NCBI RefSeq assembly: GCF_964213995.1 | Contig: NC_135816.1 | Location: forward strand, 19,654,001-19,718,000 | Reading direction: 5' to 3' | DNA: 64,000 nt | Origin: Mustelus asterias | Lineage: Eukaryota | Shown: positions 1 through 64,000 of the stretch, in pieces | How the letters are laid out: the number at the start of each line of letters is the position of its first letter | Position numbering within the stretch: the first letter of the stretch is position 1 | Notes under the pieces: generated by a model | Databases searched by the model: none | What the model saw: the letters and a program-made list of their open reading frames with translations, nothing else | Told to the model about the DNA's origin: nothing | Made by a program: the position numbers and the translations under genes

Positions 1-595
1 AGACTCAAAACACTCGTTGTGTGAAAAAGTTGTTCCTCACGTCACGTTTGCTTCTTTTGCAAATTGAAATTAGTGCCGTCTCATTTTTGATCCTTTTACA
101 AGCAGGAACAGTTTCTCCCCATCTGCTCTGTCTAGCCCCCTCATAATTTTGAACATGTATCAAATCTACTCATAGCCGCCTTCTTTCCAAGGGGAACAAT
201 TTCTGCAATCTATCCTCATAACTGAAGTTTCTCCTATTGTAAATCTCCTCTGCACTTCCTCCAATGTGTTCACATCCTTCCTATAATGTGACACCCAGAA
301 CTGTACACAATTCTCCAGCTGAGGGCTAACTAGTGTCTTGTATAAGTTCAGTATATCTCCTTGCTCTTATACTCTATGCCCCTATTAATTAAAGCTCAGA
401 ATACTATATGCTTTAATTACTTTCCACTGTCCTGCCACCTTCAATTATCTATGCACATATACACCTTGGTCCTCTGCTCCTGCACTACTTTTAGAATTGT
501 ATTCCTTATGTTATAATGGCTGACCATGTTCTACCTATCAAAATGCATCACCTCACAGTTCTCCATACTGAACTTCATCTGCCACCAACACTAAA

Positions 596-716
596 TTCTG
601 CATCCTCTCCTTTCCTTCACCCCTATGTACTTTATGAACGGTATGGTTTGTCTGTATAGCAAGCAAGAAACACTTTTCATTGTATTTCAATACGTGACAA
701 TAATAAATCAAATCAA
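596..716 (+). mobile_element. 3' tail of Rex1/Babar-type LINE
   Basis: It has the same tail (tatgaacggtatg...aataaatcaaatcaaa) as the longer copies at 10375-10765 and 25180-25725. Confidence 0.7.
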
Positions 717-956
717 ACCTATCTGTCCACCCCACCAACTTGTTAACGTGCTTTTGAAGTTCTATACTGTTCTGCTCACAGTTTAAAATGCTTCTAAGTT
801 TGGTGCCATCCGCAAACTTTTAATTTTTTTCCCTGTACACCAAGATCTTCGCAGTCATTCATATTTCTCATGAAAAGCAAAGGTCCCAACACTAACCCCT
901 GGGGAACTTTGCCGAAACCTGCCTCAAGCCTGAAAAATATCCACTGACCATTACTC

Positions 957-1054
957 TGACGAAAGATCATCCTGACTCAAAACGTTGGCTCTATTTTCTC
1001 TCCACAGGTGCTGTCAGACCTGCTGAGATTTTCCAGCATTTTCTGTTTTTGCAT
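957..1054 (+). mobile_element. Short Penelope-like terminal fragment (family B) with a decayed hammerhead motif
   Basis: Flanked by a 12-bp TSD tgaccattactc (945-956 and 1055-1066). Related copies lie at about 28322-28465 and 52340-52455. Confidence 0.6.
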
Positions 1055-1076
1055 TGACCATTACTCCCTGCTTCCA

Positions 1077-1313
1077 GTGAGAAGTCTCACAACACCAGGT
1101 CAAAGTCCAACAGGTTTATTTGGTAGCAAAAGCCACACAAGCTTTCGGAGCGCTGCCCCTTCATCAGGTGAGTGGCAACTCACCTGACAAAGGAGCAGCG
1201 CTCCGAAAGCTAGCAGCTTTTGCTACCAAATAAACCTGTTGGACTTTAACCTGGTGTTGTGAGACTTCTTACTGTGCCCATCCCAGTCCAACGCCGGCAT
1301 CTCCACATCATGA
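1077..1313. mobile_element. Palindromic Penelope-like pseudo-LTR element (family A)
   Basis: Inverted arms of about 95 bp (1077-1172 and about 1178-1272) plus a one-sided extension. Same family as 4723-5146, 17449-18315 and 28763-28917. Confidence 0.75.
1136..1172 (-). ncRNA. Minimal type I hammerhead ribozyme motif, intact core
   Basis: The minus strand reads cucac-CUGAUGA-a-GGGGC-agc-GCUCC-GAAA-GCUU-gug. Confidence 0.65.
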
Positions 1314-1379
1314 CTCCTATTATTCACCCAATTTTATATCCACGTTGCTTTTAACCCTTTTGTCTCTTCATCCCACAAG

Positions 1380-1950
1380 CTGCTAACGGGGGGGTGTTGG
1401 AGAGGCCGCTGCGGCTGACACCGGGCTCCATGTGTACCCCCTCCCCCTCCCCTCCTACCCTCTAATCACAGGGAATGCTCCTCTTGTGTGACCTGGCGAC
1501 ATGTCAATGCAAACTCCCCCACCCACCCCAGCGGCCTGTCACTCAGAGTGAGGAGCGGGGATTCTCACTCACTCCTGGCACAAACCCCCTCATACACAGG
1601 CCTCTATATAACAATGGAGAAGGGCTGTCACAGCAGCCGAGACACAATGCTGGCTGCGGCTCCAGGCGGCCGGCACTCACCGACATGTCGAAGCGTGCGC
1701 CAGATGCCCGGCTCCTCTCTGTCCGCCCGGCGCTGCCGAAAGCGCCTGCGCGGCGGCGGCGGCGTCGCCGAGCGGCATGCCGGGAGGCGTAGTTTGCTCT
1801 CCAGGCTTTAACCCTTCATCAGGCGGCCCGGGTCAAAGGCCGCGCCTACAAATCCCAGAACACCCCGCGGTCCGTCCGTCCCCCTCAACCCTTCCCCCGG
1901 CCCCCCACCACCTTCTCTCCCTTTCCCCTCCCTCCGAGCTCACCGGTAAG
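1380..1950. promoter_or_regulatory. CpG island, probable bidirectional promoter (NUDCD2 and a minus-strand gene)
   Basis: High GC and CpG density against a CpG-poor background. A + strand donor CCG|GTAAG at 1945/1946 could end a non-coding NUDCD2 exon. Confidence 0.7.
1681..1790 (-). other. Putative first exon (3' part) of an unidentified minus-strand gene
   Basis: The minus strand reads ...gcttcgacATGTCG|GTGAGT, a consensus donor at 1680-1675 inside the CpG island. A second ATG lies near 1778. The 5' boundary is unknown. Confidence 0.45.
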
Positions 1951-3535
1951 AAGTCCTCATCTGGACAAAAACCATTTCAGTCAGTTCGAGTAGTTACTGT
2001 TTACTGGTTGACGATCACTCTCTTTATCACAGCTTTCTGTACGAGGGAGTGTTCTGAGAGGGAGGTTTTGTGACAGTGTCGTAAAGCCACTCACTCCTGG
2101 CCAGCCATCACAATGCCTGGATCCAAGTTGGGGAGAGAGAGTCTGACACTTGGACTGAGAGATTATTTCATGAGGAGAAGTTGTGAATTGATTTATTAAT
2201 CAGAGAAGAACTTGGAGATGGTACATGTGACAAGATTTTGAAGTCCACCAGATTAATATTGAATAATGCTAATTAATTAACATTACTACAGGTAAACACT
2301 GCTTGAATCCCACATCGTGAATTCAGGTCCAGCAGAATTGTCTCAGGGACTAATTTCAATTTTCTAGGTTGGCCAGAGAGGAATTTAACTGATTCTACCC
2401 TCCTTGCAGCCTCACTTTGGCCAGTGTTCTTAACTTTTTTTTTGCCTTCCATTTGTTTTTTGAGTGGGGTGGTGATATGATAAAGAAGGGGCAGGGATGT
2501 CAGCTGGAGACTTGTTGGGTGGAAAAATTAGCATCCGGAGTTAATGTGTTGGTTTCATGTCGCCATTCCTCCCACCAGCAATTTCCCTCTTGACAGGAGA
2601 AGGTGGGACTTGACAACCTACCAATTTTGGGAACGAGGCCAATTAATCTTGACAGCGAGCTCACTGTCCGTTCTTGAATTTGTTGAGGCTGCACAAATTG
2701 CCTGCCGGATCAAGGACTGATCAGGTGCCTGTAGGTGGCAACACAGTAGAGTGGCAGTCATGACTGTATCATCAACTTAGGTAGGCTTTGAATAGATAGC
2801 TGCTCGATGGCTGGTACAGACATGATGGGCCGAAGGGCCTCTTTCCATGCTGTAAATCTCTGATCTACAAAAGGGAGCACTGCTGAAAGGGCCACTCAGC
2901 CATTGGTACACAGGTGCCATCAGTTGTCTGGAGGTTGCAGGGAGAGTGGTTTGTATGCATTTGGTCAGTGACCCCTGTAGCATAATGGGGACAAAAGAGG
3001 AAGGATCTCAGACGTCATTAGGAGTGCTGCTGAGTGGAAGTAAGGCAATAGCTGGTAATGGGTGCACAATTCTCAGAATGATGGGTCCGGTGGTGATGAG
3101 CAGCAGCAGAGCTAAAGATCATAGGATCCTTACAGTATAGAAGGAGGCCAGTCAGCCTATCGAGTCTGCATGGACAACAATCCCACCTAGGCCCATCCCC
3201 GTAACCCCACTCACTCACCCCACTAATCCCCCTAACACCAAGGGGCAATTTTTGAAGCTAATAAATACTAACAGAATGATTGTACAGTATAACAAAATCA
3301 TGTTCGACATGATTTTAATCCCTAGCTAAAAATTGGTAAAGGAATGATCCAAATGTTATAAATGTGTTTAATGTTGAATATATCCAGACAGAGTTGTTCT
3401 AAAGTTTGACACATTTTGTTTTTAAAGTTATGTAACTGCTGTATGTAGTTTCTGTATAATTTTATATTGATATTACCAGATCTTTTAGCATTTGTCATAA
3501 TGCCACATTTTAAACCTGTTTTTACTTTTCAAGTC

Positions 3536-3724
3536 ATGTCAGTTCATTTTGATGAAAGAAGTGGTACCGTGCGCTGCAAGACCCCATGGGGAGAATGGTA
3601 TCAGACCATGGAAGAAGTTTTCATTGATGTCCAGGTTCCAGTTGGAACATCTGCAAAAGAAATCAAATGTAGTTTGGGGAGTAAAGATGTAGCGTTGTTC
3701 GTCAAGGGGAAAGAGATACTGAAG
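3536..3724 (+). CDS. NUDCD2: NudC domain-containing protein 2, coding exon 1
   Basis: Encodes MSVHFDERSGTVRCKTPWGEWYQTMEEVFIDVQVP...KEILK. AG acceptor at 3532-3533 and GT donor at 3725; 189 nt. Confidence 0.95.
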
Positions 3725-3755
3725 GTAAACAGATCCCTTATCTCTCCTTATACTT

Positions 3756-4055
3756 AAATTTTAATAATGTCACAAGTAGGCTTACATTAACACTGCAATG
3801 AAGTTGCTGTGAAAATCCTCTAGTCCCAACACTCCGGCACTTGCTCGGGTACACTGAGGGAGAATTTAGCATGACCAATGCACTTGACCAGTATGTATTT
3901 CGGACTGTGGGAGGAAACTGGAGTACCCGGAGGAAACCAACGGAGACAAGGGGAGAATGTGCAGACTGTGCACAGACAGTGAGCCAACCCGGGAATTGAA
4001 CCAAGAGCCCTGGCACTGTGAGGCAGCAGTGCTAACCACTGTGCCACCGTGTCGC
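3756..4055 (-). mobile_element. tRNA-derived V-SINE (HE1-like head, alternative tail)
   Basis: A and B box head and the conserved ggtttcctccgggt core on the minus strand. Confidence 0.85.
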
Positions 4056-4722
4056 TTTTTTTGGTTTGAAAATCTAACCTAGTTGATGCATTTCATTTTT
4101 AAATGAACACATTTGTGTCAGTTTAAATCGGTTTGTTACCTCACTTTTCGAATAATAGGTCTGACATAATTTCTCCCTACTCTTAATATGGAGATAAGAT
4201 GTATATGTGAGGTGATATGTAAGGCTTTAAATTGACGACCTGATATTTAAACAGGATAACAAAATCTAAATTCTAAAAAAATGAAACATTTTTCTCTGCA
4301 GATTCTGGCATGCATGCTTTGTATTTCCAAACATATGTTGTTACCTTAAAATACTAATTTTTTTCCCAACTCTCACCTCATTTTGGGAAGCATCAATTGT
4401 TCACAAAAATTTTCATTTTAACTCTAGCAATGATCCTGAGCTCTGTTCTGTTTTAGACTTGGTAAAAGATGGTAACCACACAGGCTAAATATTGAGTATG
4501 ATTCCTTATATGATTAGACTTTGGGCGGCATGGTGGCACGGTGGTTAGCATTGGTGCCTCACAGCACCAGGGACCAGAGTTCAATTCCAGCCTCGGGTGA
4601 CTGTCTGTACAGAGTTTGCACATTCTTCCCATGCCTGCGTTTCCTCCGGGTGCTCCGTTTTCCTCCCACAGTCCAAAGATGTGCAGGTGAGCTTGATTGG
4701 ACATTCTGAGTTGCCCCTTAGT

Positions 4723-5146
4723 AAGAAGTTTAACAACACCAGGTTAAAGTCCAACAGGTTTATTTGGTAGCAAAAGCCACACAAGCTTTCGAGGCTCTGA
4801 GCCCCTTCTTCAGGTGAGTGGGAATTCTGTTCACAAACAGAACTTAGAAGACACAGACTCAATTTACATGAATAATGGTTGGAATGCGAATAGTTACAAC
4901 TAATCCAGTCTTTAAGAAACAAAACAATGGGAGTGGAGAGAGCATCAAGACAGGCTAAAAAGATGTGTATTGTCTCCAGACAAGACAGCCAGTGAAACTC
5001 TGCAGGTCCACGCAACTGTGGGAGTTACAAATAGTGTGACATAAATTCTGATTCTAGGATCGCATGATAAAGACTCAGGAGGAAAAAAGCAGAAATATTT
5101 ATGTGAAATAGTGTGACATAAACCCAATATCCCGGTTGAGGCATCA
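4723..5146 (-). mobile_element. Penelope-like element 3' fragment (family A)
   Basis: 12-bp TSD ttgccccttagt (4711-4722 and 5147-5158). Homologous to the arm of the 17449-18315 element. Confidence 0.8.
4780..4818 (-). ncRNA. Minimal hammerhead ribozyme motif, intact core
   Basis: The minus strand reads cucac-CUGAAGA-a-GGGGC-ucaga-GCCUC-GAAA-GCUU-gug. Confidence 0.65.
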
Positions 5147-5683
5147 TTGCCCCTTAGTGTCAGGGGATTAGCAGGATAACTACATGGGGATACGGGGATA
5201 GGGCCTGTTTGGGATGGTTGTCAGTGCAGGCTCGATGGGCAGAATGGCCTCCTTCTGCACTGTAGGGATTCTACGATTCTTTGATGTATAGAAAAACCGA
5301 GTAATCCTTTAAAGTATATGTTGGAATAAGTACAGAATGTGGATTGTTATGGTGCTTGCATCTAAACTATAGAGTGCTATTCTATGTGCATATAAAGGAA
5401 AAAATGGCAATCACAAAGTGTTTCATGTTCTCCTGAACATCTCCAAATGTTTCATAACTGGTTGTAAAGTGTTACCACTGATAGCACCTCTGTCAATGCA
5501 ACAAATCTGAATACTGCATTGAAATGGTGGATTATGTGTTAAAGTCCCAGACTAGGACTTGAACTGCTGTCATCGAGTTAAAATTACACTAGATGTAAAA
5601 TTAAAAATAAAGAAATTCTAGTAAATTAAATAATTTTGTGCGGCACGCTGGATTGTCAGAGGTGAATCCCATTTGATTTTCAG

Positions 5684-5732
5684 GGCAAACTCTATGATTC
5701 TACCGTCTCTGATGAAGGAACCTGGACACTAG
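5684..5732 (+). CDS. NUDCD2: NUDCD2 coding exon 2
   Basis: tttcag|GKLYDSTVSDEGTWTL+g|gtaggg; 49 nt, phase consistent with its neighbours. Confidence 0.95.
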
Positions 5733-5948
5733 GTAGGGAACAATCTTAAGATGTTACCTTCACAAGTAGTGAGCTTTTCTTTATGCCTTTTTCTGTTTTT
5801 GGCGTTTCAGTATGAGAACTGGGGGTACCCCTCCAGTCTGTCTTTAGGCAAAATATTTTTTGAAGGACAAAAGAAATAAGGGAATTTTAAAAATATAATT
5901 TTCAACTATTATTTTCTTCCATCTCCAAAAAAATGTGTTTTCTGACAG

Positions 5949-6100
5949 AGGATAAGAAACAGGTGTGTATTATTCTGAGGAAAAGCAACCGAGAAGCTGG
6001 GAATTGCTGGCCTTCGTTGCTGGAAGGACAGTATAATGCTGATCCCTTGCTGAAAGATGAAATGCAGAAGAAACTTACACTAGAAAGATTCCAAAGGGAG
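5949..6100 (+). CDS. NUDCD2: NUDCD2 coding exon 3
   Basis: EDKKQVCIILRKSNREAGNCWPSLLEGQY...KKLTLERFQRE|gtaagt; 152 nt. Confidence 0.95.
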
Positions 6101-6435
6101 GTAAGTAGTGGTACATGTTGTATATTTGTATCTTGAATATATGCAAAGATGACTCTAGTTTCTATGATTGCAACATGCTATGTTCACAGTGCTTAGAAAT
6201 ATCTATCTCACACCTCTAGGTTTAGCTTCCAGCTATTTTACAGTTTTGCAGAGGTGGACTTAGACTTTTAGGGGCTTCGCACTCTGCCTCTGTGTTGGGC
6301 TTCCACATGTTGTCACTGCACCCCTTCCCGCTGGTGACATATCGCTCCAAACCCAATGGCATGAAACCCGCTCACCAGTGATGACAAGCCCTGCCTGAAA
6401 TGACATCAAGCTTTTTTCACTCCCTCTGCTTAAGT

Positions 6436-6778
6436 GCGGCACGGTAGCACAGTGGTTAGCGCTGCTGCTTCACAGCTCGAGGGACCTGGGTTCGATTCCC
6501 GGCTTGGGTCACTGTCTGTGTGGAGATTGCACATTCTCCTCGTGTCTGCGTGGGTTTCCTCCGGGTGCTCCGGTTTCTCCCACAGTCCAAAGATGTGCGG
6601 GTTAGGTTGATTGGCCATGCTAAAAATTGCCCTTAGTATTGTGAGATTCGTAGGTTAGAGGGATTTGTGGGTAAATATGTAGGGATATGGGGGTAGGGCC
6701 TGGGTGGGATTGTGGTCGGCACAGACTCAATGGGCCGAATGGCCTCTTTCTGTACAGTATGGTTTCTATGATTTCTAT
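6436..6778 (+). mobile_element. Full-length HE1-like SINE
   Basis: tRNA-like head, V-core, and a CR1-like tail ending tttctatgatttctat. Confidence 0.9.
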
Positions 6779-6967
6779 GAAGCCCCACCCCCAAATGACA
6801 TAATTGTCCTGACCACGCCTACTTTCAGCCCACACCATGTCAGCCAAAAAATACAGACAGGTACACGCATCGCTGCTTCAATGGTTTTTAACTTCTGAAA
6901 ACAAACCTGCAATTGATGAGTTCAAATCTATAATGCAAGCCACAGGAACCCAAAAAAGTACAAGTAT

Positions 6968-7258
6968 GGGCGGCACGGTGGCACAGAGGTTAGCACTGCT
7001 GCCTCACAGCACCAGGGACACGGGTTCAATTCCTGGCCTGAGTCACTGTCTGTGTGGAGTCTGCGCACTCTCCTCATGTTTGCATGGGTTTCCTCCGGGT
7101 GCTCCGGTTTCCTCCCACAGTCCGAAAGACGTGCTGGTTAGGTGCATTGGCCTTGCTAAATTCTCCCTCAGTGTACCCGAACAGGCGCCGGAGTGTGGTG
7201 ACCAGGGGATTTTCACAGTAACTTCATTGCAGTTAATGACTCGAATAAATAAACTTTA
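6968..7258 (+). mobile_element. V-SINE, alternative tail (ends aataaataaacttt)
   Basis: Same head and core as HE1 with a different 3' tail. Confidence 0.85.
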
Positions 7259-7997
7259 AACTTACAAAGCACTGGAGCAGTGAGCAGTGTAACTTATGAA
7301 AATAAGCCTGTAACTGATGAATTCAAATTCAAATCCACAATGCAAGCTGCAAAAATAATGCACAAATGACAAAGCGAGAGTAGCTCTTGGGCCCCGAGGC
7401 TCCACACATGCAGCAAAGCCTGGGCCCCGCAAAAGGCTCAGACTGGGCTCGGCTGGGTAGAAATCATTGATCTGCCCTAGTTGGCTCCGGAAAGCGGTGA
7501 ATTAGCAGCACGGACAGGCCAGGATCGCACAGCAGAAGCCCCACCCTAAGCGGTCTCCACCAGTCAGAACCCATTATTACACTGCACTGGTTGCTGCTGA
7601 GCCTATCAGCAAATTCAGAGCTCTCTGGCTCTAATTTGTGCCGCAAAGCCACCAGCCAGCATTCGCTCTCCACCACAGGAGCCCTGTGCCTGAGCAGGAT
7701 GTGTTTCATTGTAAGCCTGCCTCTGCTTCTTTGTTTACTCTGAGTCCACACCCAGGCTTAATCAATCAAGTACAGTGAAAGTCAATAGTAAACAGACTCA
7801 CATAATCAAACACAGAAGAATTGAATGCTTCAGTACCTTTTAAAATAAAGCTCTTTGGTTGGGTAATCATCACATTACAACTGCATCTGTTCCATTGTTT
7901 AGGATTTGAAGGCAATCTGATGAGAAGAAGATGTAAAGCAGTAAGTTAATAACAGAAGATACTAACTACAAAAGTTTCTGATGGCCAAAGAGTTAAA

Positions 7998-8595
7998 CTT
8001 AGAGTCATAGAGGTTTGCAGCATGAAAACAGGCCCTTCGGCCCAACTTGTCCATGCTGCCATTTTTTTTTTAAAAACCCCTAAGCTAATCCCAATTGCCC
8101 GCATTTGGCCCGTATCCCTCTATACCCATCATACCCATGTAACTATCTAAATGCTTTTTAAAAGACAAAATTGTACCCGCCTCTACTACGACCTCTGGCA
8201 GCTTGTTCAAGACACACACCACCCTCTGTGTGAAAGAATTGCCCCTTTGGACACTTTTATATCTCTCCCCTCTCACCTTAAACCTATGCCCTCTAGTTTT
8301 AGACTCCCCTACCTTTGGGAAAAGATATTGACTATCTAGCTGATCTGTGCCCCTCATTATTTTATAGACCTCTATAAGATCATCCCTCAGCCTCCTCTGC
8401 TCCAGAGAAAAAAGTCCCAGTCTATCCAGCCTCTCCTTATAACTCAATCCATCAAGTCCCGGTAGCATCCTAGTAAATCTTTTCTGCACTCTTTCTAGTT
8501 TAATAATATCCTTTCTATAATAGGGTGACCAGAATTGCACACAGTATTCCAAGTGTGGCCTTACCAATGTCTTGTACAACTTCAACAAGACATTC
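7998..8595 (-). mobile_element. CR1 LINE 3' fragment
   Basis: ORF 8085-8588 reads LYKTLVRPHLEYCVQFWSP...RTRGH-like, followed by the 3' UTR tail. Confidence 0.9.
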
Positions 8596-9532
8596 CAACT
8601 TGCCTCAGAAAATAGTTGGGAATGTCAGCAGCTTAATAATTAGACAAACTGTTTTTGCAATTTTAAAATTTCACTTATTACACCCATTGTTTTCTGTCAA
8701 TATGTCCTAATCCATGGAGCATGATTTCACTTTGTCAATTCTTCTGGAAGTGCACTAAAACGTGGAAATTATCCTTTATTTTTTGGGAGTAGGTTGCAAT
8801 ACTAAGAATTGACAGTATTAAAACTTTAAGTTGCCTGAGTGGCTGTGGTCAATAGCCTACTAACAGTGACAACACTCAAAGTGAAGAATGGCCAAGAATG
8901 ACTGAAATACCACAGGCGGCGTTCCCACTTTACCTGCTTTATCCTCTTCTATGTATTAGCTTATGTTCTGCATTATTCTCTCAGTAAATTGACAGTGCTA
9001 TGGTGAGGAGGAAATGTTGGCAAGATGGAACTTGCTATTGTTGGGGAGCAGAATTACTCTGAAGGCAAAGATGTCAAAATTGATCACTTGACTGCCCCTT
9101 CCAGTCAGGTAGTGAGACATTGAGTGGGAAGGTGTGAGGCAGACGTGTGCCTCACATCCTGCGGATATGGTATTTCAGAAACATGAAGGGGATAACTTTG
9201 AGACACAAAATATACTTTGTGGAACTGGAATCTTTGATAATGAGGATGAGGCTTAAAGCAACAATATAGCAAGGCAAATAATGAAAGAGGTCACAAAGCT
9301 GAAATTTTGCTTCACTTTGCAACTCCTGGTATCCGACCCCCAACCGGCCCTTCTTCAACTGGGAAACCTTTTAATTCCTTCTATGAATTGGAAACTTACA
9401 TCATTGTCATTGTGACAAAGAGAGATGTCTCTGGAGGTCATATTGGAAACCGTGAAGATTATTCTTGTTTGAAAATCATAAGCATTTAGAAACTTAAACA
9501 CTGTAATGGGCTTTGACTTTCTTCCTATGCAG

Positions 9533-9616
9533 CATCCTGGCTTTGACTTCAGTGGGGCTGACATTTCTGGAAACTATGCTGGTGGAGGTCCAGATTTCTC
9601 AAATTTGGGAAAGTGA
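9533..9616 (+). CDS. NUDCD2: NUDCD2 coding exon 4 (last)
   Basis: tgcag|HPGFDFSGADISGNYAGGGPDFSNLGK*. Total CDS 474 nt = 157 aa. AATAAA at 10210-10215. Confidence 0.95.
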   Translation, partial: HPGFDFSGADISGNYAGGGPDFSNLGK

Positions 9617-10374
9617 AGAAGATTCAGTGACTGAGTTGCTCCTACAGGGTATTACTGGAGTTTGAGAAGAATAGTGCCGAAGACAAGTTGTTGAAGTGAG
9701 TGAAGAACTTAATGACCTGCTGGCAAAATAAGAGCAAGTTCATGAAGCACCCCGTTATTGGTAACCCAGGAATTTGTGTTGAGGAAGAAATATGCCACGA
9801 GTTTTGAACTGCTACAAATTGCTGGACAATTTGAAATGCACCACCTTGCAATCAAACTTGCCATTTCGGGTTAGAGCAGCTGTTTCATGTTGTAAGACCC
9901 CTGTTAAATGGATGATTAATAGTCCTGACATGCCTCTCAACCCCGGAAACTCAAAGATAACAACACTGGAGTCTTACTCTGATGAGTATTAAATTGTCCT
10001 AAGTGGCTTGTGAAATTATTTTTTTGAAGTCTTTTGTTTCTCATTTGTCTCTTTCCTTTCTCCCAATCCAATTGTTATTTCCATTTTTCCCTTCCTGCAT
10101 CTAACTCAAATATCCTTCTCCGTCATTCACTGTTTCTCTCGCCTCTGAATTAGGACAGAATGAACCAGATCTAGCAAAAACACTCCAATTTATAAAGAGG
10201 CGCATACAAAATAAAAATTGATCTTTAAAAAAAATTAAAGAAAGGTAATTCAATTCAGAATATCATCTGCAGTCTCAATAATGCAGTCATCGCAGTGCTC
10301 ACTGATCAGGGAAGGACTGACGTGTACTGGTGGAAACTGTATTCTTCTTCTCCAGGGACATCCAGGTGCAGAAG

Positions 10375-10765
10375 ATTTGATTTATTATTGTCACATGTAT
10401 TAGTATACAGTGAAAAGTATAGTTTCTTGCATGCTATACAGAAAGCATACCATTCATAGAGAAGGAAACGAGAGAGTGCAGAATATAGCGTTACAATCAT
10501 AGCTAGGGTGTAGAGAAAGATCAACTTAATGCGAGGTGAGTCCATTCAAAAGTCTGACAGCAGCAGGGAAGAAGCTGTTCTTGACTCGGTCGGTACGTGA
10601 CCTCAGACTTTTGTATCTTTTTCCCGACGTAAGAAGGTGGAAGAGAGTATGTCCGGGGTGCACGGGGTCAATTATGCTTTTCTGAGACAGTGGGAGTGTA
10701 GACAAAGTCAATGGATGGGAGGCTGGTTTGCGTAATGGATTGGGCCACATTCACGACCTTTTGTA
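10375..10765 (-). mobile_element. Rex1/Babar-type LINE 3' fragment
   Basis: Encodes HPGHTLFHLLTSGKRYKSLRSRTDRVKNSFFPAAVRLLN, followed by the tail. Confidence 0.8.
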
Positions 10766-11566
10766 AGTTATGGGAGACAGGCAGATAGGTAAAATTATCC
10801 CCTCACCCCCACCCCCCGTCACCCCACTTTGTTTACTGACCCTGTGAGGAGATGCGCTCTTGGTCATGTCGTTTACCACAGTGCTGACACTAAAAGAATT
10901 GGAGACGAAGGTTGTGAAAAATGCAACTCATGCTGCTCGCCCCAAGATGCCTGTGGCCAGCCATAGCTAGGTGAGCTTTAAAATGAATTTTACTACTTCA
11001 ACAATAAAATTCTGCACAAGTTGGTTACTTGGTTATGATTCTTATAGTTTAGAAGCACACGGCAGAATTAAAAGCGAGACCTTCTTGAAATCTTGCAGCA
11101 ATAATTTGATTTGTTCTGATTTAGATTGAACTGAACAATTGCCTGAAAGTTCTGAAATCACACCTGGAAATGCTCGGGTCAGGCAGCAGCTGCCGAGAGA
11201 AATTTAGTTAACATTTCCTGGTCAAACGTTAACCCTGTTTCTCTCCAGCTGCTGAGCACTTCCAGCGATTTCTTGTTTTCAGGGTTCCACATCTGCAGTA
11301 CCTCTGTGCTTGAAAAGTCTGACCCTTACCGACTACATAAGAGGAATTCACCAAATATATCGTTTAACTTGTAAGATAATTGTAAATAAAAAATTATGGT
11401 TCAGAAAAAAATTGCATCAGGCATTAGAATAGAACAGAATAGAACCACCTAATAGGTTTGGCAGCAATGCAATGCAGGGTTGGGGCTCTGACATCAAGGC
11501 CCCAGGTCCAAAACTAAAATCCTGTCTGTCAATTCTATTTCTCTCTCCACAGATGCTGCCTGACTT

Positions 11567-11742
11567 TGAGTGGAACCCTGATTTTACGCGCCCCAATTTA
11601 GCACGAAATCGGATATGACGCGATGAATCATTGGACCCTTTTTTTTGCTCTTTCCGGTTTAGTGATTTAGCACGACCCCGATAACATTCACGATAACATT
11701 TTATGGACCCCAACCATTGCGTTACAACGGGGCTGCACTCTA
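11567..11742. mobile_element. Possible old pogo/Tigger-like MITE
   Basis: Imperfect terminal inverted repeats (gagtggaaccctgattttacgc vs reverse complement gagtgcagccccgttgtaacgc). Internal repeats atttagcacga x2 and cgataacatt x2. Confidence 0.4.
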
Positions 11743-12099
11743 TTTACAACATACTATAAGAGCATTGCAATAGTCAAGTCCAGGGGTAACAAGAACATAA
11801 GTGAAATAAGGGTTTCAGCAACAGATGAGCTGAGGTGCAGACAGAAATGGTTGATAATCCAGCGGTGGAAATAGTCTTGGTGATCAATGGACTGGAGTCT
11901 GAAGATCTCAAGAGTCAAATCATGCACCAAGATTGCAAAATAATTGTTTTTCACCTGTGGGATTAACAATAGTAATTATATTACTATTATAAAGTTCATG
12001 AGAAGATATGCAAAACAAGTCAATTAAAATGATAATTTTTATATTAAAATACAGTTTGTTGGAATGGCAACCCAGTGATTGAATGTCATTTAAATTGTA

Positions 12100-12306
12100 G
12101 ATCTGCGCATTGCAATGAGGGGCGGGTGAGTTGCTGTACGGCACTGATCAAACCAATGGCTCCCTGGAGAACACAGCATGGCCACTATGAGGTCTGTGCG
12201 GCACAGATACTTCCGGTGGGATGACGTACGGCGACGTGTCCCATTGACCGGCGGAAGTGACGCGGGAAACCAGGGAGCCGGCTCGGAGGAGGGACGGGGC
12301 GAAGTA
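12100..12306 (+). promoter_or_regulatory. SRA1 CpG-rich promoter and 5' UTR
   Basis: GC box, CCAAT, ETS site ACTTCCGG (12209-12216), TGACGTA (12222-12228) and an ETS-CRE composite CGGAAGTGACG (12252-12262) upstream of the ATG. Confidence 0.75.
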
Positions 12307-12331
12307 ATGTCGGATCTCTTCGTCAAACCAG
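12307..12331 (+). CDS. SRA1: Steroid receptor RNA activator 1 protein (SRAP), exon 1
   Basis: MSDLFVKP+g|gtgaag matches the recalled MAELYVKPG and joins exon 2 in frame. Confidence 0.9.
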
Positions 12332-13944
12332 GTGAAGTGAGAGGATGAGGGAGAAGCAGGTGGCTTCGAGTTGGGGGGGGAACTGATGGGCAAAGTTTAA
12401 AGAAGCCGAGGTGTATGAGGGGCGGGTGGATCTGCCCCGAGGTGCAGGCCACACGGTCTGTTACCCTGGTTACGTGGCACAGAGTTGGAGTCAGCTGTGA
12501 TGTAATGCTGCCCTGGAGCTGATCACTTTGATCATGTTTTGTAAATGAGAAGCTGCAGGGGGAATGGAAACACTGCATCCAGGACACATGAGTGTATATG
12601 TAGGTTACATATAACAACATATATATATGGGTTAAATGTGACAACATGTATCGAGGGTACATATGGATGTTTATGCACACCTAAACTGGGCATATTTTAA
12701 GAAAGTATATGTATATATTGTGGGCAACAAAGGAAGGAGAGGGACAGAGGAAGGGTAGCTGGAGCTGTAGCTCTGAAAGGGATGAAAAAGGATGAAAAGG
12801 AAACATGCCGCCAGCCATTGAAGAAAATCTCAGCTTCCTGCATCAAATCATTCATTTGAAGGGCCTGAAGATACAGCCATCAATCATGGAGTGATTAAAA
12901 TGAAGTATAATCAAAAGACCGAAATTAGAGGAGTGTAGATATAATATGCTACTGACAGGATCGATCAATCAGACAGCTGAATTAGAAATCAACACCAGGC
13001 TGGGAGTGACAACAACACAATGGCAGACCAGCAAAAAGTACTGAACAGCCCACCTTGCCAGCATGACACACTAAAACATCTTCGGCACATTGTGTTGCAA
13101 CTGCCATTTTGTACACAAGATCTATGTTTATGCTACTTGTTTGTGCATTTATATATTTGATTTACTTACACCTGTTCCAGTTATTTTCCTTTTATGGATA
13201 TAGGACTATGTCTCTGATTTTGATATATGAATCCTTTTGTTTTGGCCAAGTTGATGTTCATTCCAAAGTTCACATCTGCTGTTAACAGTCATATCTACTA
13301 GTTCTTTAATCACTATTCTCTGCTTACTGTGAGTGCTGTGTTATCTGCAAATCTAACATATTATCATTCATGCTCTTGCCCCTCCCCCAAATAATAACAC
13401 CCAATTCTGTGTCCACAAATGCTCCTTTGATCATTGCCCCTGCCATAGGCAAAAATGAGGCCTGGTGATAAACCACACCCTTGTTGAACTCCTGTAACAA
13501 TTACAATCTTCTGACTTACTTACTGACTGACTTACAATGTACAGATTTCTTATGAGTCGTCTTCTGAGTCTATTCAACCCAAACAAATTCTTTTTCAAAA
13601 TCTACAAAACAAATTTATATTTTCTGCCTAAACTCTAAACTACATTCTGAAGAAGTTTTGTATTCAACTAGTGACATTAACTCTTGTTTTTTTCTCCCCA
13701 GATGCTGCCAGACCCACTGATATTTCCAGCACTTTCTGATTTCATCTCTTAAAGTGCATTCACTCCATAATCTTCTAATGTCAATTGCTTTTTGTCCCTC
13801 TTCCCCTCTGGATCCAAACTGGTCATATCTAATGTGGCTCTGTGCCTTTGCACCCACTTCTTTTGTTACAATTCTCAACACAACTTTCAATGCATGGACA
13901 TTCACATAATTTGTACAGAAGTCAGAACATCAATATGCAGGGTC

Positions 13945-16835
13945 AAGGGTGGGTACCGGTAGACAGGAAGGTGGGTTGAAGTGTGTCTACTTCAATGCAA
14001 GGAGCATCCGGAACAAGGTAGATGAACTTGGGGCATGGATTGGTACTTGGGACTACGATGTTGTGGCCATTACGGAGACGTGGGTAGAACAAGGACAGGA
14101 ATGGTTGTTGGACGTTCCGGGGTATAGATGTTTCACTAAGTGTAGGGAAGCTGGTAAAAGAGGTGGAGGAGTGGCATTGTTAATCAAAGATAGTTTAACG
14201 GCTGTGGAAAGGCACTTCGAGGGGGATCTGCACACTGAGGTAATATGGGCTGAGGTTAGAAATAGGAAAGGAGCGGTCACGTTGTTAGGAGTTTACTATA
14301 GGCCCCCAAATAGTAATAGAGATGTGGAGGAAGAAATTGCTAAGCAGATTATGGATATGTGTGGGGGTCACAGGGTAGTTGTCATGGGGGACTTTAACTT
14401 TCCAAATATTGATTGGAACCTTTGTAGGTCAAATAGTTCGGATGGGGAAGTTTTTGTGCAGTGTGTGCAGGAGGGTTTCCTGACACAATATGTGGATAGG
14501 CCGACAAGAGGTGAGGCCACATTGGATTTGGTACTGGGAAATGAACCGGGCCAAGTGTTAGATTTGGTTGTGGGAGAGCACTTTGGAGATAGTGACCACA
14601 ATTCGGTGTCTTTTGTTATTGCAATGGAGAGGGATAGGGCCATATGGCAGGGCAAGGTTTACAATTGGGGGAGAGGTAATTATGATGCGATTAGGCAAGA
14701 ATTAGGGGGCATAAGTTGGGAACAGAAACTGTCAGAGAAAGGAACTAATGAAAAGTGGAACTTTTTCAAGGAACAAATACTGGATGTCCTTGATAGGTAT
14801 GTCCCTGTCAGGCAGGGAGGAAATGGCTGAGTGAGGGAACCATGGTTCACGAAAGAGGTGGAATGTCTTGTGAAAAGGAAGAGGGAAGCTTATGTAGGGA
14901 TGAGGAAACAAGGTTCAGATGGCTCGATTGAGGGTTACAAGTTAGCAAGGAATGAGCTGAAAAAGGGGCTTAGGAGAGCTAGGAGGGGACACGAGAAGTC
15001 CTTGGCGGGTCGGATCAAGGAAAACCCCAAGGCTTTTTACTCTTATGTGAGGAATAAAAGAATGACCAGGGTGAGGTTAGGGCCGGTCAAGGACAGTAGT
15101 GGGAACTTGTGTATGGAGTCAGTAAAGATAGGCGAGGTGATGAATGAATACTTTTCTTCAGTGTTCACCAAGGAGAGGGGCCATGTTTTTGAGGAAGAGA
15201 AGGTGTTACAGGCTAATAGGCTGGAGGAAATAGATGTTTGGAGGGAGGATGTCCTGGCAGTTTTGAATAAACTGAAGGTCGATAAGTCCCCTGGGCCTGA
15301 TGAAATGTATCCTAGGATTCTTTGGGAGGCAAGGGATGAGATTGCAGAGCCTTTGGCTTTGATCTTTGGGTCCTCGCTGTCCACGGGGATAGTGCCAGAG
15401 GACTGGAGAATGGCGAATGTTGTTCCTCTGTTTAAGAAAGGGAATAGAAATGACCCTGGTAATTATAGAGTGGTTAGTCTTACTTCGGTGGTTGGTAAAT
15501 TGATGGAAAAGGTCCTTAGAGATGGGATTTACGACCATTTAGAAAGATGCGGATTAATCCGGGATAGTCAGCAGGGATTCGTGAAGGGCAAGTCGTGCCT
15601 CACAAATTTGATAGAATTTTTTGAGGAGGTAACTAAGTGTGTTGATGAAGGTAGGGCAGTTGATGTCATATACATGGATTTTAGTAAGGTGTTTGATCAG
15701 GTCCCCCATGGTCGGCTTATGATGAAAGTAAGGAGGTGTGGGATAGAGGGAAAGTTGGCCGATTGGATAGGTAACTGGCTGTCTGATCGAAGACAGAGGG
15801 TGGTGGTGGATGGAAAATTTTCGGATTGGAGGCAGGTTGCTAGCGGAGTGCCACAGGGATCAGTGCTTGGTCCTCTGCTCTTTGTGATTTTTATTAATGA
15901 CTTAGAGGAGGGGGCTGAAGGGTCGATCAGTAAATTTGCTGATGACACCAAGATTGGTGGAGTAGTGGATGAGGTGGAGGGCTGTTGTAGGCTGCAAAGA
16001 GACATAGATAGGATGCAAAGCTGGGCTGAAAAATGGCAGATGGAGTTTAACCCTGATAAATGTGAGGTGATTCATTTTGGTAGGACTAATTTAAATGTGG
16101 ATTACAGGGTCAAAGGTAGGGTTCTGAAGACTGTGGAGGAACAGAGAGATCTTGGGGTCCATATCCACAGATCTCTAAAGGTCGCCACTCAAGTGGATAG
16201 AGCTGTGAAGAAGGCCTATAGTGTGTTAGCTTTTATTAACAGGGGGTTGGAGTTTAAGAGCCGTGGGGTTATGCTGCAACTGTACAGGACCTTGGTGAGA
16301 CCACATTTGGAATATTGTGTGCAGTTCTGGTCACCTCACTATAAGAAGGATGTGGAAGCGCTGGAAAGAGTGCAGAGGAGATTTACCAGGATGCTGCCTG
16401 GTTTGGAGGGTAGGTCTTGTGAGGAAAGGTTGAGGGAGCTAGGGCTGTTCTCTCTGAAGCGGAGGAGGCTGAGGGGAGACTTAATAGAGGTTTATAAAAT
16501 GATGAAGGGGATAGATAGAGTGAACGTTCAAAGACTATTTCCTCGGTTGGATGGAGCTATTACCAGGGGGCATAACTATAGGGTTCGTGGTGGGAGATAT
16601 AGGAAGGATATCAGAGGTAGGTTCTTTACGCAGAGAGTGGTTGGGGAATGGACTGCCTGCAGTGATAGTGGAGTCAGACACTTTAGGAACATTTAAGCGG
16701 TTATTGGATAGGCACATGGAGCGCACCAGGATGATAGGGAGTGGGATACCTTGATCTTGGTTTCAGATAAAGCTCGGCACAACATCGTGGGCCGAAGGGC
16801 CTGTTCTGTGCTGTACTGTTCTATACTGTTCTATG
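13945..16835 (+). mobile_element. Young CR1 LINE with nearly complete ORF2 (APE endonuclease + RT)
   Basis: ORFs 13949-14830 and 14831-16696 are in the same frame, separated by one TGA. Motifs YFNARS, ITETW, GDFN, SDH, GVPQGSVLGP and FADD are present, with a (ctgtt/ctat) tail. Confidence 0.95.
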
Positions 16836-16979
16836 CCTTTGGCTTCTTTCTTAGGGTGATTATATTGTCTGCATGAAGTAGTCTGGTTGCTCTTCTGATA
16901 AGTAAATATCTTTGCACAGTTTAATAAACATTGATAAATTTTTTCCCCAGTTTTTAATTAACTCTGCATTTAGTAAGCC

Positions 16980-17448
16980 AAAGATTGGAGGTGCAAAAAG
17001 AAATGCAAACAAAGGTGGCAATGGGAAAGATTGTATTGAATGAGAAGAGACAGTTGCTAACCGGAAAGCGAAATTAACATTTCAAGAAGGGACTTGCAAG
17101 GAGTATTGTTTTGTGTTGATGAGTCTAGGACCTTATGGAAAGAGGAGACCAACTTGCTAAGTAGGTTAGAAACGTGGATTCGGAGGAGAGTGGAAAAGAT
17201 CGGGTGGACAGAAAAAGTAACAAATGATGCAGTGCAGAGGAGAGTGAACGAACAAAGACATTTGTTGAAAGTAATTAGGAACTGATGGAAACTGGGCAGG
17301 ACACATCTTCAGGGGAAATGGGCTAGTAAGGGAAATTACAGAGGGAAGATTTCAATGAGTAAGAGGGAGGAAAAGAATATTGATGCTGGATGGCTTGAAA
17401 ATCATTGGAAATTATTAAAAAGTGAAAAGACTGGCACAGGAAAGAGAG
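16980..17448 (+). mobile_element. Degraded RTE-clade LINE 3' fragment (continues at about 18329-18390)
   Basis: LETWIRRRVEKIGWTEKVTNDAVQRRVNEQRHLLKVIRN and a WAGHI motif, typical of the RTE C-terminus. Confidence 0.65.
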
Positions 17449-18315
17449 TCATGATGTGGAGATGCCGGCGTTGGACTGGGGTGAACACAGTAAGTTTTAA
17501 CAACACCAGGTTAAAGTCCAACAGGTTTATTTGGTAGCAAATACCATTAGCTTTCGGAGCGCTGCTCCTTTGTCAGATGGAGTGGAAATCTGCTCTCAAA
17601 CAGGGCACAGAGACACAAAATCAAGTTACAGAATACTGATTAGAATGCGAATCCCTACAGCCAACCAGGTCTTAAAGACACAGACAATGTGAGTGGAGGG
17701 AGCATTAAGCACAGGTTAAAGAGATGTGTACTGTCTCCAGACAGGACAGCCAGTGAGATTCTGCAAGTCCAGGAGGCAAGCTGTGGGGGTTACTGATAGT
17801 GTGACATAAATCCAACATCCCGGTTTAGGCCGTCCTCGTGTGTGTGGAACTTGGCTATCAGTTACTGCTCAGCGACTCTGCGCTGTCGTGTGTCGTGAAG
17901 CGGCCTTCACGACACACGACAGCGCAGAGTCGCTGAGCAGAAACTGATAGCCAAGTTCCGCACACACGAGGACGGCCTAAACCGGGATGTTGGATTTATG
18001 TCACACTATCAGTAACCCCCACAGCTTGCCTCCTGGACTTGCAGAATCTCACTGGCTGTCCTGTCTGGAGACAGTACACATCTCTTTAACCTGTGCTTAA
18101 TGCTCCCTCCACTCACATTGTCTGTGTCTTTAAGACCTGGTTGGCTGTAGGGATTCGCATTCTAATCAGTATTCTGTAACTTGATTTTGTGTCTCTGTGC
18201 CCTGTTTGAGAGCAGATTTCCACTCCATCTGACAAAGGAGCAGCGCTCCGAAAGCTAATGGTATTTGCTACCAAATAAACCTGTTGGACTTTAACCTGGT
18301 GTTGTTAAAACTCTT
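17449..18315. mobile_element. Penelope-like element forming a near-perfect 408-bp inverted repeat
   Basis: Arms 17493-17900 and 17905-18312 with loop cggc. 13-bp TSD acaggaaagagag (17436-17448 and 18316-18328). The arm encodes LHDTRQRRVAEQKLIAKFRTHEDGLNRDVGFMSHYQ*, a GIY-YIG-like C-terminus. Confidence 0.85.
18225..18261 (+). ncRNA. Hammerhead motif with a core mutation (CUGACAA); mirror copy on the minus strand at about 17544-17580
   Basis: ccau-CUGACAA-a-GGAGC-agc-GCUCC-GAAA-GCUA-augg. Confidence 0.55.
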
Positions 18316-20063
18316 ACAGGAAAGAGAGACCAGGCGAAGACTTATAAGCTGAGGACCTGCCTGGAGGCAGAGCACATAATGGTGATAATTATCTGGTGTG
18401 ATCTAGTCTGAGTATTGTATTTAATATTTGCAATCACATTTAAGTGCTGCATTATTGAAACCAGGGAACTGACATGATGCATGACACCAAAGTCATTAAG
18501 CAAACTGAGGATAACGCTCCATTGATTATTTTAATGACCGTTAAGAAATACGGTTCAACTCTGTTCACTGTATTAGAGCTGAGAGAATGAAGATTACTGT
18601 CCACTGAACACCAACAACACACTCATAAGCAGTTTATATTTTAACAAAATTTTGAGTTCCTAAAATTTGTGTTTTCTCCCTGTTCACAGCGTGAAAGCAT
18701 TTGAAAGGAGAATGATTAACAGAAGAGAAAGTGCATTTACTGGAATTTATAATGTTGAATCCTGGAGAGGAAATAGTCTTGGTTTGCTGTGAGAAAGCTT
18801 ACCACATTGCATGTCCTGTCCAGGAAGCAATTTACTGATTGACTTTTGCAGCAAGCTCATTTCACCTGGTTGTCAGTCACTGTCAGACAAGATCAATATT
18901 TATTCACAGCACAGAATTGCCATTTGTCTGATACATGTCCACACAACAGTTGGGAACCTCTTTCAGAAAGATACATTCAAGGGAAAGGTAGATAAGCAAA
19001 AGAAAAAGGAATAGAAAGGTATGCTGATGGTGTTAGATAAGGAGGGCTGGGATGAGGCTGGTATGGAACACTGACATAGACCAGTTGGGCTGAATGACCT
19101 GTTTCTGTTTTGAAGTTCTCTGATTCAAAGTTTTGAATGGAAAGGTTTACACTAATACATTACTAAATTCTCTTGTGACTTTTGGGCAGAGTAAGAGGAA
19201 CTTTACTTGATACTGACATATTGACCAATGGAAAAATATACTTCACTGTTGATCGCTAATATTCATTCTTTGATGCATCCAAACTAACTGCGGCAGAGTT
19301 TATTTTTATACTACTTAACACCATTTGCTGCTTTCAAAAGAAATATACCACTATATATCAGAGGTTGTCTGTTCCTTCAGGTGAGTCTATCTTATTTTAG
19401 GACCTGACAGTCAGATCTTTGTAACAAGATGAAAAATGTGTTTTCAGTGAACTAATTTCACATCTTGACATCACACCAGAGAACTTCAGTGTTGCTATAA
19501 TAGTGGAGTTCTTTATCCTAGAAGCAGTAGAGTAAATGCAAGTTGTCCAGTTATTCTGTTGCTCATTAGTAAGCGCTCTTGATATCTGCTTGTGTGTATT
19601 CGCTCATCCATCCATGGTTGATTTATTTGTTTAGGGAGGCGTACATTTTTGGTTTCACCAAAAAACAGGAAGATGCTTGTTTTCCTCTATAGTTAATGAA
19701 CTGTTAATAAAATCAGGTGAACAGGTAGCTTGGACAAATGTGGACTCTCTGAGAATAATTTCCTTTAATGGTTACTTCCGGTGAAAAATACGTTCCTGTG
19801 GAAAAAGAATTTCATGTTTCAAGGAAATTGGAGAGAAAAGATTTGATGTTACCACACAATGGTCTGTTAATTTAGGAAAATATTGAAAATACAAAAAATA
19901 TACTGTACATTGCAATTTTTATGTGCCTTGAAATGTTTTACTTGTGAATATAAATATAAGTTGTAGTTGTTTTGAATGGTTTATTGTAATTAATTTATAT
20001 TTTTTATGCCATCATTTTATACTGTTTTGCTTAATTGTAAACCTTTTTTTAAAACAAATTCAG

Positions 20064-20192
20064 GAAACCAGGAGCGAGGCTGGAATGATCCTCCTCAGTT
20101 TTCATATGGTTTGCAGACACAAGCGCAGATTGGTCCCAGGAAACATTTTCTCACTAAGAGGGTACCACCACCTCAGCTGGATAAACCGAAAG
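20064..20192 (+). CDS. SRA1: SRA1 exon 2
   Basis: [20 protein letters not shown] hallmark motif, bounded by AG/GT; 129 nt. Confidence 0.95.
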
Positions 20193-20919
20193 GTGAGCAT
20201 TAGTTACTATGATACAGGTGCAACCGAAGGCAGAATGTCTGCTTGGAATCTTTAGGCGTACAGATTCGAATTACAGTTGCATCGAAATTCTGGCCAAAAC
20301 TTTTTTTGAACTTCTCTCTTTGAGCCGGTACCTCCACCAGTTGTCGACAAAGTATAAGAAGCAAATATGGATTAATGTCTATTTAAATCAGCATTTTCTC
20401 TGCTGTTGTATCATTGAGCAGCCTTGGTATAAAAATAGTTGACATTTTTACCAGTTTGTGTTTCTTTTAATCCCCTCTTCCAAGTGTTGTGCTATTTCTT
20501 CTAAGGGGGGTGGGCAAGCAATCTCTACATAGGCTGACCTCTCGTCTATCATCAGGAGATACACAGTCATAAGCTGGATCGTTTCCTCAACGTTCTTTTC
20601 TCCCTCTCCTGAGGGCTGTCATCTGTTTTCTGCTCTCTACTTCCTCCTACTCACAATTGGGAATTCACCACATGGGAAAATGAGCCTGGGAAGCTGCATC
20701 CTGTCACTCTGTGCACGATGGAGCTCACTGGCAACATGTTAATTTAGCAGTATTACTGAATTCGGAGATTACTCCATTCCCTCTGTAAATTCCCACACAA
20801 GACACTTTCCATCTTTTATGAAACAGCATGAATTTAATTTGCTCCCAGTAGCGTAGTGATAGAAAGATTTGTTTTCCCCCATTGGCACGATTCTAATATA
20901 TTGTGTATTTTTCCTGTAG

Positions 20920-21140
20920 TTTGTGGACCAGCTGGAATTCCTCCTGCAGTTATACCATCAGGTTCTTCAGTAGCCTCTGAGAAGATGCCACCACCACCAC
21001 CACCTCCAAAGCAATCTGGCCTGTCCAGCAGTTGTAAACCAGTGCAAAGTGCAGCAGTTACACCTGATTGTGAAGTAAATGTGGAAGATGTTTTAGCTCC
21101 ATTGAATAAGACACTGGAGGTTTGTAGGAAAACTGTTAAG
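20920..21140 (+). CDS. SRA1: SRA1 exon 3 (proline-rich)
   Basis: ctgtag|...MPPPPPPPK...VEDVLAPLNKTLEVCRKTVK|gtaagc; 221 nt, phase consistent. Confidence 0.92.
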
Positions 21141-22996
21141 GTAAGCAGACAGTCAATGATATTCCTACAGCAGGGCTTTAAAAATCTCATCCCAGTAAGT
21201 TCTAAGAACAATGGTAGTGCTGCAGATTCCTGATGAGGAATTGGTCAACAAAGACTGTATTGATATTCTCTTGTTCAACTCAATTACTGTGTGTCATCTT
21301 AAACTCTTTGTATGATTAACAACATTGCACTGTAAGAGGTAAAATCTGATTAATTACACACTGAAATTTTTGCCTCAGAAGTACTGAACACAGCCAGTTG
21401 TTGTTCCACAAAATAGAAGGTAGAGAAGATCGCTCCAGTATTCCCACATGCTTCAAAGCACCTGACTGTAGAGTTAGCTTAGCAGATGTGCAGTAGCTAG
21501 TTGGTTGGAAATGGTGAATGATGGAAGGCTAAAAGGAGCGAAGGAATGATGCTACATACCTATTCTTAAAATATCATGTAATCAGCCTTGATACTTGCAT
21601 ATCAGAAATGTTGATGTAAGAGGGGACAAATTATGTTGAAAATGTATATAGTAGGTAGCGGAATAAACTGTGTGGAACAGAATAAGCAAGATTTTCTATT
21701 GTTGTAGAAAAGGCTTGCATTTTACAAGAACATTCCAAAATTCTACCAGACAGCAAATGATTTAAAACTACCATTGCCTTATTTGCAAATATGGCAACCC
21801 TTGTTAGCACAGCAAGCTCCTGCAATTAGCAATGACAATAAATGACAATTTCCTTTTATTTTTTTCAATCATATTGGCTGAGGGAAGAATATTGACCAAA
21901 ACACTCCAGAAAACATGCTGCCCATTGAAGAATGATGTAGACTTTCTAATTTAACTGAACCATTGGAACAGGAAAGTGGGAGGTTAGTTTAACACCAGAC
22001 CTGAAGGAAGGCCCTTCTCGCACTAAAGTATATCCTCTGCACAAATATCAGCTTTGATTGTGTGCTCAAGTTCTGGTTTGAAGTTAGAATCAACAACTTT
22101 ATAACAGGAGGAGAACATTCAGCCCTTTGAGCCTGCTCTGTCATTCACTTTGATCATGGCTGATCATCAAATTCAATATCCCGATCCCCCTTCCTCCCAT
22201 ATCCTTTGATCCCTTTAGCACCAAGAGTTGTATCTAATATCTTTTTGAAATCGGACAACGTTTTGGCCTCAACTACATTCTGTGGTGGTGAATTCCACAC
22301 ATTCACTACCTTCTGGGTGAAGAAATTTCTCCTCTCTTCTTATCCTCAAATTATGACCCCTAGTTCTAGACTCCAGAACTCGAGCTGTTACTTGGATAAC
22401 AAAACTGATATGCAGAGAAGCAGCAACATACACGTAGTAGTTCTGTTTCCATTGAAAGGTGTGTCAGTTATTTAGTGCAGATAAAACAACCTGATAAAAA
22501 GTTGATTGTACCAGTATGATGTTATGTAATAGTAGGAAATTGGATAACAGCCATAATTGCCCTTATTCCCAGTTCCCAAATTCAGGCTATAAATTGAGCT
22601 ATAAATATCAGCTTTGATTGTGTGCTCAAGTTCTGGTTTGAAGTTGGAATCAACAACTTTCTAACATAGAAACTAGAAGCAGGAGCAGGACATTCAGCCC
22701 TGGAAAATTCATGTCACTGAATCAATAATCACCCCTCGTCATTTCTTCTGTAGCAAAAGCCACTGTCAGTTTGATTGCCCACATATAGGAATTGTGGATA
22801 ATACAGATGGATTTTAACCAATAAATTGATGATATAGCAGTGGAAATAACAGTATAATAATGACATTTTAAAGTGATATTTTGATGGCAGCTGTTAGGGG
22901 TCATGAAGGGTATTGTGTTATTTTGAATACTTGCAAAAGTTTTAATGTTCAACATTTAATAATTGAAGGCATGTTGTTTCCAAACTTTTTGTCTAG

Positions 22997-23105
22997 AAAC
23001 AAGTTTGTGATGATATGGGCAGAAGGCTGATAATGCTCCAGGAGATGTGGCAATCAGGAAAACTATCCATATCAGTGCAAAAAAGGATGCACCTCCTCAC
23101 ACTAG
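22997..23105 (+). CDS. SRA1: SRA1 exon 4
   Basis: [36 protein letters not shown]+g|gtaatg; 109 nt. Confidence 0.95.
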
Positions 23106-23518
23106 GTAATGAATTTGTTATGTCTTGCATCTTGTCCAAATTCTTGTATATGAGGCTCGAGGGGCCCGAATGACCAACTATCTTTCCTGTACTGCTGAGT
23201 GAAATAGAGGAGGTGAAACAAGATTTGTTTATTTAGATAGAAACCTTTTTGTCATTGTAACTGAGAACTCTTTGTAAAATGACAGCTCTTTATAAAATTC
23301 TAATGATTGAAATTTTAATGTAATACAGAAGTGCCTAACCTGCAGCCCTTAGGAGATTTATGGCCCTTGAACCTGTACAGTTTGGACCATGGAATACAAG
23401 CAACTCCGTGTCTATTTTATGTATTTTTTTTTATCGGTGGCTTGTCCTGTAATGGCTTGTTCTTCTCACTCTTTCCTAATTGACGGCTATGTCCTAAATC
23501 AGAACAGAATCATAGAAG

Positions 23519-24697
23519 CGGTTGATGTGGTGTATATGGATTTCAGCAAAGCGTTTGATAAGGTTCCCCATGGTAAGCTTTTGCAGAAAATACGGACACA
23601 TGGGATTGAGGGTGATTTAGTGGTTTGGATCCAAAATTGGCTAGCTGTAAGAAAACAAAGGGTGGTGGTTGATGGGAAATATTCATCCTGGAGTTCAGTT
23701 ACTAGTGGTGTACCGCAAGGATCTGTTTTGAGGCCACTGTTGTTTGTCATTTTTATTAATGACCTGGATGAGGGCGTGGAAGGATGGATTAGTAAATTTG
23801 CGGATGACACTAAAGTCGGTGGAGTTGTAGACAGTGCGGAGGGAAGTGGCAGGTTACAGAGGGACATAGATAAGCTGCAGAGCTGGGCTGAGAGGTGGCA
23901 AATGGAGTTTAATGCGGTAAAGTGTGAGGTGATTCACTTTGGAAGGAGTAACAGGAATACAGAGTACTGGGCTAATGGTAAGATACTTGGTAGTATGGAT
24001 GAACAGAGGGATCTGGGTGTCCATGTGCATAGATCCCTGAAAGTTGGCACCCAGGTTGATAGGGTTGTTAAGAAGGCGTACGGTGTGTTAGCGTTTATTG
24101 GTAGAGGGATTGAGTTTCGGAGCCAGGAGGTCATGCTGCAACTGTACAAAACTCTGGTGTGGCCGCATTTGGAGTATTGCGTACAGTTCTGGTCGCCGTA
24201 TTATAGGAAAGATGTGGAAGTGTTGGAAAGGGTGCAGAGGAGATTTACCAGGATGTTGCCTGGTATGGTGGGAAAATCGTATGAGGAAAGGCTGAGGGGC
24301 TTGAGGTTGTCTTCGTTAGAGAGAAGAAGGTTAAGAGGTGACTTAATAGAGGCATACAAGATGATCAGAGTATTAGATAGGATGGATAGTGAGAGCCTTT
24401 TTCCTCGGATGGTGTTGGCTAGCACGAGGGGACATAGCTTTAAATTGAGGGGTGAGAGATATAGGACAGATGTTAGAGGTAGGTTCTTTACTCAGAGTAG
24501 TAAGGGCGTGGAATGCCCTGCCTGCAGCAGTAGTGGACTTGTCAACATTAAGAGCATTCAAATGGTTATTGGATAAACATATGGATGATATTGGAATAGT
24601 GTAGATTAGAGGGGCTTTAGATTGGTTCCACTGGTCGGCACAACATCGAGGGCCGAAGGGCCTGTACTGCGCTGTAATCTTCTATGTTCTATGTTCT
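23519..24697 (+). mobile_element. 5'-truncated CR1 LINE (RT C-terminal half) inserted into a SINE tail
   Basis: Motifs YMDFSKAFDKVPH, GVPQGSVL, FADDTK and LEYCVQFWSP. Tail tctatgttctatgttct, with minus-strand SINE pieces on both sides. Confidence 0.92.
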
Positions 24698-25179
24698 AAT
24701 CCCTACAGTGCAGGAGGAGGCCATTCGGCCCATTGAGCCTGCAACGACAACAATCCTACCCAGGACCCATCTCTGTAACTCCAAGTATTTACCCTGCTAA
24801 TCCCCCTGATACTAAATGGCAATTTACCATGGCCAATCCACCTAACCCGCACATCTTCGGATATACCGCTTGGAATACCAAGATCTGTTAGCACCAATAG
24901 ATAGCGAAATGCGTTACAAAGACAAAAGGCTTCCTGATGTATGGGATCTAATTCAGAATTATTTCCTCAGAACAGTGTTTTATCCATGTTTACGAGATTG
25001 CATGAGCAGGTTGTCTGATGAGGTTGGACAGGTAGGGCTTGTTTCCACTGGAGTTTATGAGAATGGGAAGTAACTTGATTGAAGTATATAAGATCCTGAA
25101 TGGACTTGACAAGGTGGACGTGGAAAGGATGTTTCTTCTTGTGGGTGAGCCCAGAGTTAGGGGTCACGTTTTAAAGTTA

Positions 25180-25725
25180 AGAAAGCCCACCAACGTCTCT
25201 ACTTTCTCAGAAGAGTAAGGAAATTTGGCATGTTAGCTACGACTCTCACCAACTTTTACAGATGCACCATAGAAAGCATTCTTTCTGGTTGTATCACAGC
25301 TTGGTATGGCTCCTACTCTGCCCAAGACCGCAAGGAACAACAAAAGTCGTGAATGTAGCCCAATCCATCACACAAACCAGCCTCCCATCCATTGACTCTG
25401 TATACACTTCCCACTGTCTCGAAAAAGCAGCCAGCATAATTAAGGACCCCACATACCCTGGACCTTCTCTCTTCCACCTTCTTCATATAATTCAAAAGTC
25501 TGAGGTCACGTACCAACTGACTCAAGAACAGCTTCTTCCCTGTTGCCGTCAGACTTTTGAATGGACCTACCTTGCATTAAGTAGATTTTTCTCTACACCC
25601 TAGCTATGACTGTAACACTACATTCTGCACTCTCTCGTTTCCTTCTCTATGAACGGTATGCTTTGTCTCTATAGCACGCAAGAAACAATACTTTTCACTT
25701 TGTTAATAATAATAACAATAAATCA
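25180..25725 (+). mobile_element. Rex1/Babar-type LINE 3' fragment nested in an older CR1 end (about 24950-25990)
   Basis: NFYRCTIESILS / ITQTSLPSIDSVYTSHC / KNSFFP-type sequence plus the tail. Confidence 0.8.
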
Positions 25726-26103
25726 AAAAATTAGGGTTAGCCTTTATAGGACAGCGATGGGCAGAAATTCTTTCTCTCAGGGTTGAGCGACTTTGGAACA
25801 CTCTCAGAAAGTGGTGGATCATTGAAAATTTTTAAGGCAGAGGTGGGTAGATTCTTGCTACGCAAGGGAATCAAAGGTTATCGGGGGGAGATGGGAATGT
25901 GGCACTCAACACAAACAGATCAACCAGGATCCTACTGAATGGCAGAGCAGGCTCAAGGGGCTGAATGGCCCACTTCTGCTCATATTTGGTATAATTGTAC
26001 CTCTTTCCCTGCCTTTTAGCAGCACATCTTTGTATTGTTTTAAGTGTTTAGCTACAATGACATTTTAAGTCCTAAGAATATGTTGTATATGTTTGTCTGA
26101 CAG

Positions 26104-26273
26104 AAATGGAGCACTGCAACTGGGATTCTGCTGATGAAATCCACAGATCTTTGATGGTGGACCATGTGAATGAAGTGGGACAGTGGATGGTCGGAGTGAA
26201 ACGCCTCATTGCTGAATCCAAAAATCTACCATCTGACCTTACTGCAAACAGAGATTGTGAATCAGAAAACTGA
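26104..26273 (+). CDS. SRA1: SRA1 exon 5 (last)
   Basis: [38 protein letters not shown]...SEN*. Total CDS 654 nt = 217 aa. Confidence 0.95.
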
Positions 26274-28762
26274 GGGGCTAGGTCTAAACCGTTCATGATG
26301 ATCCAACTGACAACTCTGCTCTTCTGTGAGAATGCAGTCAAGGACCAAAATTATAAAACATCAACAACAGGAATGAGGAGAAGGCAATACTTGTCAATGA
26401 TTCCTGCATTAAGCAGGAAGAAAGCATGTATTTGGGCTGTATTCTTATCTCGAGACTGTTCAAGAGTTTACAAAAGCACTTTAGTCTTAAAGAAATGGAC
26501 TGAGCTTTTCGGTGACTTGGCCACTGCTGCAATTATCAAATCCTTGTATTCTGTTTGGAAGGCAAATGTCAGATGTTGACTATTATCAGTTTCCTCTGCC
26601 ACAGAGAATACAGCCAAGTCTTATTGCTTCAAGCACTTAGGCCTCTTCCAGGGCGGACTTTTATTTTTTTACATGTATTGTCTTCCTGACGTCTGTAGAA
26701 ATTAGCTTTCCATTTAACTCTACCGCAAGTAATTCAGAAACTGTGGCCTTCCTGCTGCAATTTTATATTTTTAAAACTATTAAAGATTCAAAGTGAAGAG
26801 TTATCTTGGAATAACTTTGGAATATCATGTGCGTGTAATTTTTTTTCATTTTATCAAAAAACATACTTCTTTCATTCATACACACCTATGTATACGATGT
26901 TCTTATTTGAAATGTGCTGGATGATTGGATGTGATGCGGATAGCTGAATGTTTGGTCTGCGCAGAGCTGCACTAATATGAAGGTTGTTTCACTCCCTCAT
27001 CCTGACAAAACTGAGACTGGGAAATGCTCTCTGGAAAAATAAAAACTTTTGATAGGTGCAAATATTGCCTTTTTTTAAGTTCTTTTTCTAACTTGCAGAA
27101 GGTTTGCCCGGCAACTTAGCCCCTTAATTGTAAAATTGCACTTTTGTCTGTACTTTTTTTCCCTCAAGTTTTCCAAGTTATTCAATTTGGAACATATATT
27201 TTGGGCGGCATGGGGCATCGTGCTGAGCACTGCAGCCTCACAGTGCCGGGGACCCGAGTTCAATTCCAACCTTGGGTTATTATATGCAATTTGCACGTTC
27301 TTCCCGTGTCGATCGGAACCCTCATCACAAATGAAGGGCTTTTACAATTATAGGTTATATCGTTATTATTATGTTTCCACTTTTGTCAAACAACAAAATG
27401 GGGATGGGGTGAAAGCATTAGTGAAATGTGCTACACCTTGGTGTACTGGGCACCTTGGAATTACAAAGAGGGGCGAAAAGTAAGTATATTTAATTCTTAT
27501 ACTAATATTGTGGATGTAATCTTTTTTTTAACCAGTCTTGTCTCACTCCTTGTTTGCATCAAGTTGAGGAAGGTGCAGATAGATGCCCGCTAATATTTAT
27601 GGTGCACGTTTGGCCTGCAATTTCACCAGGAGTGAAATTATTATTTTGAAAAGAAGGTGGCGTCACAGTTGAACCCGATCTTGTCACAGCGATTACCACA
27701 TATACGTGATTAGCTGGGATTACTGAGCAGATTCCAGTATCGGCAGCAATTTGCTTTTATTACTGAACAGTGATTCGTTCTTTTCAAAAAAAAATGAGAT
27801 GGATGCTATCTTTGTGTTTATCTAAAGTGTTTTTTTAAACAATGACAAATCAGAATAAATGCTGTACTTGGGTATCTCAGTAATTGAGACACAGCCCCTT
27901 GAGCTCAAGTGAGCAATGAAATTAGCTAAAGCTGATCTAATTCAGGGCTGATTAAATAACCCTGTTAATCATAAAATTTTACATTTGCAGTTTTTTTTCG
28001 ACTATTAGCTTTAAATTTACACAGAAGGTTTCTTGTTTCAAACCTTGCAAACTTTGATTTAACTTAGCACATACCTTTGAGGGATCAAATGTCAGATAAT
28101 GTTTAGATTCATGAATTCTGTTTGTTGTACAACTTGGAACATTTTGAAATCTTGGGATTTGTAGTTAGAATGTATCTCAGTTACTGAACTGAGTGCTTTG
28201 CTGCATAGATTGTTACACTGCAGTGATAATATTGTGACCCTGATCTGCCAAGCCTCCTCACTCACGTCTAGTCTCATTCATTTTCACCTATACTTTTAAA
28301 TCAGTGTATTGTGCTTATGGTAAAAGCAAATGACTGCAGATGCTGGAATCTGAAACAAAAACCGAAAAATGCTGGAAAATCTCAGCAGGTCTGACAGCAT
28401 CCGTGAAACGAGAATAGAGCCAACGTTTCAAGTCTGGATGACTTCATCAAAGGGTCATCCAGACCTGAGATTTTACAAAATTTTTTGGTACTGTGCTCAT
28501 GTTGGTTGGCTGGATGGGGGAACAACAGCTACAGGTATGCCAGTGATTTTGTAGATTGTCACATTTGCCAATCACACATTTCACTTTGCTGGATGTTGAC
28601 AATTGGACTTTCCAGAATACACTCCCATCAGGAATGAATGACATTGATTTGATTTATTATTGTTACAGTGAAAAATATTGTTTCTTGTGCACTGTACAGA
28701 CAAAGCATACTGTACAGCTGGATTGGTAGTAGGTTAGTAGGGATGAGCCTTTCATTATAACG

Positions 28763-28917
28763 AGAAGTCTCACAATACCAGGTTGAAGTCCAACAGGTTT
28801 ATTTGGAATCATGAGCTTTCAGAGCGCTGTTCCTTCATCAGGTGAGTCACACTGCGTTGTGTCGTGAGACTTCTTACCGTGCCCACCCCAGTCCAACTCT
28901 GGCATCTCCAGACCATT
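28763..28917. mobile_element. Short Penelope family A element with a hammerhead motif, just upstream of the SPCS3-like gene
   Basis: 9-bp TSD attataacg (28754-28762 and 28918-28926). The minus strand reads ucac-CUGAUGA-aggaacagcgcucu-GAAA-GCUC-auga. Confidence 0.7.
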
Positions 28918-29147
28918 ATTATAACGTAGTGTCAGCATCAAAACTCTGAATTTATTTGAAGATCTGCATCTGAATGGCTGGTGAGTGGATGTAGAATTGG
29001 GAATTCTGAACTAGAGCAGGTGCAAGCCAGAGGTGTGAACAGTGGGTGGGGGCTGGGAACCTTTGTTCCGAGGTGCAGCGGTTGCGCCGGAGTGTTTTGA
29101 GCGCGGGGGCCGCTGGCACAGCCGCTGCTGGGGTGGGTGTGTGGAGG

Positions 29148-29290
29148 ATGAACAGCCTGACCGCCCGCTTCAACTCGCTGTTCGTCTTCACTCTGATGGT
29201 GATGGCGGCGCTGACTTTCCTGGTGTTCCTGAGTACAGTGTTCCAGCAACCCCGGGTACCAGTCAACATCCGTGTGGGCAGCATCTCTCT
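29148..29290 (+). CDS. Signal peptidase complex subunit 3-like (SPC22/23), exon 1
   Basis: MNSLTARFNSLFVFTLMVMAALTF...VPVNIRVGSIS|gtgagt, with an N-terminal transmembrane helix; 143 nt, in a small CpG-rich patch. Confidence 0.92.
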
Positions 29291-29914
29291 GTGAGTGCGG
29301 CTGGCAGCTCTAACTCTTCACCTTGTGGGGTCCAGCACTGGAGACTGGGCCTCGCTTACAACCTGATGCAAATTGACAGTTCCCCAGGAAAGGCAGTGGA
29401 GAAGGGGGGGATTTGTTTTGTAGAAAATCAAGGCGGAGGGGTTGACTATATAGAGATGTATTGCAAGTTGAGAGTCTTTGTTAATAACTAGAGTTACTGT
29501 GTACGCCCTGGTGGGTCAGGAGTACAGGTGGGTCTTGAGAATTAAGTGTAGAGGAGGAGTGAAGTTGGTTCTGTTGTGAAGAGTCCAAAACAAACATATA
29601 ATTTCAAAGAGTATCTCGGGAGTAAATCAGAATGGTTAGATTGTGGAGCTTGCGGCATATGAGGTGCATGGTATAGATAGGTGCCTTTATGGGAAAGGTA
29701 GGTGAGCAGTGAAGGAGAAAGGAATAGGATGGCATGCGAAGCAGAGTCAGGTGAAGTAGGATGGAAGATACCAGCATAGAGCAGTGAGACCAAATGACCT
29801 GTTTCTGGTCATTTTGTCAGTAATGCTCCTTTCACTAACTGCACAGCTGGATTTGTGTTCTCAAATTTAGTTTGTCTCAGTTTGTCTCCTCTGATAACTT
29901 GGAATACAATCAAA

Positions 29915-30180
29915 AAGTAAAGTTTATTTATTACTCACAAGTAAGGCTCACATTAACACTGCATTGAAGTTCCTCTCGTCGCCACACTCCACTACCTGTT
30001 CGGGTCAATGCACCTAACCAGCACGTCTTTCAGACTGGGAGGAAACTGGAGCACTCGGAGGAAACCCACGCAGACAGGGGAGAATGTGCAAACTCCACAT
30101 GGATAGTGACCCAAGCTGGGAATCGAACCCGGGTCCCTGGCGTTGTGAGAAAGCAGTGCTAACCACTGTGCCACCGTGCC
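29915..30180 (-). mobile_element. V-SINE, alternative tail
   Basis: SINE head and core on the minus strand. Confidence 0.85.
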
Positions 30181-30189
30181 ACCCAATCA

Positions 30190-31455
30190 TCTCTGGGAAT
30201 AATAAGACAGATTATTACTTGAATGGATGTAGATTGAGAGAGATGGATACTCAACGAGACCTTGGAGTCCTCGTGCATCAGTCGCTGAAAGTAAGCACGC
30301 AGGTACAGCAGGCAGTAAATAAGGCAAATGGTATGTTGGCCTTCATAGCAAGAGGATTTGAGAATAGAGATAGAGATGTTTTGCTGCAATTGTATAGGGC
30401 GTTGGTAAGGCCACATCTGGAGTATTATAAGCAATTTTGATGTCCTTGTCTGAGGAAGGATGTCCTTGCTATTATGGAAATTAAGTTGCAACAATGATGG
30501 CAGACAGCTCCGTCAGCAAGAATGGAAAGTGCTTATGTGCAGGCAAGGCCTAGGAAAGGTCAGTGGTTGCTTATTCAGAGAAGTGACTAATCTAACCTTG
30601 TGTCAGTTTCTTAAACACTGTATTCCCGGCCATGGTCGCAGGATGACCAAAGCCAAGTACCAGAACAAATACCAAAAACAAGATGTGGTGACATATTATG
30701 CTAATGATGGATTAGAAGGAGATGGTTTCTATTGGATAAGAAAGGACAATAAGCTATACTATAATTGGTGGACTATGTATGTAAGTTCAGGATTAGAATG
30801 TTGCTAGTTTCTCGTTTGCTGGAATGAACTATAACTGCAAATCAACTGTATGAATCGATGGAACACCGAGCAGTGCATCCCACTGTGTGTGTTCTCCTTG
30901 TGCACAAATAATAAAGCTTGAAAGTTTGAGTACACTTGGTGCCATAGTTTTGATTGTACCCAAGTCGACTACACTATAGAGGGAGTACAACAAAGGCTGA
31001 TTCCTGGGATGGCAGGTCTGTCATATGAGCATAGACTAAATTGGTTAGGATTATGGTCAATGGAATTTAGAAGAGTGAGAGGGGACCTCTTAGAAACTTA
31101 TAAAATTCGAACAGGGTTAGACAGGGTAGATTCAGAAAGAATGTTCCCAATGGTGGGGGAGTCCAGAACTAGGGGTCATAGTTTGAGGATAAGGGGTAAA
31201 CCTTTTAGAACTGAGGTGAGGAGAAATTTCTCCACCCAGAGGGTGGTGAATGTGTGGAATTCACTGCCACCGAATGTAATTGAAGCCGAAACGTTGTCTG
31301 ATTTCAAGAAGAAATTAGATGTAGCTCTTGGGGCTAAAGGGATATGGGGGAAAGGGGGATCAGGATATTGAATTCGATGATCAACCTTGATCAAAATGAA
31401 TGGTGGAGCAGGCTCGAAGGGCTGAATGGCCTCCTCCTGCTTCTAGTTTCTATGT
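30190..31455 (+). mobile_element. CR1 3' fragment split by a solo LTR
   Basis: QRDLGVLVH...LVRPHLEY lies before the insertion and MAGLSYE...RTRGH after it. Confidence 0.85.
30473..30973 (+). mobile_element. Solo LTR (501 bp)
   Basis: 4-bp TSD ctat (30469-30472 and 30974-30977), termini tat...aca, and AATAAA near 30910. Removing it restores the CR1 sequence. Confidence 0.7.
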
Positions 31456-31768
31456 TAATGAGAGGTATAGACTGATTCATAGCTTCTAAACATTAATTCT
31501 CGTCTATCTTTAGCATGTCTCCATTATAATTTTAACAATGTTATTGGTTTGTTATTTTCAAAATCCCAATCCTGAATTACATGCTGGCTTTCGTGTATGA
31601 GACAGTATAAAACGCTGTCTGAGGAGAAGTAGTAGAAACTGCTGTTAACTCTTTAGTAATTATATTTTATTTACTATAAATAATTTACATTTATTTCTGT
31701 AACCAAACATACCATCGTTTACATTGAGCAGGAGGAAAGGTTGAAATGAAAAGTGATCTGAAGCACTG

Positions 31769-32097
31769 GGGCGGCACGGTGGCACAGTGGTTAGCACTGC
31801 TGCCTCACAGCTCCAGGGACCTGAGTTCGATTCCCGGCTTGGGTCACTGTCTGTGTGGAGTTTGCACATCCTCCCCGTGTCTGCGTGGGTTTCCTCCGGG
31901 TGCTCCGGTTTCCTCCCACAGTCTGAAAGGTGTGCAGGTTAGGTGCATTGGCCATGCTAAATTGCCCCTTATTGTCCCGGGATATGTAGGTCAAAGGGAT
32001 TAGTGGGGCAAATGTGGGGATAGGGCTTGGGGTGGGATTGCTCTGTGCAGACTTGATGGGCTGAATGGCCTCCTTCTGCATTGTAGGGTTTCTATGA
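31769..32097 (+). mobile_element. HE1-like SINE
   Basis: Full head, core and CR1-like tail. Confidence 0.88.
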
Positions 32098-34282
32098 TTA
32101 AAACAAAAAGGTACTATTTGAGGATAAAGAACATTTGGGTAAGGCAATGAGAGTTTGAGACATGATGGGCAAAATCCAGCGGTTTGTGATTGAAGGCTCT
32201 GACACCCATGGTGGAGCAGCAGAAAGAGGGAAGGGGGCAGGGGCACAGTAACCAAATGTGGAAGAGCAAAGAATGTGTAATAGAACGTAGCAGAATGTGA
32301 AGATTTTGAAATTCATGTGCTGGTGCACGTGGAACCAGTACAGATGAAACATGTGGATATTGGCTGCCTGGGAAAAGATGGAACCTACAGAACTCTAGAC
32401 GAGATCGACTTTTCTTGGCTTGGAAAAAAAAAATCAAACCTCATGGTAGGAAGGATACAATTGAGCGTTTTTAACTACAGTGGAAATCTGGCCAAGTGAT
32501 GTCTGGTTAGATGTTGGAGCAACGTAGAATTTGAAGCTGACCTGGTGCTGAGAAATATAGTGACCCAATGCTTCAGACCGTGGGGATTTTTATTTAATAA
32601 TACTATCCCACTGGTATCATTTTCAATATCATCTGAGCTTTTCATTGTAAGGGTTCATATTATAATTGACAGCCTGTTTTTTCTGTTACTTCATTCACTA
32701 CAATTCGTTTTATTATTGTCCCATTCCTTAATTTGTCATTTATTAGAATGAGAATTTAAGTACAGTTTCAGTTTTGCGTAATTTTGGAAAGCTATGCCGT
32801 ATTTTTCAGATTATTTCCTGTCTTGATATACTAGGTTTACCAGCTCTGATGTCTCTTGATCAGTATCCGGCCTTGACAGTCATTGCTGGATTGTTTGGAG
32901 CAGATTGGCGTAGAGCTTGTGACTGACATGAAATTAAACACCTCCTCCTCTTGATTTGTTGTTGATTCAGGAGAATAGTACAAAGTTAGAAGTTTAAAAA
33001 TGTGTTTTGTTTCCTATCTACAAGTATTAAAGAATCCAAACCATTCTAAGTATCATCCTGAACCTAACTCCTTCAATGTATTTCAGTCCTGATGTTGTGT
33101 TTTATTCATTAGTATTCTTGCTTTCTATTCCTATTTAAGTTAAAATTTACACCTTGTAAAATTAAACTTAGCACATCAGATGTACAAGTTTCAAGTATCA
33201 TTTCAAACAAAGTACAAGTTCAAAGGTATCCCAATGCAGTCTACTTTTGTGCTCCACATTATCACCTGATTCTTCAATCCTCTTATTTTACAGTATATTT
33301 CAGTCAACTTGTCCATATTCATTATGATAAAAGACTGCTTCAAAACCAATTACTATAATTTTGGATGATCATGACTTTTTCTACTAACAAGAATGGGAAT
33401 AGAAAATGGAATTCATGGAAATTTATAGTAATATAGGTGTACTAAGTAGTTTACTCAAGTTCTTCCCCCACCTCCCCATTTACTGTTATAAGGTGCAGAA
33501 ATAATGGTAAAATTATTAATTTGCTTTAAATATACACCCATTACTTTTACATACTGTGTGGCAGAAAATTCCCTGATAATCCCTGCAGTATTGATGTCAC
33601 ATTTATTACTCTTTCAGTGTGAACATCATCATGCATGAATGATGCCACCCCATGGATTTGGGCATGGATTACAGCACCAAGTGTCAGTTTAAGCCAGGTA
33701 TTATGTGGGCCTTGCAATTCATAACATAACTAATTAATTGAATTACTGCCTAATAGCTCCCTCCCAACCAACTGCTATCTTACATGTCGATATCAGCAAA
33801 TTTCCCAGCAGTGAAAATAACTCTGTTATTATTGTATGAAAGTGTCTGTGGCAGCCACCGGCATGCGGTGGACATTTCTCAAAGCTGTTTCCATTTCTCT
33901 TCACCGCAAGAACAAAGAGATCAGCTCTGGAAAATTTTGCAAAATGGTTGAATAATTTATTGCTTAAAAAAAATTCCTTGTGCCTTTTCTGTTTTTAAAT
34001 TGTAAGACGTTTCACAACACCAGGTTATGTATCCACATCATGTATTTAAATTGTAATGGGTGTATTCTAGGACATTGCCTAGGTAGTGATAAACTAACTT
34101 TTCACCCACTTTGTGAAACTTTGTGAATTTTCACTATCAAAAAAAAAGCTTCAAGTGTGTGAAATGATAAGGTAAGATCTCTTCTGCTGTACATGTGGGG
34201 AATATAAGAGCATAGTACTGTGGGGGAAGGAGAGGAAGAGTGTTGCCTGTGTTTTGGAGTACATTTCTTTTTTCTATTTCAG

Positions 34283-34347
34283 AAAACAATATGAAGATTA
34301 CACCGGAAAGTATGATTTAGGATCTGTACATTTTAGCATTTATGTTG
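34283..34347 (+). CDS. SPCS3-like exon 2
   Basis: tttcag|a KQYEDYTGKYDLGSVHFSIYV g|ATATCCTTT (U12 donor); 65 nt. Confidence 0.88.
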
Positions 34348-35349
34348 ATATCCTTTTTTATACGTTATTCACTAAGCTAAGGACTGGGATTCTTGGTTAG
34401 GTATAAAAATGTAGGAATTGCTAAATGAATAAAGACCACTGTCCATCTAATTTGCCTCCTACCATCCCAGTCGTTGCATGGTACAAAGATAATGATGGTA
34501 TTATCGAGCCCTGACACTTATTTTACAATATTCACTGATAGCAGGTCCTTAACTTGCCCACACAATCTGTGACATGTGAGACATTAATACCCAGCTGCTC
34601 AACATTGGTTATGTAATCTGAAAACGGAAAAATACTTGGGGCTAACCAGGCCAAAAAAGAAAATGGTACTGTTTCCACTGGCAGAATGCATAAGATAATG
34701 AGCAAAGAAATTCAAGAGGAGCAATGAGGAGACATTTTATTCTGCATGGAGTTGTTAGGATCTCAAATGTATCACCTGAAAAAAACTGGTGGAAGCCATC
34801 CAGTGTCATCTTTAACAAAGGAATTCAATATATAAATCATCATAGAAACCCTACGGTACAGAAAGAGGCCATTCGGCCCATCGAGTCTGCACCGACCACA
34901 ACCCTACCCCCATATCCCTACATATTTTACCCACTAATCCCTCTAACCTACACATCTCAGGACACTAAGGGGCAATTTAAGCATAGCCAATCAACCTAAC
35001 CCGCACATCTTTGGAATGTGGGAGGAAACCGGAGCACCCGGAGGAAACCCACGAAATGAAAAAGAGAAAATTGCAGGACTAATGCAAAAGAACAGTGGAG
35101 AGAGGTTGATTGAATAGCTTTTTCAAAATTTCAACACAGGCACAATGGACCAAATGGCCGCCTTCTGTGCTCTTTGATTCTGAGGTGAAACAACCCCAAA
35201 CTGTGGAGATATTTGGGAATCTTAGATCCAAGTCATCTATTCTTCCCGAGCACATTACATTTACAATCCAAAGTTACCTGTTCTTCCCGAGCACGTTACA
35301 TTTACAATATGCCATATATTACTTGTTTGTGTCACAAAATATGTTCAAA

Positions 35350-35985
35350 TCAGGAGTAGGTGTAGGCCACTTGACCCCTCAAGCCTGTTCCGTCATTCGG
35401 CTGATCCAACCATAGCCCCAGCCTCACATTCCTGCCTACCTCAGTAATCTTTCACCCCCTTGTTAATCAATATCTAGCTCTGCCTTAAAAATATTCAAAG
35501 AATCTGCTTCTGCTGCCTTTTGAGGGAGATTGTTCCAGTGATTCATGACCCTCGGAGAAAAACATTTCTCCTCATGTCTGTCTTCAATGACCCCTTATTT
35601 TTAAACAGTGATACCTGTTTTAGATTCTCCAACAAGAGGAAATATCCACTCCACATCCACTCAGTTACTACCCCTCAGGACCTTAAAAGTTTAAATCAAG
35701 TCGCCTCTTACTCTTCTAAACTTTAGTGGATACAAACCTAACCTCCACAACCTTGCCTCCTAAGGCAAGCTGCTCATTCCTGTCTACTAAATCTTCTCTG
35801 ATCTTCTAAAGCATCTTTCCTTAAATAAGGAGACCGATACTGTACACTACTCTAGATTTGGCCTCACCAATGTCCTGTACAACTGAAGCATAACCTCCCT
35901 ACTTTTATAATCAATTCCCCTCACAATAAAAGAGAAGATTCTGTTGGTTGCCCTAATTACTCACTTTACCTGTATACTAGCTTAG
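35350..35985 (-). mobile_element. Degraded CR1 3' fragment
   Basis: The reverse complement resembles the other CR1 ends (LYRTLVRP-LE region and 3' UTR). Confidence 0.65.
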
Positions 35986-36582
35986 CCTGTATTGCTGAAA
36001 TAAGTGTATCTCATTTAAAATTTGATGGTATTTTACCATTTTACCATGGAGTACAATTTTTTTCCACCATATCCCTATGAAGCCTGTTTCAAAAATTTAC
36101 TACTTGCTCATGGAAATAAGCTTTCCAAGTTATAACATAAATGCAGATGCCTGAATTCTCCATATAGCATGACCTGCCCAACCTCAAGGGCACCCCTCAC
36201 TGCACCAGTGTAATGTTTTTCCCTTTCACTCTTCAGCCATTTTGTTTGGATTGGTAATGCAAATTTGGTGTTATTTAATGCTGAATAATGGCCAGCTTGG
36301 AGAAAGACCAAATTGGCTTCATGTCTTAAAGCCAGCAGATGGTAAGGAGATTCATCTCCTTACTCTGGGCTGGATTTGAACCAAGGTACTAAGCTCTGTT
36401 AGCTTTTTCAAATTCTCTTAATTTCTTTTTTGCTAACCCATTTTTCCAATTATTCTGTCATCTTCAAGAGTAGATTGCAGGAACAGTTACCTTTGGTTGC
36501 TGTTGTGCACCAGCTGTTTTGACAGAAGCATGGATCAAGAAAAGGTCAGACAGAGCACAACCTGGAAAGGAAGAGGTCATTT

Positions 36583-36888
36583 GTGGCACAGTGGTTAGCC
36601 TCACAGTGCCAGGGACCCGGGTTCGATTCCCGGCTTGGGTCACTGTCTGTGCGGAGTCTGCACATTCTCCCCGTGTCTGCGAGGGTTTCCTCTGAGTGTT
36701 CCGGTTTCCTCCCAAAGTCCAAAGTTGTGCAGGCTAGGTAGATTGGCGATGCTAAATTGCCACTTAGTGTCAGGGAGACTAGCTAGGGTAAATACATGGG
36801 ATTATGGGATTGGGCCTGGGTGGGATTGTGGTTGGTGTAGACTCATTGGGCCGAATGGCCTCCTTCTGCACTGTAGGATTCTGTATGA
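36583..36888 (+). mobile_element. HE1-like SINE
   Basis: Head, core and tail. Confidence 0.85.
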
Positions 36889-36985
36889 TCCACATTCGGC
36901 AAATAGCCATGTTATCAAACTGCTTATTATAGGGGACTTGTATGAATTTATCCAAAACCCATATTTTCTTTAATTATTTATCTAC

Positions 36986-37062
36986 ATCTGGGACCTGTAT
37001 TCAACTGGAATGTTAAACAGCTTTTCCTGTATCTAGCAGCGGAATATGCTACAGAGAAGAAT
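36986..37062 (+). CDS. SPCS3-like exon 3
   Basis: DLGPVFNWNVKQLFLYLAAEYATEKN|gtaagt, containing the SPC22 family signature WNVKQLFLYL; 77 nt. Confidence 0.95.
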
Positions 37063-37380
37063 GTAAGTTGAATTTGCAAAGACGTGGCACATTGATAATA
37101 TGCAGACTGCCTACAATACGTCCATTTAGATGTACTGTTTACATATTCTTGCCTTTAATCATTAGTTGTTTGAGTATGATGTTCCATATTTTCAGTAATT
37201 TGACTCCTTTGTAATATTGCACAGCAGCATGTTACTGCTTTATTCTGTGCCTCATTGTAATATTTACTTTGACAGCATAGTGCAGTCTTATGATTTCTTC
37301 CTGCACCTCTTTTTCTTTATTAATGACTTGAAATTTGATCATTCCAACTCTTGTTTTTGTTCTGTTAACTTTCAACATAG

Positions 37381-37496
37381 ACATTGAATCAAGTGGTTCT
37401 ATGGGATAAAATCCTTCAGCGAGGAGAGAACCCTAGACTTAATCTTCCGAATGTGAGCCCTAAATATTTATTCTTGGATGATGGAAATGGTCTGAA
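37381..37496 (+). CDS. SPCS3-like exon 4
   Basis: [20 protein letters not shown]...[11 protein letters not shown]; 116 nt. Confidence 0.95.
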
Positions 37497-38057
37497 GTAA
37501 GTTTTTTAAAATTCTATTATTAAGAAAATAGAAAGAGGAAATTTAAAGGACTTTGGTGGACAATGTAACTTTTCTTGTTTGTTAACTATATTTTGCTGCT
37601 ATAGCACTCTGTTTTGGAGGATTGACATTTTGCACCAATTGGGGTCTTCAATAAAATCATACTTTTTAATATTCTAGGTTATAAGCTCTGTTTGGGAATT
37701 ATTCTACAATTGTTGTTCAAGAAGCATCAGTACATTGAATGATCCTCATGTCCACACCATTGTCACCTCCAATGTAGTCATTCCTTCACTGTCGCTGGGC
37801 CAAAATCCTGGAACAACCACCCCCCCACCCCCACCTTAATAGCACTGTGAGAGTGCCTGCACTTCATGGACTGCAGTGGTTCAAAAAGGCAGCTCACTCC
37901 CACCTTCTCGCGAGTAATTAGGGATTAATGCTGGCCTAATCAGTGACCCCACATCCTTTGAATGATTTTTTAAAAATCTAATGCTCCCTTGGCTGCCCTC
38001 ACATCCTCCATAAACTTCAGAAACTCTGTTTTGTTTATATCCTAACCTGGACTAAGG

Positions 38058-38325
38058 GGTAGCACAGTGGTTAGCACTGCTGCTTCACAGCGCCAGGGAC
38101 CTGGGTTCGATTCCCAGCTTGGGTCACCGTCTGTGTGGAGTTTGCACACTCTCCCCGTGTCTGCGTGGGTTTCCTCCGGGTGCTCCGGTTTCCTCCCACA
38201 TTCTGAAAGACATGCTGGTTAGGTGCATTGACCGGAACAGGTGCCGGACTGTGGCGACTAGGGGAACTTCACAGTAGCTTCATTGCCGTGTGTAAGCCTT
38301 ACTTGTGACTAATAAATAAACTTTA
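38058..38325 (+). mobile_element. V-SINE, alternative tail
   Basis: Head and core plus the gactaataaataaacttt tail. Confidence 0.85.
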
Positions 38326-39769
38326 ACCCATCACCCCATGCTCATTGATCTGTAGTGGTTCCCATTCTCCCAGTATTTCAAACTAAAAATTCTCTCCTTG
38401 TCCAGGCCCTTACACCCCTTCCTATCTCTAATCATGCCAAACTCTACAACCCTTTGAGAACTAAGAATTCCGACAGCTCTCGTCTTTCGTGTTCCTTGAA
38501 ATCCCATAATTGTTGCAAGTCATTCCACCAGCCAGCTCGACTCTGAGCTCTGGAATTTCCTCACTAAACCTCTCCAGCCCCCTCTCTTAAGACACTACTT
38601 GAAATCAGCTGACTTGAATAAGTTTTTAGTCACCTCCCTCTTCTGCATCTAATGTCTTCTTTGGCTCGGCATCAATTTTTGATTAATTACACTTCTGTGA
38701 AGCACCGTAAAACATTTTTCTACATTAAAAGTGTTATACAAATGCATGTTTTTTATTGGGAGGTGGGGATTAAGAATGGATTCAGTGAGAGTATACAGTC
38801 AATGGTGAGAATGTACACTTTCAACTTTTCTGCAATGTTGTTGTTTATCTACTAGTTTGTCTTGCTTCTGGATTATTCTTCTTTCTTGTAAGAGATTGGC
38901 AATTTTTGCTTGAATAATATAATCTATCAGCGTGATCGTTTTCTACATATTGGAATGAGTTGAGGACTTCCATTGCAAAATAACTCACCCAAGGGGAACT
39001 GTGGCACATAGCCGACTAAGTTCATAATGTGGGCCTGTACATTTGTGTGTGAAATGATGGAATGTGTTGTGGGTGATGGAAGTAACAGCTTGCTGTCTCA
39101 GCCGCATTCAAGATTGAGAAACTACAGTATGGAAATTGTGAATCTTTGGAGTAGAAATACATTGTGATCCTACAATAACTATTGATTTTACAGTGCCCTT
39201 GACATAGTAAAGCATTACAAGTTGCTTCACAAGACGGTTATCAAAATAATTTGGCACAAAACCATATCAGGAGATTTTAGGGCAGTTGGCCAAAAGCTTG
39301 GTCAGAATGTTTTGAGGACTGTCTTCAAGGAGGGTAGAGAGGTGAAGAGTTGTAGGGAGAAAACTGCAGAGTTTAGGACTTGGGCAGCTAAAAGTATGAC
39401 CATCTATAGTGGTGCAATTAAAACTGGGATTGTGCAAGAGACCAGAATTGCAATAGTGCAGAAACAGTACCAATATTTTTGTGACATTATACTTATGATA
39501 TTCCCTAATCCCTTTCATTTCATCTGTGTGTTTTAAAACTCCTATGGACTTATAAACATCACTCCATGATGCAGGAGGAGTACCTCTCATCTCCAAATGA
39601 CAGTTCAGAGCAAACAAAAGGGGGGATTTTCAACATATCTTAATGTGAATCTAAATGTCTAGTGTTGGCAAGACCTTGGTTCTGGAATTGTCAGATGATT
39701 GTGATTTGAACGATGTGTAGCTACTGTTAATGTTTTTTTTCACTTTCTTCCCCCTCGCCCCTACCCCAG

Positions 39770-39902
39770 AGGAAATCAGAATGTCTCCTTGTCCCTTTCG
39801 TGGAATATTGTTCCAAATGCCGGAATCTTGTATCTAATACCTGCCTCTGGTCAGAAAGTAATACCATTACCTGAAAATTATGACAATTTGAGAAGTTGTT
39901 GA
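39770..39902 (+). CDS. SPCS3-like exon 5 (last)
   Basis: GNQNVSLSLSWNIVPNAGIL...PLPENYDNLRSC*. Total CDS 534 nt = 177 aa. AATAAA at 40020-40025. Confidence 0.95.
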
Positions 39903-40428
39903 TACAGAAGAGAAAGGGTTGGTTACAGGTCTGAACCATGCAATTATATATTTAGGATGCTACTTCCATTGCCGTGTCTAAACATTTTGTAATTTTATTA
40001 AACAATGCCCAATGTTTTTAATAAAAGACTGCTAAAGAAACTTCACCACCCCTTTTACTTATTAGATGGTTTCTAGTGTTGCTCCTCGAACTCGGGTCAA
40101 TTGATGCTATGGACAAAGACACTTGAACTCTCGAATTATTGTACAACAGATCTCTGTTATTGTACACTACCACAAAAGTCTCAAACTCTACAGCACAAAC
40201 TTTAGTACACAAGGTATCAAAACCTTGTTACACACAAAGTATTCATTATACACAAAAGTATGTAATCTCTGACCTACTTTGTTATACACACTATTCAAAA
40301 GCTTCACAAAAAATATCCAAACTTTGACTTCGATACTACCGTGGTGAGTTAATCAGACACCCTGCCGATGGGTTTTGTTCTGATATCTCCCAAGTTCCAG
40401 ACTCAGGGTCTTGTTGCAATGATTATTA

Positions 40429-40760
40429 GGGTGGCACAGTGGTTAGCACTGCTGCCTCACAGTGCCAGGGATCCAGGTTCAATTCCAGCCTCGGGTTACT
40501 GTCTGTGTGGAGTTTGCAGGTTCTCCCTGCGCCTGCCTGGGTTTCCTCCGGGTGCTCCGGTTTCCTCCCATAGTCCAAAGATGTGCAGGTTAGGTTGATT
40601 GATTGACTATGCTAAAGTTGCCCCTTAGTGTCAGGGAGATTAACAGGGTAACTACATAGGATTACAGGGATAGGGCCAGGGTGGAATTGTTGTCGGTGCA
40701 GGCTCAATGCGCTGAACGGCCTCCTTCTGCACTGTGGGGAGTCTATGATTCTAGGATTCT
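40429..40760 (+). mobile_element. HE1-like SINE
   Basis: Head, core and tail. Confidence 0.85.
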
Positions 40761-42445
40761 ATAGTTAGTCCTGCAGGTTGTCATTCCTGGTGTTTCTTTG
40801 TCTCTCCTTATACAGATATTGCTGGCACTAATCATGCTTCCAGTCATGTACTCGGAGGACAAGCACTAATCAATCACTGTCTTTTTGGTCAGAAATGCTC
40901 AGTTGTCTCTCAGGGGTCGTATTTCTTTCAGGAGCACAGCATAGGGGTCTATGTTCAATCACTGTCTGTTCAACGCATAGGAACAGCCACAATCTAATCA
41001 GATGTGGATCTGAAGTCACATGTAGGCCAGATTAGGGTTGCCTAAAGGACATTAGGGGAGGCGGTGGTATTGTCGCTGGACTAGTAATTCAGGGATCCAG
41101 GGTAATGTTCTGGGGACCAGGGTTCAAATCACACCATGGCAGTTGGTGAAATTTGAATTCAATAAAAATCCGGAATTACAACTCCAATGATGACCATGAA
41201 ACCATTGTCATAAAAACCTATCTAGTTCACTAATGTCCTTTAGGGAAGGAAGTCCTTACCTGGTCTCGCCTACATATGATGCCAAATCCGTAATAATGCT
41301 GGGCCAACCAATGATGCAACCTCCCATGAATAAGTTTTTAAAAAAAATCTCCTGTGCCTGTTCTTCACTTGCAGAACCCCCGCAACCTTGCTGCTCCCAC
41401 AGTCCTTAGCCTGATACAGAGTTAGCTCTTTTATCCATCGGACTTTGATGGTGTCTTCACTTTGTTGGTGTCTTTACGAATACCCAACAGGCTACAGTCC
41501 TCCCCTTTGATCCACTGAGCATTAGAAAATTGGATTATAACTATACCTGCCTCACCTGGGCAGGTATATCCAAGTCGTGTTGCAATCTACTGTCTAACAT
41601 TCGCTTTTTTTCCTTTACGAACAATTTTATCTCTAGCTTACTTTCCATATCTTTAATCCAACGCTTAAACATGATTATAAATTTGGTAAATCAGCATCAG
41701 AATCATTATAATGATTACGATAATGAGAGAGAATTCTTATCCAAGGGCGTCTCTGAACGTTTGTGCCCTACCAGTTTTTTTCATGGCCTCAATTTATTTC
41801 CTTTTGTACTTGACCCGCTTTAGAATGTTTACGTATATCTGATGGGCTTTAGTTAGTTTTTTTTTAACTCTTTGTAGGTTTTCTGGGACAATTATAATAT
41901 TGGTTTCATCCTTTCAAGGCATTTTCCTCGGTCTTGTGAGATTTCTTCAGTAACGTCTGTGGTGATCTCTTCCTATTTGTGTATGTCTACCAATTCAATC
42001 TCACCGATCCTGGCCGGAAGTTTGGATTTTAGGCAAAGGGTGGTAATATCAATAGGGTCTCCTACACTTGCCCAATCCCTCTACGAAATCAGAGCCCCCT
42101 TGCATCTTGTTCCGCCTCTGTTTCCAGACCTTAATGCAATTCCTATTCCAACACAATATTTATTATTTTCTTTCAGAAATCAAACCTCCCCTATGATTGT
42201 AGTCTTTAACATGTTTTGTTTGTTCATTTAATCCCTTTGTTACTGCTATCATTGTAAATCTAAATTCCCAATAATCGTAGCTCAAACATATTGAGTACTA
42301 TTAGCATACACATGCTATGTTCCTTTAAGGCTCAATTAACTCACGTTGGTAAATAATAACTCGAGTGATTTTAGACCAGTTTAACAAATTGTAGAGGAAA
42401 CTCTCCCATTATCTTGTCATTCTTGACCATTCTTTCCTTAAAGTT

Positions 42446-42720
42446 GGTGGCACAGTGGTTAGCACTTCTGCCTCTCAGCGCCAGGGATCCGGGTTCGATT
42501 CCTGGCTTGGGTCACTGTCTGTGTGCAGTTTGCACGTTCTCCCCGTGTCTGCATAGGTTTCCTCCGGGTGCTCCGGTTTCCTCCCACAGTCTGAAAGACA
42601 TGTTGGTTAGGTGCATTGACCCAAACAGGCGCCAGAGTGTGGCGACTAGGGGAATTTCACAGTAACTTCGTTGCAGCGTTAATGTAAGCCTTACTTGTGA
42701 CTAATAAATAAACTTTAACT
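42446..42720 (+). mobile_element. V-SINE, alternative tail
   Basis: Head and core plus the aataaataaacttt tail. Confidence 0.85.
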
Positions 42721-42896
42721 TTAATTCATGAATAGTGTGATCTACACAAATTCTGTATTTTATTCTCATGTGGTTTTGACTTCCATTCCATAACCCCAAA
42801 TAACTGCTAATAATGGAAAAGTCCTATCATCTGTTGCAACTTCATTGACACTCCCCATCATCTAGATTACCTCACTCATGAACACATAACAATAAA

Positions 42897-43850
42897 ATGT
42901 CATTACATTTGAAAACTTTTGTTCTGTTTTCCCCAAGTGACAGAGATTTTATTGTTTTCTGTTTAATTCATTACACATCTAATTTACCGATCGAGAAACT
43001 GAAAGTTACATCAAGACCAAATTAACTAATTTGGCTCCAAGCCAAACGTATCTTTCGTATTTTACACATAACATAATAAAAGCCCTTCGCCTTTTACAGA
43101 AATAATTAATTCCAATTCTATTAGCATTTTAGTACATTAAATTAAAGCAACAGACTTTACATGTTCACATTTGCATTTATTCCATATAGGTAACATAAAA
43201 AAATAAATATGAGGTAAAAATTATCCCAAATTTGAAATAGTGATATCATTAATTGAGAATGTGTAATTTATCTCTCCAACAACAAAAAAGGTTTCTTTTC
43301 TTGAAACCTAAGAGCCCATACTGACGATCTTTCCATTACCCATTATTTGTCAAAGATCAAAATTATTTATGCCCTTAAACTTTAGGTAACTTCCCCTTTT
43401 ATGAGTTGCACTCAATTTATTCAATCAATTAAACATCAGGAGCAATTATATCAATTATATCCAAGTATGGTAGTTTTAAAAGTCATATTATTAGAAACAG
43501 TAGTCCTACAAGTGGTATGGAAGTTAAGTATAGCTAATCACAAACATGCTAACTCAAAAGGTAACAGATAAGTCTGAATAGGTTGACAGGCAAAGCCTTT
43601 ATGTCCCAATTATCATTATATTGTAATAAACAGTCTTGAAGCTGTTAGGCTTGCTGTTTGTCTGTGATTCATGATCCACTTTTAAAATACGAAAGATACA
43701 TTTGGCTTGGAGCCAAATTAGTTAATTTGGTCTTGATGTAACTTTCAGTTTCTCGATCGGTAAATTAGATGTGTAACGGATTAAACAGAAAACAATAAAA
43801 TCTCTGTCACTTGGGGAAAACAGAACAAAAGTTTTCAAATGTAATGACAT
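42897..43850. repeat. 168-bp inverted repeat pair with a 618-bp spacer
   Basis: 42897-43064 is the reverse complement of 43683-43850 with about 3 mismatches. Confidence 0.9.
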
Positions 43851-45331
43851 CATCACTGCCCCTTAAAAAAGCCAAGGAATTAAAAAGCACATGGTCTCCT
43901 GAAACAAAGAACACTTTCAAATTCCAAGCTTTAGATCCCCTTTTTTTTCCAAATTTGTATTCAGAGCACCAAGCTCAAACTGATTATTTCCAAATCTCAA
44001 TTTATACACTTTGATTTTTTTAAATTTTCCATTTACTCTGAGATTTAAGTTAAAATTAAATTCCACAATGTTGATCATTACTCTAATACATATATTTGTT
44101 TATACAATATGTAATTTTTTTGAGCAATGATTGTGACCAGTAACAATGCCCAAGATTCAGGGATTTCAAATGTTTACCTTGTTTCAGATTAGACTTTTAG
44201 TTCAGCTCGCAACTCCCATTTGATTTTAAAACATTAAATTAAAGCAACAGACTTTACATGTTCACATATGCATTTACAACACAGCAAAGAAAAATCCACA
44301 CACATTAAACACACTCATTTCTCATGGAAGCTTTCCAACACATCATCTCCACAGCATTTAACTTTGCTTTCATTGAATCTTAACAATTTAGAACTGAAAT
44401 GAAAATAGAATATTCAATCAACAAAAACAAAGAAAATAAATTCAGACATTAGTCGTCTTTCTTCAAAAATTATAATTAAAATTAAGAGAAAGATAAATTC
44501 TAATGAAATTATAAACAACATTGTGAGCTTAACAATCAATCTTTAATTGTTACAGTTGCCTTGGGCTATGGGCATGGGTGCGAGTGAGGCTGACGGTTCC
44601 GCTGCATACTCGTCATGCTGGGAATTATCCCAGGGGTCATCCCTATCCTCATATCTCTGGGCCTCATCAACCATACCCCCTCAATCTATATTGATGTCTA
44701 ACAAACCCCTGTGAGTTGGCAGTGGAGACTTCGATTTGTCACTGTCTCCATCTATCCCTCGATCCTCAGAAGCGCACGTCATATCACGTTGAGCTGAGAG
44801 TTGCAACTTAAAATTGTCTTTTTCTGACATTTCGTGTGGTCAGCGATTTCTCTCCTGTATTTGATTTATGCAAAATCTTCACAGCAGCCTGTGAATCACT
44901 ACACTTCTGCTCTATCTCCACAACCCTCTGGTTAGCTGTGTTCCTTTCTCGCACAGCTTCCTATCTGCTTTCTCACACTGTCTGCAATTGACTCATATGT
45001 AACACTTGCATTTCATTTCTTTGTTCAGCCTCTAATGTTCTAACATGCCATGTACCAAATTTCTGTTTTGCAGCACTCAACTGCTGCTTCAGTTTACTGA
45101 TCTCTGTCTCCGTCTCTCTCACACCTTCGTACAACTGGCTGTTGCTGCGGCCTTACTTAACTTGGGAGGTGCGTGTCCCTTTGCCCCTCCGAGCTTCTTC
45201 CTAATGCTGCTGATCAAGTCGACCCCAACCCTCAAAATCTTATCAGCATATTATACCCATTTTGGCCACTTGCCATTCAGATACACTCCGCCTTGTTCTT
45301 CACAAGCAATTTGCTATCTGCCATTAACCAA

Positions 45332-46608
45332 TGAGAGTTGCCCATGTCAATGTCTCTCCCTGTGGGTTTGAGAGCTTCCCATGTCAATGTCTCTCTCTGT
45401 CTGGTTGTGAGGGTTTCCCATGTCAATGTCTCTCTCTCTGTGGGTGTGCGAGTTGCCCATGTCAATGTCTCACTCTCTGTGGGTGTGGGAGTGCCCATGC
45501 CAATGCCTCTCTCTGTCTGGGTGTGAGGGTTGCCCATGTCAATGTCGCTCTCTCTGTGGCTGAGAGAGTTGCCCATATCAATGTCTTTCTCTGTGGGTCT
45601 GAGAGTTTCCCATGTCAGTGTCTCTCTCTGTCTAGGTGTGAGAGTTGCCCATGTCATAGTCTCTCATTGGGTGTGAGAGTATCCCATATCAATGTCTCTC
45701 TGTGGATGTGAGAGTTGCATATGTTAATGTCTCCCTCTCTGGGTGTGAGAGTTTCCCATGTCAATGTCTCCCTCTCTGGGTGTGAGTTTCCCATGTCAAT
45801 ATCTCTGGGTGTGAGAGTTTCCCATGTCAATGTCTCCCTCTCTGGGTGTGAGTTTCCCATGTCAATGATTCTCTCTGTGTGAGAGTTGCCCATGTCAATG
45901 TCTCTCTCTCTCTCTGGGTGTGAGAGTTTCCCATGTCAATGTCTCTCTGTCTGGGTGTGAGGGGTGCCCATGTCAATGTCTCTGGGTGTGAGAGTTTCCC
46001 ATGTCAATGTCTCTGGGTGTGAGAGTTGCCCATGTCAATGTCTCTCTGTCTGGGTGTGAGGGGTGCCCATGTCAATGTCTCTGGGTGAGAGTTTCCCATG
46101 TCAATGCCTCTCTCTCTGGGTGTGTGTTTTTCCCATGTCAATGCCTCTCCCTGGGTGTGAGTGTTTCCCATGTCAATGTCTCTCTCTCTGGGTGTGAGTG
46201 TTTCCCATGTCAATGCCTCTCTCTGGGTGTGAGTGTTTCCCATGTCAATGCCTCTCTCTGGGTGTGAGTGTTTCCCATGTTGATGTCTCTTTCTGGATGC
46301 GAGAGTTGCCCATGTCAATGTCTCTCTCTTTGTGATTGTGAGACTTGCCCATGTCTCCTTCCCTCTGTCTCTTGCGTGTGCACTCTCTCCTTTCCTGCCC
46401 TATGAACGGTATGCTTTTTCTGTATAGCACGCAAGAAACAATACTTTTCACTGAATAATAAATCAAATCAAACGAGAGTTGTCCGTGTTAATGTCTCTCT
46501 CTGTGGGTGTGAGTTGTCCGCGTCAATGTCTCTCTCTCTCTGGGTGTGAGTTGTCCGCGTCAATGTCTCTCTGTGGGTGTGAGTTGTCCGTGTCAATGTC
46601 TCTCTGTT
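45332..46608. repeat. Minisatellite, unit about 30-38 bp (tctctctgggtgtgagagtt(g/t)cccatgtcaatg)
   Basis: About 30 or more directly visible tandem units, interrupted by a Rex1 tail at about 46377-46471. Confidence 0.95.
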
Positions 46609-46609
46609 T

Positions 46610-47050
46610 CCTGCACGAAGATGGCGCTCTCAGGGATGATTTGAATTGCCCAGTGCGCATGCGTTGGAAGCCTGACATCGCTGCTGTCGTCATGCCGCGC
46701 TTCCACGTGCCTAATAGGGCGGCTCTGATTGGCTGAGCGCCACTCGGGGTGTATTGACGACGTGATCGGATTGGCGAAATCCAGCGTAGCAACGGCGCCA
46801 TTTTGTTCGCGGAGCCGAAAGCTGCGGAACTGGAAAATTTAAAAATCGCCGACAGCCCCTCCAGGGTAAGAGTGAAAATATCCCAGCGGTGAGTGACGCG
46901 GGCTCCTGGCGGTGCTGGCCCCGGGCTTTGGTGCGCGGCGCGCGATGGCCGGCTCGGGAGGTATTGCGGGATCCCCCTCCCCCTCCCCGCAGTGTGGGCA
47001 GCGCTGGCGGAGACACAGGACAATAAGGCTGCAGCTCATTGGCCGCTAGC
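46610..47050 (+). promoter_or_regulatory. HMGXB3 CpG-island promoter and non-coding exon 1
   Basis: NRF1-like TGCGCATGCG (about 46654), two ATTGG boxes, and YY1 motifs in both orientations (AAGATGGCG at 46618, CGCCATTTT at 46796). Donors GTAAGA at 46866 and GTGAGT at 46889. Confidence 0.75.
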
Positions 47051-47274
47051 CTCTGTGTGTGAGTGAGCAGCAGAGAAACTCAGGAGGGGGACAAGGGGGA
47101 GAGAGCCTGGAGGAGGGGGATGTAACAGCAGGAAGGATAGGTGGAGGAAAGGCGAAAGAAGGAGGGGATGTAAAGGATGAGAGCAAAGAGGGTCAAAGTG
47201 GGGAAAGGAGGAGAAGGTGAGAGGGGAAAATGAGAGGCGAGGAGGAGTTGACGACGGGGCGAGAGAGTCTCCTT

Positions 47275-47575
47275 AAAGTTTATTTATTAGCGACACAAAC
47301 AGGCTTACATTAACACCGAAATGAAGTTACTGTGAAAATCCCCTGGTTGCCACACTCCGGCGCCTGTTCGGGTACACCTGAGGAAGAATTTAGCATGGCC
47401 AATGTACCTAACCAGCACGTCTTTCGGACTGTGGGAGGAAACCGGAGCACCCGGAGGAAGTCCACGCAGACATGGGGAGAACATGCAGACTCTGCACAGA
47501 CAGTGACCCAAGACGGGAATCGAACTCAGGTCCCTGGCGCTGTGAGGCAGCAGTGTTAACCACTGTGCCACCGTG
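47275..47575 (-). mobile_element. V-SINE, alternative tail
   Basis: SINE on the minus strand. Confidence 0.85.
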
Positions 47576-47699
47576 CTGCTCCTCTGAGGCGACAGGGAGA
47601 AGGAGTCTCCTCGGAGGCAACTATCAGCAAGTTCAAAATGGATGATGTATCTCTGCTTCCTTCCAAAATCCACCATCATCATGAATACCAATCTTCAGC

Positions 47700-50600
47700 C
47701 ACTTTGAGTCATTCCACGGCAAGGGAATAGGCCCTGACAACATCATGGCTACAGGAGCAAATACTTCAGAACTAATGGCGCCGCTAGCCAAGCTGTTGCA
47801 GTGCATCTAATTGATCATATGGAAAATTGACCTGGTATAGCCTGTCTTCAAAAAGCAGGATAAATCCTGTCCACCCAGTAACCACTGTAGGTTTACTCAA
47901 TCATCAAAAAAATGGTGTTTGCACCAGTGCTATCAAGTGGCAGTTGTTCAGTCATAATTTGCTCCCCAGTTCTCAGGCTGGGTTCCACCATGGCCACCCT
48001 GCTCCTGACCTCATTGTGGCCTTGATCTAAACACGGACAGGAGTGCAGAATTCCATAGTGAGAGATGAAAGTGACTTCCCTTGAAATCAAAGCATTTGAT
48101 TGATTGATTACTTCAGAAATGCTGGCAAAATTGTATTCAGTTGGAATCAAGGGGAATACGCTCCCAGTTGGCGTTATATTGAGCAGTTATTATCAAGGCC
48201 AGTCATCTCAGGTTCAGGACATCACTGCAAGATTTCCTCAGAATAATCCTAAATCCAACCATCTTCAGTGGCTTCATCAATGACCATCCCTCTGTCATAA
48301 GATCAGAAGTGGGAATGTTCACTGATGATTACACAATGTTGAGCACTGTTTGCGATTGCACAGAAACTGAAGCAGTTTACCTTGCGTAACAGCAAGACTT
48401 GGACAGCATTCAGGCCTGGGTTAATTAATGACAAAAAAACATTCATGGCATGCCAGTCTCCAGGAAAAAGGATAATCCCAACTATCTCTCCATAGAAACC
48501 CTACAGTGCAGAAGGAGGCCATTTGGCTCATCGAGTCTGCACCGACAAGAATCCCAACCCCTGGCCCTATCCCCACAACACATTTACCCCATTAATCCTT
48601 CTAACCTACACATCCCGGGACACTAAGGGGCAATTTAGCATAGCCAATTAACCTAACCCGCACATCTTTGGACTGTGGGAGGAAACCGGAGCACCCGGAG
48701 GAAGCCCACACAGACACGGGGAGAATGTGCAGACTCCACACAGACAGTGACCCAAGAACTTCTCCTTGAAGTTTAACAGCATCACCACTACTGCGTTCTC
48801 TGCATCAAAATTAGCATGATCAGAAACTGAACTGAACAGATCACACAAATAATATATACAAAAGCAAGTCGGAGCTTGGAGTATCTATGGCAAGTAACTC
48901 GCATCCTGACTCCTCAAAGTCTTATCATTATCTACAAGGTGCAATCAGGAGTATGATGGAACATTGTTGGTTTGGATGAGTGCAGTTGCAACACCATTCA
49001 AGAAACATGGGAAATGATAAACAGAATGTGACAGCAAAGGACAGAGAGCACAAATCTAAGAATAAAGCAACAGACAAGGTCAGGCATTACAAAAATAACG
49101 AAAGGACAAAATTAAAGGCCTCTCTAAATGCATGTGACAATTGAAACAAAGCAGCTGAACCGATCACGCAAATAGAAATAAATAAGTACAACCTGATAGC
49201 CATTATAGAGACGTGGCTGCATGTTGAAGTGTATGTGACATTTAAGAAGAACAGGAAGTTAGGAAAAGTTGGAAGAGTGCTCTGTTAATCATGGTGTTAG
49301 TGCATTAGAGATAGATGACATAAGTTCAGGAAACCAGAATGCAGAAGCAGTTTGGGTTGAGATGAGAAACAATAATCCATCATTTGTTGGAGTGCTGTAC
49401 AGGCTCCCTAATTGTAACCACAAGGTAGGACAGAGTATAAAGGAAAATATAATGGATGTTTGTCAGAAAAGTACAGCGATAATAATAGGGAATTTTAATC
49501 TACTAATAGAAAGGAAAAATCAGGTGAACGAAGGTAGCATACATGAGGTCATTTAATATTTCTTGGAACAGTACATTCTGGAGCCAACTGGAGAGCAGGC
49601 TATACTAGACCTCATAAGCTGCAATGGGATGGGTCTAATTAATAACCTTATATCAAGGTAACAGTGATCATAATATGTCTGAATTTTACATTCAGTTTAA
49701 GGGAGAGAAGAGTGGGTCCAAGACTAGTATTTTAAATTTAAATATGAGGAATTCTGAGGGTATGAAAGCAGGGCTAGCTAAAGTGAACTGACAAATTGGA
49801 TTACGGGATAGATTCATTGACATGTAGTGGCCGACATTTAAAGGGATATTTCAGAATACGAAAGAAACATTCCAAGGGAATATCCACCATCTATGGTTAA
49901 CTAAAAAAATTAATGACAGTATCAAAATTAAGGAAAAAGCATATAATTGCACAAAGATGGCTGGCAGGCCAGAAGATTAGACAGAATATTAGGAGCAATA
50001 AACAATGACAAAAAGGTTAATAGGGAAGAAATAAATTTGAAAAGTCTCCCAACAGGAGTTCTTAAAGTTCTTTCTTTTTTGTTTTGAATAATGAGAAGAG
50101 TAAAAATACAGCCTCCCATTTTTTTTCTATTCAGTATTAAATAATAACCTCTTCCTTTCTATGGAAGTATTTTGTTTGCTTTTGAGCCTCAAGCACATTG
50201 AAGCTCAGATCCTAATTGTTCAGCATCACATTTGTAATTTGCCATTTTAACTTAAACGTGTCCAAATTTGAAAAGCGCACCACTGCATCTGGAATACTGT
50301 GCAGTTTTGGTCTCCACAATTAAGAAATTATCTCCTTGCGGTGTACAAGGAAGGTTCATAAAATTGGTACTTGAGATGAAAGCGCTTTCTATGATGAGAG
50401 GTTGAGTAACTTGGACTTGTGTTTTCAGGAGTTCAGAAGAATGAGAGGACAAATCATCAAGCATACTAAATTCTGAAGGCTTGATAAGGCGAATGCTGAG
50501 AGGTTGTTTCCACTGGTCATAGAATCCCTACAATGCAGAAGGAGACCATTCATCCCATCGAGCCTGCACCGACAACAATCCTACCCAGTAACCCCACATA

Positions 50601-51060
50601 TTTACGCTGCTCATCCCCCTGATACTATGGGACAATTTAACATGGCCAATCAACCTAACCTGCGCATCTTTGGAGTGTGGGAGGAAACTGGAGCATTCAG
50701 AGGAAACCCACGCAGACACGGGGAGAACGTACAAACTTCACACAGGCAGTGAATTGGGCCGGGAATCGAACCTAGGCCCCTTGCGCTGTGGGGCAGCAGT
50801 GCTAACCACTGTGACACCATGCTGCCCATTCCTGGTCGAGGAATCTGAAAAATAGAGGGGCACAGTCTCAGGATAAAGGGCCAAGGGTTGGGAAGTTTTG
50901 GAATTCTCCAGGGGATTGTGGATGTTCCATCGCTGAATACATTTAAGACAGATTTTTGGGATCTGGGGAGCAGGAAATGGAGTTGAAGCCCAAGATCAAC
51001 TATGGTCGTGTTGATTGGTGGAGTTTGCTCAATGAGCCATTTGGTTGACTGCTGCTCTTA
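47700..51060 (+). mobile_element. Cluster of old CR1-type LINE fragments with nested minus-strand SINEs (about 48490-48755 and 50518-50826)
   Basis: Decayed RT motifs (FIND...F-DD), endonuclease motifs (IETW, GNFN, SDHN) and 3'-end motifs. Confidence 0.65.
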
Positions 51061-51149
51061 TTTCTTGTATGTACTGAATTGGTTACAAACGGTTGCGTTT
51101 TACTTTAGCGCAAATAGTTTTAAATGTTTTGTATTCTCTACCTTAAGGA

Positions 51150-51298
51150 ATGGATGCCCCATATGATGGAGCGGAGATAACACTAGTAACAGAAGAAATT
51201 GAAGGCTGTTACAGCTGCACAAAAACCTTTCCACCCAAAAAGAAAAAAAAATGGAAAGAGCAAAGTGATGATGGAGGTAAAAAAGGGAAAAAGCCCAG
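51150..51298 (+). CDS. HMGXB3: HMG box domain-containing 3, first coding exon
   Basis: MDAPYDGAEITLVTEEIEGCYSCTKTFPPKKKKK...KKP matches the recalled MDASYDGTEVTVVMEEIE; 149 nt. Confidence 0.92.
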
Positions 51299-53759
51299 GT
51301 AAATAATTCTTTATCATGCAGAAGGTATAAAGTATCCACATTTGATCCAGTGGTGATGTCTCAGTCATCACATTTGTGCCATTAATGGATTAAATCTGTT
51401 GATCGGAGGCACTGTAGGAGCATATATTCTGTGTCGCGTTCCTGCAATTATGTGATTATTTGAATAGTTAGGATTCTTTGGAGACCTGTGCAACATACTA
51501 CTTTGATTAAGGTTATCATGTGCACATTTCTCTCTTCAATTTCATTATTGTCATGTATCGGTGCATGCATCAACGATTTGTTTTGCTTCAGTGACAGCCT
51601 GGTTCCAGATATAGCTAGCTTTAGCTTGATCCGTTTAGGCATTAAAAGCTCAGAAAGGCTGCTCTTCGAGTTGTGTCTTCAAAAATTATATATAATATTG
51701 GAGTATTCTAGTACTGTCCACGCTTTTAATTTTGCTTCATGATACTAGCAGACTGTTAAAAGACACTTGCGTATGGTGCTCCCAAATTCGGCTGACCTTA
51801 CAAAGCATTGGGAAATATTTGTGCTTTTCACTTGGGTGATCATGGATGTGATCAGTCTGGCATATATTCTATCGCCTTGAATTGGGACACTTCATACAGT
51901 TTAAAAGCAGAACTGAAGTCTTTTATCTTTAACAAATACTCTTTCTGAATCGGATCACGATAAACTGCTTAATTGTACAATTATTCCTTGAAATTGTCAT
52001 GCCTTTCTTTAAAGAAATCAGCCATCTGTGCCGTTCCCAGCACATTGCCTTGAGCAGAAATATGAAATGATATATTTTGAGAAGAAGAATAAGGAAATAG
52101 AAGCCAAAACTTTAAAATGATAGAGGAACCAGGAGACCTTGTGGCTCAGATATGCAAATGTTTTAATTGGAACGACAACCGGATGTGCTGTAAGCAAAGG
52201 AGCACGTGGGATCCAAGCAATGTAAGATATAACAGTAGTGAGGCAATGCTGAACTCTCCAAATATATTTAGGCTTTTGTTTAAATGTCCCATTTTGGGAA
52301 GATGTCATGGTCCTGGAGAGGTTGTAAAAGAGACCAAGATAAAAGCAAAATACTGCAGATGCTGGAATCTGAAACAAAAACTGAAAATGCTAAAAAATCT
52401 CAGCAGGTCTGACAACATCTGTGGAGAGAGAATAGAGCCAACACTTCGAGTCTCAAATTTTCCTATTTGAGAAAAAATAATGGACCAGTTCTCCCAATGT
52501 CAACAGAGGTGAATGCTGAGGTGTCTGCATTGTTGTGCTTTAGGACCCATCAGAAATTAAGACATGCTTGCCCTGGAAGTTTAAACTTTGGATGAGCTGT
52601 TTTGCATTGTCCTAGACCTCCATGAATGTCTTTAACGGTGATCTTGGTGTCAGACACTAGACACTTGCTACTTATCTGGATTCTTACCCTTGAATTGGTG
52701 CACTGTTTAATCTCAGGTGCAACTCGATAATTAACAGTGTAACTCAAACCCAGAGCTGACTGTCACATCCAGAATCCCTGTCCACTCACTCGCCCACAGT
52801 TATGGGTGATCGACCCAATTGGTGAATCGGTAATGAGAGGGCATAAGCTTTTAAGATCATTAAAAGAACAAAATGATGTTAGGAGAATTTTCTTTTACCC
52901 AGGGCATTGTTTAGATGTGGAATAGGCTATCTGAACCATTGAAATTGAATCCATAATAACTTATAACGAGAGGGGTAAGCAGGGTAATGAGACTGAGTAG
53001 CTAGTTCTTTCAGTGAGCCAGCACAGGAACGATAAGTTGACTAGGCTGGATTTTATATTGAAAAATTCTATAAATCACAGACTTGAGTGGGATATATCAG
53101 TATTTTGTTTGACAAAATAGCAATGCACGTGGAGCTTTATAGTACATTCTGATTTGATAGTCATTAGTGAAGCTGACCATATGCAACATGCATTTAGGAA
53201 AATCTTCATACCTTACATTTTTTTGCCCTAACCCAACTTCATCTTTATTCAGAAGTCTTGTGGCTGTTATCACCTGGCAAATTTACCTAGTAAGCAGCTA
53301 ATCTATAGAAACCATTAAAATACCAAGGTCAACCCATGGTCCACTGATTAAGTGAATTTCAGCTGAGTCAGCGATAGTTCTTTACAATTAGAGGAGAAAC
53401 AAGTCAACCAAGAATGACAGAAGTCAGGACAAGGAAAAGGCATTTTGACCCATGAAAGAGAAGTTTTAAAAATGCATTTGTATTTTTGATGAATGGTCTT
53501 AGTTTAAATAGTATTTTAAAATTTGATTGGATCCCAAAATTCGTAGTGGGTGTAACTGACTTTCACCCAACAATTACAGCTTGTGCAACACATTTAATGT
53601 CATGAAATGGCCTGAGGCACTGCAAAAGAGCATTATAAAACAAAATATAATACTGATTCACATAAGGAGATGTTAGGTCAGATGACCAAAAGCTAGTCAA
53701 AGAGAGAAGTCTTAAAGAGTATATTAAGGGAGGAAAAACATGGTAGAAAGGCAGAGAAG

Positions 53760-54690
53760 TGTACAAAGAACAGTACAGCACAGGAACAGGCCCTTCAGCC
53801 CTCCAAGCCTGTGCCGATCACATTTACCTATCTAAACCAACGGCTTATATCCCTCTATTTCCCATTTCATATGCCTATCATGATAAGTCTTAAATGTGGC
53901 TAACGCAACTGCCTCAACCACCTCACTTGGAAGAGCATTCCAGGTCCCACCACCCTCTGTGTAAAAAAAGCTTCATCATCTCCACTGAACCTTTCCCCCC
54001 GTATCTTGAACATGTGCCCCCTTGTAATTGTCATTTCTGCCCTGGGAAAAAGTTTCCAATTGTTCTCCCTGGAACGACGGAGGCTGAGGGGCGACCTGAT
54101 AGAAGTTTATAAAATTATGAGAGGTTATAAACTTCTGTCAGAGCGCCCTCAGCCTCTGTCTTTCCAGGGAGAACAAACCCAGTTTATTCAATCTCTCCTC
54201 ATAGCTAATACCCACCATACCAGGCAACAACCTGGTAAACCTTTTCTGCACTCTCTCCAAAGCCTCCATATCCTTCTGGTAGTGTGGTGACCAGAATTGG
54301 ACACAGTGTTCCAAATGTGGCCCAATCAACGTTTTATACAACTGTAACATAATTTGCCAACTTTTATATTCGATGCCCCGTCGGATGAAGGCAAGCAGGC
54401 CATTTGCTTTCTTCACGACCTTTTCCACCTGTGCTGTCTCTTTTAAGGATCTGTACTCCCAGGCCTCTCTGTGTCCATGCTCCTGATGGTTCTGCCATTT
54501 ATTTTATAGCTCCCGCCTGAATTGGATCTACCAAAATGCATCACCTCACATTTGTCTGAATTAAATTCCATTTGGCATTTCTACGCCCAATTTTCCAGTT
54601 TATCAATATCCTGCTGTATTCTCTGACAATCTTCATCATTATCCGCAACTCCGCCAATCTTAGTATCATCCGCAAACTTGCTAATCAAAT
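53760..54690 (-). mobile_element. CR1 3' fragment with an internal fold-back
   Basis: ORF 54138-54428 (LEHCVQFWSP), with FADDTK near 54660-54678. Confidence 0.85.
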
Positions 54691-55844
54691 CAGCTAAGTG
54701 TAGGAAGGGTATTCCAGAGCTTGGGGCCTAGGTAGCTGAAGAGATAGGCATCGATATTTGAGTGATTGAAATAAGGATTGCACTAGGGGCCAGGTTTAGA
54801 GAAACGTTGGTATCTCAGAGGGTTGTGATGCAGGAACAAACTGCAGAGATAACGGAGGGTGAGGCTGTGGAGGGATTTGAAAATAAGGATGAGAATTTTA
54901 AAATCAAACTTTTGCTTAACCAGGTGACAATGTAGGTCAAAGCACGGGTGATATGGAAATGGAACTTGCTGTGAGTTAAGACATGGACAATTTGATGACC
55001 TCATATTTATGGAGGATAGGACATGGGAGACCAGCAAAGAGTAGTATTGGAGCAGTAAAGTCTAGAAATAACAATGGCATGAATAAAGGTTTCAGTAGCA
55101 GATGAGCTGAGACGGGCAAAGTTGGGCAATGTTCCATAGTTAGATTTGAGGAATGAAGCTCATCTTTGGATCAAATGTGACACCATGTCTGCGAAGAGAC
55201 TGACTTAATCTCAGACTGTTGCTAGTGAGTGGTAACTAGAGACTAGAGTTTGGAGGGTGGAATGAGAAAGCTTAAAGGAAGTAACTGTTCATCTCATATT
55301 GGATATCAAATAAGCCATCTGATAATTTAGCAATAGCAGGAGGAAGCAAGAGAGGTTATAGGGAAGTAGAGTTGAATTTTGTTAGCATACATGTAAAATC
55401 TAAAGCTGTGTCTTCAAATAGTGTCGCCAAAGGGCAGCATTTAGATGAAAATTAGCAGAGGGCTAAGGATTGAACTTTGGGGGACATGATAGACAACAGG
55501 AAGAGATGCTATTGCAAATGAAGCACTGATTATGACATAACCCAAGATGTGCGGGTTAGGTGGATTGGCCATACTAAATTGCCCCTTAATGTCAGGGTGA
55601 TTAGCTAGGGTAAATGCATGGGGTCATGGGGATAGGGCCTGAATGGGATTGTGGCTGGTGCAGCCTCGATGGGCCGAATGGCCTCCTTCTGCACTGTAAG
55701 ATTCTATTCTAGGATTCTATGATTGGTAAGAATGAAACCAATCATTGTAATGACAACAATTTTACCAAATTTCTCTTTTTTGTTAATTTTCATGCAGCTG
55801 ATATAGTATTGTGCTTTAAATTGTTGTTTGTTTGTTTGTTTCAG

Positions 55845-56019
55845 GCCAGCATATTTACTGTACTATTATGATACTCATTTAAAAGTACAACAAGACTTTC
55901 CGAATTTGCCCCGGTCTGAGATAAACAAGAAAATCAGTGAAAGTTGGAGGCGGCTCAGCGTTGCTGAAAAGGGCATTTACCTTGAAAAGGCAAAACTGGA
56001 AAAAGAAGGAATAGATCCG
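55845..56019 (+). CDS. HMGXB3: HMGXB3 HMG-box exon
   Basis: RPAYLLYYYDTHLKVQQDFPNLPRSEINKKISESWRRLSVAEKGIYLEKAKLEKEGIDP; 175 nt. Confidence 0.95.
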
Positions 56020-57030
56020 GTAAAAACTTTCTCTTCTCGCTACAATAGATAGATCTGCAGGTTAAAATATTTTTCTGCTCTGCCCTTAATAAGATCCCTT
56101 ATTAAACCCCTTCTGAGTAGTCAGGCAGTCATTCAGCCCCCAGTGGTATTACAATGTGTCAGAGTAAGCAGCAATGATTTGTATTTTTATATATCTTTCT
56201 CTTTCATAGACAAATGGAATGAATAAGTTATGTAATGCTGGGGGAATGTGGGAGGAAGGGACAAGTGAGTGGCCAAAGATAGCCTGGTCAGTTATCAATG
56301 CCTCAATTGGAAAGATCAGGAGGAATCATGAGATTGAGGGGGTAGCTGCGGTTTGGGGAGTTTCTGTGGAGGGTCAATTATGAATGAGTGGGAGCACAAA
56401 GAAATCATAGGGAAATTAAGGGTATCCAGTTGTACTATTGAAGTCACTAAGTTGATGGAGTCTCCTGTTGCAGAGGATAGAGGAGATTTCAGTGACGAAC
56501 ATGACCTTTGAGAGGGCAGAGCACAAATATTTACAGTGGGGCTGGATTAACTGGATTGTATTTGTCCATATTAAAAGCTATATCTGGATTCACTTTGCAG
56601 AGATTTATTTTAACGGTTTATCATTGTGCTGGTATCATACATCAGCAACATAAAGTATTGGATGTCTTCATCAGTCCTTAAAGCAGAAATGATCCCGAAT
56701 ATGTCTGTTTCTTATTAAAATAAGCTGTATCTAATTAAAGAAAAATAACACTGGAGTTCTCAAGACTTTTGTCTTGGGTTGAAAGAACGACATATTATTT
56801 AGCCTTCAGTTTGCTTGATATCATCTGAGCCTCTAATTTTGATGCTTAACTTGCAAGTGATTGCTCTTAAGTACCATTTTTCAGCTGCACTCTTAAACAT
56901 GCTATGGGCATTAGGATAATTTATTTCCAGCAAAATTGGAGACCCTGCCTCTTTATATTGGTTTTTGAATTTAACCACAATGCTATATAAATGAATCACG
57001 CTCACATTTTATTATTTTCTCTTTCCACAG

Positions 57031-57663
57031 AGTGATAAGCTAATTAGCGCATCGTCTGGTGTCCCTCCGGCTGATATTCCAGGATTCCGCAAAATTCTTC
57101 CTCGTTCCAGCTATATTATAATTCCCACTTCTAATTTATCTGGAGATGGAAATGGTCAGCAGCTGGCACAGTCTCCCACAGCGAGGGGTGGTGAAGGCAA
57201 TGCCACCTGGCAGACTGTTACCCATGACACTATACAAAGCCTCTTTACAGTCAGTAGTACGCTTACAGACTCTGGCCATATTGATAGTACTGAGGAGAGC
57301 ATCGCTATTGATGGAATTACTGACGAAGCTTTCATTCACACTGAAACAATGCAGGAGATTGTTACATCAGAGATGCTATCTCAATTTTCCAATTCTGGAG
57401 ATGATAAAGTGGCAGGAGAACTGACCACCAGTGAGACTTCGTTAGAATTTACACATCCTTTTGACTCCCCTTGTGTTGTTATTGAAGGAACCTTGATAAA
57501 TGCAGCCAGTGACGCCTTAGAAAGTGTTGGCACCTGCACCAGCCAGCAAACTGTGGAGGCTAATTCTGTGATCGCAGTATTATCAAATCAGAGCAAGCCA
57601 AGAGGAGGTCTCACTTCTCCTCATAAAGCTCTCGGACAGACTCTTGGTATTGATAACAAACAG
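57031..57663 (+). CDS. HMGXB3: HMGXB3 coding exon 3
   Basis: ccacag|...DIPGFRKILPRSSYIIIP..., open for 633 nt to CAG|gtagga. Confidence 0.88.
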
Positions 57664-58544
57664 GTAGGAAACTGAATTTGATTTTCCCACTCCTCGCATC
57701 TCAAATAATGCACTGAGATTGCTAACCGATGTTTTTAGATTGAAAGTGAGCCGTAGGTATGAGGACCAAGCAATGATGTCGAGGCACTTTGCAAAGAAAG
57801 TATAAAACAAAATATAACACCGATGCGCAATAGCAGCAATGTGTACCAACGAGAAGATAAACTGCAGAAACTCGCCAAAGCTCCTTCGATAACACCTTCC
57901 CATAGCCACTACCATCTAGATTTAGGACAAGGGCAGCAGATACATGAGATCCCCTCCAAGCTTCTCACTGTCTTGACTTGGCAATACATTGCCGTTCCTT
58001 CACTATTGCTGGGTCAAAATCCTGGGGATCCCCCCCCATAACAGCACTGCGGGTGTACCTACACCAAATGAACTGCAGCACTTCATGAAGGCCGCTCACC
58101 ACCACTTCCTAAATGGCAGTTAAGGATTGCCAACAAATGCTGGCCTAGTCTATAAATGCTGGTTTAGTCAAGGCTAAGGGCCAAGTGCTGGTAAATAGGA
58201 TTAGGTTAGAGGTCAGGCATTTCTCGCCTGTTGGTGCAGGCTCGATGGGCTGAAGAGTCTCTCCTGAGTCTAGTCAGCGAATCCCACATCCCTTGAAAGA
58301 ATGTTAAAATAAAACAAGCCACTTCAGGTGTTATTAGAGCAAATGACAAAAAGCTTGATTGAAGAGGTAGGTTTCAAGAACTGCCTTGATGGAGGAAAGG
58401 GCTAAAAGGCACAGGTTTATGGAGGGAATTCCAGAACCTTGTGCTTGAACAGCTGAAAGCACAGTCATCCATGGTAAGGCAATTAAAATGATCACCTTGG
58501 AGAGTTGTGTGTCTGGAGAAGATTACAGAGATAGGGTGGGGAAA

Positions 58545-58882
58545 TCATAGAATCTCTATCATGTGGAAGGAAACCATTTGACCCTTCGAGTCTGTCCCTG
58601 ATTCTCTGAAAGAGCATCTCACACAGGCCCACTTCCCTGTCCTATCCCCGTAACCCCGCACATTTCCCATGGCTAACACACCTCATCTCCATATCTATGG
58701 ACACTAAACGGCAATTTAGCATGGCCAATGTACCTAACCTGCACATCTTTGGACTGTGGGAGGGAACTGGAGCACCCAGAGGAAACTCACGCAGACGTGG
58801 CAGAATGTGCACAGTCCACACAGTCACCCACGGTCGGAATTGAACCCAGGTCCCTGGCGCTGAGCGGCAACAGTGCTAACCA
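58545..58882 (-). mobile_element. HE1-like SINE
   Basis: SINE head, core and tail on the minus strand. Confidence 0.8.
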
Positions 58883-60013
58883 TCATGGAGGAGTTTGACA
58901 ACAAAAATGAATAAAACTCAGCTATTGCTTAACAGAGAGCAAGGATAGGCCAGCAAGCATGGGCAATGGATGAACGGGATTTGGTGTGAATTAGGACATC
59001 AAAACTTTGGATGACCTCAAGTTTAATAGAGGGCTAAAAGTGCATTGGAATAATCAGGTTTAGTACCAAAGACATTATCAGAGAGGGAGCCTTAGTGATA
59101 TGTGGGTGAAAGCCATCTGTGAGCCAGATATGCCACCATGATTATGAGAACAGCCTTAGACAGTTGCCAGAGCGGGGAATGGAACAGAGCTTGAGTAGGG
59201 ATAAAGGCAATGGCTGCGATATGCCTCGTATTTAGTCAAAGGAAATATCTGTTTATTTAATACTGGATGTTGGACAAGCAGTGTGCCTGCCAATTGAGAG
59301 ACAGTGGTGAGAAAGGTCGGAGTTGGTCAGTGTACATGTGGAAATTGATGCAATGTTGGATGATGTCATTGCACCCGAGGTTTTATGATTAACTTTGAGA
59401 GAATTTTCCAAAAAACATTCTTGCACAGTTCTTTTTGTGCGACTGGGTTGCACCTACAATTGGTTGTTGCATTTTCCTACAATGTAACAGTGACTTCACT
59501 TAACAAGTGCTTCAGTGGTTGTCAAGCGCATTGGAATGTCCTGAACTCATTAAAAGGTGCTGAATGAATGGAAGATTTGTCTTTTCACGTAAATTCTTAT
59601 TTTCAGATAGCCGAAGTGGCAGGATAGCATATGTGTTTGATGGACTTTCCTGCACCTTTTTACCCTTCATTTTCTAGAACATGCAGGGTTGGAATTTATT
59701 TACCGGTACAGAAAATTGATCCTCAGTTCTTTAGCGGAGTGAATTGGGGCTCAGAGAAGTACATGTGACATCAGTACCGCATATTTTGGCATAATTTGTG
59801 CTGCAGGCACATTGCTAGACCAGAATTTAGAAAGGGAAACTATGGGGATTTTAAAGGTTTGTGAGCCAAATTCAGAAAGAAACCTTTTTAAATGGTCTAC
59901 TTCCCCAAAAAGAGCATGAATGTTTGATGAAAATTAGTGAAGTATAATTTTAACAATCCTTGTTTCTATGCCTTCACAAAGAAATGACAGCATGAATTAA
60001 TTTTCTTCTTTAG

Positions 60014-60103
60014 GACTTGGGCGAAAATGTTCCAGCATCAACCACCCAGTTCCTAATGTTACCATTAACGAGCAAACAATCATCAACAGCTCCAGCGAAA
60101 AAG
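60014..60103 (+). CDS. HMGXB3: HMGXB3 coding exon 4
   Basis: ctttag|DLGENVPASTTQFLMLPL...AKK|gtcaga; 90 nt, phase 0. Confidence 0.75.
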
Positions 60104-61973
60104 GTCAGAAATTGAATTAACCTGCAGCTTGGTTTGACAATATTTAAATACAAAGTCTGTAATGAACTTTGCCAGATCATCCTTTTATATTTTCCGATTT
60201 TTAAAGTACAGTTTCTCTTGTGACAGCAGCCTCTGTCAATGCATGTTGTTCCTTTTACCACTGGGAAACTGTTACACTGCATTTAAATGATCTGCCCTTG
60301 TTTGTGTTTACTGGTATAAGCATCTTGTGACATAGCTATCAGATGTCACTTAACTGAGATTACACTCAGACTAGGATATTAGTTTGTTGTACATTTATAG
60401 AGAATATCTAAATGCAGCTACAACTAGAAAATTCTAATGGGCTAGTTTTTCTTGTTAATTTATATATAATTACATAGAATATGCAGCTCAGAAACAGGCC
60501 ACTTATTCTGTGCCTGTTGATGTTTGGCACAACCCACCTTCAATTCCATTTGCCTCATCTCATCCTTTCAACATATTCCCATTTCCCGTGTTCATTAATC
60601 TTGTTTCCTTTTGAAAGTATCAAAGCTATTTGTCTTGCACCAATTCCTGTGGTTGTGACTTGTACATTGGAACAAATGTTTGTGCTGCATTTCATTTTCC
60701 TCTGTTTCTAGTACCTTTAGTATCTGTGTATTCATTCCAATTTTTAAATGAAGTGTATAATGTAAAAACATGGCATTTAAAATCCTTTTTCTAAACATAT
60801 ACCTTAACCAAAACAAAGCAATTGAATTGAAACAACTGCTTTTTTCTTAACCCTGTGAGGCGTAGCTATTCTACAAAATCGTAACCATATGTCCTTCCCA
60901 GATAAAAAATAAATAATAACTCCTGGTAGCATATCAGCACGACAGATGCTTGTCGGTGGATTCAGCATCCTTTTATTCAAACACATATATCCTATTTTTA
61001 AAAATCTCTGTGCTCCTTGATTTGTGAGATTAAGGAAAAGTATATGTTTGACAATGACTTTCAGTGTTACAAAGTCATCTAAAGGGGTCATTTATAATGC
61101 AGTTTTCAGTACATTTACTCTTCTTGGTCCATACTTGGTGTAAACAGCTTCACTGTGGGGAAAGGACACCAGCTTGTGATTTAAAAAAAATAATACTTCT
61201 GATGACAGTTCAACGTCCGAAATACAATTTGTCCGTTCGGTCCCCAAAAACTGACTGACATGCTGAGCATTTCTAATATTTTCTGGGGTTTTTTCTGATT
61301 TTAGTCTGTAGAGTTTTCTGCTCTGATTTATTTTCTCAGCATATAGTTTGTGGTTCAGTATGACTAGAAACATGGTTATTGAGTTGTAAGCAGAATCAGA
61401 GAATGGTTACAGCCCAGAAAGAGGATGTTCAGCCCATTGTGTCTGTGCTAGCTCTCAGCAAGAGCCACTCCCCAGCTCCTCATTGTAGTCCTGCATATTT
61501 TTCCTTGTCAGATAATAGTCTGATTCCCTTTGCAGATAATCTAATTCCCTTTTGAATACTGTGATTGAACCTATTGGAAGACAAATACTTTTGGGAAAAT
61601 GCTGTGTTAAAGACTGAATCATTCCAAGGCAGACAACTGTCTTGAAAATTCAATTTGTAAAGAATTTCACAGTCTGAGTCTATTTTTTTTCTGTTTTTTC
61701 TTCTTGTTACCAGAATTAGTATTGTCGCAAGGTGGATGTAACTAATTTGTTCAACAAGCTATAGGGAGATAACATATTTAAGTAAATATATATTCATGTG
61801 CAATCATACGCACAACTTTGTTTAGAAAAAAGCTTACATAGAGCAGGAATGAGACTTCCAGTCGCCCTGTGGCACAACACATTTATTTTTGCATTTGGAA
61901 ATGTCCTAAGGAAGTTGCTGTGAATGTTTGAAACTATTAATCGTGTTTTCAAATCCTCTTTTGTTTTGTGCAG

Positions 61974-62120
61974 TCCATCTTTGCCCAGAAGACAACCTAC
62001 ACACGAAGAGGCCGTGGCAGTTGTCCTAATCCAAGCTGTTTATTTACCTATGTGACGAGGCACAAGCCCCCACAGTGTCCAAATTGTGGAAAGTGGCTGG
62101 GAGGGAAATGGATTCCAAAG
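61974..62120 (+). CDS. HMGXB3: HMGXB3 coding exon 5 (Cys-rich)
   Basis: TTYTRRGRGSCPNPSCLFTYVTRHKPPQCPNCGKWLGGKWIPK|gtaatt. The gene continues beyond the window. Confidence 0.92.
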
Positions 62121-62394
62121 GTAATTTAGTAATATATTTGACAATGGTTAAATCTAGTTTTACTCACAACAGAGACATTAGGAACATCTGGGAGTAAACA
62201 AAAGCTGACTTCAATGAAAATGGCCATCTTTGAAGCTGAACTGTGGTAACCTTTTAGTAAACCAGAAGTTTCCTTATATATGATGAACTTGGATTAATTG
62301 TTTAGGCTAAAGATGAGAGAATTCGTGAAGTATGAACATCTTGTTGCTTCATCATAAATTTCTCTCCAGCTCTGAGCATTCATTCATTTAAGAT

Positions 62395-63166
62395 CAGGTT
62401 TATCCAACCTTTTCGCATGGGGATCCAGATTTCCATTTATTTGTTACTCAATGGGCCAACAAACAGATTTCTGAAATTTAAGGTTTGGCACAATATTAAA
62501 CATGAATTTCAAAAATTGTTAAGGTCTGGAGAATAGAAACAACTTGAAGAGCAAAAACAAAGCAATGTCACAAACACATTGTCTCTCTCCCTACTCCTCA
62601 CTCTACCTCTCTCTCTCCCTCGCTCACACTACCTTTCTCTCCCTCCACTCACACACAAACTTTCTCTCTACCTCTCTCTCTCTACCTCTCCACCTCCTTC
62701 CCACAGCCTCTCTCTCCCATGGGCCCCTCAGCCCCCTCTTTCTCTCCCTCAGGCCCCATACCCTCTTCTCTCTCCCACGAGCCCCCAACCCCTGCCCCTC
62801 AACCTCATCCACCCACTTCCCCTCCTCCCAGCCTCTCCTCTCTCCCCACATGCCCTGCGGGATTTTTCTCTTTTTCAAGCACCCAGCAGCCTTCTCGATC
62901 TGACTCCATCTTTGAAATCCACTCTTTCTTCCTGAGTACACTCACTGACATTGGTATTCGCTGATCCTCCAATCACAGACAGTTTCTTTCCCACATTGAT
63001 GCTGATTAGCTCACCAGTATGGAGAAATGAGACAGGAATCAATGATTGTAGTAGCAGCGCCTTTGAGAATCATCCACTCCACTTACCTGCATTTTGAAAA
63101 TAATCTCCCTGGGCCACATTGAGAGGCTTTGCAGGCTGCATCCGGGCTGTGGTTTGGACAAGCTTG
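62395..63166. mobile_element. Probable hAT/Charlie-type non-autonomous DNA transposon with an internal CT-rich tract
   Basis: Terminal inverted repeats caggtttatccaa / ttggacaagcttg and an imperfect 8-bp TSD tttaagat / ctttagat. Confidence 0.55.
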
Positions 63167-63431
63167 CTTTAGATAATTGTAAAGTTTACCTGGAGTACTT
63201 TTCTTTAAGAGACAGCTATGTCTCCCTGTGGTTCATCCTCTGTGATTGTTAATTCACCAGAGTGTGATGGGGTGATGGAGAAAACACCTCCTAAAGCATT
63301 TGATACTTGTACTTTTACTAAACTTCTAAAAATGCTTTGAGATGAAGCTGATGCATTGTTTAAATAACTTGTATTTTTAAGAAATCCTGATGTGGACTAT
63401 CAGAGTTTTGATTTTGTTTTGTTTATGACAG

Positions 63432-63491
63432 GGCAAGGATGTGCAGGTCTTAAATGTACGTGTGGAATGTAACCAAGAGAAGCAAAGCAAG
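63432..63491 (+). CDS. Possible small HMGXB3 exon
   Basis: Pyrimidine tract + acag|GKDVQVLNVRVECNQEKQSK|gt, phase 0. No recognisable homology. Confidence 0.3.
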
Positions 63492-64000
63492 GTATATTGC
63501 AAGGTGTATTTATCATCCTGTTTCTCATCAAAATGTTTTATTTTTTTTTCCTACCAAGATTGTTTGTGTAAATGTGATTATTTCAAATTCAGGAATTCGT
63601 AACTAGCAGCTGAACCATTTTCAGTTTTCAAATTCCACACTTGCACACATCAGTGAAACTTTTGATATTGATCACTCGTGGCAATGGGAGGTTGTAAGAT
63701 TGAATGACTCAAATGTACTGAGTTCAAAAACTTATCATCGTTTAAAGGATTTGGGAACTTTTGAACACAAAATGGAGGAACCCTTTCTAACTTTGTGTGG
63801 CTTTAAAAGGAAATTTCATACTCTTGGAACTGTTTGCTCTTAAATTTAAATAGAATCACGATCAGTTTTAATATCCTTTTGTGCTTCAGTGCCAGAGCGA
63901 AGAACAGCTTGAAGATTAATTTCCCTGTTTAAAAAAAAACCAGCCAAGTAGCTTTTATGTGCCAAGCTGTTCTGAAGTCTCAACATTTCCATTGTAGTTA

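Follow-up and report, generated by a model that had tools for sequence, protein, structure and literature searches.

Truncated, largely head-to-head 3' ends of a Penelope-like retrotransposon with minimal hammerhead motifs in the shark Mustelus asterias

Minimal hammerhead ribozymes (min-HHR, minimal type I) have been described in the pLTRs of metazoan Penelope-like retrotransposons (PLEs), including the fish elements Xena, Poseidon and Neptune (Cervera and De la Pena 2014, PMC4209133). Their cleavage as dimers was reported by Luense et al., according to a review (PMC6765202), and PMC8557442, in its accessible text, calls the role of the hammerhead unclear for PLEs with an endonuclease. The same source gives a CX2-5CxxC linker motif for Neptune, shared with Nematis. 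PLEs are already known to have minimal hammerheads, inverted arms, one-sided tails and short TSDs. A literature search found no relevant report on Penelope or Neptune hammerheads of sharks, and for Penelope insertions truncated at a hammerhead cleavage site it returned plant retrozyme papers only; in both cases most subscription papers, Repbase and supplements lay outside its coverage.

The window studied here is a stretch of 64,000 nt from Mustelus asterias (contig NC_135816.1), in which an earlier note had reported four ribozyme-bearing insertions of a single family. Four related insertions are present at those coordinates (Table 1), with pairwise identities of 80-92%, but they belong to at least two subfamilies, copies 2 and 3 being 80% identical. 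All four consist of 5'-truncated 3' ends from an autonomous PLE. The coding remnant of copy 3 matches the C terminus of an 892-aa ORF at 36 of 37 residues; this ORF, with RT and GIY-YIG domains, lies between the pLTRs of a pLTR-ORF-pLTR element (L091) whose two hammerheads are 3,018 nt apart and whose pLTR direct repeats are of the partial-tandem type known from PLEs. Pfam RVT_1 was detected in the ORF with E values of 4e-9 and 9e-9, and GIY-YIG at E 0.002, below the cut-off, with the C-terminal 536 aa as query, no GIY-YIG match being reported for the whole ORF; PF01541 is present in many relatives. The proposed link to Penelope RT/GIY-YIG sequences is thereby borne out. Relatives in named sharks are 80-92% identical. 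On the basis of one linker motif, C-x4-C-x2-C between the RT domain and EN, the element is likely of Neptune type. Its hammerhead lies ~100 nt upstream of the ATG, and the tail terminates at the ORF's start codon. The ORF domains, pLTR repeats, inverted truncated copies, one-sided tails and short TSDs of EN+ PLEs are all found; TSDs flank three of the four window insertions (12, 13 and 9 bp), and a search of the flanks of insertion 1 found none.

Table 1. Coordinates of the insertions, hammerhead motifs and associated features in the window
Feature	Position	Strand	Description
Insertion 1	1077..1313		Two short pLTR 3' ends, head to head; arms 89% identical
Insertion 1, arms	~1075-1175; 1178-1272	-; +	~40-nt tail on right arm only
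Insertion 1, hammerhead	1136..1170; core 1139-1167	-	Intact: cac CUGAUGA A GGGGC-agc-GCUCC GAAAGCU U gug
Insertion 1, second core	1184-1212	+	G8A (CUGACAA); stem I broken
LARS1-like exon 1, putative coding part	1681..1686	-	ATG TCG, then GT donor; deduced from sequence
Insertion 2	4723..5146	-	Single 5'-truncated 3' end, subfamily B
Insertion 2, TSD	4711-4722 / 5147-5158		12 bp
Insertion 2, hammerhead	4780..4816; core 4783-4813	-	Intact: cac CUGAAGA A GGGGC-ucaga-GCCUC GAAAGCU U gug
Insertion 3	17449..18315		Subfamily A; inverted repeat of 408 bp, 2 mismatches
Insertion 3, TSD	17436-17448 / 18316-18328		13 bp
Insertion 3, tail	17449-17492		On left arm
Insertion 3, arms	17493-17900 / 17905-18312		4-nt spacer
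Insertion 3, hammerhead	17544..17580; core 17548-17576	-	Stem I ccau/augg; G8A core (CUGACAA)
Insertion 3, coding remnant	17902..18015	+	Final 37 codons and stop of PLE ORF; end of GIY-YIG domain
Insertion 3, hammerhead	18225..18261; core 18229-18257	+	Stem I ccau/augg; G8A core (CUGACAA)
Insertion 4	28763..28917		Short pLTR end 28763-28847 (-) fused to very short (+) end plus tail, ~28859-28917
Insertion 4, TSD	28754-28762 / 28918-28926		9 bp
Insertion 4, decayed hammerhead	28813..28841	-	CUGAUGA core; stem I unpaired beside cut site (cac/aug)

The pattern YUGANRA-stem II-GAAA-GC-UH is fitted by six cores in the four insertions, three of them with CUGANGA. A stem I of at least 3 bp together with a stem II of at least 4 bp was found in four of the six, and in none of 100 dinucleotide shuffles. 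The catalytic boxes, the UH cut site, the bulged base before stem II and G10.1-C11.1 are all present by position counts on 204 parsed genomic cores, and the reading as minimal hammerheads is upheld. An AGCU palindrome replaces stem III as originally described, here and in nearly all parsed genomic cores, and the cac/gug and ccau/augg variants of stem I and the three variants of stem II also read as reported; within the window, ccau/augg occurs with CUGACAA cores only. Copy 4 has no stem I and a stem II that is broken by a mismatch after 3 bp, so its core is not intact as a fold. An Rfam search of the window gave four matches at E<=1, none of them a hammerhead; this was not counted against the motif because the hammerhead models of Rfam expect helix III. 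By prediction, the minimal hammerhead of this element must dimerize in order to cut, and in a nearest-neighbour model the active dimer fold lies ~10 kcal/mol above the best two-strand fold.

Variation among genomic copies is consistent with maintained pairing. In 88 rows, pair 2.1-1.1 is C-G in 42, U-A in 39, U-G in 2 and unpaired in 5, and the covariation of stem I is between subfamilies. Over stems I and II together, 92.2% of cells are paired and both sides have changed in 47 cells, compared with 15.1 after shuffling. These changes fall in four pairs, a number reached by 105 of 500 shuffles. Stem covariation is supported, with few independent events behind the signal. Among 204 cores recovered by a parser that tolerated one mismatch per box, N7 and H17 are variable and H17 is never G. 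The CUGACAA form is best read as the CpG decay product of CUGACGA: the 16,675 exact subfamily-A cores comprise 14,077 with CG, 1,687 with TG and 911 with CA at this dinucleotide. Its interpretation as a functional variant or a subfamily of its own was rejected as the leading one: CUGACAA makes up only 5.5% of these cores and is a G-to-A change of a CpG without a matching C3U. Considered as a possible sign of selection, the 1,687 to 911 ratio of TG to CA at the core CpG compares with a sum of 115 to 126 at non-hammerhead CpGs of subfamily A, where single sites range from 16:3 to 1:15 in a sample biased by the queries.

The insertions are very probably best explained as truncated, mostly head-to-head 3' ends of an RT and GIY-YIG-encoding PLE, each bearing a minimal hammerhead motif. 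In the proposed mechanism, the element protein would nick DNA and begin reverse transcription immediately upstream of the start codon, proceeding back across the hammerhead. Both nicked strands would often be primed off one template, and reverse transcription from the two would account for the mirror pairs. Most templates would be uncut at the hammerhead and a small minority probably cut. After insertion, deamination of methyl-CpG would convert CUGACGA to CUGAUGA, which stays intact, or to CUGACAA, which is predicted to be dead. In 66 same-subfamily head-to-head rows the tail is on one arm in 61, on both in none and on neither in 5. Rare variants common to both arms occur at 3.1 per kb, compared with 0.17-0.25 per kb in random pairs, which argues for one template per mirror pair. 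Gene conversion between arms was considered as the cause of the near-identity in copy 3 and was unsupported, although it may still have acted in copy 3 itself: shared variants are no more frequent where loops are short (23 rows, 2.6 per kb) than in the other 34 rows (3.4 per kb), after nine rows chosen for shared variants were dropped.

The genome may also record hammerhead cutting in the cell. Subfamily-A arms that start exactly at the predicted cut site number an estimated 900-1,100, or 2-3.5 times as many as at two neighbouring positions, and these 5' ends may be a trace of hammerhead cleavage in vivo. It is possible, at somewhat short of even chances, that the genome is a fossil record in which cutting was occasional and in trans by a partner with matching stem I, many arms being tiny mirror pairs at the cut base, while most copies came from uncut RNA and dead cores were copied too. 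The main competitor, unlikely though far from negligible, retains the same element but gives the hammerhead no part in transposition, the cut-site ends coming from RT stalling or fold-back at a 2-nt palindrome. Consistent with it, hammerhead mutants of the anole Poseidon element insert unchanged in vitro (PMC11167929), and the cut site is spanned by 110 of 136 unbiased arms taken from the opening 2.9 Mb of a single contig; these 110, which also speak for templates that were mostly uncut, contain the whole core, which is intact in 92. By a count made by eye, 35 of the 100 cut-site matches listed start with CCATGG, the fold-back pattern. Pairs with CUGACAA on both arms number 5 among the first 100 matches listed, with 0.8 expected, and the excess suggests that dead-core templates may still be copied. 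Against a passenger hammerhead, the cut-site excess is still ~2-fold or more when the CC-prefixed matches are not scaled up, and the catalytic boxes are retained across subfamilies while N7, H17, loop II and stem pairs change.

A separate non-autonomous family, retrozyme- or SINE-like and spreading by its own RNA, in line with the mostly non-autonomous ribozyme family of the earlier note, is very improbable. Most copies are indeed short and ORF-less (the median aligned length is 398 nt for subfamily A and 362 nt for subfamily B), the rare variants common to arms imply that many different templates were used, and non-autonomous PLE derivatives have been reported in vertebrates (bioRxiv 10.64898/2026.07.22.740005). 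However, the 5' ends form a continuous spread between a few bases and over 650 nt, and longer copies continue into GIY-YIG and RT coding sequence, as befits variably truncated ends of an ORF-bearing element. A search for unit-length non-coding tandem repeats of the retrozyme kind found these continuous ends and coding remnants instead, with no tandem units, tandem arrays or pairs of same-strand cores in any of the four insertions. The supposed spread near housekeeping genes gives way to copies everywhere in the genome: a 28-nt pLTR motif has 156,977 exact matches, or about one per 23 kb, so that four insertions in 29 kb need no gene targeting. Two other exact patterns gave 93,375 (two-anchor) and 41,944 matches, and all three are equally frequent on both strands.

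The note had further held that all intact cores are antisense to the plus-strand genes and that sense copies carry CUGACAA. A LARS1-like gene on the minus strand was overlooked there, however; its intron 1 is the likely site of insertion 1, whose intact core is thus probably in sense orientation to the pre-mRNA of this gene. The candidate exon 1 in Table 1 would begin the coding sequence of a cytoplasmic leucyl-tRNA synthetase; exons 2 and 3, left of the window, have PDB matches at E 6e-7 and 4e-15, respectively. Insertion 2, within a SINE, lies in an intron of a plus-strand CS-domain gene (spliced contigs 1950-2289, 3532-3722 and 5947-6100), which we take to be NUDCD2-like, and its hammerhead is antisense to this gene. 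Insertion 3 is in intron 1 of the plus-strand SRA1 gene, and insertion 4 is ~230 nt upstream of the start codon of an SPC22-family gene. Exon joins from contigs cover region 1-6400. The strand rule fails a second time at copy 3, where both cores, minus and plus, are CUGACAA. Insertion 1 is predicted to form a long hairpin (z -23.8), and paired arms in host transcripts would generally be expected to fold in this way and hide the ribozyme, so that orientation would matter little. Host selection purging intact sense hammerheads from introns, leaving intact antisense and broken sense copies, is very improbable: insertion 2, the sole intronic copy with a single arm, has an intact antisense core as it would have it, but copy 3 has CUGACAA on both strands, hairpins are predicted to lock up paired arms, and the LARS1-like gene has intact cores both ways (two sense in the same intron, copy 1 likely among them, and one antisense) plus a broken sense core.

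As the class is known and the strand rule that set these insertions apart is wrong, the value that is left is statistical. The family exceeds 150,000 copies and comprises several subfamilies, and this permits base-by-base counts of 5' ends, of templates with dead cores and of stem I matches; such counts would make the role of the hammerhead testable from sequence alone; the sole in vitro study among the sources covered found the hammerhead dispensable (PMC11167929).

The minimal hammerheads in PMC4209133 share with those described here the lack of helix III, the palindromic 15.2-16.2, an unpaired base between A9 and 10.1, G10.1-C11.1, a short helix I, location in the pLTR, many solo copies and families with compensatory changes. 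The stems here, 3-4 bp and 5-6 bp, are shorter than in its Schistosoma examples, and sharks go without mention in the accessible part of that paper. At least 93,375 two-anchor matches are found here, compared with ~4,000 in coelacanth and ~9,000 in Xenopus (PMC4209133), by search methods that differ. Animal non-LTR retrozymes (bioRxiv 10.64898/2026.07.22.740005) are likewise hammerhead-bearing and PLE-related, and occur in the only chondrichthyan sampled there, but they are described as tandem unit-length non-coding repeats, whereas the ends here vary in length and run into the ORF. The anole Poseidon PAc (Frangieh 2024, PMC11167929) shares the pLTR hammerhead, the cleavage of both target strands and the tail, which that study attributes to a pair of internal sites at which RT initiates. 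The PAc hammerhead overlaps the start codon, with RT beginning 111-118 nt inside the ORF, in contrast to the more upstream hammerhead here. Reads that end at the cut site were not found in that study, whereas in the present genome the cut site has a modest enrichment of 5' ends. With EN+ PLEs (PMC8557442, PMC3846280) the element shares head-to-head arms, a one-sided tail of 30-40 nt, TSDs of 8-13 bp, a C-terminal GIY-YIG domain and the C-x4-C-x2-C linker, and it does not differ from them in kind.

The motifs in the window are the minimal hammerheads (putative ribozymes) of a very abundant shark Penelope-like element (PLE), a real but already known feature. Four related insertions had been claimed, and these are present at 1077–1313, 4723–5146, 17449–18315 and 28763–28917 (insertions 1 to 4), with 80–92% mutual identity. 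The arm of insertion 3 (an arm being one strand's half of a mirror, or head-to-head, insertion) translates into 37 codons and a stop, with 36 of the 37 residues matching the C-terminal end of an 892-aa ORF at L091, a locus elsewhere in the genome. This ORF, flanked by two PLE terminal repeats (pLTRs) whose hammerheads lie 3,018 nt apart, matches RVT_1 and, weakly, GIY-YIG, and contains a C-x4-C-x2-C linker, a type given in excerpts of PMC8557442 as a mark of Neptune and Nematis elements. Its nearest named relatives are shark proteins (80–92% identity), followed by those of sea turtles (42–43%). The proposed link to Penelope RT/GIY-YIG sequences is upheld; the mostly non-autonomous ribozyme family envisaged in the earlier note is not. 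In the 3.68-Gb genome a 28-nt pLTR motif has 156,977 exact matches, a pair of anchors flanking the hammerhead 93,375 and one pattern of the core 41,944, the strands being equal in each case.

Six cores with the AGCU palindrome were matched by a loose descriptor in the 64-kb window, four of them having at least 3 bp in stem I and at least 4 bp in stem II, as against none in 100 shuffles; a scan of the window gave no hammerhead match in Rfam. Two points of the earlier note need correcting: stem I is lost in the core of insertion 4, and insertion 3, as an inverted repeat of 408 bp (two mismatches, 4-nt spacer), carries the same CUGACAA core on both strands. TSDs of 12, 13 and 9 bp were identified for three of the four insertions, and none was found in a search at insertion 1. 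The arms of insertion 1 (1077–1272) are 11% divergent, and their subfamily marks differ (GCUU gugug in one, GCUA in the other, the latter 2 nt shorter), which points to an old copy or to the use of two templates.

The core could be parsed in 204 of 216 anchored copies, in which N7 is C, A or U and H17, the base at the predicted cut site, is A, U or C, never G. Changes in the CUGANGA and GAAA boxes fall mostly at two CpG sites, the boxes being partly fixed by the parser because one mismatch per box was allowed. Over 88 distinct rows, made up of 85 locus rows (87 less two that had indels) and three from the window, 92.2% of cells are paired; at the pair adjoining the cut site 42 rows have C-G and 39 have U-A, and at one pair of stem II 58 have A-U, 27 G-U and 3 G-C. 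Cells altered on both sides exceeded all 500 shuffles, whereas the count of four pairs so altered was reached in 105 of 500; the stem covariation claimed earlier is borne out at the level of a few subfamilies.

Deamination of a single CpG has two outcomes, CUGAUGA and CUGACAA. Exact counts in subfamily A were 14,077 for CUGACGA, 1,687 for CUGAUGA and 911 for CUGACAA; the excess of TG over CA could be due to selection on G8, for which the CpG control is too noisy to give support. Relative to expectation from the pairing rate of CG matches, both-arm CUGACAA pairs numbered 5 versus 0.8 (P about 0.001; counted by eye in the first 100 matches listed) and both-arm TG pairs 4 versus 1.4 (also by eye, among the matches listed). 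The CUGACAA excess suggests that dead-core templates may still be copied, which would be compatible with a dispensable hammerhead or with a partner that cuts in trans.

As spliced contigs show, insertion 2 is intronic to a plus-strand CS-domain gene, its intact core antisense; insertion 3 lies between the inferred SRA1 exon 1 (12307–12331) and exon 2 (from 20064), and insertion 4 upstream of a start codon of the SPC22 family. Beyond the left edge of the window come minus-strand exons 2 and 3 of a LARS1-like gene, which is arranged head-to-head with the CS-domain gene, the two being separated by CpG-rich sequence. The alignment of exon 2 with the human protein sets in at the first few residues, and exon 2 has no start codon of its own; an exon of just two codons, followed by a GT donor, joins it in frame and, from the sequence, we infer this to be exon 1. 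If so, insertion 1 lies in an intron, with its intact core in the sense orientation. Long hairpins are predicted by modelling for insertion 1 and for a second mirror insertion in the same intron. The earlier note's strand rule, with intact cores antisense and sense copies CUGACAA, fails at insertion 3, which has CUGACAA in both directions, and these few insertions give no sign of orientation bias of intact cores, the putative LARS1-like intron having both orientations.

A further repeat family with hammerheads (CUGAYGA ... GAAACGUU, with an ACGU palindrome), older and absent from the earlier list, is about 130 nt long and often occurs as mirror pairs. A first look at the genome gave 2,186 candidates; two copies lie no more than a few hundred bases from insertions 1 and 4.

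Features in the window and at two other loci of the genome (L091, L094)
Feature	Position	Strand	Remarks
ACGU-palindrome hammerhead repeat	window about 950–1057, 13688–13742	+	
ACGU-palindrome hammerhead repeat	window 28326–28475, 52345–52453	-	
LINE	window 13910–16693	+	endonuclease frame 306 aa, RT frame 621 aa; in SRA1 intron 1
Further RT frame	window 23371–24573		
Abundant tRNA-like SINE, presumably HE1-like	window 4523–4700 and many other places		insertion 2 landed within one copy
Minisatellite	window 45333–46610		35–39 nt units
95-nt hairpin	window 54071–54165		weak microRNA-model scores, far under gathering thresholds
168-nt inverted repeat	window 42897–43850		98% identity
Complete pLTR-ORF-pLTR copy	L091:4560–7965		open 892-aa frame; upstream hammerhead with G12A
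Cytoplasmic leucyl-tRNA synthetase (LARS1-like) gene	window 1681–1686 (inferred exon 1), L094:7059–7175, L094:3131–3223	-	
Second mirror insertion, subfamily A	L094:8090–8400		same LARS1-like intron as insertion 1; intact cores on both strands

The copy set comprised 214 unique copies at 144 loci, with 82 head-to-head pairings at most 3 kb apart, of which 66 (a few loci twice) were retained after the exclusion of 16 rows whose subfamily was mixed or unassigned. A tail, ending at the start codon of the ORF, is present on exactly one arm in 61 of these 66 same-subfamily rows; the other 5 lack it, and no row has it on both arms. Over 57 rows (16,161 bp) partner arms have 50 rare variants in common, or 3.1 per kb, as against 0.17–0.25 per kb in random pairs, suggesting that the two arms of a pair likely derive from one template; no increase at short loops was seen in the 57 rows. 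At another locus (L236), the arms of a tiny mirror insertion are joined at the AGCU palindrome itself, not at the cut site.

In an unbiased sample of 136 arms from the first 2.9 Mb of one contig, 110 cover the core from end to end, and about 5–6, read by eye, start no more than 2 nt from the cut site. Genome-wide patterns for subfamily A, requiring two non-element bases ahead of the arm start, gave 356 matches at the cut site; two controls, set three bases upstream and three bases downstream of it, gave 194 and 349. True truncations made up 26/28, 18/20 and 14/20 of those checked, one internal deletion per control set being reclassified by eye. Scaled for flanking-base chance, these correspond to about 1,075 (917 when CC-prefixed palindromes are left unscaled), 311 and 435 arms, a 2- to 3.5-fold cut-site excess in this one subfamily. 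The excess may be a trace of cleavage, or it may come from stalling of the RT or from joins made at a palindrome of 2 nt; fold-back arms account for 21/26 at the cut site versus 2/18 upstream and 8/14 downstream, the last difference not being significant (P 0.15). A literature search found no published report of a cut-site 5'-end footprint, and this testable hint, together with the PLE copy number, is the value of the case.

Inverted arms, a one-sided tail and 8–10 bp TSDs are known for PLEs from excerpts of PMC8557442 and PMC3846280, and inverted arms, one-sided tail and short TSDs are all seen here too; the tail is attributed in part of PMC11167929 to internal RT starts. The structural marks of minimal hammerheads given in the excerpted work of Cervera and De la Pena (PMC4209133) are likewise all present, and an active dimer is not favoured by the folding model, which is consistent with the low activity reported there.

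Follow-up and report, generated by a model that had tools for sequence, protein, structure and literature searches.

The DNA analysed here, a 64,000-nucleotide stretch of Mustelus asterias (the window), carries a diverged copy of SPCS3, a subunit of the enzyme that removes signal peptides from secreted proteins. The locus raises the question of whether this is a working second SPCS3, how it arose, and whether it serves in the signal peptidase. It is a second SPCS3 gene, intact and spliced, that sharks and rays share; on balance it is probably a 2R copy whose protein would replace the canonical one in some complexes.

The gene, SPCS3-like, has five plus-strand exons that splice into an open 177-residue frame with a stop codon. 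The product is an SPC22/23 protein identical to P0001, whose source name is SPCS3-like of Mustelus asterias. The features of the locus are as follows.

29001..29300 (+): GC- and CpG-rich stretch spanning the start codon, likely promoter/first exon (GC 0.61, CpG observed/expected 0.64; flanking bins GC 0.39-0.50)
29148..29290 (+): exon 1, coding for residues 1-47 with the N-terminal helix that anchors the protein in the membrane; human SPCS3 chains matched, E 2e-8
34283..34347 (+): exon 2, 65 nt, 9 nt below the canonical copy, with part of the basic hairpin loop removed
34348..36985 (+): intron 2, putative U12-type AT-AC, with donor ATATCCTT, branch-like TTCTTTAAT and an AC acceptor
36986..37062 (+): exon 3, 77 nt, core FNWNVKQLFLYL; PF04573 above cut-off; spliced contigs in 4/4 runs
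37381..37496 (+): exon 4, 116 nt, core LNQVVLWDK...DDGNGLK; PF04573 above cut-off; junction 37062 to 37381 seen in contigs
39770..39902 (+): coding part of exon 5, with the NVS sequon (N138, mammalian N141) and the stop, from frame and alignment
40020..40025 (+): AATAAA poly(A) signal

The initial annotation had described a complete five-exon, 177-residue ORF with a poly(A) signal, and the open frame, its identity to P0001 and the AATAAA at 40020 bear this out. Its further points also hold: exon 2 is three codons short (65 nt, where the canonical exon has 74 nt), about half of the exon 1 residues match the mammalian protein (24/47), the NVS sequon at position 138 aligns to mammalian N141, and a transmembrane helix precedes the beta strands of the structure model.

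Introns 1, 3 and 4 are GT-AG. Judged by its sequence, intron 2 belongs to the minor-spliceosome AT-AC class, a feature absent from the earlier description. The shark canonical SPCS3 has the same ATATCCTT donor in intron 2 and the AC end too, and the two copies share five exons, the same phases and the same four intron positions, including the AT-AC one. The intron-exon structure is thus an inherited one, not that of a retrocopy.

The canonical SPCS3, which the initial annotation had proposed to look for, lies elsewhere in the same genome, with exons 2-5 on contig C450 and exon 1 on contig C6, both on the minus strand. C450 was considered as a duplicate of the C6 stretch around exon 1 and ruled out, the overlap being at repeat level only. 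The SPCS3-like protein is 58% identical to mammalian SPCS3 and 55% to a shark canonical protein, against 84% between the mammalian and that shark protein.

SPCS3-like evolves 4.2 times as fast as the canonical gene over 45 matched species pairs, and faster still in batoids, and its stem branch is 0.53 vs 0.10. The M. asterias protein keeps the family-invariant residue in 46 of 49 columns. Across the 17 paralogues, 30 of these 49 columns are unchanged throughout, and 31 are invariant among the paralogues, vs 37 of the 128 other columns (p 5e-5). Segments 74-112 and 127-157 are 72% and 81% identical to the mammalian protein, and hagfish and acorn worm likewise preserve these segments best. The overall distance to mammal (58%) is near that of insect SPCS3 (56%), which is the ordinary subunit of its species. 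Several changes are fixed among the paralogues: C26V, P158 to an aromatic residue or Cys, F128L/F130L, and the deletion of three residues of the hairpin loop. C26 and P158 are replaced in 17/17 paralogues and constant in all remaining rows that have a residue at these positions. The C26 and P158 replacements and the loop deletion could weaken or alter partner binding. Mean hydropathy of the helix is 1.76-2.13 in the 14 full-length paralogues, vs 1.46-1.70 in the jawed-vertebrate canonical rows. The sequon at the N141 position is present in 17/17 paralogues, a glycosylation predicted from sequence only, and most of these species have extra sequons.

The SPC22/23 fold is predicted to be kept. 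P0001 has a precomputed PF04573 family match and a PDB match to the solved SPCS3. The structure model, whose alignment included canonical SPCS3 proteins, has a helix at 2-31 followed by nine strands (pLDDT 80.7), and its best structural match is human SPC22/23 (7p2p_B; Foldseek E 4.6e-15; VIA Z 14.0, rmsd 7.5, 177 aligned). By homology, the product is likely a type II membrane glycoprotein of the ER; its lumenal beta sandwich would brace SEC11, and its helix would frame the lipid window. According to the accessible text of 10.1101/2020.11.11.378711, SPC22/23 is required for signal peptidase activity, its helix frames the lipid window, and this lipid window is thought to measure signal peptide length; its thickness has been proposed to explain cleavage differences between yeast and human (10.64898/2026.09.20.752496). 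Most likely, SPCS3-like swaps into the signal peptidase, where it would take the place of canonical SPCS3 in a share of the ER complexes. It is doubtful that it forms a third vertebrate kind of signal peptidase, one that varies in its scaffold and not in its catalytic subunit, with a more hydrophobic, Cys-free helix that reshapes the lipid window and changes which signal peptides are cleaved in certain tissues. On that reading, the block would also mark the second VEGF-C of sharks as a 2R ohnologue and not as a local duplicate.

SPCS3-like is recorded in 17 named sharks and rays, with open frames in sharks and batoids alike, two groups that split about 286 Ma ago in the available part of PMC10115646. 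Three species have alternative models that skip around exons 2-3, and in three models from myliobatiforms the first 16-18 residues are missing and the DDGN and WN motifs altered. The best 120 of 501 matches, together with the cluster members, include no chimaera or bony-vertebrate SPCS3-like protein. Among the matches listed, the paralogue is unlisted for chimaera, Amblyraja, Rhincodon and Narcine, and their canonical copies are listed. A seadragon SPCS3-like protein (P0045) was rejected as a member of the clade, since it groups with bony canonical copies in the tree.

The gene is transcribed: spliced exon 3-4 contigs occur in 4/4 runs, one of them identical to the window. Three contigs reach 10 letters into the end of intron 2 and there differ from it at 3 positions, as would be expected if those letters came from the end of exon 2, an indirect hint that the AT-AC junction is spliced in transcripts. 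All four runs also contain canonical-type contigs, and at the sample level the two copies thus do not strictly exclude each other; the runs are assembled contigs, whose depth is unsuited to ranking genes by expression. In the contigs of relatives, 3/4 listed differences are synonymous, a very small sample. Looked for in tissue tables, SPCS3-like gave no match in 10 of the 20 files of PMC5568229 or in PMC4362833.

The age of the duplication was approached through trees. In the SPCS3 tree the paralogues do not group with canonical orthologues; they form one separate clade (100/100) outside canonical shark and bony copies (95/92), and cyclostomes fall outside both copies (91/79). The VEGF-C tree leaves its three groups unresolved (72/47). 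The best trees of both genes join canonical shark with bony sequences. Site patterns stand at 6:0:1, with six in which canonical shark and bony copies share the derived state and none that joins paralogue and canonical shark. A duplication within chondrichthyans is not rejected by the AU test (SPCS3 p 0.112, VEGF-C p 0.147), and the pooled one-sided KH test gives p 0.051 under LG+G4, which is susceptible to long-branch attraction. Over 98 codons, canonical and paralogue differ by pS 0.80 and dN 0.26, with synonymous sites saturated. For gar and bowfin, the VEGF-C sequences that were retrieved fall among the canonical ones of bony vertebrates, and no second gar or bowfin copy was retrieved among 59/62 candidates. 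The trees prefer a duplication of SPCS3-like and canonical SPCS3 that predates the shark/bony split.

The neighbours of the gene are as follows.

3449..3754 (+): CS-domain exon (PF04969, E 1.9e-7)
20838..26270 (+): SRA1 exons, outside the SPCS3-like gene (PF07304)
55807..56049 (+): HMG-box exon (PF09011)
G000:C16:19.78-19.80 Mb (minus): VEGF-C-like gene, past the window after the HMG-box exon

The initial annotation had named the neighbours SRA1, HMGXB3 and NUDCD2. Pfam matches SRA1 family exons, an HMG box and a CS domain; the CS-domain neighbour we take to be NUDCD2 and the HMG-box neighbour HMGXB3, both presumably human 5q genes. A search of the same genome found no SAP30L, as a lower bound.

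The order on contig C16 is SPCS3-like (+) at 19.68 Mb, VEGF-C-like (-) at 19.79 and TENM2 (+) at 22.4-23.2, which places SPCS3-like 2.7 Mb from TENM2. On C6/C450 it is SPCS3 (-), VEGF-C (+) and TENM3 (-), and order and strands match those of C16. Each SPCS3 copy is tail-to-tail with a VEGF-C gene, one on the TENM2 and the other on the TENM3 chromosome. SPCS3-like and VEGF-C-like lie on equal-sized contigs in 13/13 species with both recorded, that is, 13 of the 16 paralogue species whose contig size is recorded. In the accessible text of PMC8040251, paralogon 15 has TENM3 as quadruplicate A and TENM2 as quadruplicate B, and 1R is the event that separated (A,B) from (C,D); TENM3 and TENM2 therefore parted at 2R. 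The two blocks are collinear and lie on chromosomes of a published 2R pair (accessible parts of PMC8040251 and PMC10115646). With each SPCS3 copy next to a VEGF-C gene, on the two members of a 2R chromosome pair, the doubled unit is the block SPCS3-VEGFC-TENM. The available PMC10115646 supplement assigns chicken 13 to 2-beta, and beta segments show more gene loss and faster evolution in the available text of that paper. SPCS3-like very probably arose at 2R as the copy on the beta chromosome, which sheds genes faster, and would then have been lost in bony vertebrates and chimaera. The earlier proposal of a second SPCS3 ohnologue kept in cartilaginous fish is supported by the canonical copy, the 17-species clade, the spliced contigs and the doubled block, with its scope narrowed to sharks and rays, as the best 120 of 501 matches include no chimaera copy.

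Other explanations bear on either the role or the origin of the gene. It is unlikely that the protein left the signal peptidase for another ER membrane glycoprotein job, as proposed for Arxes. The long stem branch, the fixed C26V, P158, F128L/F130L and loop changes, and the divergent function of Arxes at 82% identity to Spcs3 (accessible text of PMC3082915) would fit such a departure, but 46/49 family-invariant residues are kept, the best-kept segments are those of hagfish and acorn worm, and the distance to mammal resembles that of insect SPCS3. Alternatively, stem chondrichthyans could have gained the block by segmental duplication once bony fish had split off, with the protein role unchanged. 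The AU tests allow this, no bony-vertebrate member is among the matches listed, and in the available text of PMC10328876 the VEGF-C doubles of sharks count as gene duplications of an individual kind. Yet TENM2 at 2.7 Mb, in the order and strands of SPCS3-VEGFC-TENM3, is unexpected from random insertion, and the 6:0 site patterns and the best trees of both genes point the same way, which makes this origin quite improbable.

A redundant remnant in weak use, with selection relaxed, a dosage effect at most and loss ahead, would account for the 4.2-fold faster rate (higher yet in batoids), the exon-skipping models of three species, and the four names unlisted among the matches listed while their canonical copies are listed. 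It is very unlikely given the open frames of all 17 species, sharks as well as batoids, the constraint test (p 5e-5) and the 3/4 synonymous contig differences, in a very small sample. The chance of a pseudogene or assembly artefact is negligible. Divergence itself speaks for it and nothing further, whereas the frame is intact, 4/4 runs have spliced contigs, of which one matches the window exactly, orthologues exist in 16 other species, and the chromosome context is separate; a pseudogene is refuted by the unbroken frame, the spliced product and the constraint.

A 2R copy serving in the signal peptidase can be compared with several known systems. Like vertebrate SPCS3 (PF04573; 7P2P_B), SPCS3-like has the membrane helix, a predicted lumenal beta sandwich, the N141-equivalent sequon and the 46/49 invariant columns; it differs in its 55-58% identity, the 3-residue loop deletion, C26V, the replaced P158 and a more hydrophobic helix. 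SPC-A and SPC-C (SEC11A vs SEC11C; accessible text of 10.1101/2020.11.11.378711) are likewise two complex versions made by a duplicated subunit, but in that case it is the catalytic subunit that exists twice, at about 80% identity, and here a scaffolding subunit at 55%. The own-genome search saw only a SEC11A locus and found no SEC11C, as a lower bound. Mouse Arxes1/2, retrogenes of Spcs3, are also extra expressed SPCS3-like ER proteins besides the canonical gene, but they are young, intronless, 82% identical and limited to rodents and rabbit (available text of PMC3082915), whereas SPCS3-like is far older and retains four introns and its ancestral neighbour VEGF-C. A retrogene of the Arxes kind is ruled out by the four introns.

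Retained shark ohnologues are an already known class. The accessible text of PMC10115646 reports 19, wnt6b and cspg5 among them, that chondrichthyans retained and bony vertebrates lost. SPCS3-like has the same retention pattern, but SPCS3, unlike these, is a subunit of a housekeeping complex; SPCS3 was not found in the searchable parts of the supplements. A literature search, with subscription journals mostly outside its coverage, found no paper on SPCS3-like, and the available parts of PMC13756586 and PMC7269912 do not name it. SPCS3-like would provide sharks and rays with an alternative signal peptidase. A natural variant at 55% identity, kept beside the canonical protein for hundreds of millions of years, offers a test of whether this subunit tunes specificity. 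For the gar and bowfin VEGF-C double, the accessible text of PMC10328876 considers the origin perhaps unknowable for want of chromosomal context. In sharks this context is preserved, and the VEGF-C double points to 2R, against the individual duplications favoured in that text.

SPCS3-like is a real, old and constrained paralogue of SPCS3. Its exons join into an open SPC22/23-family frame that is a 100% match to P0001, 'signal peptidase complex subunit 3-like isoform X1 [Mustelus asterias]', and an AATAAA follows, in agreement with the complete five-exon gene with poly(A) signal of the initial annotation.

Features of SPCS3-like and its partner gene; each exon is part of the open 177-aa frame
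29148-29290, + strand, exon 1
34283-34347, + strand, exon 2
34348-36985, + strand, intron 2, U12-type AT-AC, retained in both SPCS3 copies
36986-37062, + strand, exon 3
37381-37496, + strand, exon 4
39770-39902, + strand, exon 5
40020, + strand, AATAAA 3' of the gene (from sequence)
G000:C16:19.78-19.80 Mb, outside the window, second VEGF-C gene (L011, L014, L015; PDGF/VEGF search), tail-to-tail with SPCS3-like

Splicing had been described as intact; introns 1, 3 and 4 are GT-AG, but the AT-AC intron 2 had gone unmentioned. Exon 1 matches human SPCS3 PDB chains with 24/47 residues identical, as the earlier estimate of about half implied. The exon 3-exon 4 junction over the 318-nt intron is present in contigs of all four of the runs compared over 36900-38000, with zero differences from the window in run X14; the runs are not recorded as RNA, and their contigs carry no level or tissue information. 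Canonical SPCS3 contigs, recognised from loose contig ends, occur in the same four runs. X2 isoforms from three species (P0047, P0037, P0112) differ around exons 2-3, which may be alternative or faulty splicing. The introns are filled with SINE and LINE fragments, and repeat matches cover about 27% of the window.

The canonical copy that the initial annotation suggested looking for is also present in this genome. A family search (4 matches, 9 candidates) gives two SPCS3 loci, the window and contig C450, which carries canonical exons 2-5, with an exon 2 of 74 nt and an intron 2 with the same AT-AC donor as the paralogue's and an AC end. The canonical gene's exon 1 maps to C6 at 127.393 Mb (G000:C6:127393270-127393384, L049), in the same strand sense as the C450 part. 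It has a one-base frame slip, probably an assembly error, beside a 200-N run that is probably an assembly gap. Since the gene is split over C6 and the unplaced C450, the database model P0134 is truncated to 142 aa. Comparison of C450 with the C6 exon-1 flanks ruled out that one duplicates the other. Own-genome searches, which give lower bounds, found no processed copy of SPCS3-like.

A full-length protein search gave 501 matches. Among the best 120 and added cluster members, SPCS3-like is recorded in 17 named sharks and batoids; none of the 120 listed matches places a chimaera or a bony vertebrate in this clade, so that the proposed retention in cartilaginous fish holds for sharks and batoids. 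The gene is already in databases, in all 17 species as automatic 'SPCS3-like' models, and belongs to two known classes, SPC22/23 proteins and chondrichthyan-retained ohnologues. A literature search of incomplete coverage, with some supplements unreadable, found no paper describing it. SPCS3-like is 58% identical to the mammalian protein (P0021 core) and 55% to shark canonical SPCS3, which is itself 84% identical to the mammalian protein. In Mobula and Hypanus, models P0012, P0126 and P0127 lack the first 16-18 residues and have altered DDGN and WN motifs, a sign that the gene has diverged further, or is decaying, in these myliobatiform rays.

Synteny is the main basis for dating the duplication to 2R, the second vertebrate genome doubling. 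The second VEGF-C gene, encoded on the opposite strand, lies 96 kb past the stop of SPCS3-like; the other VEGF-C gene is on C450, 209 kb past canonical SPCS3 and likewise tail-to-tail. Both are of VEGF-C type, matching human VEGF-C (E 4.5e-28 and 1e-28) better than VEGF-D (1e-20 to 3e-21), and three exons can be aligned between them. Two of the four teneurin loci are TENM2 on C16 (22.4-23.2 Mb) and TENM3 on C6 (121.6-122.2 Mb); SPCS3, VEGF-C and TENM have identical order and relative strands in the C16 and C6/C450 blocks, which bears out the suggested synteny check. C6 also has asparaginase-2 (126.7 Mb), CH_2 (127.5), PLP-family (128.3) and SAP30 (131.0) domain matches, which we take to be AGA, SPATA4, GPM6A and SAP30 of human 4q34. 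The asparaginase-2 exons occur twice in tandem (G000:C6:126.68-126.72 Mb), probably through local duplication of AGA. In 13/13 species with records of both SPCS3-like and VEGF-C-like, the two are on one contig. Both VEGF-C genes are also present in the chimaera, so the block dates back to the chimaera split or earlier. The second VEGF-C clade comprises sharks, rays and chimaera (support 100/100), and the C16 gene is likely the 2R partner of VEGFC. Shark VEGF-C doubles are taken as individual duplication in PMC10328876; here the second gene is located in a 2R-type block.

The alternative, that the paralogues join the chondrichthyan canonical copies, bears on the proposed ohnologue origin. In the SPCS3 tree (59 of 160 proteins; isoforms, mis-modelled and most invertebrate rows excluded) the paralogues are monophyletic (100/100) and branch outside canonical shark and bony copies (95/92), with cyclostomes still further out (91/79), and consensus site patterns favour an old duplication by 6:0:1 (seadragon row excluded). 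However, AU tests do not reject the chondrichthyan joining for SPCS3 (p 0.112) or VEGF-C (26 rows, p 0.147), and pooled site likelihoods give p 0.051 (LG+G4). As synonymous sites are also saturated between the two copies, the 2R date comes mainly from the matching blocks; the best tree order agrees with an ohnologue. A long-branch seadragon protein of SPCS3 type, P0045 (Phyllopteryx taeniolatus), falls among bony canonical copies and is a separate duplicate, probably of teleosts.

SPCS3-like retains 46/49 columns invariant across 41 other rows. Among paralogues, 31/49 family-invariant columns are invariant versus 37/128 others (p 5e-5), so constraint tracks the family pattern. Its evolutionary rate is 4.2 times faster, C26 and P158 are replaced in 17/17 species, the basic hairpin loop is three residues shorter and the helix is more hydrophobic. 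The predicted structure has the layout of human SPC22/23, its top structural match.

According to two sources, the lumenal beta sandwich of human SPC22/23 embraces SEC11 and is required for catalysis, N141 is glycosylated, and the helix, together with SPC12, borders a thinned lipid window on one side, the window being defined using residues A8-N9-S10 (10.1101/2020.11.11.378711; PMC13385932). The simplest reading of SPCS3-like is an exchangeable signal peptidase subunit that, joined to the common SPCS2, SPCS1 and SEC11A partners, would give an alternative complex; its binding to them, its activity and its use in tissues are predictions. Intron-bearing forms of these partners have at least one locus each. 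The main functional rival is a new role like that of Arxes, the mouse Spcs3 retrogenes, a precedent described in PMC3082915. The boldest reading, one of low probability, is that SPCS3-like shifts cleavage specificity via the lipid window, in analogy to the difference between yeast and human (10.64898/2026.09.20.752496). Own-genome searches (lower bounds) found SEC11A only and no SEC11C locus, and sharks may therefore have a single catalytic subunit that combines with either of two scaffolds. A SEC11A exon at G000:C70:20728460-20728609 (L031, L043) has 50 residues identical to human.

Other loci were also observed. A LINE-type element with a 306-aa endonuclease frame lies at 13910-14827 (+). 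A coiled-coil-like frame with weak Pfam matches at 44976-45152 (-) and a CpG island at 46501-47000, between SPCS3-like and the HMG-box gene, are possibly another small minus-strand gene. SPCS2 has a spliced gene on C10 and a processed, broken copy with a stop and deletions (G000:C4:30614114-30614551, L038). An open frame for SPCS1 (SPC12), intronless and about 99 aa long (G000:C9:10091235-10091435, L039), is diverged from the intron-bearing-looking locus at C3:141.06 Mb, and is a possible intact retrogene of this subunit.
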